Source: a candidate division WOR-3 bacterium (GTDB lineage Bacteria > Hydrothermota > Hydrothermia > LBFQ01 > DSFT01). From it: a DNA stretch of 37,124 nt. The notes below the pieces were generated by a model. It saw nothing but the letters and a program-made list of their open reading frames with translations. It made no database searches and was not told where the DNA came from. Location of the stretch: the NCBI GenBank assembly GCA_965649115.1, contig CBFGJN010000015.1, forward strand, positions 1 through 37,124. The letters are read 5' to 3'. Below are positions 1 through 37,124 of this stretch, piece after piece (the first letter of the stretch is position 1; each line of letters begins with the position of its first letter). A program made the translations under genes and the position numbers.

Positions 1-119
1 TATGTGGTTCTGTAAACTTTAAGAATCATATAAATGTTTTGCTTGGGGGTTTTATAGAAGCTTTTGAGAATTTTAAAAATTTTGTTAGTTTAGGTAACTT
101 AAAGGAGGTGATAAAATGA
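1..119 (+). CDS. 3' end of an upstream gene (partial, unknown function)
   Basis: The frame is open from nt 3 (CGSVNFKNHINVLLGGFIEAFENFKNFVSLGNLKEVIK*) to TGA 117-119, which overlaps the next ATG (ATGA). Confidence 0.55.
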   Translation, partial: CGSVNFKNHINVLLGGFIEAFENFKNFVSLGNLKEVIK

Positions 120-2704
120 AAAGGATAATACTAGCAGCGGTTGTTCCAAAGATAAGAAATGAAACACAATTTGAAATTTTGATAGATTTTCTAAGAGCTA
201 TAAAGGAAACATATAATGAAGTTTGCTATGTCCCACTTTCTCAAGAAAAAACTAATAGATTACCTGACTATGATAAATTTATTTTAAAACTTAAAGAAAT
301 GGGATATGTTGAATGTCAAACTACTGAAAGTGAAAAATTAATTATATTTCAAGAGGATGGAGAGAATTCTATTGAAAGCGAAATTAAAAATAAAAAGGTT
401 TTTTATGAATGGGCAAAAATTTTCATTGCTTATAAAATTCATTCTCTTGATTTAGTGTATAAAAATAAATCAAGTGATAAAGAAAAGGAAGATATCAAGA
501 ATCAAATTGAAAATCTTTTAAAAATAAAAGAAAGAATAGATAAAATGGAGCAGGAAGAAATTCCTCAAAATGAGTTTAACAAAGGGAAACTTTACATTCA
601 CATTGACCTTGCTAATTTTACACCACTTGAAATTAGTAATAAAGACGAATTCTGGAAATGGCTTAATTTTATAGATGATTTGATACTACTTTCAAAGAAA
701 GAATTTAATAAGAATGATTGTGAGGTTTTTGTTTATCTTGAAGGAAATATGAATTATGAATTTAAAAAATACTACGAAGATTTAAGATCAGGAAAAATTG
801 AAAAGAAATCAAGGCATTTTATGGAACGATTTAAAAAACTTGATTTAGAAACAGATGATCTCATTAAAATTTTAAAATTGAAAAATTATAGTATTGAAAT
901 ACCACCAAAAGAAGCCGAACAATTAATTCCCGACAAAATTTCTGAAATAAAGAAAAAAGAACCTGACAGTATTCATGTTATTATAACGGATGACAAAGCA
1001 AGAGATACAACAGAATGTGATTTAAGAATAATTTATTTAAAAAGAAATGTTAGAAGAGTTCAAGATGTAGGAAAAGCGAAAAAAGTTATATCAATTGAAC
1101 AATACTACGAATTATTTCCAACATTTTATTGGTTTTTAAGAATTTTAAAAGAACAAGGCAGTATTGAAATAGACTTAAAAGAACCTGTTAAAGAAGAGAA
1201 AGTTAAATTCCAGTTAAGAGAACTTGATTTTCTAAAACAAGAAATCAACCAAATGAAATTTTTAACTCCTAACAGAAAAACAGAAATTATTTATAAACTA
1301 TTATCTCTTTACTATCAAAAACAAGAAAAATTTTTGGATTTTTGGAAAAACTTAGAGCACGAAACAAAATTTGAATTATTGGAAAACATAGAAGATTTGA
1401 ATGGAACTATTATTATATTTTTTCTGTTTAAAATTTTTGAAAATGAAACTGACCTTGCTATCCTACAAAAAATCAGAGATTTCTTTAAGAAAAAGAATGA
1501 AGAATTTTACTTTAGATTAAGTAATCTGATTGAAGAAAAAGAATTGGAATACGAATTAAATAAACTTCAAACAAGATATGAAGAAAAAATTGAAACCTAT
1601 CAAAAAATTCAAAATTACAAAGAACAAATTGAACAGATTAAAAAAATATCAGAGGATGAAAATATAAATGAGATTACTTTAAGAAGAGTGGAACAAGAAT
1701 ATTATACAACAAAGAGAAACTACGAAGAACTAAAACAAAAAATAACATATTATAAAGAAAGGCAAGATTCGCTTCAAAAAGAAATAAATCAACTTCAACA
1801 AGAAGAAAAGGAACTTGAAAATCAAAATTTACATTTATCTGAAAAATCAAGACAACTAAAAGAGAAAGTTAATAAACTTAGAAATAATGTAGAAAAATTA
1901 CAAAGCGAAGTATTAAGTTATGAAAATGAAAAGCAGAATTTAGAAAAAACTGATGAAGAACTTAAAAATAAAAAGGACGAACTAAAACGAAAGATAGAAA
2001 CTTTAAAAAATGAAATTGCTATATACGAACAAGATAATAAAAATATGGAAAAAGAAGTTAATGAAAAAGAGCAAAAACTTGAAAAATACAAAGAAATAAA
2101 ACAAAAGTACGAAAAAATAAAGGAACTTGAAATGATGGAAAAAGAGATCCAGAAACTAAAAGATGAAAACAAAATCAAAGAGGAAAATTTACAAAGTTTA
2201 AGAAGGCAAAAAGATGAACTTAAAAATAAAAATGAAAATCTTGAAAAGGAAGTTAATGAACTTAAGAGTAAGAATAATGAGCTAACACATAATAAAAACA
2301 ACTTAATTAATGAAAAACAAATACTTGAAAGGGAGAATAAGCAACTACAAGAAGAGATTTCAAAACTAAGTAATGAAAATCGAGAAAAATCAAAAAATAT
2401 AATAAATTTAATCAAAAAAAGAGATGAGCTTAAATCAAAAGATGAAATGTTAAAATCAAAAGAACAAAAATTAACAGAAGAAGTCAGAAAACTATCGGAG
2501 CAAAAAGAAGAATTAGAAAAGGAAGTTAATGAACTTGAAGAAAGAAAGAAATTTTATGAAGGTTTTAAAAAGGATCTAGAAGAAAGAAGAGAAACCTTAG
2601 TTCAATATAGAAACATAAAATCTCAAGAAGGAAACAAAGGATTAGTAAAAGAAATTGATGAACTCATAAGGAAAATTGACAAATTTTTAAGTGAATTATC
2701 ATGA
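116..2704 (+). CDS. Large protein with an N-terminal alpha/beta region (possible PIN/NYN-like nuclease fold) and a long C-terminal coiled coil
   Basis: 862-aa ORF with SD GGAGGTG. The C-terminal half is E/K/L/N-rich and heptad-like. Motifs LYIHIDLAN, PPKEAEQLI and VIITDDKARD lie in the N-terminal half. Confidence 0.7.
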   Translation: MKRIILAAVVPKIRNETQFEILIDFLRAIKETYNEVCYVPLSQEKTNRLPDYDKFILKLKEMGYVECQTTESEKLIIFQEDGENSIESEIKNKKVFYEWAKIFIAYKIHSLDLVYKNKSSDKEKEDIKNQIENLLKIKERIDKMEQEEIPQNEFNKGKLYIHIDLANFTPLEISNKDEFWKWLNFIDDLILLSKKEFNKNDCEVFVYLEGNMNYEFKKYYEDLRSGKIEKKSRHFMERFKKLDLETDDLIKILKLKNYSIEIPPKEAEQLIPDKISEIKKKEPDSIHVIITDDKARDTTECDLRIIYLKRNVRRVQDVGKAKKVISIEQYYELFPTFYWFLRILKEQGSIEIDLKEPVKEEKVKFQLRELDFLKQEINQMKFLTPNRKTEIIYKLLSLYYQKQEKFLDFWKNLEHETKFELLENIEDLNGTIIIFFLFKIFENETDLAILQKIRDFFKKKNEEFYFRLSNLIEEKELEYELNKLQTRYEEKIETYQKIQNYKEQIEQIKKISEDENINEITLRRVEQEYYTTKRNYEELKQKITYYKERQDSLQKEINQLQQEEKELENQNLHLSEKSRQLKEKVNKLRNNVEKLQSEVLSYENEKQNLEKTDEELKNKKDELKRKIETLKNEIAIYEQDNKNMEKEVNEKEQKLEKYKEIKQKYEKIKELEMMEKEIQKLKDENKIKEENLQSLRRQKDELKNKNENLEKEVNELKSKNNELTHNKNNLINEKQILERENKQLQEEISKLSNENREKSKNIINLIKKRDELKSKDEMLKSKEQKLTEEVRKLSEQKEELEKEVNELEERKKFYEGFKKDLEERRETLVQYRNIKSQEGNKGLVKEIDELIRKIDKFLSELS

Positions 2705-2722
2705 AAAACAAAGCTTGTAAAG

Positions 2723-2918
2723 AATAGAAATAATTATATTTTCGGAATTATTAGAGTCTAGTAATTATTGCTAAATGTCTGATAATCAATTACTTATAAA
2801 ATTTTCAAGAAAATTATTGATTTTTAGGGGGGCTCCGTAAGTAAAGCCGAAGGTTTAATTATAGGGTGGGTGGGAGAAATATAATAAAATAAATAGTTCC
2901 AGAATTACTAAACACAGC
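2723..2918 (+). mobile_element. Degenerate copy of the ~204-bp MITE-like element, preceded by a right-end fragment
   Basis: Matches element motifs (GATAATCAATTACTTATAAAATTTT, AAGCCGAAGGTTT, GGGTGGGTGGG, right end TTACTAAACACAGC). The left TIR is truncated. Confidence 0.8.
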
Positions 2919-2929
2919 AGAGCAATATT

Positions 2930-3133
2930 GCTTTGTCCAAATAATTATTGTTAAGCGATTGATAATCAATAATTTATAAAATTTTGAAGGAAATTGTTGA
3001 TTTGTTGGGGGGATTATTAGGGGGGCTCTGCCCCCCAAAGCCGAAATATGGGTATTTTAAAGGCGAAGCCTTGAATATAGGGCGGGTGGGAAAATAAAGA
3101 AAAATAAATAATTCCAAAATTTTTGGACACAGC
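2930..3133 (+). mobile_element. Full-length MITE-like element (204 bp) with 11-bp flanking direct repeat
   Basis: Ends GCTTTGTCCAAA...TTTTTGGACACAGC. AGAGCAATATT occurs at 2919-2929 and 3134-3144. Confidence 0.9.
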
Positions 3134-3156
3134 AGAGCAATATTAAGATTATCCTT

Positions 3157-3162
3157 TAAAAT
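3157..3162 (+). promoter_or_regulatory. Putative -10 box of a leaderless promoter
   Basis: TAAAAT 6 nt before ATG 3169, with no SD. The same pattern recurs at most operon starts. Confidence 0.6.
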
Positions 3163-3168
3163 TTTCAA

Positions 3169-3681
3169 ATGTTAAGTCCTGAACAAATAATTGAGAGAGC
3201 AAAAAAGTGGGAAATTGTGTTTGATTTATATGATAATCAAAAACCTATTAATGTTATAGTTGAAAGAAAAGTTAAAGATGGATATGTTGTGAAATTAAAG
3301 GACTTGGATTTAAATGGTTACTTAAAAACAAAGAAAAAACTTGAAATTAGTCAAGAAATTGAAGCAATAATTATAAGTGCCAATTATCTTACGAAAAGAA
3401 TTGAACTTAAACCTGCCAATTCAAAAATTAACGAAAAGAAAATTTTTAAAATTCTTAAAAAATCAAAAAAGAATAATACCCCTATAAAAGCAAAAATTTT
3501 AAATGTTATAAATGGTGGATTTGAAATATCTATTTTTGGTCAAAAAGGATTTATTCCACCTTCACACATTCCTAAAAAAATTTCTGAAAATTTATTTTAT
3601 CATATTGGCAAAGAATATCCTGTTTATATTTTAAGAGTAAATAAAGAAAACATATTAGCCTCTTTAAGACAAATTGAATAA
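3169..3681 (+). CDS. S1 RNA-binding domain protein (two S1 repeats; short RpsA-like)
   Basis: Two S1-like repeats: VKDGYVVKL...NGYL and VINGGFEISIFGQKGFIPPSHI...ENILASLR. Confidence 0.75.
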   Translation: MLSPEQIIERAKKWEIVFDLYDNQKPINVIVERKVKDGYVVKLKDLDLNGYLKTKKKLEISQEIEAIIISANYLTKRIELKPANSKINEKKIFKILKKSKKNNTPIKAKILNVINGGFEISIFGQKGFIPPSHIPKKISENLFYHIGKEYPVYILRVNKENILASLRQIE

Positions 3682-3700
3682 ATGCTTATTTAATATAATT

Positions 3701-4153
3701 TTATATATCATAAAATTTCTTTTTCTTTTTAGGCTTTGGAATTTCTATATTTTCAAGTAATTTTTCACTAACATATATCTTTGATTTAAATCGTAATGCA
3801 AGAGCAATAGCATCACTTGGTCTTGAATCAATTATTCTCTCATCTTTAAAGAACAAGAACCTCTTTGTTAGATGAATTTTAGCATAATATACACCTTCTT
3901 TTAAATCATAAATTTCAATATATTCTATATTTCCATCAAGATTCTTTATTATATTTGTTGTTAATTCATGAGTTAAGGGTCTTGGTGTCTCTATATTTTC
4001 CTTTGCTATAATAATAGCCTCACCTTCATTCTTACCTATTGTCATAGTTAAAAATTTCATTTGTGATTTATCGGAAAGAACTATAATATAACCATCTCCT
4101 ATATCCAAAAGCCCATGAACTTCCACTTCAACCAAATTTAAAAGAAATAACAT
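3701..4153 (-). CDS. Bifunctional nuclease family (DUF151) protein
   Basis: Motifs IG..EG.AI, PRPLTHEL, EGVYYAKI and IDSRPSDAIALALR. The start is reassigned to ATG 4153, 6 nt after TATAAT, because the ORF-track extension runs into the repeat. Confidence 0.85.
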   Translation of the reverse strand: MLFLLNLVEVEVHGLLDIGDGYIIVLSDKSQMKFLTMTIGKNEGEAIIIAKENIETPRPLTHELTTNIIKNLDGNIEYIEIYDLKEGVYYAKIHLTKRFLFFKDERIIDSRPSDAIALALRFKSKIYVSEKLLENIEIPKPKKKKKFYDI

Positions 4154-4180
4154 TCCAAAATTATAAAGCATAAAAAATAT

Positions 4181-4343
4181 GCCTTGCCTAGTAATTCTGA
4201 AATATAGATTATTTGTTATTTTGCCCACCCACCCTGAAAATAAGGCTTTGCTCCCCTATAATCCCCCATAAAATCAATAATTTCTTTAAAAATTTTATAA
4301 GTTATTTACTATCAATCACTTAACACCATTTGCTAGACAAAGC
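4181..4343 (-). mobile_element. Internally deleted MITE-like element (163 bp) with 11-bp direct repeat
   Basis: Ends GCCTTGCCTAGTAA...TTGCTAGACAAAGC. ATAAAAAATAT occurs at 4170-4180 and 4344-4354. Confidence 0.85.
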
Positions 4344-4354
4344 ATAAAAAATAT

Positions 4355-4560
4355 GCCTTGTTTTCCCACCCACCCCAAAACAAGACGGAGCCTTGAAAAT
4401 ACCCATTTTTATGCCTGGGGGCAAAACCCTCCATTACCCTCTCAATAAATCAGCTATTTTCTATGTTTTGCCCACTCAGGTTCTACCTACCCATATCTCG
4501 GCAGAGGTGAGCATTGCCTCCCATTAAATCCTCTGTAAAACAATTCTGAAAATAATAATT
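4355..4560 (-). mobile_element. Two or more decayed element copies in tandem
   Basis: GCCTTG end at 4355, plus CCCACCCACCC, CCCATTTTT and decayed hairpins. A second decayed unit lies at about 4456-4535. Confidence 0.7.
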
Positions 4561-4576
4561 ACAGAAAATTTCTATC

Positions 4577-5212
4577 TTAAATTTTTGATGAGCATATACA
4601 AACAAATCCACCTTCCTTATGGAATCCTTCCTTTATTTCAAAATTTTTTATTGGTTCTTCGTCTTGTGGCTCTTCAAAAAGTGTTGTTAAGACTTTATTT
4701 ATTTTAAATTTTGACAATTCTAACATAGCACAGATTTCATAATAAGAATAAAAAAATGCCTTTTGATATAATGGATGTTCCTTTTTACTTTTATAAAATT
4801 GTGCCCAAGGTGAATCCCATAGTATTAATCCAAGAACTAATTTTCCATTATCTTTCAAAACTCTATAACTTTCTTTTAAAACTAAAAAAGGTTCCTTTAT
4901 AAAACAAAGCGAAACAACTATTAAAACTAAATCAAATACTTTATCCTTAAATGGTAAATTTTCACCTTTTGATTTCAATACAACTATATCTCTATTTTTT
5001 GCTATTTTCAACATATTTAAGGAAATATCTATTCCGTACTTGACATTTAATTTTTGGGCAAATCTTCCTGTTCCAACGCCTATTTCAAGTCCCCTATCAA
5101 AAGAACCTATAATTTTTTTCAAACATTGAATTTCTAATTCATAAGCACTTTTACCAAATGGTTTTTCAAACCATTCATCGTATCTCTGATAATAGCTATC
5201 AAATATATTCAT
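4577..5212 (-). CDS. Class I SAM-dependent methyltransferase
   Basis: Motifs LEIGVGTGRF, GIDIS..ML and GENLPF...FD. The start is set at ATG 5212 (MNIFD), which is coupled to the upstream sORF. Confidence 0.9.
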   Translation of the reverse strand: MNIFDSYYQRYDEWFEKPFGKSAYELEIQCLKKIIGSFDRGLEIGVGTGRFAQKLNVKYGIDISLNMLKIAKNRDIVVLKSKGENLPFKDKVFDLVLIVVSLCFIKEPFLVLKESYRVLKDNGKLVLGLILWDSPWAQFYKSKKEHPLYQKAFFYSYYEICAMLELSKFKINKVLTTLFEEPQDEEPIKNFEIKEGFHKEGGFVCICSSKI

Positions 5213-5283
5213 TTTTGAAAAAGCGGTTTTAAAACCCAATAAAGTCCAATAAAAAATAATAGAGAAAAGTATATAATATCCAT
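5209..5283 (-). CDS. Small single-TM peptide, 24 aa ([24 protein letters not shown])
   Basis: Fills the gap exactly, with a TAATG overlap with the mnmG stop and an ATGA overlap with the methyltransferase start. Hydrophobic sequence. Confidence 0.7.
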   Translation of the reverse strand: MDIIYFSLLFFIGLYWVLKPLFQK

Positions 5284-7142
5284 TAGTTTGCTGTCCTTTG
5301 TAAATAATAATAGAGATTTATAACATCAGTAGGTTTAATACCTGGGATTCTTAAAGCTTGACCAAGCGTTTTTGGTTTATACTTCATAAGTTTATCCTTT
5401 CCTTCATTTGATATATTTGAGATTAAATTGTAATCTATATCATTAGGAATTATATATTTTTCAATTTTTTGAAGTCTTTTCGCTTCCTCCAACAATCTTT
5501 TTATATAACCTTCATACTTAACTTCAATTTCAATTTTTTCAATCAATAAACTATCTTCAACCTTACCATATCCCCATTTTAATAAATGTTCATATCTAAC
5601 ATTATTTCTTTTTAATAAGTCAAATAAGCTTATGCTATCTCTAATCTCTGTTTCTCCTATTTCTTTTAATTTAGGATTTATCTCGCTTGATTTAACTCTT
5701 ACCTCCTTTAATCTTCTAATTTCCTCATTAACAATGTCTATTTTTTCCTTTATTAACTTATAATCTTCGTACTTTAAGAGTCCAAGTTTATAACCATATT
5801 CTGATAATCTATCATAAGCATTATCCATTCTGTGAATTAGTCTATATTCGTTTCTACTTGTTAGCATTCTATAAGGTTCATCTGCTCCTTTTGTAATTAA
5901 GTCATCAATAAGAACACCGATATATCCATCTTGTCTTGTTAAATAAAATGGTTCTTTGTTCAATGCTCTTAAAGCAGCATTTATTCCTGCAATTATTCCC
6001 TGACTTGCTGCTTCTTCATATCCAGTAGTTCCATTTATTTGACCTGCTAAAAATAAATTTTCTAATTTTTTTGTTTCAAGCCAAGGATAAAGTTCTCTTG
6101 GGTCTATAAAATCATATTCAACAGCATAGCCAGGTCTCAAAATAACAGCATTTTCAAGACCTGGAAGTGTCCTTAGCATTTCATATTGGATTTCTAAGGG
6201 CAGAGATGTTGAAAAACCATTTAGGTACCATTCATTGGTATCCCTTCCATCAGGTTCTAAAATAATTCTATGACTTTTTACTTCTTTAAAAAATTCAACA
6301 ACTTTTGTTTCAAAACTTGGACAGTATCTTGGACCTTTACTTTTAATTAAGCCATTGTACATAGGCGCTAAGTGAATGTTTTTTATAACGATTTCATGTG
6401 TCTTTTCATTTGAATATGTAATATAACAAGGAATTTGTTCTATTTTCAAATATGGATTTCTAAATGAGAATCCTCTTGGAGGATTATCTGGCTCATCAAT
6501 TTTTAATTTTGAAAAATCAATAGTTCTACCATCAACTCTTGGAGATGTTCCTGTCTTTAATCTTGATATATTGAAAATTTCTCTTAATTGTTTTGAGAGT
6601 TCAATTGAAGGTGATTCTCCAAGTCTTCCCGCAGGTTTAGTATTATAACCAACATATATTTTCCCACCAAGAAATGTTCCCGTTGTTAAAACTACTGCTT
6701 TTGAATAAAATTCATAACCGAGTGATGTTCTTAGTCCTATAACCTTATATTTATCAATAATTAAATTAACAACTTCTTCTTGAAAAACTGTTAAATTTTT
6801 TGTATTCATTACAACTTTCTTCATCCTTTCTCTATAAGCTTTTCTATCCACTTGCGCCCTTAATGACCAAACAGCAGGACCTTTTCTAACATTCAACATC
6901 TTTGTAGATATAGCACATTCGTCAGTTGCTAAGGCAATTTCTCCTCCAAGAGCGTCTATTTCTTTAATAAGATGAGCCTTTGCTATTCCACCCATAGCGG
7001 GATTACAAGACATTTGACCAATTTTATCAATATCCAAAGTTAATAATAATGTTTTTAAACCCATTCTTGCACTTGCTAAACTTGCTTCAATGCCTGCATG
7101 TCCTCCACCAACAACAATTACATCAAAATTCTTTTCTATCAT
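5283..7142 (-). CDS. mnmG: tRNA uridine 5-carboxymethylaminomethyl modification enzyme MnmG (GidA)
   Basis: Motifs [37 protein letters not shown] and [13 protein letters not shown]. The start is set at ATG 7142 (MIEKNFDV). Confidence 0.97.
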
Positions 7143-7170
7143 AAAGTTATAAATTTTAAAGCTGTTTTTA

Positions 7171-7304
7171 TGCCTTAAATGCCCATTTTTAGGCTTTGGA
7201 GGGCAAAGTAGTTTCAAATAGATTTTTATAAGTTATTGATAATCAATCGCTTAACAACAATTATTAGGGAACTTTCGCCACCTATTTACTACATTTCCAG
7301 AGTT
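7171..7304. mobile_element. Decayed element fragments between divergent promoters
   Basis: GCCCATTTTTAGGCTTTGGAGGGC and TTTTATAAGTTATTGATAATCAATCGCTTAACAA match the reverse complement of the element. A short right-end fragment follows. Confidence 0.75.
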
Positions 7305-7336
7305 CTAATGATTGAACTTTAAAATTTTCAAAAATA

Positions 7337-7558
7337 ATGAAAAATAACATTGGAACAACAGATAGAATGTTAAGAATAGCTTCAAGCATCATTTTAATAG
7401 CTTTATCTATTTCGGTAAATTTATCAAATTTTATAAGAATTATCCTCATTATACTATCAATTTTTCTAATTTTTACTTCAATTATAGGATTTTGTCCAAT
7501 ATATAGAATTTTTAATTTTAATAGTAAAAAAATTGACCCTCTTGAAAGAAGAAAATAA
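7337..7558 (+). CDS. DUF2892 (YgaP-like) membrane protein
   Basis: N.G..DR..R motif, two TM segments and GFCPIY. Confidence 0.85.
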   Translation: MKNNIGTTDRMLRIASSIILIALSISVNLSNFIRIILIILSIFLIFTSIIGFCPIYRIFNFNSKKIDPLERRK

Positions 7559-8181
7559 TGTCAATTACTGAAATTTTAGCAAAATTTTTTTCTAATATCA
7601 TTTATGAAGTGGGATATATTGGAGTTATGATTTTAATGGCTATGGAAAGTATGATTTTTCCTGTTCCAAGTGAAGCAGTGATGCCATTTACAGGTTTTCT
7701 TATCTACGAAGAGAAATTTAGTTGGGTTGGTGTATTTATATTTTCAACACTTGGAAGTATTATTGGTTCTTCAATTTCATATTTAATGGGACTTTATGGT
7801 GGAAGAATGTTTATTTTAAAATATGGAAAGTACTTTTTACTTGAAACGGAGCATCTTGAAATTACTGAAAAATTTTTTCATAAATATGGTGAAATAACAA
7901 TTTTAATTAGTAGATTTATTCCTGTTGTAAGACATTTAATTTCTATACCAGCAGGAATAGCAAAAATGAATTTTATTAAGTTTATTATATTCACAACGAT
8001 AGGAGCAAGCATTTGGAATATGTTTTTGGCTTATATGGGATATATTTTAAAAAGCAATTGGAAAGAAATTATGAAATATAGTAAAATTTTAGACTTTGTA
8101 ATAATTTTAGTAATTGTCTTGGCAATAGGATATTTCTTTTATAAACATTTAAATAATTCTAAATCTTTCAGAATACGCTGA
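7558..8181 (+). CDS. DedA family membrane protein
   Basis: Motifs ESMIFPVPSE and RFIPVVRHLISIPAG. Confidence 0.92.
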   Translation: MSITEILAKFFSNIIYEVGYIGVMILMAMESMIFPVPSEAVMPFTGFLIYEEKFSWVGVFIFSTLGSIIGSSISYLMGLYGGRMFILKYGKYFLLETEHLEITEKFFHKYGEITILISRFIPVVRHLISIPAGIAKMNFIKFIIFTTIGASIWNMFLAYMGYILKSNWKEIMKYSKILDFVIILVIVLAIGYFFYKHLNNSKSFRIR

Positions 8182-8207
8182 GTGAGAAATCCCAAATTGT
8201 CAAATCA

Positions 8208-8312
8208 TTTAATGGCCATTTTTAGGCTTTGGAGAGGCAAACCCCCCCTGATGGCATAAAAATCGGCCTTTTAAAGCGGAAGGCTTATTAGTAGGGGGAA
8301 AAATATAGAATA
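8208..8312. mobile_element. Fused, oppositely oriented element fragments
   Basis: GCCATTTTTAGGCTTTGGAGAGGC (minus strand) is followed by GGCATAAAAATCGG...AAGCGGAAGGCTT...GGGGGAAAAATATAGAA (plus strand). Confidence 0.65.
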
Positions 8313-8336
8313 ACTATCCTTTAAAATTTCAAAGTT

Positions 8337-10025
8337 ATGGTCATCTTTATTATAAGAAAAGGAGAAAAAGAGGAGCTTTTGAAAATAAAGCAAGTTCCTT
8401 ATACTTTTTCAAAAGAAAAGGGTGACTTTTTGGATAGTAATTTAAACGAAAATCATTTTACAATAATGGGTTATAGTGATAAGGAAGTTTTCATAAGAGC
8501 AAATTCAAAAGTAATATATAAAGATAAAGAAATAATTGGTGATTTCAAGATAAGAGAAAATGAAACATTTATAGCAAATGGAATTGAAATTACGCTTGCT
8601 AAAATTGATATTGGAGTTCAAGCAGAAGACATCTCAAGAAGTCAACCAACACAATTTATAGATATTGAAGAAGCGGAAGTTCCTTATCTTAAAATTCTAT
8701 CAGGTCCTGATGCAGGCAAGATAATTGAGATTGACAAAACGGGAATTATTGGAAGAGGAGAAGAAGCCGATTATAAAATAGATGATCAATATGTTTCAAG
8801 AAAACAAGCAAAAATATATGTTTTTGACGATAAATATGAAATTGAAGATATTGGTGGAAAAAATCCAACATTATTAAATGGAAAAGTTTTAACGAAAATA
8901 ATGCCTCTTCATAGTGGTGATGAAATTCAAATTGGAAAAACAAGAATTTTATTTGTAAATCCAAAAGAGAAACCCGAAAGTGAAATTTATAAATCCAAAG
9001 GTATTCCAGCTTATGTTTATGGAATTTTAGCATTTATTATAATAATTTTAATTGGTTTTGGAATTTGGTTTTATAATGCACAACAAGAAAACAAATTTAA
9101 TAATTTAATAAGTTCAGCAAGTTCAACAATTCCTATAATTTCACAGCTTGAAACAACCGAAAAGAAAATTAATGCTCTTGAAAGAGCAAAAGATGAAATA
9201 AATCAGGCTGAAAAAATTAAGAAAAATGACCAAAGAATTTCAGATTTAAAACCACTTATTGAAAAATTATTAAATGCGTGGAAAGATGTAAAGAAAGCAG
9301 AAGAAAGCATAAATAATGGTGATTATTTTAGTGCTTTAAACTCAATTGAAAATGCTATCAAGGTTTTAGAAAATGATAAATATGTAAATAGTTTATATGA
9401 CCAAATTTTAATAGCAACTGTTGTTCAACAAAATTATGCAGAAGCAAAAGCATTATTTGAAAATGGAAAAATTAATGAAGCATTGGAAGTTTTAAATTTG
9501 GCTCTAAATAGAGCACCAGATCATCCACAACTATTAGAACTTAAAAAAATTATTTTAGATGCTCAAAGAAGAAAAACAACTCAATCTGAAATTCAACAAA
9601 AACTTGCATCACTAAAAGATGTTAAGCCAAAAGAAGAAAAGAAAGAGGAAGTAGCACAAAAACCAAAAGAACAAAAATCACTTGAATCAACAATAAAAAT
9701 TGATGTTCCAAGAATAAACTTAGAAACAGCACAACCTGAGATAAATTTAGATATTACGCTTGATGAAACGAAAAACTTAGTTAATGCTTATGAAAAAGAG
9801 CACAATTTAGATAAGACAATTAGAATAGCAACATCTATATTACAAAGTGACCCAAATAATGTTAAAGCAAAGTACTATTTGAGATTAGCTCAGAAAGAAA
9901 AGCAAGCACTTGCTTATGAAAAGCAAGGTAAAAAAGCAGAAGCAATATCAATTTGGGAAGAAATTCTTAAATTAGATCCTTCAAATACTTGGGCAAAGCA
10001 AGCGCTTTTAAGACTTGGAAAATGA
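8337..10025 (+). CDS. FHA-domain single-pass membrane protein with C-terminal TPR-like helices
   Basis: FHA motifs (IIGR, YVSRKQA, GKNPTLLNG, LHSGDEIQIG), a TM segment (VYGILAFIIIILIGFGIW) and TPR-like repeats. Confidence 0.85.
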   Translation: MVIFIIRKGEKEELLKIKQVPYTFSKEKGDFLDSNLNENHFTIMGYSDKEVFIRANSKVIYKDKEIIGDFKIRENETFIANGIEITLAKIDIGVQAEDISRSQPTQFIDIEEAEVPYLKILSGPDAGKIIEIDKTGIIGRGEEADYKIDDQYVSRKQAKIYVFDDKYEIEDIGGKNPTLLNGKVLTKIMPLHSGDEIQIGKTRILFVNPKEKPESEIYKSKGIPAYVYGILAFIIIILIGFGIWFYNAQQENKFNNLISSASSTIPIISQLETTEKKINALERAKDEINQAEKIKKNDQRISDLKPLIEKLLNAWKDVKKAEESINNGDYFSALNSIENAIKVLENDKYVNSLYDQILIATVVQQNYAEAKALFENGKINEALEVLNLALNRAPDHPQLLELKKIILDAQRRKTTQSEIQQKLASLKDVKPKEEKKEEVAQKPKEQKSLESTIKIDVPRINLETAQPEINLDITLDETKNLVNAYEKEHNLDKTIRIATSILQSDPNNVKAKYYLRLAQKEKQALAYEKQGKKAEAISIWEEILKLDPSNTWAKQALLRLGK

Positions 10026-10705
10026 AAAGATTTTTGATAATTTTATTAATAATCCAAACAATTATTATAATTGGTGGTGGTTTCTATGTCTATAAAAACT
10101 ATATATCTAAACCGAAACAAGAAACAGTTATTGATATTAGAAAAGAGCTTGAACTTCCAAAAGAAACAACAAAAAGTGAAAATATAAAAGAACAGAGTGT
10201 AAAATCAGAAAAATTAATAACTCAAAATCAAACTACTGATACCACTAATAAAGTTTTAAAACCAGAAACAACAATAACAAATATAAATCAAATTCAATTT
10301 CCACAAGTTGAGGAAGTTAAACAAGAAAAAGTTGAAGAAAAACCTAAAAACCCAAGTGATATAAGAGTAGATGTTGATATTTCAAAAATTGATATTCCAA
10401 AGGTAAATCCTGAGCTATCAGGAGGATTTTCTGCCAGTGGAACCTTAGCATTACAACAAGCTTATGAAGAAGAACACAACTTAAATAAAACAATACAAAT
10501 AGCAAATGATATATTAAAATCAAATCCAAATGACAAATTAGCTCAAAAGTACAAAAAGCTAGCAGAACTTGAAATTATGGCATTAGATGCTTTAAATAAA
10601 GGTGATAGACAATCAGCATTAAATTATTATTATCAAATGCAATCAATTGACCCAGATAATAAGTGGGCTAAAAAAGGCATTATGAAAATTATGAGTGGAG
10701 GTTAA
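10022..10705 (+). CDS. Membrane-anchored TPR-like protein, paralogous to the C-terminus of the upstream gene
   Basis: Start at ATG 10022 (ATGA overlap), an N-terminal TM segment and the shared AYE.EHNL.KTI.IA..IL...PN motif. Confidence 0.75.
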   Translation: MKRFLIILLIIQTIIIIGGGFYVYKNYISKPKQETVIDIRKELELPKETTKSENIKEQSVKSEKLITQNQTTDTTNKVLKPETTITNINQIQFPQVEEVKQEKVEEKPKNPSDIRVDVDISKIDIPKVNPELSGGFSASGTLALQQAYEEEHNLNKTIQIANDILKSNPNDKLAQKYKKLAELEIMALDALNKGDRQSALNYYYQMQSIDPDNKWAKKGIMKIMSGG

Positions 10706-11838
10706 TGCTAAAAAAATTAGATTTTTATATAATTAAACTACATATCCTACCTTTTTTAGGTTCAATTTTAGTCATAACCCTTGTTCTACTTCTTGATAAA
10801 ATTTTTGATTTAATGGACTTACTAATTAGAAAAGGCGTGCCAGTAGAAATTGTTATAAAATTATTTATATATGCACTCCCATTTATATTAGCACTTTCAG
10901 TTCCTATGTCTGTTTTGATAGCAAGTTTAATAGCTTTTGGAAATTTATCACAAAATTTTGAAATTATTGCTGCAAAATCCTGTGGAATAAGTTTAAAAAG
11001 GCTTTTATTAGGACCAATTATATTTTCAACAATTGTTTTTATTTTTATGGTTTGGTTTAATGATAGAATTCTACCTGAATCAAATCATAAATTTAAAAAT
11101 TTGTTAATTGATATTTACATTAAAAAACCAATAGCCCAAATAAAATCAGGTTTATTTAATGAAATTGGAAACTATAAACTATATATTGGAAATAAAGATG
11201 ACAGAACGTCTTATTTACAAGATATAAGAATTTACGATATATCAGATTATGGTAAAACATTCATAACTGCGAGAAGTGGTTATATTTATAGTGTTGAAGA
11301 TAGCATCCTAATTTTAGATTTAAGAGATGGTCAAATTCATCAACTTTTAGACGGATTTACCAAAAAATATAGAACAATAGACTTTGAAAATTATCAAGTT
11401 ATAATAAAACTTGACATTAGAATGCAAATTAGAGAAAGGGAATTTAGAGGAGATAGAGAAATGAATATAAAGCAATTATTTGAAGAAATGGAAAGAAAAA
11501 AGAAGGAATACGAAATGACAAAAGATTTAGATTTAAAGAAATATCACAAAATGAGAATTAATCAAATTTTAGTAGAAATTCACAAAAAGTTTTCCATGCC
11601 ATTTTCTGCAATTATATTTGTTTTATTATCCGCTCCAATATCTTCAATAATAAGGAGAGGTGGTTTTGGTCCTGCACTTGGTGTATCCTTTATAGTATTT
11701 ACAATTTATTATATTTTCCTAATTGGAGGAGAAGAACTTGCCAAGAAAAATATAGTAAATGGTGCAATTGCAATGTGGTTTCCTAATTTCTTATTTTTCA
11801 TTATAGCAATATATTTAATTAGAAGAGAAGAATACTAA
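10705..11838 (+). CDS. LptF/LptG family LPS export permease
   Basis: 3 TM + periplasmic domain + 3 TM. Motifs EIIAAKSCGIS, EIHKKFSMPF and WFPN. Confidence 0.9.
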   Translation: MLKKLDFYIIKLHILPFLGSILVITLVLLLDKIFDLMDLLIRKGVPVEIVIKLFIYALPFILALSVPMSVLIASLIAFGNLSQNFEIIAAKSCGISLKRLLLGPIIFSTIVFIFMVWFNDRILPESNHKFKNLLIDIYIKKPIAQIKSGLFNEIGNYKLYIGNKDDRTSYLQDIRIYDISDYGKTFITARSGYIYSVEDSILILDLRDGQIHQLLDGFTKKYRTIDFENYQVIIKLDIRMQIREREFRGDREMNIKQLFEEMERKKKEYEMTKDLDLKKYHKMRINQILVEIHKKFSMPFSAIIFVLLSAPISSIIRRGGFGPALGVSFIVFTIYYIFLIGGEELAKKNIVNGAIAMWFPNFLFFIIAIYLIRREEY

Positions 11839-11841
11839 ACT

Positions 11842-12573
11842 ATGAAAGTAAGACTTGACCAATTACTTGTTATAAGAAATTTAGTTGAAAGTAGAGAAAA
11901 AGCAAAGGCACTAATTATGTCAGGGAATATTATTGTAAATGGTGTCATTATTGATAAACCAGGAAAACTTGTTGATATAAATTCTGAAATTAAAATAAAG
12001 GAAAAATTGAAATATGTTTCAAGAGGTGGTTTAAAGCTTGAAACTGCCTTAAATTATTTTAAATTAGATGTTAAAAATTTTATTTGTCTTGATATTGGTT
12101 CTTCAACAGGTGGATTTGTAGATTGCTTATTACAAAGAGGAGCAAAAATTGTTTATGCAGTTGATGTTGGAAAAAATCAACTTCATGAAAAGTTAAGAAA
12201 TGATAAAAGGGTTATTTCTTATGAAGAGAAAGATGCTCGTGAGCTAAACGAAAATGATATAAAAGAAAAAGTCCATCTAATAACGATTGATGTTTCATTT
12301 ATAAGTTTAACGAAAATTATCCCACATGTTATAAAATTTTTAAAAGATGATGGATATTTATTAGTTCTTGTTAAACCACAATTTGAACTTGAAAAAAAAT
12401 TCATTAAAAAAGGTGTCGTTAGAGATGAAAATTTAAGAAAATTAGCAGTGGATAAAATTTTAAATTTTTTAAAAGAACTTAAATTTGAAATTTTAGGTGT
12501 AGTTAGGTCTTATCCACCAGGACCAAAAGGAAATCATGAATTTTTTGTTTTAGCGAAAAAAAACTTGATTTAA
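11842..12573 (+). CDS. tlyA: TlyA family rRNA 2'-O-methyltransferase
   Basis: S4 domain RLD, plus YVSRGGLKL, DIGSSTGGF, DVSFISL, VKPQFE and GPKGNHE. Confidence 0.95.
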   Translation: MKVRLDQLLVIRNLVESREKAKALIMSGNIIVNGVIIDKPGKLVDINSEIKIKEKLKYVSRGGLKLETALNYFKLDVKNFICLDIGSSTGGFVDCLLQRGAKIVYAVDVGKNQLHEKLRNDKRVISYEEKDARELNENDIKEKVHLITIDVSFISLTKIIPHVIKFLKDDGYLLVLVKPQFELEKKFIKKGVVRDENLRKLAVDKILNFLKELKFEILGVVRSYPPGPKGNHEFFVLAKKNLI

Positions 12574-12614
12574 TAAAAAACAAAGGTATTGCGCACAAAT
12601 CAGTTTATTTTTAA

Positions 12615-12662
12615 ATTTCTTATTTTTCCCAACCCACCCTCTAAAAAACCCCCAATAAAATT
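12615..12662 (-). mobile_element. Short element remnant
   Basis: TTTCTTATTTTTCCCAACCCACCCT...CCCCCAATAAAAT matches the G-tract end on the minus strand. Confidence 0.55.
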
Positions 12663-12874
12663 ATTACATGGCTAACTGCTACTGAAAAACTCTATAAAGG
12701 ATTCTTATACTCAAAAAATTCCAACTTCAATAAGAATAGACTATGAACTAATATGCTCCTGTAAGTGTTAGATATATTATAAAAATTGACCCTAATGCTC
12801 TTTTTTAGCAACCTTTCCAACTTATAATCCAGGGGGAGGTGCTTATTATCAGAGAAGTAAGGGGCTTTTTTAGT

Positions 12875-13963
12875 CTAAAAAAATTGCTTAATAAATTCTG
12901 AAAATTTTTTTCTAAATTCTTGCTTTGAGAATCTTTCTGAATTTTTTCTTATCTCATAAGGGTCAAATTTATCTTCAATTTTTTCAAATTTTAATATAGC
13001 ATCTATTAAGCTTTCCTCATTTTGATAATCAAAAAATAAACCTGTTTTATTCTCAATAACGCTTTCTAAAACACCTCCTTTTCTATAAGCGATTACTGGT
13101 GTTCCGCAAGCTTGCGCTTCAACAGGAAGTATTCCAAAGTCCTCATCAGCCATATATATAAATGCTTTTGCTTTCTTTAAGTAGTTTTTTAATGCCTCAA
13201 AATCAACATGCCCCATCAATTCAACATTAGAACTTGACAATTTCTTAATTTTTTTGAAATTAGGTCCATCTCCAACTACTAAAAGTTTTTTATCTTTTAG
13301 TCTTGAAAACGCTTTAACAATAATATCAATTTTTTTATATTCAACCATTCTTCCAGCAGTTATATAAAAATTCTCTTTTTTCGTTTCTATTTCAAATTTT
13401 TCAATATCAACAGGTGGATAAATTACGATAGCATCTTTATTATAAGTCATTTTTATTCTTTTGGCTACATTATTTGAATTAGCTATAAAATAATCTATTC
13501 TTTGTGAGGAAATATAATCCCAAATTCTAATTTTATGTAAAAAATAACTTGCTAAAATTTTAAAAATTGGATTTAATGAATTTATGTAATCAAAATATAA
13601 ATCCCAAGCATATCTTATTGGTGTATGACAATAACAAATATGAATTTGATTAGTTTTTTTTAAAACACCTTTTATAAATGCATGTGATGAACTTATTATA
13701 ATATCGTATTTTGAAAGGTCAATTTGTTCAACAATAATTGGATAAAGAAAAAAATAATATCTATAAAATTTTTTTGAAAGTGGAAATTTTTGTACAATTG
13801 TTGAATTAACTTTTCTATTTTCAATTCCAAGAAGTTTTAAACTATTTTTATCATAAACGATTGTCCAAATTTCTCCATCTTTAATTATTTCACATATTTC
13901 CTTAAAAACTTTTTCAGAGCCTGCAATATCTATTATCCAATCGTGTAATAATGCTATTTTCAC
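12875..13963 (-). CDS. Glycosyltransferase family 4 (WbaZ-like mannosyltransferase)
   Basis: Motifs HDW....GSE, CHTPIRYAW, VIYPPVD and EDFGILPVEAQACG. Confidence 0.92.
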   Translation of the reverse strand: MKIALLHDWIIDIAGSEKVFKEICEIIKDGEIWTIVYDKNSLKLLGIENRKVNSTIVQKFPLSKKFYRYYFFLYPIIVEQIDLSKYDIIISSSHAFIKGVLKKTNQIHICYCHTPIRYAWDLYFDYINSLNPIFKILASYFLHKIRIWDYISSQRIDYFIANSNNVAKRIKMTYNKDAIVIYPPVDIEKFEIETKKENFYITAGRMVEYKKIDIIVKAFSRLKDKKLLVVGDGPNFKKIKKLSSSNVELMGHVDFEALKNYLKKAKAFIYMADEDFGILPVEAQACGTPVIAYRKGGVLESVIENKTGLFFDYQNEESLIDAILKFEKIEDKFDPYEIRKNSERFSKQEFRKKFSEFIKQFF

Positions 13964-14586
13964 TTTATGAATTTAACAAATTCTTCATATGGTAAATCAC
14001 CTTCAATTTTTTGTCCATTTATAATAAATGTTGGTGTTGCTCTGATGCTATCTTTCAAGCCTTCTTCCGTATCTTTAAAAATAATGTCTTTATATTTTTT
14101 GCTATCAAAACAATTTATAAATTTTAATGTGTCAAGTTTTAGTTCATATGCAATTCTTATAAAATTTCGTCTATTGTAAGCAAATGGACCAGATTTCATA
14201 AATTCATTAAATAGTTCATGACTATATTCCCAATATTTTCCTTGTTCATAAGCACATCTGCTTGCTAATGCAGGTTCTAATGACTGGGGTCTAAGTAAAA
14301 AGTTTTTAGAAATAAATTTTACTTTTCCACTTTGGATATATTGATTATATAGTTTTGGTAATTTTTGTAAATGGAAATTTGCACAATGAGGACAAGTAAA
14401 GTCAAAGTATTCTACTATCGTGTTTTGAGCATTTTCATAACCTAAGGTTGGATTTTCAGCATCTTTAATTTGAACTTTATATTCAATGTTTTGTTTCTGA
14501 TTTAGATTTCTACTATAAATAAAAGCTAAAAAGCTAATTATTATTCCTACAACAATTCCAATAAGAATAATATAATTTTTTTTCAT
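13960..14586 (-). CDS. DsbA-family thioredoxin-fold oxidoreductase
   Basis: N-terminal TM segment, DFTCPHC active site and TPTFIING. Confidence 0.92.
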   Translation of the reverse strand: MKKNYIILIGIVVGIIISFLAFIYSRNLNQKQNIEYKVQIKDAENPTLGYENAQNTIVEYFDFTCPHCANFHLQKLPKLYNQYIQSGKVKFISKNFLLRPQSLEPALASRCAYEQGKYWEYSHELFNEFMKSGPFAYNRRNFIRIAYELKLDTLKFINCFDSKKYKDIIFKDTEEGLKDSIRATPTFIINGQKIEGDLPYEEFVKFIK

Positions 14587-15395
14587 TAGTTTTGAAGCTT
14601 AAAAGCAAATGGAATGATTACTCTTACTTTAACTTTTTTGTCTTTCATCATTCCAGGCTTAAATTTGTACTGATAAGCTGCTTTTAATGCTGGCTCCTCA
14701 AAAACCTTATTTGTACTACTTACAACTTCCGCATATATAACATTTCCGTTTTCGTCTACAATTGCTGCTACTGTAACTCTTCCTTCAAGACCTGCTTTTC
14801 TTGCTACTTCTGGATATTCTGGAAGAACAGTTTTTATTGGTTCAGGCTTTACTTCAACTTTAAAAAATTCATAATATTCACCTATTCCACCACTACTTAC
14901 ACCAGGCAAGGCTTCCGTTGATAATAAATCACTTAAATCTTTTTGATTCGTAATTCCAACTACAACATCTGCATTCTCATCTTTCGTTTCATCAAACTTG
15001 GCTTGACTTTCCAAATTTTCTTGAATTGACTTTTCATCTACTTTAACATTCTTTTGTTCAGGAAGGATATTTTTCTGTTTCATTAATTCTTTTAATAATT
15101 CTTGTTTTATTTCTTTTCTTTGTTCTTGTTGAATTGGTTGAATTTCCATAGGCTTCTTATTCAAGAAATCACTTTTTTCCTCAATTAACTTTATTTCTTT
15201 AAGTTTTGCTTCTTCAATTGCTTTCTTAACGAAACTTGCTCCCATAAATGAACCTATTGCAATGTGGAAAATTAACGCTATAATCAATAGTAAGCTTATT
15301 CTTCTTTTGGATCCTTTTTCTTCTTCCCATTGGGGAAGGACAATTTTTCTTTTACCAACTATAATTTCCTCTTGCTTTATCTCTTCCTTTTTCAT
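14586..15395 (-). CDS. TonB family energy transducer
   Basis: TM segment with a conserved His and a TonB C-terminal domain (PEYPEVARKAGLEGRV...FKPG). SD AAGGGGGTG. Confidence 0.88.
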   Translation of the reverse strand: MKKEEIKQEEIIVGKRKIVLPQWEEEKGSKRRISLLLIIALIFHIAIGSFMGASFVKKAIEEAKLKEIKLIEEKSDFLNKKPMEIQPIQQEQRKEIKQELLKELMKQKNILPEQKNVKVDEKSIQENLESQAKFDETKDENADVVVGITNQKDLSDLLSTEALPGVSSGGIGEYYEFFKVEVKPEPIKTVLPEYPEVARKAGLEGRVTVAAIVDENGNVIYAEVVSSTNKVFEEPALKAAYQYKFKPGMMKDKKVKVRVIIPFAFKLQN

Positions 15396-15462
15396 GTTTT
15401 CACCCCCTTAAAAAGGTTAAAAACGATAACCTAAATTTTAAAGCATAATTAAAAAGTCTTGG

Positions 15463-15491
15463 TACTGTGTCCAAATTTATTGAACAAAGCA
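15463..15491. mobile_element. Ends-only (29-bp) derivative of the element
   Basis: TACTGTGTCCAAAT+TTATTGAACAAAGCA: the two termini abut with the whole interior deleted. Confidence 0.7.
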
Positions 15492-15500
15492 GAGCTTTAA

Positions 15501-16682
15501 TTACCCTACAATTGAAATAGAATAATTTTCAAAATTTCTTATAATGCTTATAATTTTTTCAAAATTTTCTTCATTTAAATTTTCTAATTCGTTTATAAAT
15601 TCCTCCAAGGTGATTATTTTTCCTCTAAAAAGATATTCACTTAAAACAAAATTTAAATAATTAGGTCTATATTCAAGTTCAATCAAAAGTTGAGATTTAA
15701 ATTTCTGCTTAACTTTTTCTAAAGCTTTTTTTGTCCATTCAAAATTTTTTAAAATTTTTTTGACTTCATTTAAAACTTTTTCAAATTCTTTACAATCAAT
15801 AGAATAATTTATTCCAAAAATACAAACCTCATTATAAAAATCTAAAAATGTATGAATATCATAAACAAGCCCTTTTTTCTCTCTTATAATGTCAAATAGT
15901 AAAGAATTACTCCCATCTCCAAGATAATTTGAAATAATCAATAGTTCTAATCTAAAATTTTTATAATCGAATATAGGAATTCCTAAATTAACATAACAAT
16001 GATTGTTAAATTTAAATTTCTCTTTTATTGAAGGTTTGTAATTTTTAAATGGATTAATTTTAATTTCGTAGTCATTTTCCAAGAAAAAATTTCTTTCTAT
16101 GAAATTAAAAATTTTATCTTTTTGAAAATTACCACTAATCATTAAAATAACATTATCTTTTGAAAAAACTTCTTTCTTCCTTTCTTCCAAATCTTTTAAT
16201 GTGAAATTTTTTATTGTTTTTGGACTTCCAAGGATATTTCTTCCAAGTGGATGATTTTTGAAAATCGCCCTATTAAGATAATAATAACTTAATTCTTCAC
16301 TATCATCAAAAAACTCACTATATTCTTGTAGAATTACATTTTTTTCAGTTTCATAATTTTCAAATGTAGGATTTTTAACTATATCAAATAAAATATCAAG
16401 TGCTGAAAATATCTTTTCATTTATAACACTTGTAAATATAACAACATTTTCCTCACTTGTAGTAGCATTAATTGAATTACCATAAAGCTCAAAGAATTCA
16501 TTAATTTCATAATACTTGTATTTTTTTGAACCTTTGAATATGTTATGTTCCAAAAAGTGAGTAATACCTGATTTTTTTTCATAGCGAGAACCAACTTTTG
16601 AAACAAGAATTATATAGCAAATTTTTGAATTTTCTCTATAATCTAAAATAACTTCTAAATTATTTATTTTTTCCAAATCCAT
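15501..16682 (-). CDS. M16 (pitrilysin) family metallopeptidase
   Basis: VGSRYE..SGITHFLEH (HxxEH), NATTS and IREKKGLVY. Confidence 0.92.
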   Translation of the reverse strand: MDLEKINNLEVILDYRENSKICYIILVSKVGSRYEKKSGITHFLEHNIFKGSKKYKYYEINEFFELYGNSINATTSEENVVIFTSVINEKIFSALDILFDIVKNPTFENYETEKNVILQEYSEFFDDSEELSYYYLNRAIFKNHPLGRNILGSPKTIKNFTLKDLEERKKEVFSKDNVILMISGNFQKDKIFNFIERNFFLENDYEIKINPFKNYKPSIKEKFKFNNHCYVNLGIPIFDYKNFRLELLIISNYLGDGSNSLLFDIIREKKGLVYDIHTFLDFYNEVCIFGINYSIDCKEFEKVLNEVKKILKNFEWTKKALEKVKQKFKSQLLIELEYRPNYLNFVLSEYLFRGKIITLEEFINELENLNEENFEKIISIIRNFENYSISIVG

Positions 16683-17548
16683 TTTAGAACCTTTGCAGTA
16701 TTGCTATGAATTTCAACAAGATCTTCAAACTTTCTACTATATCCTCCTGCTAAAAGAACAACAATAGGAATTTTTTTATCATAAGCATAGTTTATTACAA
16801 TTTCATCTCTTTTCTTAATGCCTTCAATTGTTAATTTTAGATTAGCAAGCATATCATCATAATAAACATCAGCTCCTGCTAAATAAACAATAATTTGCGG
16901 AAAAAATTTATTGAAAATTTCTTTCAACGCAGAATTTAAAATATTTAAATAAGTTTCATCATCAGTTCCTTCTTCTAAGCCAATGTCTAAATCACTTTTT
17001 TCCTTTGGAATTGGATATAACCATTCTTGATGCATAGAAAATGTAAAAACATTACTATCATTTCTAAAAATATGTGCTGTTCCATTGCCTTGATGAACAT
17101 CTAAATCTATAACAAGTGTTTTTAAATTTAGTTTTTTAATGGCATAAGCAATATCATTTAAATAGCAAAATCCTTCTGCGTGGTCTTCATAAGCATGATG
17201 AAAACCTCCTCCGCAATGAAAAGCATAACCATTTTCTAATGCTAATTTACTTGCTTTATATGTTCCATCACAAGCTAATAAAAATAACTCAATGATTTCT
17301 TTATTTAAGGGTAATTCAGAATAAGCGGTTCTTTTAGTTATTCTTAAATTTTTTAAATCATCAAGATATTCTCTTGTATGAACAATTAATAATTCATCAA
17401 GGCTTATTAATTCTGGCTGTAAAACTTCATCTTCTTTTAAAATTCCTTCACTTAATAACTTTTCATAAACTGCTTTATATTTCTTTGTTCTAAATGGATG
17501 ATTACCAAAATCAACGATGTACTTATCTGAATAAACGAACCATTTCAT
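16664..17548 (-). CDS. Histone deacetylase family protein
   Basis: Motifs GGFHHA, GFCYLND, DLDVHQGNG and AGGY. Confidence 0.95.
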   Translation of the reverse strand: MKWFVYSDKYIVDFGNHPFRTKKYKAVYEKLLSEGILKEDEVLQPELISLDELLIVHTREYLDDLKNLRITKRTAYSELPLNKEIIELFLLACDGTYKASKLALENGYAFHCGGGFHHAYEDHAEGFCYLNDIAYAIKKLNLKTLVIDLDVHQGNGTAHIFRNDSNVFTFSMHQEWLYPIPKEKSDLDIGLEEGTDDETYLNILNSALKEIFNKFFPQIIVYLAGADVYYDDMLANLKLTIEGIKKRDEIVINYAYDKKIPIVVLLAGGYSRKFEDLVEIHSNTAKVLKWIWKK

Positions 17549-18135
17549 ATGATTAAACCAAAGACCGAAATTATTAAATTACTAACAAAATTTAAATATA
17601 GACTTATTAAGCCCTTAAAAAAGAAAACTATAACTAAAAGAATAATAAATCCATAAGTTTCTGCTGTCCTATTAAATGTTAAGTTTGAGAATACACTTGA
17701 AATAATTCTCCACCCATCAAGTGGAGGAAGAGGAATTAAGTTAAAAGCAAATAAAAATATGTTTATATAAAGTGTTGAAGAAAAAAGAAAATTTAAAACT
17801 TCATTATTTAACTGCAACTTAATTAAAATAAAGCAAATGAAAGCAATAATTAAATTTGATAGTGGTCCTGCAAAGGCTATAATTATAACATCTCTTCTAA
17901 AATTCCTTAAATTATATATATTTATTGGAACAGGTTTAGCCCATCCAAAATGAAGAAGAATTAACATTATAAAACCAATAATATCAATATGTTTTAGTGG
18001 GTTTAGTGTTAATCTTCCTTCTAATTTTGCTGTATAATCCCCTAATTTGTATGCTGCTAATGCATGTGCGTACTCGTGAAATGTGATACCAATTAAAATA
18101 GCTGGTAAATAATATAAAAATTCAAGAAAATTCAT
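17545..18135 (-). CDS. Site-2 protease (M50)
   Basis: Motifs HEYAH, AGPLSN and NLIPLPPLDG. Confidence 0.95.
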   Translation of the reverse strand: MNFLEFLYYLPAILIGITFHEYAHALAAYKLGDYTAKLEGRLTLNPLKHIDIIGFIMLILLHFGWAKPVPINIYNLRNFRRDVIIIAFAGPLSNLIIAFICFILIKLQLNNEVLNFLFSSTLYINIFLFAFNLIPLPPLDGWRIISSVFSNLTFNRTAETYGFIILLVIVFFFKGLISLYLNFVSNLIISVFGLII

Positions 18136-19301
18136 TTGAAAATTTTAAGGCTAAAACTAACAATTCCAAGTAAAGAACCACCTAATCCACCTATTAAAAA
18201 AAGATAATTAGGTTTTAAAAATTCACCCAAAAATCCCATAAACAAACCTGATAATGACATAAAACCAATTACTGCCATATAAATCATAGAAAAAACTCTT
18301 CCCCTTATCTTTTCATCTACGTACTTTTGAATTATTGTTGTTCTTGAAATCGTAATAAGTGGAATAAATAATCCATGAATAAATACAAAAATTAAAGCGG
18401 TTTTATAATCATTTATGAAGAAAAATGGAATATAGGTAAAACCATCAAGAAATATCCCAATTTTTAACATATTTATTTCATCAAATTTTAATTTTGAAAT
18501 GATAATAGCTCCTAAAAACCATCCAAATGATAAGAATGCATTAAAAAGTGCAAATTCCTTTGCTGATAAATTGAGATAGTTTTTAATATATAAGCTTGAA
18601 GCAACATTTGTAAGACCCATTATAAAGAAGTTATCAAGTGCAGTTAAAATGAAGAGTATTAAAATTGACTTATTAGTTCTTAAAATTTCAAAATAAGATT
18701 TTAAATCCTCAATTATAGAAAAATTTCTCTCCAATTTTTGATTTTCCTTGTAATTTATTATCAAAGCAAAAAAACTAATGAAAATTAAAAAAATTCCATC
18801 AAGAAACAAAAGCATAATCATATCATTTTTTAAATATAAAATTAAAGGTGGTAATAATCCTCCTATAAAAAGCGCGAACTGATATGAACTTTGGACAATA
18901 GCATTATAATAGAACAATTTTTCTTTATCCTTAACAAGATATGGAATTAGTGCATCTCTTGAAGGTGGATATAAAGTTGAAAATGAAGAAACAATAAAAC
19001 CTATTATTCCAATTACAATCCAATTTAACTTATTTGAAACACTAAAAAATGGAATAAATAACAAAAATAAACCTGAAAAGAATATAGAAATAAAAAGCAA
19101 GAATTTTTTATTATATCTATCTACCAAAACACCTGCTAAGAAGCTTATCGTTAAGAATGGTAATGTCTCAAAAAAACTAACAATCCCTGCTTTTAACGAA
19201 GGATTAAATTTCTCAATTGAAATTACAAGAAAAGGAACAATTGAAATATATATTTGATCTGCTAATCCAACGAGAAATTGGATAAAAATTAATAAGGCCA
19301 T
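18132..19301 (-). CDS. MFS transporter
   Basis: About 12 TM segments, with AGVLVDRYNKK and RGRVFS. Confidence 0.9.
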   Translation of the reverse strand: MALLIFIQFLVGLADQIYISIVPFLVISIEKFNPSLKAGIVSFFETLPFLTISFLAGVLVDRYNKKFLLFISIFFSGLFLLFIPFFSVSNKLNWIVIGIIGFIVSSFSTLYPPSRDALIPYLVKDKEKLFYYNAIVQSSYQFALFIGGLLPPLILYLKNDMIMLLFLDGIFLIFISFFALIINYKENQKLERNFSIIEDLKSYFEILRTNKSILILFILTALDNFFIMGLTNVASSLYIKNYLNLSAKEFALFNAFLSFGWFLGAIIISKLKFDEINMLKIGIFLDGFTYIPFFFINDYKTALIFVFIHGLFIPLITISRTTIIQKYVDEKIRGRVFSMIYMAVIGFMSLSGLFMGFLGEFLKPNYLFLIGGLGGSLLGIVSFSLKIFK

Positions 19302-19918
19302 TCAATAACCTCTAATTCAACGGGTGCTGTTCCATCTTCAATTAAATCAATTTTTTTAGCACTAATATATGACAAATCAATTATTCTTCCTTTTTTAAAT
19401 GGTCCTCTATCTACAATTTTTACTTCAACAACTTTATTATTTTTTAGATTTTTAACCCTAACAATTGTTCCACAGGGAAGTGTTTTATGTGCAGCATAAA
19501 ACTTATTTTTATCAAAAATTAAACCACAAGCAGTTTTTTTACCTTGAAAATTATAACCATACCAACTTGCATATCCCCTTTGAATAAATTTTTCCTTTCC
19601 TCTTGGAATACTTTTTATAATAATTTTAACCTTTTCTTTACCTTTAATATCAATTATTTCAGAAGCTTTTTTTGAAATATGAATAATTACCCCTCTTTTT
19701 GGAAATAATCTATCATTTATTTTAACTTCAACACTCTTATGATTTTTTAAATTTATAACCTCCACAATTGTCCCAAATGGCAAATATGGATGAGCAGCAG
19801 TTAATAAAGAACCTTTATAAATTTCACCTGATGCAGTCTTTTTATTTTCATATTTTTTTGAATAAACAAGTGCATAACCTATCTCCTCTTTCGGATATAA
19901 AATTAGTAAAATAAGGAT
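19289..19918 (-). CDS. rlpA: RlpA-family lytic transglycosylase with two DPBB domains; apparent ATC start
   Basis: Domain 2 reads GYASWYG..KTACG..AAHKTLP..DRGPF..RIIDLS. The frame stays open upstream of TTG 19783 with domain-1 motifs (GYALVY..KKTASGE..TAAHPYLPFG) up to the stop at 19928-19930. Confidence 0.8.
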   Translation of the reverse strand: MLILLILYPKEEIGYALVYSKKYENKKTASGEIYKGSLLTAAHPYLPFGTIVEVINLKNHKSVEVKINDRLFPKRGVIIHISKKASEIIDIKGKEKVKIIIKSIPRGKEKFIQRGYASWYGYNFQGKKTACGLIFDKNKFYAAHKTLPCGTIVRVKNLKNNKVVEVKIVDRGPFKKGRIIDLSYISAKKIDLIEDGTAPVELEVIEWPY

Positions 19919-19953
19919 TTTAAAATTTTAAAGTTGGTGATCAATAACCTTAT

Positions 19954-20155
19954 GCTGTGTCCAGTAATTCTGAAAGTATTTATTTTTCTATATTTTCCCC
20001 ACCCGCCCTGAAAATAAAGCGGAGCTTTATAAACGCCCAATTTTCGGCTTTGGGGGGCGGAGCCCCCCTTTAATCCCCCCATTAAATCAATAATTTCAAA
20101 AAAATTTCATAAATTATTGATAGTCAAGGACTTAACATGATTTACTGGACAAAGC
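19954..20155 (-). mobile_element. Full-length element (202 bp), tandem unit 1
   Basis: Ends GCTGTGTCCAGTAA...TTACTGGACAAAGC. Flanked by AATAACCTTAT at 19943-19953 and 20156-20166. Confidence 0.92.
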
Positions 20156-20166
20156 AATAACCTTAT

Positions 20167-20370
20167 GCCTTGTCTAATAATTCTAAAAATATATATTTTA
20201 CTATATTTTCCCCGCCCACCCTGAAATAAAGGCTGCGCCTTTAAAATGCCCATTTTTTGCCTTTGGGGGCTTTCGCCCCCCATTAGACCCCCCCATAAAA
20301 TTAATAGTTCCGATAAAATTTTTATAAGTTATTGGTTACCAACAACTTAACATTATTTATTGGACAAAGC
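20167..20370 (-). mobile_element. Full-length element (204 bp), tandem unit 2
   Basis: Ends GCCTTGTCTAATAA...TTATTGGACAAAGC. A third AATAACCTTAT lies at 20371-20381. Confidence 0.92.
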
Positions 20371-20381
20371 AATAACCTTAT

Positions 20382-20468
20382 AAAAACTCTTATGAAATTA
20401 TTAATTTCATTGGAGGGTTTAATGTAGGGCGAAGTTTTCAAGCCAAAAGCTTAATTACTAAACAAGGC
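20382..20468 (+). mobile_element. Decayed element copy
   Basis: Partial interior followed by right end TTACTAAACAAGGC. Confidence 0.65.
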
Positions 20469-20479
20469 AAAGAAAAATT

Positions 20480-20624
20480 GCTTTGTCTAATAAAAATTTT
20501 AAGAAAACTATTTATTTAAAGCCTCCCAATGCCGAAATATGGGAATTTTTGAGCCGAAGGCTTAAATATAGGGTGGGTGGGAAAAATAAGAAAAATCAAT
20601 AATTCCAGAATTATTAGACACAGC
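20480..20624 (+). mobile_element. Internally deleted element (145 bp)
   Basis: Ends GCTTTGTCTAATAA...TTATTAGACACAGC. The flanks AAAGAAAAATT and AAAAGAAAAACT form an imperfect direct repeat. Confidence 0.85.
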
Positions 20625-20661
20625 AAAAGAAAAACTAATTTATGGTTTAAAATTTCAAATT

Positions 20662-21771
20662 ATGCGAATTGGTATTCCGAAAGAAATAAAAACAGAAGAA
20701 TATAGAGTGGCTATAACACCATCAGGTGTTGAAGAGCTTGTTAAAAGAGGACATGTTGTATATGTTCAAAAGGATGCTGGCATAGGAAGTGGAATAAATA
20801 ATGAAGATTATGAAAAAGCAGGAGCTAAAATTGTTGAAAGTCTAAAAGAAGTTTATGAAAATAGTGATATTGTAGTAAAAGTAAAAGAGCCTCAAAAAGA
20901 AGAATATGAATTTTTGAGAGAAGATTTAATTTTATTTACATTTTTACATTTAGCAGCGGATGAAGAACTAACAAAAGTACTATTAAAAAAGAAAGTTATT
21001 GGAATTGCTTATGAAACCGTTGAATTAAATGGAGAATTACCATTATTAAAACCGATGAGTGAGATAGCAGGAAAAATGGCTGTTCAAGAAGGAGCAAAAT
21101 ATCTTGAAAAACCATTTGGAGGAAGGGGTGTTTTACTTGGTGGTGTTCCAGGCGTTCCTCCTGCAAAGGTTGTAATAATTGGTGGAGGAACAGTTGGAAC
21201 GAACTCTGCATTTGTAGCATCAGGAATGGGAGCAGATGTTTATGTTTTAGATATAAACATAGAAAGATTAAGATATCTAAATGAAATTATGCCAAAAAAT
21301 GTTAAGACTTTATATTCAAGTAGTTATAACATAAGGGAAGTTATAAAGGATGCAGATTTACTAATTAGTGGTGTTTTAATTCATGGTGCGAAAGCTCCCA
21401 AAATTATAACAAGAGATATGTTGAAAGAAATGAAAGATGGAGCAGTATTTGTTGATGTAGCAATAGATCAAGGAGGTTCATCTGAAACTTCAAGACCAAC
21501 AACACATAAGGAACCTGTCTATAAAGTAGATAATGTTGTTCATTATTGTGTTGCAAATATGCCTGGCGCAGTTCCAAGAACATCAACATTTGCATTAACT
21601 AATGCTACAATAAAATATATTATAAAATTGGCTGATTTGAAATGGCCAGATGCTATTTTAAATGAACCATCACTAAAAAAAGGTGTTAATACTTATAAAG
21701 GACATATTACTTATCCCGCTGTTGCACAAGCATTCAATTTAGAATATGTCCCAATTGAAAAATTACTTTAA
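20662..21771 (+). CDS. ald: Alanine dehydrogenase
   Basis: Motifs IGIPKEIK.EEYRVA, VKVKEP, PMSEIAG, VAIDQGG and HYCVANMPGAVPRTST. Confidence 0.97.
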   Translation: MRIGIPKEIKTEEYRVAITPSGVEELVKRGHVVYVQKDAGIGSGINNEDYEKAGAKIVESLKEVYENSDIVVKVKEPQKEEYEFLREDLILFTFLHLAADEELTKVLLKKKVIGIAYETVELNGELPLLKPMSEIAGKMAVQEGAKYLEKPFGGRGVLLGGVPGVPPAKVVIIGGGTVGTNSAFVASGMGADVYVLDINIERLRYLNEIMPKNVKTLYSSSYNIREVIKDADLLISGVLIHGAKAPKIITRDMLKEMKDGAVFVDVAIDQGGSSETSRPTTHKEPVYKVDNVVHYCVANMPGAVPRTSTFALTNATIKYIIKLADLKWPDAILNEPSLKKGVNTYKGHITYPAVAQAFNLEYVPIEKLL

Positions 21772-22487
21772 TGAAAACAATTGTAATAATTCCTACTTAC
21801 AATGAAAGAGAGAATATAGAGGCTCTTATAAATGAAATTTTCAAACATTTTCCTCAAACTGACATTTTAATAATTGATGATAATTCACCTGATAAAACAT
21901 ATGAAGTTGTTGAAGAATTATCAAAGAAAGATAATAGAATTCATTTAATAAAGAGGGAAAGAAAACTTGGACTTGGTAGTGCTTATGTTCAAGGATTCAA
22001 ATTTGCTATAAATAATAATTATGATGTTGTATTTCAGATGGATGCAGACTTTTCACATCAACCATCTGACCTATTAAGACTTCTTGATAAAATAAACGAG
22101 GGTTATGATTTAGTGATAGGTTCAAGGTACATCAGTGGTGTTAATGTAGTAAATTGGCCAATGAAAAGATTATTATTATCTTATTTTGCTAATTTCTACG
22201 CAAGAATTATTACTGGTGTTCCTATTAAGGACTTAACTGCTGGTTTTAAAGCAATAAGGGTAAGTGCTTTAAAGCTAATAAATTTAGATAATATAAAGTC
22301 AAATGGCTACGCTTTTCAAATTGAAATAACTTTTAAAATTTACAACAAAGGATTTAAAATTACAGAAATTCCTATTGTATTTTATGAAAGAAGAAGTGGA
22401 AATTCAAAAATGTCAAAAAAAATTATACTTGAAGCAGCAATAATGGTTTGGCGATTAAGAATAGGAAAAATTTTAAATAGAATTTAA
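21771..22487 (+). CDS. Polyprenol monophosphomannose synthase (GT2, DPM1-like)
   Basis: Motifs IPTYNE.EN, DDNSPD.T, MDADFSH and GYAFQIE. Confidence 0.92.
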   Translation: MKTIVIIPTYNERENIEALINEIFKHFPQTDILIIDDNSPDKTYEVVEELSKKDNRIHLIKRERKLGLGSAYVQGFKFAINNNYDVVFQMDADFSHQPSDLLRLLDKINEGYDLVIGSRYISGVNVVNWPMKRLLLSYFANFYARIITGVPIKDLTAGFKAIRVSALKLINLDNIKSNGYAFQIEITFKIYNKGFKITEIPIVFYERRSGNSKMSKKIILEAAIMVWRLRIGKILNRI

Positions 22488-22489
22488 AA

Positions 22490-22572
22490 AGCCCCTTGCC
22501 GAAAAATGGGACTTTTAAAGGCGAAGCCTTATTTTCAGGGCGAGTGGGCAAAATAAGAAATAATCATAATTT
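22490..22572 (+). mobile_element. Truncated element copy
   Basis: GCCGAAAAATGGG...AAGGCGAAGCCTT...GGGCGAGTGGG. Confidence 0.8.
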
Positions 22573-22583
22573 ATAAAGCTTTT

Positions 22584-22706
22584 GCTTTGTCCAATAAAAG
22601 CTTTGAGGAAATTATAGATTTAAACGGGTATTTATAAGGCGAAGGCTTAAATATAGGGTGGGGAAAATATAGAAATAATCTACATTTCAGAATTCTTAGA
22701 CAAAAC
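22584..22706 (+). mobile_element. Internally deleted element (123 bp) with 11-bp direct repeat
   Basis: Ends GCTTTGTCCAATAA...TTCTTAGACAAAAC. ATAAAGCTTTT occurs at 22573-22583 and 22707-22717. Confidence 0.88.
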
Positions 22707-22737
22707 ATAAAGCTTTTGCTTTAAAATTTTAAAACTT

Positions 22738-24129
22738 TTGAAGGGTGTTTTAATTTTATATCTTTTAACTGTTCTTTTATTCATATTTGGACTTAAATTA
22801 TTACAAAAACCTTCAACAGCAAGATTAGGAAATTTAATAAGTGCAATTGGAATGTTAATAGCAATAATTGCAACATTTGTAAGTCAGCATTTTGAAAATT
22901 ACTTTTTAATTATATTAGCCATGATTATTGGCAGTATTATTGGAGTGTTTTTGGCATATTGGGTAGATATGAGAGCAATTCCTCAATTCGTAGCTATGTT
23001 AAATAGTTTTGGAGGGGCTGTTTCTTCACTTGTTGGAATTTGGGCATTCTTAGACAATAAAATTCCAAGTTTTATAAATCCAATTCAATTTTACATTTCA
23101 GTTGGATTTGACACATTTATAGGAACTATTACATTTGTAGGTTCCGTAATAGCATTTTCAAAATTACAAGGTATAATTACTGAAAAACCTATTCTCATTC
23201 CTTTTAAAAATTTCTTAAATTTAGTGCTTTTAATTGTTAGTATATTATCAATTCTTCTATTTGCGTTAACTAAAAATTCGTTATTTTTATGGCTTGTTCT
23301 AATTGGTTCTGTAATTCTTGGTTTAACATTAACGCTTCCTATTGGCGGTGCAGATATGCCTGTTTTAATATCACTTCTAATATCTTACGCAGGTCTTTCT
23401 GCAACATCACTTGGTTTTACATTTGGAAACTATGGTTTAATTATGGTTGGTTCACTAGTTGGAGCTTCAGGCTTAATTTTGACAAGAATAATGGCAAAGG
23501 CAATGAATAGGGATTTTTGGGGTATATTACTTGGAAATATAACACCCCCTGAAATTACTAAAACATCTGATGATAAGAGCTTTTACGAAGGTAAAATCAA
23601 AACTGCATCCCCCGATGAAGTAGCAAGTATATTAGAGTTTTCTAAAACAATTGCAATTGTTCCTGGATATGGTTTAGCAGTTTCGCAAGCTCAGCAGGTA
23701 TTAAAAGAATTGTACGAATTATTAACAAAGGATGGCAAATTTGTATATTTTGCTATTCATCCTGTTGCTGGAAGAATGCCAGGACACATGAATGTTCTAT
23801 TGGCAGAAGTGGATATACCCTATGATAGAATGAAAACACTTGAAGAAAGTAATGAACTATTTCCTCAAACTGATGCTGTTATTGTTGTTGGAGCCAACGA
23901 TGTTGTCAATCCACTTGCAAGAGAAAAAGAAGATTCACCCATCTACGGCATGCCAATTTTGGATGTTGATAAAGCAAAAGTAGTAATTGTTATAAAAAGA
24001 AGTTTAGCTCCTGGATTTGCAGGTGTTGTAAATCCATTATTCATAAATGAAAAAACAATTATGGTTTTTGGAGATGCAAAACCTGTTTTAAGTGAAATTG
24101 TGAAAGCATATAAGGAATTAAAAGTTTAG
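22738..24129 (+). CDS. pntB: NAD(P) transhydrogenase subunit beta
   Basis: Motifs PIGGADMPV, AMNR, VPGYGLAV.QAQ, IHPVAGRMPGHMNVLLAE and GANDVVNP. TTG start. Confidence 0.96.
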   Translation: MKGVLILYLLTVLLFIFGLKLLQKPSTARLGNLISAIGMLIAIIATFVSQHFENYFLIILAMIIGSIIGVFLAYWVDMRAIPQFVAMLNSFGGAVSSLVGIWAFLDNKIPSFINPIQFYISVGFDTFIGTITFVGSVIAFSKLQGIITEKPILIPFKNFLNLVLLIVSILSILLFALTKNSLFLWLVLIGSVILGLTLTLPIGGADMPVLISLLISYAGLSATSLGFTFGNYGLIMVGSLVGASGLILTRIMAKAMNRDFWGILLGNITPPEITKTSDDKSFYEGKIKTASPDEVASILEFSKTIAIVPGYGLAVSQAQQVLKELYELLTKDGKFVYFAIHPVAGRMPGHMNVLLAEVDIPYDRMKTLEESNELFPQTDAVIVVGANDVVNPLAREKEDSPIYGMPILDVDKAKVVIVIKRSLAPGFAGVVNPLFINEKTIMVFGDAKPVLSEIVKAYKELKV

Positions 24130-24714
24130 ATGTTATTGAATAAATCAAAAAATGAAATAGATTTGAAAATTGTCTATTACGGACCTGCCCTTGCAGGGAA
24201 AACCGAAAATTTAAAGTACATTTATTCAAAAATTAGTCCTCAAAGAAGGGGGGAACTTGTTAAAATTGATACAAAAGGTGAAAGGACATTATATTTTGAT
24301 TTTATGCCCATTGAAATTAAGTTAGAACCTTATAAGTTAAAAGTTCATTTATTTTCTGTACCTGGACAGGTATTTTATAAGGTTTCAAGAAAATTAGTTT
24401 TAAAGGGATTTGATGGTATTATCTTTGTAGCTGATTCTTCACCTGATAGAAGAGAAGCAAACATTCAAAGCATGGAAGAAATGTTATCAAATATACAAAG
24501 TGATGGATTAAAAATGGAAGATATACCAATTGTCTTACAATATAATAAGAGAGATTTAACGAATGCTCTATCAATTGAGGTTTTACAAAACGATTTAAAT
24601 AGAAATAATTGGCCATATATATTAGCAGTAGCAAGTGAAGGAAAGGGAGTTATTGAAACCTTAGATTTGTGCTTAAAATTAACAATAAAAAATGTAAAGG
24701 CAAAAATTATATGA
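24130..24714 (+). CDS. mglA: MglA-type small Ras-like GTPase
   Basis: Motifs KIVYYGP...GKT, RTLYFDF, VPGQVFY and YNKRDL. Confidence 0.85.
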   Translation: MLLNKSKNEIDLKIVYYGPALAGKTENLKYIYSKISPQRRGELVKIDTKGERTLYFDFMPIEIKLEPYKLKVHLFSVPGQVFYKVSRKLVLKGFDGIIFVADSSPDRREANIQSMEEMLSNIQSDGLKMEDIPIVLQYNKRDLTNALSIEVLQNDLNRNNWPYILAVASEGKGVIETLDLCLKLTIKNVKAKII

Positions 24715-25859
24715 ACATATATTTTCTTTTATCGTTTAGATTTTTAAAAGCAATTAGGAAGGGTGTTTTATCGTTTTTGTCGTTATTTTCAATAGTTGGA
24801 ATTACACTTGGTGTAAGTTCATTAATTGTTGTAATCGGAATTATGAATGGATTTAGAAAAGAAATTGAAAATAGATTATTAAAATTTACACCTCATATTT
24901 CAATTATTCCATTAAATCAAAATTTAGAATTTGAAAAAATAAAAAAAAATATAAAATTGAAAAGCGGTGTCAAAGATGTTAAAGAATATATCATTTTAAA
25001 AACAATTGTTAAAGCAAATGATAAAATGGACGGAGTTTTATTGAAAGCAGTTGATAACTTATATCCTGATATGAAAAAAACTATTATTAGTGGAAATGAT
25101 GATATTAAAAATGGTGTTCTGATTGGCAAAGGCCTTGCTCAAAAGCTAAATGTAATTGATGATGATTCAATTGAAATTTATTCTGTTTCTAACCTTATTC
25201 CACATAAATTAAAAATTTCTGGAATTGTAGATGCAGGAATATATGACATAAACGAACATTTTATAATAACAAGTATAGAAAATATTAGAAAATTAGGAAA
25301 TTTTCCAATTAGTGGAATAGAAGTTTATTTAGATGAGCCTAGCAAAGCTCAAAAATTAGCTAATGATTTGAGAAGAAATTTTGAAAATGTTTCAATTTTC
25401 ACTTGGATAGATTTAAATAGAAATCTATTTTCTGCTCTTGAGCTTGAAAAACTTGGAATGTTTATTGTTCTTCTTCTTATTACCATAGTTGCAAGTTTTA
25501 ATATCATATCAACATTATTTATTTTATCAGAGCAAAAAAGTTATGATATTGCAATTTTGAGGGTTTTTGGCTTTAAAAGTAATGATATTATTATCGTATT
25601 TTTAATGATTGGCTCAATAATTGGTTTAATTGGAATTTTGGGAGGTGTTTTGTTAGGTTTTATCATTTCGTTTCTTATAACTGATTTAAAAATCATTAAA
25701 CTTCAACCTGAAATTTATTTTATTGACTACATACCTATAAAATCCACAATTTTTGATTACTTAATTATATCATTCTTTGCTTTCTTAATAGTTTTCGTAT
25801 TTTCAATTATTCCTTCTTTAAGAATTTCAAAATTAAAAATCAGAGATATTTTAAAGTAG
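24711..25859 (+). CDS. LolC/LolE-family ABC permease
   Basis: Motifs GITLGV..LIVV.GIMNGF, LFSALELEK and VASFNI. Start set at ATG 24711 (ATGA overlap). Confidence 0.88.
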   Translation: MNIYFLLSFRFLKAIRKGVLSFLSLFSIVGITLGVSSLIVVIGIMNGFRKEIENRLLKFTPHISIIPLNQNLEFEKIKKNIKLKSGVKDVKEYIILKTIVKANDKMDGVLLKAVDNLYPDMKKTIISGNDDIKNGVLIGKGLAQKLNVIDDDSIEIYSVSNLIPHKLKISGIVDAGIYDINEHFIITSIENIRKLGNFPISGIEVYLDEPSKAQKLANDLRRNFENVSIFTWIDLNRNLFSALELEKLGMFIVLLLITIVASFNIISTLFILSEQKSYDIAILRVFGFKSNDIIIVFLMIGSIIGLIGILGGVLLGFIISFLITDLKIIKLQPEIYFIDYIPIKSTIFDYLIISFFAFLIVFVFSIIPSLRISKLKIRDILK

Positions 25860-25892
25860 TGTGTTTTTATAGGTGATTTTACTTTGCTTCCA

Positions 25893-25930
25893 AAGCCGAA
25901 GGCTTAATTATAGGGTGGGTGGAAAAAATA
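25893..25930 (+). mobile_element. Element remnant (hairpin 2 plus G-tracts)
   Basis: AAGCCGAAGGCTTAATTATAGGGTGGGTGGAAAAAATA. Confidence 0.75.
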
Positions 25931-25984
25931 TATTTTTTATCCTTTATAATTTTCGGAAAACAAGACAAAACAGGAGGTTGTTGT

Positions 25985-26881
25985 ATGAAAAGTAGGGATG
26001 TTAAGTTTTTTATAAAAATATATGATGTTGAAAATTCAAAATCTCTTATTATAAAATTCACAAAATTTTCATTCGGTGTTGTTCTGGGAATTATTTCAAG
26101 TCTTATATTATCAATAATTTTAGCTATTATTTTATCTTTGAAGTTTGCTTTCATATATATTGAAAATCTAACATTAAAGAGACAAAATCAAAGTCTAAAA
26201 AGATATATTGCTCAAATAGAAGAAGAAATGAAAATGACAAAATCAAAATTGGATAGCTTATTTGATATCACCAATAATTTTAGGATATTAGCAGGTTTAA
26301 GTCCATTGTCAAATGATATTAGGAATTTTGGTATTGGAGGATATATTAGGAAAAATGATAGTGTAAGTAATATAAATTTAGAAATGAAAAATTTAAGAAA
26401 AGTTTTAGAATTTGAGCTTCAAGATGTTAAGCGAATTAAAGATATTATTGAAAATAGAAATGAAGAAATCAAAAGAATTCCTAGTATTATTCCTACAATT
26501 GGAATAGTTGTTTCTAACTTTGGTTATAGAAATGACCCGTTTACGGGAGAATATAAAATGCACGAAGGTATTGATATTTCAGCACCTACTGGAACACCTG
26601 TTTATGCAACTGCAGACGGAATTGTTATCTTTTCAGGTTATAAAGAAGGTTATGGACTTGAAGTTGAAATTTCTCATCAAAATGGAATTATAACAAGGTA
26701 CGCTCATCTTTCAAGGATTTTAGTAAGTCCTGGTCAAAAAATTAAAAGGGGAGAAATTATTGGAAAAGTAGGTTCAACAGGCCGCTCAACAGGCTCACAT
26801 TTACACTATGAAGTTATAGTAAATGGAAGACCTGTAAACCCCTTAAATTATATAATTTTATCTGATGTTGTTTATGATTAA
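25985..26881 (+). CDS. M23 family metallopeptidase (membrane-anchored, coiled-coil)
   Basis: Motifs HEGIDI, YAHL and GSTGRSTGSHLHYEV. Start set at ATG 25985, after SD AGGAGG and TATAAT 25945-25950. Confidence 0.92.
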   Translation: MKSRDVKFFIKIYDVENSKSLIIKFTKFSFGVVLGIISSLILSIILAIILSLKFAFIYIENLTLKRQNQSLKRYIAQIEEEMKMTKSKLDSLFDITNNFRILAGLSPLSNDIRNFGIGGYIRKNDSVSNINLEMKNLRKVLEFELQDVKRIKDIIENRNEEIKRIPSIIPTIGIVVSNFGYRNDPFTGEYKMHEGIDISAPTGTPVYATADGIVIFSGYKEGYGLEVEISHQNGIITRYAHLSRILVSPGQKIKRGEIIGKVGSTGRSTGSHLHYEVIVNGRPVNPLNYIILSDVVYD

Positions 26882-28301
26882 TCTATTATTAGTTTTATTA
26901 GAAGAAAACTTAAAAACTCACATTTACTATTTAGCAAATGATTACTTAGAAGGAAGACTTTGCGGATACAATAAAAAAGCGAGAGATTATATAAAGTTTT
27001 ATTTAAATAGAATGGGTTATGAAATTTTGACACAAAATTTTGAATTAGATGGCAAAATTAAAATTGATAGTTTTTATATAAATTTGAAAATTCCAATAAA
27101 ACCATTATATTTTTCAAGTAGTGGATATATTAAAACCAAAGATGTAGCAATTGTTGATGGAGATAGTCTTGATGAAATAGGAATAATAAATAAAGCAATT
27201 GAAGAAAGGAATAAAAAGAAAAAAATTATCATTTTTTTATTTTCAAATTATATCCAAAAGAGTTATTTTAAAAATGATTTAGGAATTATAGCTCTACAAA
27301 CTTTAAAAATTTATAAAGATAGCTTAAATAATAAAGAAATTGAAGTCTATTTGAAACTTTCAAAAGAAAAAGTTCAAGGTGAAAACATATTTGCTATAAA
27401 AAAAGGTAAAAGTTTAAGATATATTGTTTTAGGTGCTCATTATGACCACTTAGGCTATGGTGATATTAGCTCCTTAGATAAAATTTATGATGTTCATAAT
27501 GGTGCTGATGATAATGCAAGCGGTGTTGCAGGTGTTATTGAAATTGCTAATTATTATAAGGATAAAGAAGTTAGAGATAATATATTATTTGCATTTTGGG
27601 ATTGCGAAGAGATTGGAACTGTTGGTTCAGAGTACTTTGTGAAAAATCCCATTATTCCTGTTGAAAACATAAAAGCTTATATAAATTTTGATATGATAGG
27701 TAGATTAGAAAACGATAATTTAACAATAATTGGCACAAAAACTGCTAATGAATTTGAAGGAATTATTAAAAAAGTAAATGAAAAATTCAATTTTAATATA
27801 AAATTTTCAAATAGTGGATTTGGAATGAGTGATCAAAATGCCTTTTATAATATCAAAATTCCTGTTCTACATGTCTTTACAAATGTCCATAAAGATTATC
27901 ATAAGACAACAGATGACCCACAATTCATAAATTATGAAGGTGAGAAAAAAATTTTAGAATTTACGATAGAACTAATAGATGAAATCTCTAAAATTGAAGC
28001 ATTAACTTATAATGAAATTAAAGAAAATAAGACTATAAAATCTTCAAATAGAGTTAGACTTGGAATTATTCCTGACTATAGTTATGATGGAGAAGGTGTT
28101 AGAATTATGGGTATTTCAAATGGAACACCTGCCCAAAAATTAGGAATTAAAGAGGGAGATATTATTTTGAAAATTGGAAATTATGAGATTAAAAATATAT
28201 ATGATTTAACTTATGCCTTAACGAAATTTAAAAAAGGACAAAAAACTACAATCATATTTAAAAGTAATGAAAAAATTATAAAGAAACAAATCATTTTTTA
28301 A
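26865..28301 (+). CDS. M28 family aminopeptidase with C-terminal PDZ domain
   Basis: Motifs GAHYDHLG, GADDNASG, EEIG..GS, NFDMIGR and DYH, plus a PDZ (LGIIPD..GTPAQKLGIKEGD). The start may instead be 26874. Confidence 0.92.
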   Translation: MLFMINLLLVLLEENLKTHIYYLANDYLEGRLCGYNKKARDYIKFYLNRMGYEILTQNFELDGKIKIDSFYINLKIPIKPLYFSSSGYIKTKDVAIVDGDSLDEIGIINKAIEERNKKKKIIIFLFSNYIQKSYFKNDLGIIALQTLKIYKDSLNNKEIEVYLKLSKEKVQGENIFAIKKGKSLRYIVLGAHYDHLGYGDISSLDKIYDVHNGADDNASGVAGVIEIANYYKDKEVRDNILFAFWDCEEIGTVGSEYFVKNPIIPVENIKAYINFDMIGRLENDNLTIIGTKTANEFEGIIKKVNEKFNFNIKFSNSGFGMSDQNAFYNIKIPVLHVFTNVHKDYHKTTDDPQFINYEGEKKILEFTIELIDEISKIEALTYNEIKENKTIKSSNRVRLGIIPDYSYDGEGVRIMGISNGTPAQKLGIKEGDIILKIGNYEIKNIYDLTYALTKFKKGQKTTIIFKSNEKIIKKQIIF

Positions 28302-28309
28302 TCGGTTAT

Positions 28310-28356
28310 GGGGGGGCAAGCCCCCCTAACTGAAAATCAGAATTATTAGATACACC
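28310..28356 (+). mobile_element. Element remnant (hairpin 1 plus decayed right end)
   Basis: GGGGGGGCAAGCCCCCC...CAGAATTATTAGATACACC. It may double as a terminator. Confidence 0.65.
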
Positions 28357-28384
28357 ATTTATTTTATCCTTTAAAATTTTCAAT

Positions 28385-28972
28385 ATGACTGACAAGTCAA
28401 TTAAAAAGGAAAAAATTGTTGAAGTAGCAAGAAATCATTTTTATGAAAAAGGTTATTATAAGACAAATTTAGATGAAATAGCAAAGGAACTTAATATAGC
28501 AAAAGGAACAATTTATAATTATTTCAAAAGTAAAAGTGAGCTTTTTATAACTATTGTTGAAGAAGACTTAAAAAATGTTCTTGAAGATACAAGAAAAATT
28601 ATAAATTCCAACGATGAACCAAAAGTCAAAATTGAGAAATTTATTGATATTTTGTGGGATAAGTTATATGAATTTAGAAATGCTCTTAAAATGGTTGAAA
28701 TTAGCCAAAAGGAATTTATATTTGAAGAGGATATATTTCCATTATATATGGATAAAATTTATCCAATTATTTCTGAATTTAAAGTTCTATTAAGAAAGTT
28801 AATAATGGAAGGGATACATAAAGGTCAATTTAAAAATTTGGAAGTTTCAGCAGTAGGTTATTTTATAGGTCTTTCTATAAAGTCATTTTTTATGAGGTTT
28901 GAAGACCCCGTTAGATATGAAGATAGGGAAGTCATAAAGGAAATTATATTAAGAGGATTACTAACATGTTAA
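28385..28972 (+). CDS. TetR/AcrR family regulator
   Basis: HTH F.EKGY..T.LDEIAKELNIAKGTIYNYFKSK. First gene of the RND operon. Confidence 0.95.
   Translation: MTDKSIKKEKIVEVARNHFYEKGYYKTNLDEIAKELNIAKGTIYNYFKSKSELFITIVEEDLKNVLEDTRKIINSNDEPKVKIEKFIDILWDKLYEFRNALKMVEISQKEFIFEEDIFPLYMDKIYPIISEFKVLLRKLIMEGIHKGQFKNLEVSAVGYFIGLSIKSFFMRFEDPVRYEDREVIKEIILRGLLTC
28386..28399. promoter_or_regulatory. Candidate TetR operator TGACT-N4-AGTCA
   Basis: Palindrome overlapping the TetR start codon, just downstream of TAAAAT 28372-28377. Confidence 0.5.
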
Positions 28973-30297
28973 ACATCATTTTAAATCTAATAGAACTTGA
29001 TATAAACAAGGCTGTTGAGATAGCCAAAAAGAGAAATGTCCAAATCCTTCAAAGTGAAAATAATCTTCAAGGATATAAGGCGGACTACATAAAAGCTCGC
29101 TCCCAAATACTTCCTCAAATTTCAGTAAATGGAATTTGGACCTATACAGCGAATCCAGCAGTCATAAGGTTTGGTGCTCCTACAAGATATATAGGTTATC
29201 AAAACCCACAAAATCCAAATGAATTTATCATTTATCCTGACCCTAATTCAATCGTCTATTCTGAAATCCCTTTTAGACCTCAAAATAGTTATAATGTCCA
29301 ATTTACATTAAGACAACCCATATTTTCTTGGTTTAGGGAAATAAATGCTATGAAATTAGCTGATGAACAATTTAAAATTGAAAATGAAAATTCTAAAATT
29401 TTAGAATATAGACTTTCAAGTCAGGTAAAAAGCTTTTACCTTGATATTTTATTTTTCAAGGAGACATTTAAAATTTATGAAAAGACATTAAAAGACTTAG
29501 AAGAAGTTTATAATTCAACTAAAAAGCGATACGATAATGGATTAGCTTCAAGTCTTGAATTATTACAAGCACAAGTAAATTACGAAAATGCCAAATTTAG
29601 TTATGAAAATGCTAAAAAAACTTATAACGATTTATTGAATAACTTAAAAGTTCTTTTAAATTTGCCTGATAGTGAAGAAATTGCTATTGTTGATAGTATA
29701 GATAATGTTCAAATTGATACAAATTTAATCATTGATGAAAATAAAATTAAATTTAGAAAAGATATTCTGCTTCTTGAAAAACAAATGAAAACACTTCAAA
29801 AACTAATAGATATTCAAAGTTCATTAAACAAACCAAACATATTTGCACAAGTTCAATATCTCGCTTCAAGGCCTGCTCCAAATCTTGAAGACAAATGGGG
29901 AGGAACTTGGACATTTTCTATAATTTTCAATTGGAATTTATTTGATGGATTTTCTACAAATGCAGAGATTGAAAAAATAAATACTCAAATTGATCAGCTT
30001 AAACTAATTTATGACTTTCAAGTTCAAACATCAAAAATTCAACTACAAAATGCTATCAATAATATGAGTATAGCAAAAAGAAACTTGGAAACAACCAAAC
30101 AAAATGCCAAATTATCTGAAAAGCTATTAGAAACTGCCAAAATTCAATTTAATAATGGTTTAATATCAAATTTACAATTTTATGACATTCAAAGAAGTTA
30201 TATAGCATCACAAATAGCTTATAAGCAAGCTTTGAGGGATTATTATAAAGCTGTTGTAGATTTAGATTTAGTTCTAAATGTAGGCAAATTACAATAA
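28966..30297 (+). CDS. TolC family outer-membrane efflux protein
   Basis: Two OEP-like repeats (RYDNGLAS.LE, QFNNGLIS.L) and its position in the RND operon. Confidence 0.9.
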   Translation: MLNIILNLIELDINKAVEIAKKRNVQILQSENNLQGYKADYIKARSQILPQISVNGIWTYTANPAVIRFGAPTRYIGYQNPQNPNEFIIYPDPNSIVYSEIPFRPQNSYNVQFTLRQPIFSWFREINAMKLADEQFKIENENSKILEYRLSSQVKSFYLDILFFKETFKIYEKTLKDLEEVYNSTKKRYDNGLASSLELLQAQVNYENAKFSYENAKKTYNDLLNNLKVLLNLPDSEEIAIVDSIDNVQIDTNLIIDENKIKFRKDILLLEKQMKTLQKLIDIQSSLNKPNIFAQVQYLASRPAPNLEDKWGGTWTFSIIFNWNLFDGFSTNAEIEKINTQIDQLKLIYDFQVQTSKIQLQNAINNMSIAKRNLETTKQNAKLSEKLLETAKIQFNNGLISNLQFYDIQRSYIASQIAYKQALRDYYKAVVDLDLVLNVGKLQ

Positions 30298-30309
30298 AGG
30301 AGGAAAAAC

Positions 30310-31152
30310 ATGAAAAACTTAAAAAACTTAACTTTGATTTTCATTCTTTTAGCTTGTCAAACAAATGCCAAAACGATACAAAAGGAAGATGAAAAAATCG
30401 TACCGATTTCTATAACTACACCAAAAATTTCTCAAATTGAATATAGTGAGATTTTCACTGCTAATATAAGTGGAGACCCATTAACCTTAGTTTTTCCAGA
30501 AGTTCCTGGGAAATTTATAAACTATGTAGTAAGTGAAGGTCAATATGTAAATAAAGATGAAGTTATTGCTTACCTTGATAGAAGCACGACGGGACTTGAA
30601 TTCAACAATTATCCGATTAAATCTCCAACAAGTGGAAGAATTCATCTTCTAAATATAAATGCTGGTCAATTTGTTTCTCCTTCAAATCCAATCGCCCAAA
30701 TATATGGAAATCCAATAGCAATTATCAAATTACCATCAATCTATTATAATAAAATAAAAATCGGTGATGAAATTGAAATTTTCTCTAATGAATTAGGAAT
30801 TAAGGAAAAAACAAGAATTTACTATAAAAGCACAATTATAGACCCATTAAGTCAAACATTTGAAATAAGGGCAAGAGTTTATAAATTCCCAATAGGTTCA
30901 TTTGCTAATGCCAAAATTACATTAAATAAGAAAGATAAAACGATCGTTATTCCAACATCTGCAATTCTTGGTCTTGATAAAAAATATGTTTTTATTGTAA
31001 ATGGCGATAGAGCCTATAAGAAAATTGTAAAAATTGGTATATCTAATGAAGAAATGACAGAAATTCTTGAAGGTTTAAGTTTAAATGATACAATTGTTAT
31101 TGAAGGTCAATATAATTTACAAGATGGACAAAAAGTGAGGGTTATAAGATGA
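30310..31152 (+). CDS. RND periplasmic adaptor (lipoprotein)
   Basis: Lipobox LLAC, VSEGQ.V.K, IKSP.SG, and C-terminal EILEGL..ND.IV.EG. SD GGAGG. Confidence 0.9.
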   Translation: MKNLKNLTLIFILLACQTNAKTIQKEDEKIVPISITTPKISQIEYSEIFTANISGDPLTLVFPEVPGKFINYVVSEGQYVNKDEVIAYLDRSTTGLEFNNYPIKSPTSGRIHLLNINAGQFVSPSNPIAQIYGNPIAIIKLPSIYYNKIKIGDEIEIFSNELGIKEKTRIYYKSTIIDPLSQTFEIRARVYKFPIGSFANAKITLNKKDKTIVIPTSAILGLDKKYVFIVNGDRAYKKIVKIGISNEEMTEILEGLSLNDTIVIEGQYNLQDGQKVRVIR

Positions 31153-34100
31153 TCAGACTTGCTGTTAAAAGACCAATTTTAACATTTGTTGTTTTCGCTG
31201 TTTTAACTGTGTTTGGTTTATTTTCTCTACTTAACTTAAAAATTGATTTATTTCCAAATGTAACATTGCCTTCAATTTCAGTAGTAACATTTTATAGAGG
31301 GGCAAGTAGCGAAGATGTAGAAAAGCTCGTTACTGAACCACTTGAAAGAGCTTTATCCACAATTCCCAATATTAAAACAATTAGGTCATTTTCACAAGAA
31401 AATATATCAACAATAATTCTTGAATTTGAACAAGGGACAAATCTTGATGCAGCTGTAAATGATATTAGAGATAGACTTGATTTTGCTTTAAGATTGCTTC
31501 CAAGTGATATTGAAAGACCTACAATTTTTAAATTTGATTTATCGCAAGTTCCAATAATGGCAGTTGTTATTTACTCAGATGATAGTTTGAGAGATATTAG
31601 AAAAGAATTTGATGATTTCATTCAAACTGAACTTGAAAGAGTTCCTGGTGTTGGTCAAGTTTTGTTATTTGGAGGTGGAAGAAAAAGACAAGTTAATATA
31701 TTGGTTGATAAATCTAAACTTGAAGCATATAATTTAACATTGGATCAAGTTGTTAATGCCATCAAATTAAACAATTTAAATGTTCCTGTTGGTGATATAA
31801 AATATGGTGATATTGATTGGACAATAAGAGTTCAAGGTGATATTAAAAATCCAAAAGAAATTAAGGATTTACCAATTTTTAGAAGAGATGGTTCAATTAT
31901 AAAAATTTCAGATATTGCAAAAGTTGATTATAGTTATGCTGATAAAATAAACGATGTTAAAGCACTTGGAAAAGATGCTGTATTTGTTGGAATTTTTAAG
32001 CAGGCTGATGCTAATGCAGTTGAAACCGCTCAAAGAGTAAAGAAAAAATTGAATGAAATTAGTAAAAAATATAATTTGAAAGTTCTAATTCCTACTGATT
32101 TTTCAAGGAATGTAGAAAATTCAATTAAAAATTTAAATAGAGATTTGATTTTTTCAGCAATTTTTGTAATTTTAGTTACATTTTTGCTTTTGAGAAATAT
32201 AACCGCATCAATAATTATTTCAATTGCAATTCCAACATCATTAATTGTAGCATTTATTTATCTTTATTTAAGTGGAACAACGATTAATCTAATATCACTT
32301 TCTGCCTTAGCATTAGCTGTTGGTCTTGTTGTAGATGATGCAATTGTAGTAATGGAAAATATATTTTATCATAGAGAAAAAGGTGAAACTCCAATAAGTG
32401 CTTCAATTTTTGCAACAGAAGAAGTTTCACAAGCAGTTATAGCAAGCACATTGACGAGAATTTCAGTAGTTTTACCTCTTTTATTTGCAGGTGGATTTAT
32501 TGGACTATTTTTTAGAGAGCTTGTATTTTCAATAGCAATAACACTATTTATTTCCTTGTTAGTTTCATTTAGTTTAACACCAATGCTTGCATCTAAATTC
32601 TTAAAAGATCCAAAACCTCCTACTACAATTATTGGAAGAATTCTTGAAAATTCATTTAGAGCACTTGAAAATGCTCATAAAAAATTATTAAGATGGTCAG
32701 TTAATCATAAATTTTTAGCATTAAGCATTGGAATTTTAATTTTTATACTTGGATTTTCATTATTCAGATTCGTTAAAACTGAATTTATTCCACAACAAGA
32801 TACAGGAGATATTATAATTACAGCACTATTAGCACCTGGCACTAAACTTGAAAAAACAATTGAAGTTAAAAATAAAATTGAGGAAGTTCTTAAAAACAAT
32901 AAATATGTTGATTTTTATGTTATTAGGGTTGGACCAACTGAAAGTGGATTTGGCTCAATAAGTGGCCTTGTAGAAGCAAGCAATTTTATTGGGGGACAAA
33001 TTAAACTTATAGACTTGAAAAAAAGAGATAAGGATAGTAGAACAATCGCTTTTGAAATTGAAAGCAAAATTAAAGAAATTCCAGGTATTCAAAAAATTGA
33101 AGTTAGTCCTGGAAGCTTTGCTAATCAATTATTATTTGGTGGAGGAAAACCAATTTCTATTGAAATATATGGCGATGATATTGAAAAAACTGATTCAATT
33201 GCCAAATTAATTAAAGAAAAGGTTGAGAAAATCAAAGGAACTGTTGGTGTTACAATTTCAAGACAATCAGCAAATCCAGAGATTAAAATTAAATTGAATA
33301 ATTCAGAATTGGCAAAACATGGACTTACAATAGCACAAGTTGGAAATTACATTAGAAATGCCATCTTTGGAACAACTGCAAGCACTATTAAATTTGAAGG
33401 TTTAGATATTGATGTTGTTGTAAGATTTGATGAAAATTATAGACAAACTTTATCAATTTTAAATAATTTACAAATTCCTACCCCATTTGGTTATAATGTT
33501 TATCTCTCAGATATTGCTCAAATTAATTATGGTTATGGACCCCTTGTAATTGAAAGAATAAATAAACAAAGAGTTGTTAAGGTTGAAACAGATTATTATC
33601 AAAGAGCATTAAGTGAAATTACAAATGAAGTTCAAAACATTATAAGTGAAATTAAATTGCCGCCTGATATTAGTATTAAAATTTCAGGTTCAGTTGAAAG
33701 ACAAAGAGAAGCATTTGGTCAATTGTTTTTAGCTCTTATTCTTGGTATTATTTTAATTTATCTTGTTATGGCTGGACAATTAAATTCATTTTTATACCCT
33801 GCTATTATTATGCTTTCCGTTCCATTCTCACTAGTTGGTGTTGCTATTATATTTGCAATAACAAATCAACCATTATCTGTTAATGGTTTTGTAGGTGTTA
33901 TATTAGTTAGTGGTGTTGTTCTTGCTAATGCAATTTTGATGACAGATTATATGAATATATTAAAAGCAAGGGGATATGATTTAATTGAAGCAGTCGTTGA
34001 AGGAGCAAGCAGAAGATTGAGACCAATTTTAATTACAACATTAGTTGTTATATTCGGTTCTTTGCCATTAGCACTTTCAAAGGGTGAAGGTTCTGAACAA

Positions 34101-34217
34101 TTTAAACCATTAGCAATAGCAGTTATTGGAGGATTGGCATTTTCAACGATTATTACACTATTTTTTATTCCAACTGTTTATTCAATTTTTGAAAGCATAA
34201 GGAGGAAAAGAAAATGA
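31149..34217 (+). CDS. RND efflux permease (AcrB/SwrC-like)
   Basis: 1022 aa with GLVVDDAIVVMEN, RLRPILIT and PLAIAVIGG. Confidence 0.96.
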   Translation: MIRLAVKRPILTFVVFAVLTVFGLFSLLNLKIDLFPNVTLPSISVVTFYRGASSEDVEKLVTEPLERALSTIPNIKTIRSFSQENISTIILEFEQGTNLDAAVNDIRDRLDFALRLLPSDIERPTIFKFDLSQVPIMAVVIYSDDSLRDIRKEFDDFIQTELERVPGVGQVLLFGGGRKRQVNILVDKSKLEAYNLTLDQVVNAIKLNNLNVPVGDIKYGDIDWTIRVQGDIKNPKEIKDLPIFRRDGSIIKISDIAKVDYSYADKINDVKALGKDAVFVGIFKQADANAVETAQRVKKKLNEISKKYNLKVLIPTDFSRNVENSIKNLNRDLIFSAIFVILVTFLLLRNITASIIISIAIPTSLIVAFIYLYLSGTTINLISLSALALAVGLVVDDAIVVMENIFYHREKGETPISASIFATEEVSQAVIASTLTRISVVLPLLFAGGFIGLFFRELVFSIAITLFISLLVSFSLTPMLASKFLKDPKPPTTIIGRILENSFRALENAHKKLLRWSVNHKFLALSIGILIFILGFSLFRFVKTEFIPQQDTGDIIITALLAPGTKLEKTIEVKNKIEEVLKNNKYVDFYVIRVGPTESGFGSISGLVEASNFIGGQIKLIDLKKRDKDSRTIAFEIESKIKEIPGIQKIEVSPGSFANQLLFGGGKPISIEIYGDDIEKTDSIAKLIKEKVEKIKGTVGVTISRQSANPEIKIKLNNSELAKHGLTIAQVGNYIRNAIFGTTASTIKFEGLDIDVVVRFDENYRQTLSILNNLQIPTPFGYNVYLSDIAQINYGYGPLVIERINKQRVVKVETDYYQRALSEITNEVQNIISEIKLPPDISIKISGSVERQREAFGQLFLALILGIILIYLVMAGQLNSFLYPAIIMLSVPFSLVGVAIIFAITNQPLSVNGFVGVILVSGVVLANAILMTDYMNILKARGYDLIEAVVEGASRRLRPILITTLVVIFGSLPLALSKGEGSEQFKPLAIAVIGGLAFSTIITLFFIPTVYSIFESIRRKRK

Positions 34218-34456
34218 AAGTTTATTTTATTTTTGTTGATGCTGCTTATGAAATGGATTTTAGAGAAGAACTTGACGAAATTATAAGCGAGTACTTTATT
34301 ATTCCAAAAGTCTTATATAAAGGAGAAATTCCACAATTTGATGACATTGTTTGGCCTGGTTATAGAGTTGGAATTATATTACAAACAACTGATGATAACA
34401 ATTTAATTAAACTTTTGAATAAATGGAATGAGAAAGTAAAGTTTTTGGTAATTTGA
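34214..34456 (+). CDS. Small transporter-associated P-II-like protein (PG0541-like)
   Basis: VWPG motif; coupled by ATGA overlap to the RND permease. Confidence 0.65.
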   Translation: MKVYFIFVDAAYEMDFREELDEIISEYFIIPKVLYKGEIPQFDDIVWPGYRVGIILQTTDDNNLIKLLNKWNEKVKFLVI

Positions 34457-34491
34457 TTGAAAATTCTTTTTTCAGATAAGAGGGGCAGAAC

Positions 34492-36327
34492 TTAAAACGG
34501 AACAAAAACTTTAAATAAATTATGTTTTGTCTTTATGAAATAAACACCTTTTTTCAAATTCACATTTTTAATCAACCTTCCATTTAAATCATAAACATAA
34601 CTTGGAATTTCATCATCACAAACAGCCATTCTATTCTTAACAACACAAGTTTTCGTTTTATATGTTATTTCATTTAAACCAACAATTGAATTGTTAATTG
34701 GCAATGCGATAGCAGATGGATAGAGATAACCAGTCCATATAGTATTTAAAGCAACTAATTTATTAGGGTCATTTCTCTTAAATGGACCTCCATTATTTGG
34801 ATTGGGTTCATAAGAAGGATATTTTGAAGATGTTATATAAATTCTAATTCTATGGTTTTTATTAAAAACATAAGCTGTGCTCCTTAATGGTATCATAAAG
34901 AAATAAATACTATCAGGATTTAATAGATCTTCCCTATCAACACCATTTCTATGTCTTGCTTTTAAAACACCTTCACTAATTAATATACTTCTTCCATCAG
35001 GATAAACATCTGCTAATAACACAATAAAATCAGTATCAAATCTATTTGAACTTGCATATAAGTATAAAACTGGTTGTCCAATAACTGCTAATGGCTCACT
35101 TAATGTGTTTGATGTAAATATCAAGACATCACTTCTATTATTTATTGGATTTAAATTTCTTGGTCCAAATAGTATACTATCGTAATTGGGCTGACCTATA
35201 TTATCAAAGCCTCCAATTGCCGGTGTGGGATTATTTGGGTCGTAAATATAAGGATAACCAGAAGAAGGATAATTAGGAAAGTCAGTTTTAAGGGAATCTC
35301 CTACTAAATACCAGTATCCATAATAATATCCACTTGGTGGAAAATTATCAGCTTCTATCCACTTGTTCCACTTCGTAGTATCATTAGTAGAAACATCTCC
35401 CATTAGGTAAAATTTTACTCTTTTTTTAGATGCCCAATCACCAGAACCTCTAAGCCAATACAAAACCCAATCAGCAAGAAGCCAAAAATAATCAATCTTG
35501 GAATTACTTGGAAAGATAAAGTCACCAACTGTATCTTTATTTATGAGATGTATCCAAGGTCCTATTATAATATATTGATAATCTCTTGCTCTTGAACCTC
35601 CATAAAATCTTATATGATTGAATGCAGAAATTGCACCCTCTGTAAAGGCATCAAACCAACCAGTAATATGTAGCATAGGAGCATTGAATTGACCTGATGT
35701 TCTTAAATAACCATTTACCCAAGCCCATGGGCTATTATTTGAATAAACTGCATATTTTTCTACTGTATCAAGCCACATAGGCGCTCCTACTCCATAAAGC
35801 CAAGTTTCTACAATGGACTTTCTTAATTCTCCCCCATAAAATACTTCATAATACAAAGAAAAACCTGCTATCGCTGGTGCTGCACATATCAGGTCAAAAT
35901 CTGTTCCTTCTAAAAAGTACTGAGCAAAGCCAAGCGCTGAACCACCAACTGTGCAAATTGAATCATTTGACCAATGCTGACTTATAATCCATAAAGCAAC
36001 TTCCTTACTATCCTGATTTGGACCCCAACCTTCAGCAAAGAAAGGAGTTTTTATTCCTCCACTTTCTACAAATCCCCTAAATGTACTTACAACATATGCA
36101 AAGTTATTACTAGTTATTAGAGCTATTGTTGAGCTATCTGCAGGTTTATTTGGATCAGAAATATTGGGATGCCCCATCGTATCATAAGGCGTTCTTACTA
36201 AAATTGTAGAGAATTTCTTATTTATTGTGTCATCTGGAAGCCATACATAAACTTTTATAGGTGTTCCATCTGACATTATAACATCAGTCTTAAAATGTAT
36301 CCAGGTTATGAAAAGGGTACTAAGCAT
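34492..36327 (-). CDS. CocE/NonD family hydrolase with a T9SS-CTD-like tail
   Basis: Motifs MSDG, RTPY, GGSALG, GWFD, IGPWIH and YDP.NP.P. The C-terminus reads VYDLNGRLIK..LKKGVYFIK..KVFV. Confidence 0.9.
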   Translation of the reverse strand: MLSTLFITWIHFKTDVIMSDGTPIKVYVWLPDDTINKKFSTILVRTPYDTMGHPNISDPNKPADSSTIALITSNNFAYVVSTFRGFVESGGIKTPFFAEGWGPNQDSKEVALWIISQHWSNDSICTVGGSALGFAQYFLEGTDFDLICAAPAIAGFSLYYEVFYGGELRKSIVETWLYGVGAPMWLDTVEKYAVYSNNSPWAWVNGYLRTSGQFNAPMLHITGWFDAFTEGAISAFNHIRFYGGSRARDYQYIIIGPWIHLINKDTVGDFIFPSNSKIDYFWLLADWVLYWLRGSGDWASKKRVKFYLMGDVSTNDTTKWNKWIEADNFPPSGYYYGYWYLVGDSLKTDFPNYPSSGYPYIYDPNNPTPAIGGFDNIGQPNYDSILFGPRNLNPINNRSDVLIFTSNTLSEPLAVIGQPVLYLYASSNRFDTDFIVLLADVYPDGRSILISEGVLKARHRNGVDREDLLNPDSIYFFMIPLRSTAYVFNKNHRIRIYITSSKYPSYEPNPNNGGPFKRNDPNKLVALNTIWTGYLYPSAIALPINNSIVGLNEITYKTKTCVVKNRMAVCDDEIPSYVYDLNGRLIKNVNLKKGVYFIKTKHNLFKVFVPF

Positions 36328-36453
36328 AGCTTGAAAATTTTATTTCACAAATGGGTGAATTTTCAAGTCTCTGAAAGTATAATAAAATCTACTATTCTAA
36401 TATCATAAAAAATTTTTTGCCAAAACATTTTCTAAAATTTCAAAAAAAGTGAA

Positions 36454-36586
36454 GTCAAATAATCCTAAAAATATAATTATTTCTATTCTTTTCCCACTAA
36501 CACTGAATTAAGCCTTCTGCGAGGAATCTTCGCCCCCTAAAATCTATCATTAAATCAATAATTTAACACCATTTATTGGACAAAGC
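36454..36586 (-). mobile_element. Decayed element copy
   Basis: Ends with TTATTGGACAAAGC at 36573-36586; the interior is decayed. Confidence 0.75.
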
Positions 36587-36619
36587 AAACAAAATTGGTG
36601 GTCAATTATTTGATTTATA

Positions 36620-36686
36620 GACTTATATTTAGGGTGGGTGGAGAAAATGTAGAAAAATCAATAATTTTAGATTTACTAGACACAGC
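36620..36686 (+). mobile_element. Right half of the element
   Basis: AGGGTGGGTGG...TTACTAGACACAGC. Confidence 0.8.
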
Positions 36687-36697
36687 AAAATTTTTAT

Positions 36698-36884
36698 GCT
36701 TTGTCCAATAATTATTGTTAAACAATTGATAGCTAATAACTTATAAAAGATTTATTAAAATTATTGGTTTATAGGGGGGCAGAGCCCCCCAAGGCAAAAG
36801 ATGGGGTATTTATAAGCCGAAGGCTTATTTTCAGGGTGGGTAAAATAAAGAAAAATAAATGATTTTGGAATTACTTGACGCACT
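36698..36884 (+). mobile_element. Near full-length element (187 bp)
   Basis: Left end GCTTTGTCCAATAA, both hairpins present, decayed right end TTACTTGACGCACT. Confidence 0.88.
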
Positions 36885-36895
36885 ATCAAAACACT

Positions 36896-37100
36896 GCTTT
36901 GTCCAATAAATAATGTTAAGACCTTGATAATCAATAACTTATAAAATTTTTAAGGAAATTATCGATTTTATTCGGGGATTTTAAGGGGGGCGAAGCCCCC
37001 CCGCAGCCGAAAAATGGGGATTTTTAAGCCGTAGGCTTAAATTCAGGGTGGGTGGGCAAAATATAGAAATGATTATATTTCCAGAATTATTGGACAAAGC
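36896..37100 (+). mobile_element. Full-length element (205 bp) with perfect TIRs
   Basis: GCTTTGTCCAATAA...TTATTGGACAAAGC (15 bp if the flanking T/A are included). Confidence 0.93.
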
Positions 37101-37111
37101 AATTTGATTTT

Positions 37112-37124
37112 GCTTTGTCCAATA
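37112..37124. mobile_element. Terminus of the next element, cut by the window edge
   Basis: GCTTTGTCCAATA, 11 nt after the previous unit. Confidence 0.8.

What the first reader, a model, noticed from the sequence alone, without database searches (positions are those of the whole stretch)
2723..37124. A ~204-bp non-coding TIR element has colonised nearly every inter-operon gap
Seen: about 20 whole or partial copies at 11 loci (2.7-3.1, 4.2-4.6, 7.2, 8.2, 12.6, 15.5, 19.9-20.6, 22.5-22.7, 25.9, 28.3 and 36.5-37.1 kb), in both orientations and never inside a recognisable gene. Full units are 202-205 bp with ends (T)GCYKTGTCYARTAA. No transposase is present in the window. Inference: a non-autonomous mobile family mobilised in trans. 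The ends can be read as TG...CA with a 9-bp duplication, or as GC...GC with an 11-bp A-N9-T duplication. I cannot assign an IS family.
Basis: partly seen in the sequence, partly recalled or inferred. Interest (0 to 1): 0.8.

Follow-up and report, generated by a model that had tools for sequence, protein, structure and literature searches.

The report
Promoter-homing MITE and its hidden transposase
A 205-bp non-coding mobile element fills about 5% of this small hot-spring bacterial genome, is moved by an IS5-family insertion sequence that the assembly had hidden at contig ends, and lands almost always in one orientation a fixed 18-19 bases upstream of gene promoters.

Summary
All 11 window loci hold copies or remnants of one ~205-bp element with ends TGCTTTGTCYARTAA. 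The end motif occurs 20 times in the window against 0.7 expected.

- **Scale.** The family gives 768 profile hits covering 100.7 kb, or 5.45% of the 1.85-Mb assembly.
- **Mobility.** It is a true MITE. 91 of 203 full copies have perfect 9-bp target duplications, against 0 in a shifted control.
- **Partner.** The same ends, followed by non-MITE sequence, sit on 26 contig termini (10 left, 16 right). They open and close the gene of a 300-aa IS5-family DDE transposase (NF033579, PF01609+PF13737). The inferred element is ~1,052 bp. Six left/right pairs share identical 9-mers. By size, ends and 9-bp duplication it fits the IS903 group. It was never assembled through, so the lack of any transposase hit is an assembly or binning artefact.
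- **New finding.** The outer right end lies 18-19 nt (179) or 11-12 nt (45) upstream of a CTTTAAAATTT promoter-like box in 224 of 318 arrays. Left ends show no such anchoring. The youngest copies are nearest the box. Arrays are head-to-tail with 9-bp spacers and were built by independent insertions.
- **Status.** Targeted insertion is inferred, not shown. No strict empty site was found and no RNA data exist.

The parts
2723..2919 (+). Right-end remnant fused to a near-full MITE copy (model 7-205); the terminal palindrome at the internal junction is deleted
   Evidence: E 1.1e-31
2920..2928 (.). 9-bp target duplication GAGCAATAT, left copy; it is also the spacer between two head-to-tail copies
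   Evidence: read directly
2929..3134 (+). Full MITE copy (206 bp), young: 96-97% identical to copies on C89 and C13
   Evidence: E 9.6e-54
3135..3143 (.). 9-bp target duplication GAGCAATAT, right copy
3154..3164 (+). Promoter-like box CTTTAAAATTT, 19 nt beyond the MITE right end and 4 nt before the ATG at 3169
4180..4344 (-). Two-ended, internally deleted MITE copy (165 bp)
4357..4594 (-). Two overlapping partial MITE copies (model 59-169 and 31-175)
7172..7268 (-). Partial MITE copy (left part, model 8-134)
8228..8327 (+). Partial MITE copy (right part, model 84-191) overlapping the box at 8319, upstream of the ATG at 8337
12590..12670 (-). Degraded right-half remnant (contains CCCAACCCACCCT); below the profile threshold
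   Evidence: read directly
15463..15491 (-). ~29-bp remnant made of a left end joined to a right end; its right end is 19 nt from a box on the minus strand (15443)
19953..20156 (-). Full MITE copy; its right end (low coordinate) is 19 nt from the minus-strand box at 19933; flanked by AATAACCTT
20166..20371 (-). Full MITE copy, head-to-tail with the previous one. The same 9-mer AATAACCTT stands before, between and after the pair. The two copies are only ~75% alike
   Evidence: (D6)
20370..20469 (+). Partial MITE copy ending in a right end
20479..20625 (+). Two-ended, internally deleted MITE copy, 9 bp after the previous right end; its right end is 19 nt from the box at 20645; ATG at 20662
22492..22572 (+). 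Partial MITE copy (model 104-185)
22583..22707 (+). Two-ended, internally deleted MITE copy; its right end is 11 nt from the box at 22719
25888..25932 (+). Short MITE remnant (model 125-169) just upstream of the box at 25942
   Evidence: (D2)
28310..28357 (+). Remnant: G/C hairpin plus right end; the right end is 11 nt from the box at 28369; ATG at 28385
   Evidence: read directly; (D12)
36454..36587 (-). Two-ended, internally deleted MITE copy
36619..36687 (+). Partial MITE copy (right part)
36697..36884 (+). Near-full MITE copy with a degraded right end, 9 bp after the previous right end
36895..37101 (+). Full MITE copy (the best-scoring one in the genome)
37111..37124 (+). First 14 bases of a further copy, 9 bp after the previous right end; the contig breaks here

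Best explanation

**Shown.**
- It is a ~205-bp non-coding unit bounded by 15-bp inverted ends (TGCTTTGTCYARTAA ... TTAYTRGACAAAGCA).
- It moves by DDE-type staggered-cut insertion that duplicates 9 bp of target.
- The genome carries a ~1,052-bp insertion sequence (length inferred) with the same ends. It is present at 16 or more places, none assembled through.
- The MITE shares the first ~26 nt with the IS left end and the first ~19 nt with the IS right end. Its interior is unrelated to the IS.
- The IS also makes 9-bp duplications and encodes a 300-aa IS5-family transposase of the IS903 kind.

**Inferred: mobilisation.** This transposase, or a close variant of it, moves the MITE in trans.

**Inferred from geometry: target choice.**
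- Insertion is site- and orientation-specific. The right end is placed 18-19 nt, less often 11-12 nt, upstream of the host's CTTTAAAATTT box.
- That box looks like the -10 element of leaderless genes. The duplicated 9 bp then lie at about -34 to -26, so the promoter stays intact.
- The duplication regenerates the target on the promoter side, so the same site is hit again and again.
- This pushes older copies upstream and builds head-to-tail arrays with 9-bp spacers. A second cue is the 9 bp next to a resident end.

**Interior.** The conserved G+C-rich interior holds two very stable hairpins and an AGGGYGGGYGGG block. It is probably kept for transposition or for DNA/RNA stability in a hot habitat. 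Its role is not shown.

**Confidence by part.** About 0.9 for the MITE plus its IS5-family partner, and about 0.55-0.6 for true enzymatic promoter targeting. The figure given is for the whole statement.
For: **Mobility.**
- 91 of 203 full copies have perfect 9-bp duplications, against 0 in a shifted control.
- 108 of 285 two-ended elements of all sizes have them.
- 44 of 192 full copies have a nearest relative at 95% identity or more.

**Partner IS.**
- Of 932 end matches, 118 are followed by non-MITE sequence. Two such sequences recur there.
- End A sits at 10 contig termini and end B at 16. All run off the contig within 101-236 bp.
- End A opens an ORF that is 92% identical to the N-terminus of P0001 (300 aa).
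- P0001's C-terminus ...LIMNSFYSYSNLAD is the frame that stops inside end B.
- 6 of 10 end-A termini share an identical 9-mer with an end-B terminus.
- P0001 matches NF033579 'IS5 family transposase' at 245.5 bits against a cut-off of 140, over residues 5-292. It also matches PF01609 and PF13737.

**Comparison with annotated relatives.**
- ISAba10 and ISVa1 are 1,023 and 1,041 bp and have 9-bp duplications.
- Their ends are GGCTTTGTTGCATAAATA and GGCGTTGTTGC... The end here matches ISAba10's at 14 of 18 positions.
- Published IS903-group members are ~1,050 bp with 15-27-bp IRs and 9-bp DRs (PMC3281130, Table 2 passages).
- A complete relative with both ends occurs on metagenome contig L029. 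An IS end and a full MITE share contig L033.

**Targeting.**
- 318 arrays have a complete outer right end. The box lies at 18-19 nt in 179 and at 11-12 nt in 45. In all, 247 have it at 9-20 nt.
- 125 of 149 outer left ends have no box within 60 nt.
- 11 of 16 IS right-end flanks carry the box at the same offset.
- The geometry recurs in 5 of 8 right-complete MITE copies from other genomes and metagenomes. It also recurs in 4 of 6 right ends of IS relatives.
- Unoccupied promoters show no conserved block where the duplication would fall.
- 55 of 75 young copies are box-proximal, against 8 of 25 old ones.

**Arrays.**
- 94 head-to-tail junctions have exactly 9 bp.
- 71 of 72 nine-bp junctions are head-to-tail.
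- Neighbours are not sister copies: median identity is 0.775 against 0.785 for all pairs. The neighbour is the closest relative in 0 of 33 pairs.
Against: - Its length and intactness are inferred from a protein found on other short contigs.
- **Co-distribution fails with these queries.** The IS-specific end sequences and P0001 were not found in G001-G004. G002 holds hundreds of MITE copies, so this includes a MITE-rich genome. All of these are fragmented assemblies.
- **No transposase domain in the genus.** PF01609 finds nothing in any of the five genomes.
- **No strict empty site.** Gene order differs between congeners at the occupied gaps. Public contigs gave no clean joint that skips an element.
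- **Targeting rests on standing copies.** Lethal insertions are never seen, so selection contributes to an unknown degree.
- **The box is not a proven promoter.** It is called one only from its count and its position before start codons.
- **Arrays are not fully explained.** 64 of 318 arrays have no box. Some arrays have 9-bp spacers of unrelated sequence, for example 36.6-37.1 kb. In 13 of 94 junctions neither full neighbour has a matching duplication. Repeated use of one site does not explain these without later recombination.
- **Structure.** RNAalifold found no consensus structure on the profile alignment.
Confidence: 0.75

Rival explanations
1. Insertion is not targeted. Copies land more or less at random, and the promoter-proximal, one-orientation pattern is what purifying selection leaves in a very compact genome.
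For: - The genome is compact. Divergent boxes sit only ~10-30 nt apart in the congeners, so few places tolerate an insertion.
- Only surviving copies can be counted.
- IS903 itself has only a loose palindromic target motif (PMC2577343, Table 1).
Against: - Selection could set a minimum distance from the box but not a maximum. Yet 179 of 318 arrays sit at exactly 18-19 nt and only 4 at 20 nt.
- Free promoters have nothing conserved upstream of the box that an insertion would need to spare.
- The near-identical, hence very recent, IS copies show the same offset in 11 of 16 cases.
- Young MITE copies are more box-proximal than old ones, not less.
- Orientation is almost absolute.
Confidence: 0.2
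2. The element is mainly a host-serving module that spread by transposition and is now kept by selection. It could act as an upstream promoter part, a transcription insulator or terminator, or a small-RNA gene.
For: - Interior blocks are 80-99% conserved although median pairwise identity is only 68%.
- Hairpin H2 keeps pairing through a two-sided change: GCC/GGC in 60 copies, GGC/GCC in 35. Its loop is GAA or GTA in 93 of 108.
- The plus strand folds better than shuffles (z -3.6).
- 310 of 568 boxes have a copy just upstream.
- 104 copies carry a box-like motif near model position 50, pointing out of the left end.
- Outward promoters are reported for IS903-group elements (PMC3281130) and for MITEAba12 (PMC6382973 abstract).
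Against: - No Rfam family matches.
- No terminator-like site was found in a full copy region (0 found).
- H1 loops occur about equally in both orientations, so their sequence is not read.
- 258 boxes work without any copy, and the congeners lack it at the same gene.
- Many copies are internally deleted or degraded.
- No RNA run is available to test expression.
Confidence: 0.2
3. The MITE is moved by a different transposase from the IS found here. The shared ends would reflect common descent only.
For: - G002 has about 290 candidate MITE places, but the IS ends and P0001 were not found there.
- The MITE interior is unrelated to the IS.
- Metagenome relatives of the transposase at 61-75% identity carry the same ends, so several variants exist.
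Against: - The shared terminal 19-26 nt, the same 9-bp duplication, the same target geometry and residence in one genome fit one enzyme.
- No other transposase candidate appeared among the multi-copy ORFs. This was a reading of the sequences only, with no family search.
- G002 is in 180 contigs, so absence there is weak evidence.
Confidence: 0.1
4. The tandem arrays arose by local duplication or unequal crossing-over of one inserted copy plus its 9-bp flank, not by repeated insertion.
For: In some arrays the same 9-mer stands before, between and after the copies, for example AATAACCTT at 19.9-20.4 kb and GAGCAATAT at 2.9-3.1 kb.
Against: - In 33 adjacent full-full pairs the neighbour is never the closest relative. 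Its rank is 5-219 among 223 other copies.
- Median identity of neighbours (0.775) is no higher than that of random pairs (0.785).
- The IS itself is found inserted into array spacers.
Confidence: 0.03

Closest known systems
MITEAba12 and its parent ISAba12 (IS5 family) in Acinetobacter
   Same: A non-coding MITE whose inverted ends match a co-resident IS5-family element. It makes 9-bp target duplications, and about 40% of copies still carry them. Here the figure is 45% of full copies. Outward-facing promoter-like sequences are proposed for it, and a copy lies inside a larger transposon (PMC6382973 abstract).
   Different: - MITEAba12 is 113 bp at 1-22 copies per genome (PMC10969869 section 3.2). 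It prefers AT-rich regions with no fixed site.
- The element here is 205 bp with 768 hits (5.45% of the genome).
- It has a conserved G+C-rich structured interior.
- It sits at a fixed distance and orientation from a promoter-like box and forms head-to-tail arrays.
IS903 group of the IS5 family (IS903, ISAba10, ISVa1, ISPam1 and others)
   Same: - Size is ~1.02-1.05 kb with a single DDE transposase gene (PF01609+PF13737) and 9-bp duplications.
- The 15-22-bp ends share the core GCTTTGT...ATAAAT.
- IS903 has a symmetric target motif around its 9-bp duplication.
- Outward promoters are reported for the group.
   Different: - The transposase is only ~30% identical to the nearest annotated members.
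- The ends start TGC rather than GGC.
- The target is set by an asymmetric box 10 nt (or 2 nt) beyond the duplication, and orientation is fixed.
- I found no report of this for the group in the passages read. Hu and Derbyshire 1998 on IS903 orientation preference could not be read.
Correia elements of Neisseria and ERIC elements of enterobacteria (abundant bacterial MITEs)
   Same: They are abundant intergenic MITEs, often just upstream of genes, that can carry promoters. ERIC reaches 711 copies in Photorhabdus (PMC10969869, sections 3.2 and 4.1 passages).
   Different: No partner IS of the IS5 family, no 9-bp duplication, and no fixed offset to a promoter box were described for them in the passages read. 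Copy density here, about 415 hits per Mb, is higher than in any example that review gives.
Site-specific 'safe-haven' transposons such as Tn7 at attTn7
   Same: Insertion occurs at a fixed distance and orientation from a recognised host sequence without harming the host gene. The idea is as summarised in PMC10969869 (introduction passage) and from general knowledge.
   Different: Tn7 uses a dedicated target-selecting protein and one site per genome. Here a single small transposase would use hundreds of promoter boxes. No target-selector gene is seen.
Mobile insertion cassettes (MICs): IS ends enclosing passenger genes
   Same: The derivative at C11:31359-32784 has the family's ends, a 9/9 duplication (TATATCTTT) and two passenger ORFs with no transposase. 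The MIC concept is recalled from memory and was not checked in a paper.
   Different: Only one such copy was seen. One of its arms is a whole MITE and the other a truncated one, so it may be a composite of two MITEs rather than a dedicated cassette.

Membership tests
MITE (miniature inverted-repeat transposable element) | Small size (tens to a few hundred bp) with no coding capacity | tested here: met
   The consensus is 205 bp. 121 of 295 two-ended copies are 200-209 bp. No ORF of 80 aa or more lies within a copy.
MITE (miniature inverted-repeat transposable element) | Terminal inverted repeats | tested here: met
   The 15-bp ends TGCTTTGTCYARTAA / TTAYTRGACAAAGCA are mostly 90% or more conserved.
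MITE (miniature inverted-repeat transposable element) | Target-site duplication flanking the copies | tested here: met
   91 of 203 full copies have perfect 9/9 flanks, against 0 in a shifted control.
MITE (miniature inverted-repeat transposable element) | Multi-copy, with an autonomous element bearing the same ends | tested here: met
   768 hits. The IS ends A and B share 26 and 19 terminal nt with the MITE. The IS interior is not assembled.
MITE (miniature inverted-repeat transposable element) | Presence/absence polymorphism (empty sites) | tested here: inconclusive
   The congeners lack the element at one orthologous promoter, but gene order differs there. Public contigs gave no clean skipping joint.
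IS5 family, IS903 group (partner IS) | DDE transposase of the IS5 type | tested here: met
   P0001 matches NF033579 at 245.5 bits (cut-off 140) over its full length. It also matches PF01609 (88.9 bits) and PF13737 (73.5 bits). G000 itself holds only the first 56 codons and the last ~14.
IS5 family, IS903 group (partner IS) | 9-bp target duplication | tested here: met
   6 of 10 left-end termini pair with a right-end terminus through an identical 9-mer. The reference copies of ISAba10 and ISVa1 show 9-bp duplications. The published group value is 9.
IS5 family, IS903 group (partner IS) | Length about 0.95-1.15 kb with a single ORF | tested here: inconclusive
   The length of 1,052 bp is inferred as 67 nt + 903 nt + 82 nt. 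It is not assembled through. The complete metagenome relative on L029 is 922 bp.
IS5 family, IS903 group (partner IS) | Inverted ends of the group type (GGC TTTGT...) | tested here: met
   14 of 18 positions are identical to the ISAba10 end. The first base is T, not G.
REP/BIME-type extragenic palindromes | 20-40-bp imperfect palindrome units without inverted ends or target duplication, linked to a RAYT (Y1) transposase | tested here: not met
   The unit is 205 bp with inverted ends and 9-bp duplications. A RAYT gene was not searched for.
Described non-coding RNA family (Rfam) | Match to a curated covariance model at its gathering score | tested here: not met
   The only hit is MIR2619 at 26.8 bits against a gathering score of 113, E 0.02.

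The most novel reading that the evidence does not exclude
This IS5-family element and its MITE are promoter-homing transposons.

- The transposase, alone or through the RNA polymerase-promoter complex, reads the host's CTTTAAAATTT -10 box.
- It integrates in one orientation with the element's right end at about -35. This regenerates the target each time.
- The element can therefore pile up harmlessly upstream of more than half of all promoters in a very compact thermophile genome.
- Each array is then a dated stack of insertions, with the youngest nearest the gene.

That would be a bacterial, single-protein counterpart of the safe-haven targeting known from Tn7 or the yeast Ty elements. It would also be a possible basis for a compact, promoter-directed integration tool.
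Probability: 0.5. Interest if true: 0.75.

Novelty: new variant of a known kind. Interest (0 to 1): 0.62.

Why it matters
1. **A cautionary case for metagenome-assembled genomes.**
   - It survives only as ~100-bp stubs on 26 contig ends.
   - 115 of 198 contig ends stop in this one family.
   - A report of 'no transposase' in such assemblies is therefore not evidence of absence.

2. **Scale.** About 415 hits per Mb and 5.45% of the genome exceed the prokaryotic examples listed in a 2024 review. That review states that nothing like the plant figure of 8-10% had been seen in prokaryotes.

3. **Geometry.** The fixed offset and orientation, if caused by the enzyme, would be an unusual target-selection mode for a small DDE transposase. 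It is directly testable with a plasmid assay.

4. **Host biology.** The analysis exposes the host's dominant promoter box and its apparently leaderless gene starts, in a little-studied thermophilic lineage. It also shows that gene order between congeners changes at the occupied gaps.

Tried and rejected
- **Rfam.** A scan of the whole window at E up to 1 gave only a plant miRNA model far below threshold.
- **Transposase domain.** A PF01609 search of the own genome and of 19 genomes of the order found none in the five genomes of the genus. The hits in sister genera lack the element's ends.
- **Multi-copy ORFs.** 68 ORFs have paralogues. By reading their sequences, the top groups looked like small nuclease-like, helical and methyltransferase proteins, not transposases. 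This was not tested with a family search.
- **Named genomes, transposase.** The search for related loci with P0001 in the named species genomes confirmed none of 84 stretches.
- **Named genomes, end motif.**
  - Only one MAG, titled Candidatus Hydrothermia bacterium, held real copies.
  - The recurrent hits in a Thermodesulfobacteriota MAG belong to an unrelated repeat.
- **Empty sites.** In G001-G004 gene order is not conserved across the 19.8-20.7 kb and 22.5-22.7 kb gaps, so no strict empty allele was obtained.
- **Sequencing runs.**
  - No RNA holder is listed.
  - Contigs of four DNA runs laid on window 1-20000 show a depth spike over the MITE bins. The listed joints have short sides of 20-34 letters and none cleanly skips an element.
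  - A loose end in run X7 just before the promoter at 3159 may be an allele without the element or a different gene order. It is not interpretable.
- **Structure.** RNAalifold on the profile alignment gave no structure on either strand. The hairpins were then scored in unaligned copies.
- **Terminators.** A terminator scan of a full-copy region found 0.
- **Cargo ORFs.** Pfam gave only sub-threshold hits (RelB at 15.3 bits for the 65-aa ORF). PADLOC gave none.
- **Unavailable sources.** Hu and Derbyshire 1998 is not held. Earlier findings of this scan were not open.
- **Rejected ideas.**
  - CRISPR-like array: the spacers are only 9 bp and the units are 205 bp with inverted ends.
  - Integron attC sites.
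  - An IS circle-junction origin of the arrays. It would need high identity between neighbours, which one search does not show.
  - A hybrid -35 supplied by the element's end. The spacing would be 19-25 nt.

Full report
**Setting.**
- The window is a whole contig (C15) of a 99-contig, 1,848,020-bp assembly with 27.6% G+C.
- Its genes are those of a Gram-negative bacterium, including LptF/G, TonB, an outer-membrane efflux protein and AcrB.
- The same repeat occurs in a MAG whose record is titled Candidatus Hydrothermia bacterium. NCBI taxonomy now files that name under class Caldifarciminia.
- The public runs that hold the window are labelled hot springs metagenome.

**The observation.**
- The repeat family is real.
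  - The end motif occurs 20 times in the window against 0.70 expected, and 0 of 100 shuffles reach that count.
- A profile built from four window copies, then rebuilt from 192 full copies, has a 205-bp consensus.
  - It finds 768 hits in the genome, totalling 100,737 bp, or 5.45%.
  - In the window it gives 18 hits at 8 of the 11 listed loci.
- Direct reading shows degraded remnants at the other three loci.

**It is a transposon.**
- Of 203 full copies with enough flank, 91 have identical 9-mers directly outside TG...CA. A comparison shifted by nine bases gives 0.
- When elements are delineated as inward-facing end pairs there are 295.
  - 121 are 200-209 bp and most of the rest are 120-199 bp variants with internal deletions.
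  - 108 of 285 testable ones have perfect duplications.
- The family is old and still active.
  - Median pairwise identity is 68%.
  - Yet 44 of 192 full copies have a nearest relative at 95% or more, and 21 at 98% or more.
- One derivative (C11:31359-32784) has the family's ends and a 9/9 duplication.
  - It carries two passenger ORFs of 65 and 242 aa that match no family above threshold.
  - This suggests that the ends suffice for mobilisation.

**The partner.**
- Neither the own genome nor any of the five genomes of the genus gives a PF01609 hit.
- I then listed end matches whose inner 100 nt are not MITE-like. There are 118 of 932, and two sequences recur among them.
  - End A occurs at 10 places and end B at 16.
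  - Every one of the 26 runs off a contig terminus within 101-236 bp.
- End A opens an ORF (MGKVNWQEYNKELVRRGE...). Its 56 available codons are 92% identical to P0001.
  - P0001 is a 300-aa protein seen on 7 short contigs, the longest 2,530 bp. That is shorter than the smallest contig of this assembly (2,807 bp).
  - P0001 ends ...LIMNSFYSYSNLAD, which is exactly the frame that stops 82 nt inside end B.
- Six of the ten end-A termini share an identical 9-mer with an end-B terminus on another contig.
  - So the long element also makes 9-bp duplications.
  - Those six contig pairs are neighbours in the genome.
- From these pieces the element is 67 + 903 + 82 = 1,052 bp. This is inferred, not assembled.
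- P0001 is a full-length match to NCBIfam NF033579, 'IS5 family transposase' (245.5 bits, cut-off 140). It also matches PF01609 and PF13737.
- Its nearest annotated relatives on plasmids are ISVa1, ISAba10 and ISAcma6, at about 30% identity.
  - In the fetched records ISAba10 is 1,023 bp and ISVa1 is 1,041 bp.
  - Both are flanked by perfect 9-bp duplications.
  - The ISAba10 end GGCTTTGTTGCATAAATA matches the end here at 14 of 18 positions.
- Published IS903-group members are ~1,050 bp with 15-27-bp IRs and 9-bp DRs (PMC3281130, Table 2 passages).
- The MITE shares about 26 nt with the IS left end and about 19 nt with the right end. Its interior is unrelated to the IS.
- Metagenome contigs hold relatives.
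  - L029 has a complete 922-bp copy with both ends.
  - L033 has an IS end and a full MITE together.
- The 10 + 16 ends in G000 are nearly all 100% identical, which points to a very recent burst.
- Against simple co-distribution, neither the IS-specific ends nor P0001 were found in G001-G004. G002 has about 290 candidate MITE places. All four are fragmented assemblies.

**Arrays.**
- Where two neighbouring copies are both complete at their junction, the gap is exactly 9 bp in 72 cases, and 71 of those are head-to-tail.
- After refining the ends there are 94 such head-to-tail junctions.
- Local duplication does not explain them.
  - In 33 adjacent full-full pairs the neighbour is never the closest relative. 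Its rank is 5 to 219.
  - Neighbours are no more alike (median 0.775) than random pairs (0.785).
- The IS itself is found inserted in an array spacer between two MITEs (C93-C43) and beside MITE ends.

**Promoter geometry.**
- The motif CTTTAAAATTT occurs 573 times in the genome, against 5-245 for six scrambled or shifted controls.
- In 399 of the 573 cases a start codon opening an ORF of 80 or more codons follows within 20 nt, mostly at 4-8 nt.
  - This fits a -10-type box of leaderless genes.
  - The transposase gene of the IS has the same arrangement.
  - This reading rests on position and count only.
- Of 568 boxes far enough from contig ends, 310 have a MITE hit within 60 nt upstream.
- Among 318 arrays or solo loci with a complete outer right end, the box points away from the element at these distances:
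  - 18-19 nt in 179;
  - 11-12 nt in 45;
  - 9-20 nt in 247 overall;
  - no box within 60 nt in 64.
- Of 149 complete outer left ends, 125 have no box within 60 nt.
- Eleven of 16 IS right-end flanks show the same offset.
- The geometry recurs outside G000.
  - It holds in 5 of 8 right-complete MITE copies from G002, the Hydrothermia MAG and a metagenome contig.
  - It holds in 4 of 6 right ends of IS relatives.
- Unoccupied promoters have no conserved block where the duplication would lie. The distance therefore seems to be measured from the box itself.
- With the -10 hexamer at -12 to -7, the 19-nt class places the element's last base at -35 and the duplication at -34 to -26. The promoter-side copy of the target is thus restored.
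- Young copies (nearest relative at 95% or more) are box-proximal in 55 of 75 cases, and 13 more sit 9 bp from the next copy. Of the oldest copies, 8 of 25 are box-proximal.
- This is what repeated, oriented use of one box-defined site predicts: arrays grow at the promoter end, head-to-tail, with 9-bp spacers.
- The model does not explain everything.
  - Some spacers are of unrelated sequence (for example 36.6-37.1 kb).
  - In 13 junctions neither full neighbour has a matching duplication.
  - Ectopic recombination between copies is a plausible cause. It would fit the changes of gene order between congeners at exactly these gaps. It is not shown.

**Interior.**
- Several blocks are 80-99% conserved.
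- Hairpin H2 keeps its stem through a two-sided change (GCC/GGC in 60 copies, GGC/GCC in 35). Its loop is GAA (82) or GTA (11) among the 108 of 190 copies in which it was found.
- Hairpin H1 is GGGGGGC-NNN-GCCCCCC.
  - Each loop occurs about as often as its reverse complement (GAA 24, TTC 18; GGA 11, TCC 8; AAA 11, TTT 10).
  - This is the mark of flipping at the DNA level and argues that the loop sequence is not read.
- One full copy folds at -58.9 kcal/mol on the plus strand (z -3.6) and -42.8 on the minus strand (z -2.6).
- No terminator-like site and no Rfam family were found.
- A box-like motif near model position 50, pointing out of the left end, is present in 104 hits.
- The function of the interior remains open.

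**Comparison and novelty.**
- The closest published case is MITEAba12 with ISAba12. It is 113 bp, makes 9-bp duplications, has 40% of copies with duplications, and prefers AT-rich sites (PMC6382973, abstract read). It occurs at 1-22 copies per genome (PMC10969869, section 3.2 read).
- The same review gives ERIC at 711 copies in Photorhabdus as its high example.
  - It says nothing like the plant 8-10% has been seen in prokaryotes.
  - Its section on insertion-site preferences mentions no fixed offset to promoters.
- My searches for the lineage names and for tandem or head-to-tail MITEs in prokaryotes listed no description of this element. These were search listings, not a full reading.
- IS903 has a symmetric target motif, WTTYA-N9-TRAAW (PMC2577343, Table 1 passage). 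The key paper on its orientation preference could not be read, so prior art on that point may exist.

**Verdict.** This is a new member of a known kind, an IS5/IS903-type MITE with its parent. Its abundance, array architecture and promoter-anchored, oriented placement make it a new variant of that kind.

Noticed in passing
genome-wide; in the window e.g. 3154, 8319, 20645, 22719, 25942, 28369 (+) and 15443, 19933 (-): The 11-mer CTTTAAAATTT occurs 573 times in 1.85 Mb (controls 5-245). In 399 cases it is followed within 20 nt, mostly at 4-8 nt, by the start codon of a long ORF. It looks like the -10 box of widespread leaderless genes. In the congeners, divergent boxes sit back to back only ~10-30 nt apart.
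   Followed up: partly
G000 C11:31359-32784 (L001:1001-2426): A cargo-carrying derivative. A truncated MITE arm and a full MITE arm enclose a 65-aa ORF (weak RelB-like, 15.3 bits) and a 242-aa ORF with an N-terminal repeat. The whole is flanked by TATATCTTT on both sides. No Pfam or PADLOC family scores above threshold.
   Followed up: partly
all contig termini of G000: 115 of 198 contig termini end in this family: 89 in a MITE hit within 60 nt of the end and 26 in the IS. Shared 9-mers link six contig pairs.
   Followed up: yes
MITE model positions ~90-106 (e.g. window 3020-3036): The loop of the hairpin GGGGGGC-NNN-GCCCCCC occurs in both orientations at similar frequency across copies (GAA/TTC, GGA/TCC, AAA/TTT). 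This suggests frequent hairpin-mediated inversion of the loop at the DNA level.
   Followed up: partly
MITE model positions 149-160 (e.g. window 3070-3081): A block AGGGYGGGYGGG is about 90% or more conserved at most positions. It makes the plus strand G-rich. No role was found for it.
   Followed up: no
window 19.8-20.7 kb and 22.5-22.7 kb versus L147-L154: Gene order differs between the five congeners exactly at MITE-occupied gaps, while the flanking gene blocks align at 73-88% identity. This is consistent with recombination between copies but is not shown.
   Followed up: partly
G000 C64:174-1912, C84:3342-4984, C35:13075-14124, C39:5140-6180, C4:38031-39086: Tandem paralogous ORFs of 155-200 aa form several multi-copy families. 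By eye their sequences resemble small restriction-endonuclease-like proteins. No family search was run on them.
   Followed up: no
window 116-2704 (+): An 862-aa ORF with no Pfam family at E 1e-5 and an internal direct repeat (1778-1820 / 2090-2132).
   Followed up: no
L037, L079, L100-L103, L114 (a MAG titled Thermodesulfobacteriota bacterium): An unrelated multi-copy repeat happens to contain the 17-nt end motif. The flank before the motif is identical in all seven loci, and six share the sequence after it. It does not match the MITE profile.
   Followed up: partly

Follow-up and report, generated by a model that had tools for sequence, protein, structure and literature searches.

Diverged MITE arrays in a candidate division WOR-3 bacterium probably grow by serial insertion at a promoter-anchored, self-regenerating target

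The identical short linkers between the diverged repeat units described here are target-site duplications of small non-coding transposons (MITEs). On the whole, it is considered likely that these MITEs are driven by an IS903-like element and are inserted serially at a target that is anchored to a promoter and regenerates itself. Terminal repeats, 9-bp duplications, a fixed spacing and orientation, neighbours that are not sister sequences, a polarity in age, and an element resembling IS903 whose ends are those of the MITEs were observed directly. The elements are of a known kind (IS5/IS903-type insertion sequences [IS] and MITEs). What is new, as far as found, is a targeting that is exact to the base, oriented, anchored at promoters, and self-renewing.

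The window, i.e., the whole stretch of 37,124 nucleotides that was analysed, is contig C15 of a 1,848,020-bp hot-spring assembly (99 contigs, 94.5% complete, G+C 24-35%). The original prediction had described an array of diverged units separated by perfect 11-mers. The 11-mer AATAACCTTAT was indeed present at 19943, 20156, and 20371 and nowhere else in the window (chance expectation 0.13; three copies were reached in 0 of 100 shuffles). The other 11-mers named in the prediction were also found, at 2919 and 3134 (AGAGCAATATT), 22573 and 22707 (ATAAAGCTTTT), and 4170 and 4344 (ATAAAAAATAT), the last one having additional chance copies in the window at 30977 and, on the opposite strand, at 25930. 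The two units between the perfect copies of AATAACCTTAT are 204 and 206 nt long and 75-77% identical to each other. Both start with TGC(T/C)(G/T)TGTC... and finish with ...GACAAAGCA, which gives a 16-nt terminal inverted repeat. Since the units end in this repeat, the real linker is the 9-mer ATAACCTTA and not the 11-mer; at the inner junctions, the outer A and T of the latter belong to the tips of the elements, and at the two outer positions they are flanking bases that match by chance.

A profile was built from the two window units, refined once, and used for an nhmmer search of the genome (model length 205 nt). The array at 19943 is anchored to the promoter motif of a minus-strand gene for a DPBB/RlpA-like protein (19923-19933; AAATTTTAAAG on the plus strand, CTTTAAAATTT on the gene strand). 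Next come a 10-nt spacer between motif and target (19934-19943, the N10 register), the first copy of the 9-bp target (19944-19952), and the promoter-proximal unit 1, which is plus-oriented and full length (19953-20156, model positions 1-205, 187.5 bits). The second target copy (20157-20165) is the linker to the distal unit 2, also plus-oriented and full length (20166-20371, 179.0 bits), and a third copy lies at 20372-20380. Next to it, a remnant of a minus-oriented unit belonging to an opposing array was recognized at 20381-20469 by its terminal repeat, with the tip of the left end at 20469, and by an nhmmer match (20319-20457, minus strand, model positions 59-189) that overlaps the right part of unit 2. 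The opposing array continues with the 9-bp linker AAGAAAAAT (20470-20478), which matches the 9-mer at 20626-20634 if shifted by one base, and with a shortened minus-oriented unit proximal to the pntA promoter (20479-20625; nhmmer match 20487-20625, model positions 1-162, 96.1 bits). The pntA promoter region on the plus strand (20626-20655) consists of the 9-mer AAAGAAAAA (20626-20634), a 10-nt spacer (20635-20644), and the motif GTTTAAAATTT (20645-20655); the ATG is at 20662, and the gene was assigned from its ORF and the Pfam family AlaDh_PNT. Two arrays thus meet mid-way in the intergenic region 19923-20655, the left ends of each facing its own promoter.

Further array regions were found in the window. 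At 2756-3164 (minus strand), units at 2756-2919 and 2929-3134 are accompanied by the 9-mer GAGCAATAT at 2920-2928 and 3135-3143, a spacer at 3144-3153, the motif at 3154-3164, and a gene start at 3169. The plus-oriented region 4158-4353 holds a unit in a nearer register (4180-4344): the motif AAATTATAAAG (4158-4168) is followed by CA, the 9-mer TAAAAAATA stands on both sides of the unit (4171-4179 and 4345-4353), and element fragments come after it. This array is anchored to a minus-strand gene that starts at approximately 4150. Upstream of pntB (start 22738), the minus-oriented region 22492-22729 contains two shortened units, the 9-mer TAAAGCTTT at 22574-22582 and 22708-22716, TG, and the motif at 22719-22729. 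Minus-oriented arrays also occupy 36454-37124, up to the contig end, with units at 36697-36882 and 36895-37101 and additional fragments.

The two units at 19943 both have closer relatives elsewhere: unit 1 is 77.5% identical to unit 2 and 86.8% identical to its closest relative at another place, and the corresponding relative of unit 2 is 84.1% identical. Tandem Repeats Finder gave no period near 213 among its 57 rows, and the Rfam search of the window gave 0 matches. In a simple scan of 19700-20750, no terminator-like site was detected, and the two sigma-70-like sites were fewer than the shuffle mean of 4.6. An orthologous empty site for the array was sought in four relatives; the right-hand neighbour was different in all four, and the pntB side was not syntenic either. 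The sequencing runs matching the window are hot-spring metagenomes (contigs), in which no contig spans the 19943 array and contigs end inside the repeats. Single joints with low support, 19931 to 20680 (X5) and 19933 to 20590 (X6), were indistinguishable from other organisms or repeats.

The profile search gave 726 matches in the genome, covering 98,204 bp (5.3% of the genome), and 225 of them span both ends of the model. In 180 full-length copies, the 16-nt terminal inverted repeats are nearly invariant at 10 or more positions. When unit 1 was folded as single-stranded DNA, the termini paired and G+C-rich internal hairpins were formed (z = -4.0). Of 103 solos with both ends complete, 47 lay between perfect 9-bp direct repeats; in 8 others the repeat had one mismatch, and the flanks of the remaining ones were unrelated. 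An 8-bp duplication was seen in 5 solos, and no duplication in this genome was longer than 9 bp. The perfect 9-bp duplication was found in 96 elements in all. The 16-nt terminal repeats and the 9-bp direct repeats therefore identify the units as MITEs with a 9-bp target-site duplication: they are small, non-coding, and present in many copies, they have terminal repeats and a target duplication of fixed length, and an autonomous element with the same ends is found in a metagenome (locus L054). Almost half of the solos have no matching flanks, which suggests that copies have recombined with one another or that the profile missed neighbours from other families.

When the elements were oriented by their interior, their left flank contained a conserved motif at a fixed distance and their right flank none. 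The parts follow each other in the order (TTG)AAAATTTTAAAG, a gap of 10 nt, the 9-bp target, and the left end of the element. This anchor had not been noticed in the original prediction. In the genome, AAATTTTAAAG occurs 573 times against approximately 20 expected, mostly 4-9 nt from CAT, the start codon of a gene on the opposite strand, and the complement of the motif lies 5-18 nt upstream of 32 of the 45 tRNA genes. The motif is also present at the orthologous promoter in the relatives G001, G003, and G004. Because of its proximity to start codons and tRNA genes and its presence in element-poor relatives, it is read as a putative core promoter element, which, judged by position, would correspond to approximately the -10 region of genes with very short leaders or none.

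The distance between the motif and the left terminus of the element is narrowly set: 19 nt in 155 cases and 18 nt in 47, compared with 3, 6, and 2 cases at 17, 20, and 21 nt. In a second, near register (58 cases), the terminus comes 10-12 nt after the motif, and the 9-bp duplication starts 1-3 nt after it. Sites were counted as promoter-like if CAT lay within 14 nt of a motif copy that had no more than one mismatch. The genome has 707 such sites, with an element terminus at 18-20 nt in 147, at 9-13 nt in 52, elsewhere within 40 nt in 17, and none in 491. As these 491 sites are empty and the motif is found in the orthologous promoters of relatives, it is independent of the element. Out of 66 arrays with an assessable left flank, 58 were anchored to the motif (44 in the far and 14 in the near register). 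Anchored heads were multi-unit in 59 of 255 cases and unanchored ones in 7 of 91 (odds ratio 3.6, p = 0.001), and 196 anchored elements had no detected partner.

Of 218 adjacent pairs with complete facing ends, 100 were separated by 9 bp, 8 by 8 bp, and 98 by no less than 60 bp. In agreement with the original prediction, linker length thus does not vary freely genome-wide, and 96 of the 100 pairs with a 9-bp gap are arranged head-to-tail. A count based on termini only, which also takes in other element families with identical ends, gave 9 bp in 119, 8 bp in 11, and at least 40 bp in 176 pairs. The arrays comprise 80 doubles, 14 triples, and 1 quadruple. Elements within arrays have the same 9-mer to their left and right about as frequently (56/109) as solos do (55/103).

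Kinship was tested with 50 neighbour pairs in which both units covered at least 150 model positions. The neighbour was the closest relative of neither member in any of the pairs, and in a maximum likelihood tree with 115 cherries, 0 of the 50 pairs were sister tips. Mean identity was 0.772 between neighbours and 0.757 for all pairs, and the neighbour had a median kinship rank of 159.5 out of 363. At the same time, 103 of 364 copies had a relative at least 95% identical elsewhere. Since neighbours were never closest relatives, the arrays are not tandem duplications, in line with the original prediction. Its central claim, that independent copies insert serially and regenerate their own target, holds, with the 9-mers being the duplications renewed by each insertion. 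The probability of an unconstrained 9-mer staying intact at 77% identity is 0.095.

The first linker differed from the promoter-side 9-mer in 22 of 64 arrays. In the 20 doubles with both flanks known, the order of 9-mers was AAA in 8, AAB in 3, ABA in 4, and ABC in 5. The mismatched first linkers are probably due to dimers that moved as composites, of which the ABA pattern is the expected product. Counting against composite moves, no pair was found among 50 dimers in which both units were at least 90% alike. Some non-trivial linkers reappear at unrelated loci without related units. With identity to the nearest relative as an indirect proxy of age, the closer relative elsewhere belonged to the proximal unit in 18 comparisons and to the next unit in 5 (p = 0.002), so the promoter-proximal unit is usually the younger one and growth is polar. 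The polarity was 15 vs 4 in arrays with a linker identical to the promoter-side 9-mer and 13 vs 3 in those with a different one; the latter is compatible with composite moves, because these keep the orientation.

The likely driver is an IS5-family, IS903-like IS of approximately 1,040 bp, the interior of which was deduced in this genome from contig edges. The metagenome locus L054 has a 1,040-bp element with the same ends as the MITEs and a 298-aa ORF, whole within its contig, and the transposase family was tested on this metagenome copy and not on the present genome. The ORF matched NF033579 (IS5 family) with 227.6 bits (cut-off 140; model positions 1-287 of 289), PF01609 (DDE_Tnp_1) with 99.6 bits, and PF13737 (DDE_Tnp_1_5) with 69.7 bits, and it was 28-31% identical over 88-95% of its length to the transposases of IS903B, IS903D, ISAba12, and ISNov2. 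The flanks of the L054 copy are unequal, with no matching 9-mers. Another metagenome locus, L045, holds a 1,533-bp cargo element with a 9-bp duplication, and the scan of metagenome contigs for the motif followed by 19 nt and the terminus gave at least 125 stretches. The original prediction had likened the process to array growth by Cas1 or casposases. This point is corrected here: given the element with the same ends at L054, the enzyme is most likely an ordinary IS5/IS903-type DDE transposase and not Cas1 or a casposase, and the comparison with CRISPR and casposons is an analogy only.

In the genome itself, 16 contig edges end 101-127 nt inside one identical left end that resembles that of L054. 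Such edges are typical of a repeat that is present in several copies, was active recently, and stopped the assembler. Their flanks, classified by eye, placed 12 of the 16 left ends at 18-19 nt from a motif (with at most 2 mismatches) and 3 at 9 bp from the end of another element, and 1 fell into neither class. Eight identical contig-edge sequences represent a candidate right end of the IS, one copy being at the start of contig C1. The 9-mer TCGCTTTTT stands before the IS left end at the C22 contig edge. It is found again where C1 begins, between an R-type end and a MITE that comes directly after it. A single recent insertion of the IS into the promoter-proximal slot of a site that was already occupied would be consistent with this, but no read spans it. 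No assembled transposase was found: matches to the transposase Pfam families for IS256, IS4/5, and IS1595 (PF00872, PF01609, PF12762) were absent from this genome, as were multi-copy IS after masking of the MITEs and tblastn hits with the TnpB-like cargo protein of L045, and rve (PF00665) had no match in 5 genomes of the genus. The smallest contig of the assembly is 2,807 bp, and a repeat contig of 1 kb would therefore have been dropped. A candidate autonomous element at C11:31359-32784 was rejected. It is the only pair of terminal inverted repeats 600-3,500 bp apart with a perfect duplication, and it contains a truncated MITE and a 246-aa ORF that has its own promoter motif and MITEs and no meaningful Pfam score.

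The following course of events is proposed. An IS5-family, IS903-like DDE transposase would make 9-bp staggered cuts and move the MITEs. Elements would always enter with their left end towards the gene, into a 9-bp target that begins 10 nt (less often 9, or 1-3 nt) beyond the motif, approximately at the upstream edge of a would-be -35 box. The target would be duplicated on insertion, and as its promoter-side copy would keep both its sequence and its distance, the site would be rebuilt and could be hit again. Each new element would push the older ones outward behind an identical 9-bp linker, and arrays would grow promoter-proximally from independent, unrelated copies. Site rebuilding and fixed orientation together would give equal linkers, head-to-tail order, unrelated neighbours, and age polarity. 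A resident left end beside the target probably raises the attractiveness of the site, and pre-formed dimers probably also move as composites. The parts that we infer are the movement of the MITEs by an L054-type transposase, the way in which this enzyme would recognize the promoter, and the origin of every array from re-hits and not from rearrangements. More speculatively, and with rather less confidence than the account as a whole, it is possible that a one-gene DDE transposon reads the host RNA polymerase or sigma factor on the promoter, not DNA sequence alone, and inserts with a fixed orientation at the promoter's upstream edge, much like Ty3 at Pol III genes, in which case the arrays would be chronological records of transposition with the newest element on the gene side. 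If this is true, up to 28% of the counted promoter-like sites would carry transposon DNA at approximately -35.

Other explanations were weighed against serial insertion. Tandem duplication of a unit with its linker, followed by divergence or by gene conversion sparing the linker, would yield equal linkers and head-to-tail order, and approximately 700 copies could serve as conversion donors. Despite recent activity of the family, none of the 50 pairs were nearest relatives or sister tips; moreover, neighbour identity is at the family background, copies that are approximately 76% alike are poor recombination partners, and the promoter spacing of the solos would be left unexplained. This explanation is hardly credible. 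It is also very improbable that insertion was random and that only the copies just upstream of promoters were harmless enough to persist. The genome is compact, its elements are almost all intergenic, and a site upstream of a promoter is plausibly neutral; however, selection would not produce the exact spacing (155 elements at 19 nt and 47 at 18 nt), since positions farther upstream should be equally harmless, nor the fixed orientation with a right flank lacking the motif. Furthermore, IS copies that are marked as recent by their identical ends are already found at the motif spacing.

End-targeting only, the model of the original prediction, assumes that the transposase recognizes a resident terminus and inserts exactly 9 bp away, as in IS30 or IS911, with the link to promoters being secondary. 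For the first hit, this part of the prediction did not stand. Solos are found at the same promoter spacing, so the first hit needs no resident end, and the 196 anchored elements without a partner imply that it needs a promoter. Unanchored heads seldom gain neighbours (7/91 vs 59/255), the motif spacing is seen for 12 of the 16 recent IS ends, and the 10-nt register has no tip-like sequence beside the target. For later hits, some evidence favours a contribution of the resident end. Another left end directly follows, on the distal side, 68 of the 96 elements with a perfect duplication, compared with 199 occupied sites among the 707 promoter-like ones (28%), and thus something beyond the simple model must matter, be it the resident end or a group of particularly hot promoters; such promoters could explain the excess of re-hits. 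AAAGCA, the tip of the element itself, is immediately to the left of the target in 22 of these 96 elements, and among the 16 identical left ends of the IS, 3 are found without a motif, 9 bp away from the end of another element. The near register is more common at motifs with CA directly behind them, a dinucleotide that resembles the tip (15/106 vs 8/128 and 29/473). A precedent exists in IS30, which, according to the accessible part of one source, inserts beside its own inverted repeats in strict IRL-IRR orientation (PMC9333248). As an explanation of the whole, end-targeting only is regarded as unlikely, and promoter-anchored serial insertion is preferred.

Insertion sequences of the IS5/IS903 kind are regarded as loose and sequence-biased in target choice, and IS903 target and orientation preference was reportedly the subject of a study by Hu and Derbyshire in 1998. 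The closest resemblance of the present elements is to the IS903 group and ISAba12, with which they share a single DDE transposase of approximately 300 aa, a length of approximately 1,040 bp, a 9-bp duplication, a GCTTTGT core (here TGCTTTGTCC...), and a short MITE mobilized in trans (putatively so in the present case). In the accessible part of its description, ISAba12 has the terminal repeat GGCTTTGTTGCACAAA, a length of 1,039 bp, and a 9-bp duplication, and it mobilizes MITEAba12 (PMC6382973). The targets of MITEAba12 are given there as AT-rich with no identifiable pattern, and that part of the text does not mention a tandem arrangement; the fixed promoter distance, fixed orientation, and arrays seen here differ from that description (PMC6382973). 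The transposase also differs from the IS903 group in being only 28-31% identical. The IS903 target motif, published in the table available to us as WTTYA-N9-TRAAW (PMC2577343, Table 1), is not that of the present elements: of 96 sites, 2 fit it on the left, and on the right the number is again 2.

With IS30 and IS911, as far as the accessible part of the source describes them, the present system shares insertion of an independent copy beside a resident end and a head-to-tail IRL-IRR junction with a spacer equal in length to the target duplication (9 bp here, in 96 of 100 pairs) (PMC9333248). It differs from IS30 in that the candidate partner is of the IS5 type, rve being absent from the 5 genomes of the genus, and in that the spacer is 9 bp and not 2 bp. 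IS30 junctions are reactive and short-lived, whereas hundreds persist here, and IS30 has no promoter anchor.

Yeast Ty3 and Ty1 insert at Pol III genes and Tn7 at attTn7. The elements described here resemble them in having a fixed distance and orientation from a landmark outside the duplicated target and in sparing the gene. In contrast, those systems consist of an integrase and a host factor or have a dedicated targeting protein and use one or a few sites, while a one-ORF IS and hundreds of promoters are involved here. The accessible part of one review gives a single site for Tn7 (PMC10969869). By analogy, the polar growth next to a leader-like landmark and the regeneration of the site in each round may be compared with CRISPR Cas1-Cas2 and casposons. 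In CRISPR arrays, a constant repeat separates new spacers, whereas in the present arrays a constant 9-bp linker separates new long units, the ends of which are shared with a DDE transposon. No promoter-anchored arrays of MITEs or IS are described in the literature covered, including the accessible parts of two reviews of prokaryotic MITEs, neither of which uses the word 'tandem' (PMC10969869, PMC11602168), a coverage that lies outside the 1998 study of IS903 target and orientation.

One element family is placed here base-exactly and orientation-specifically relative to the putative core promoter, at approximately 200 of the 707 promoter-like sites and in at least two species. It would be a bacterial example of 'safe-haven' targeting, which to our knowledge has so far been known mainly from yeast retrotransposons and Tn7-like elements. 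A duplicated target and an unchanged landmark, which together give the same site again, would be a simple mechanism for self-sustaining hot spots and would explain ordered arrays of unrelated repeats without replication slippage or recombination. The order of units in an array would also provide a natural timeline of past insertions. With a single ORF of approximately 300 aa and 16-nt ends, the system is small and might serve as a tool for promoter-proximal insertion, if the distance rule holds. For annotation, it is relevant that the arrays break assemblies, as at the 16 contig edges here.

In BLAST searches with the unit, matches were obtained in 2 of 4 other species of the genus and in none of 36 more distant genomes. 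Within the genus, nothing was found in G001 and G004, and G003 had two matches. The motif followed by 18 or 19 nt and the terminus was matched 27 times in G002, compared with 0 for the reversed control, and 0 times each in G001, G003, G004, and G005. An exact junction of two ends separated by 9 nt, searched for in one genome per species, was present in 14 stretches, 7 of which belong to a MAG titled Candidatus Hydrothermia bacterium; the remaining 7, from unrelated taxa, are probably chance palindromes. At orthologous promoters, the numbers of units in G002 and in this genome were 1 vs 3, 1 vs 2, 1 vs 2, 1 vs 3, 1 vs 1, and 1 vs 0, and array length therefore differs between species. At the promoter with one unit in each genome, the 9-mers are different and the elements are 66% alike.

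The promoter-like motif CTTTAAAATTT was very uniform across the whole WOR-3 genome, with the start codon only 4–9 nt after it. Examples in the window are located at 3154–3164, 20645–20655, and 22719–22729. The same motif was found 5–18 nt upstream of 32 of the 45 tRNA genes. Because the motif lies so near to start codons and tRNA genes, its placement suggests that transcripts of this lineage are mostly leaderless or near-leaderless.

Ends of the MITE type (the MITE being the ~205-nt non-coding transposon) were also found around longer stretches with coding content. A 1,533-bp element having MITE-type terminal repeats was located on two metagenome contigs (L045:2631–4163 and L081:1078–2610), with a perfect 9-bp duplication, AGCCTTAAA, starting 10 nt past the motif. 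A single ORF of 492 aa fills almost all of the element. Its product scored 58 bits against the TnpB-related model TIGR01766 (above the cut-off of 32) and 59 bits against guided_TnpB (below the cut-off of 100), had no match in Pfam, and contained no cysteines between the RuvC-like motifs. The element, of the IS903 type, appears to carry a TnpB-like gene as cargo. No copy of this protein was detected by tblastn in the WOR-3 genome.

A 1,426-bp segment of the WOR-3 genome that lies beyond the window (C11:31359–32784) was bounded by left and right element ends and a perfect 9-bp duplication, TATATCTTT, again 10 nt past the motif. It contained a truncated MITE, a 246-aa ORF with a promoter motif of its own, and MITEs attached to that promoter. 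The ORF could not be assigned to a known family (faint DUF6602 match, E = 0.065), and the stretch looks like a composite that mobilised a host gene. On a metagenome contig, a 2,078-bp stretch (L053:533–2610) with a MITE-like left end in the same position, an imperfect right end, and the 9-mer AAATTAAGG on both sides may be a further composite, its cargo being ORFs of 271 and 170 aa.

In G002, another species of the genus, the orthologue of the DPBB/RlpA-like gene promoter (L011:59–297) held a lone MITE between direct repeats of 17 bp (1 mismatch), not 9 bp. The extent of the repeat coincides exactly with the two target registers, near and far (1–3 and 10 nt past the motif), as if one nick had been made in each.

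Two unusual linkers, the short sequences that join array units, recurred at unrelated loci of the WOR-3 genome: AGAGTTAG(T) at C1:59471 and C3:37628, and GTGGTGGGT at C17:16803 and C21:27432. Similarity between the units beside them did not rise above the family background.

In the window, the region of the X-Pro dipeptidyl-peptidase gene (34662–36314) had a second copy, 83.7% identical, at C12:1–1623. Several further contig pairs of this genome shared 0.7–1.4 kb segments; such segments, 83–90% identical, may be paralogues or derive from a second strain in the bin. A 194-aa ORF in the window (24130–24714), with pntB on one side and a gene for an FtsX-type permease on the other, matched Arf-family small GTPases (E = 5e-7).
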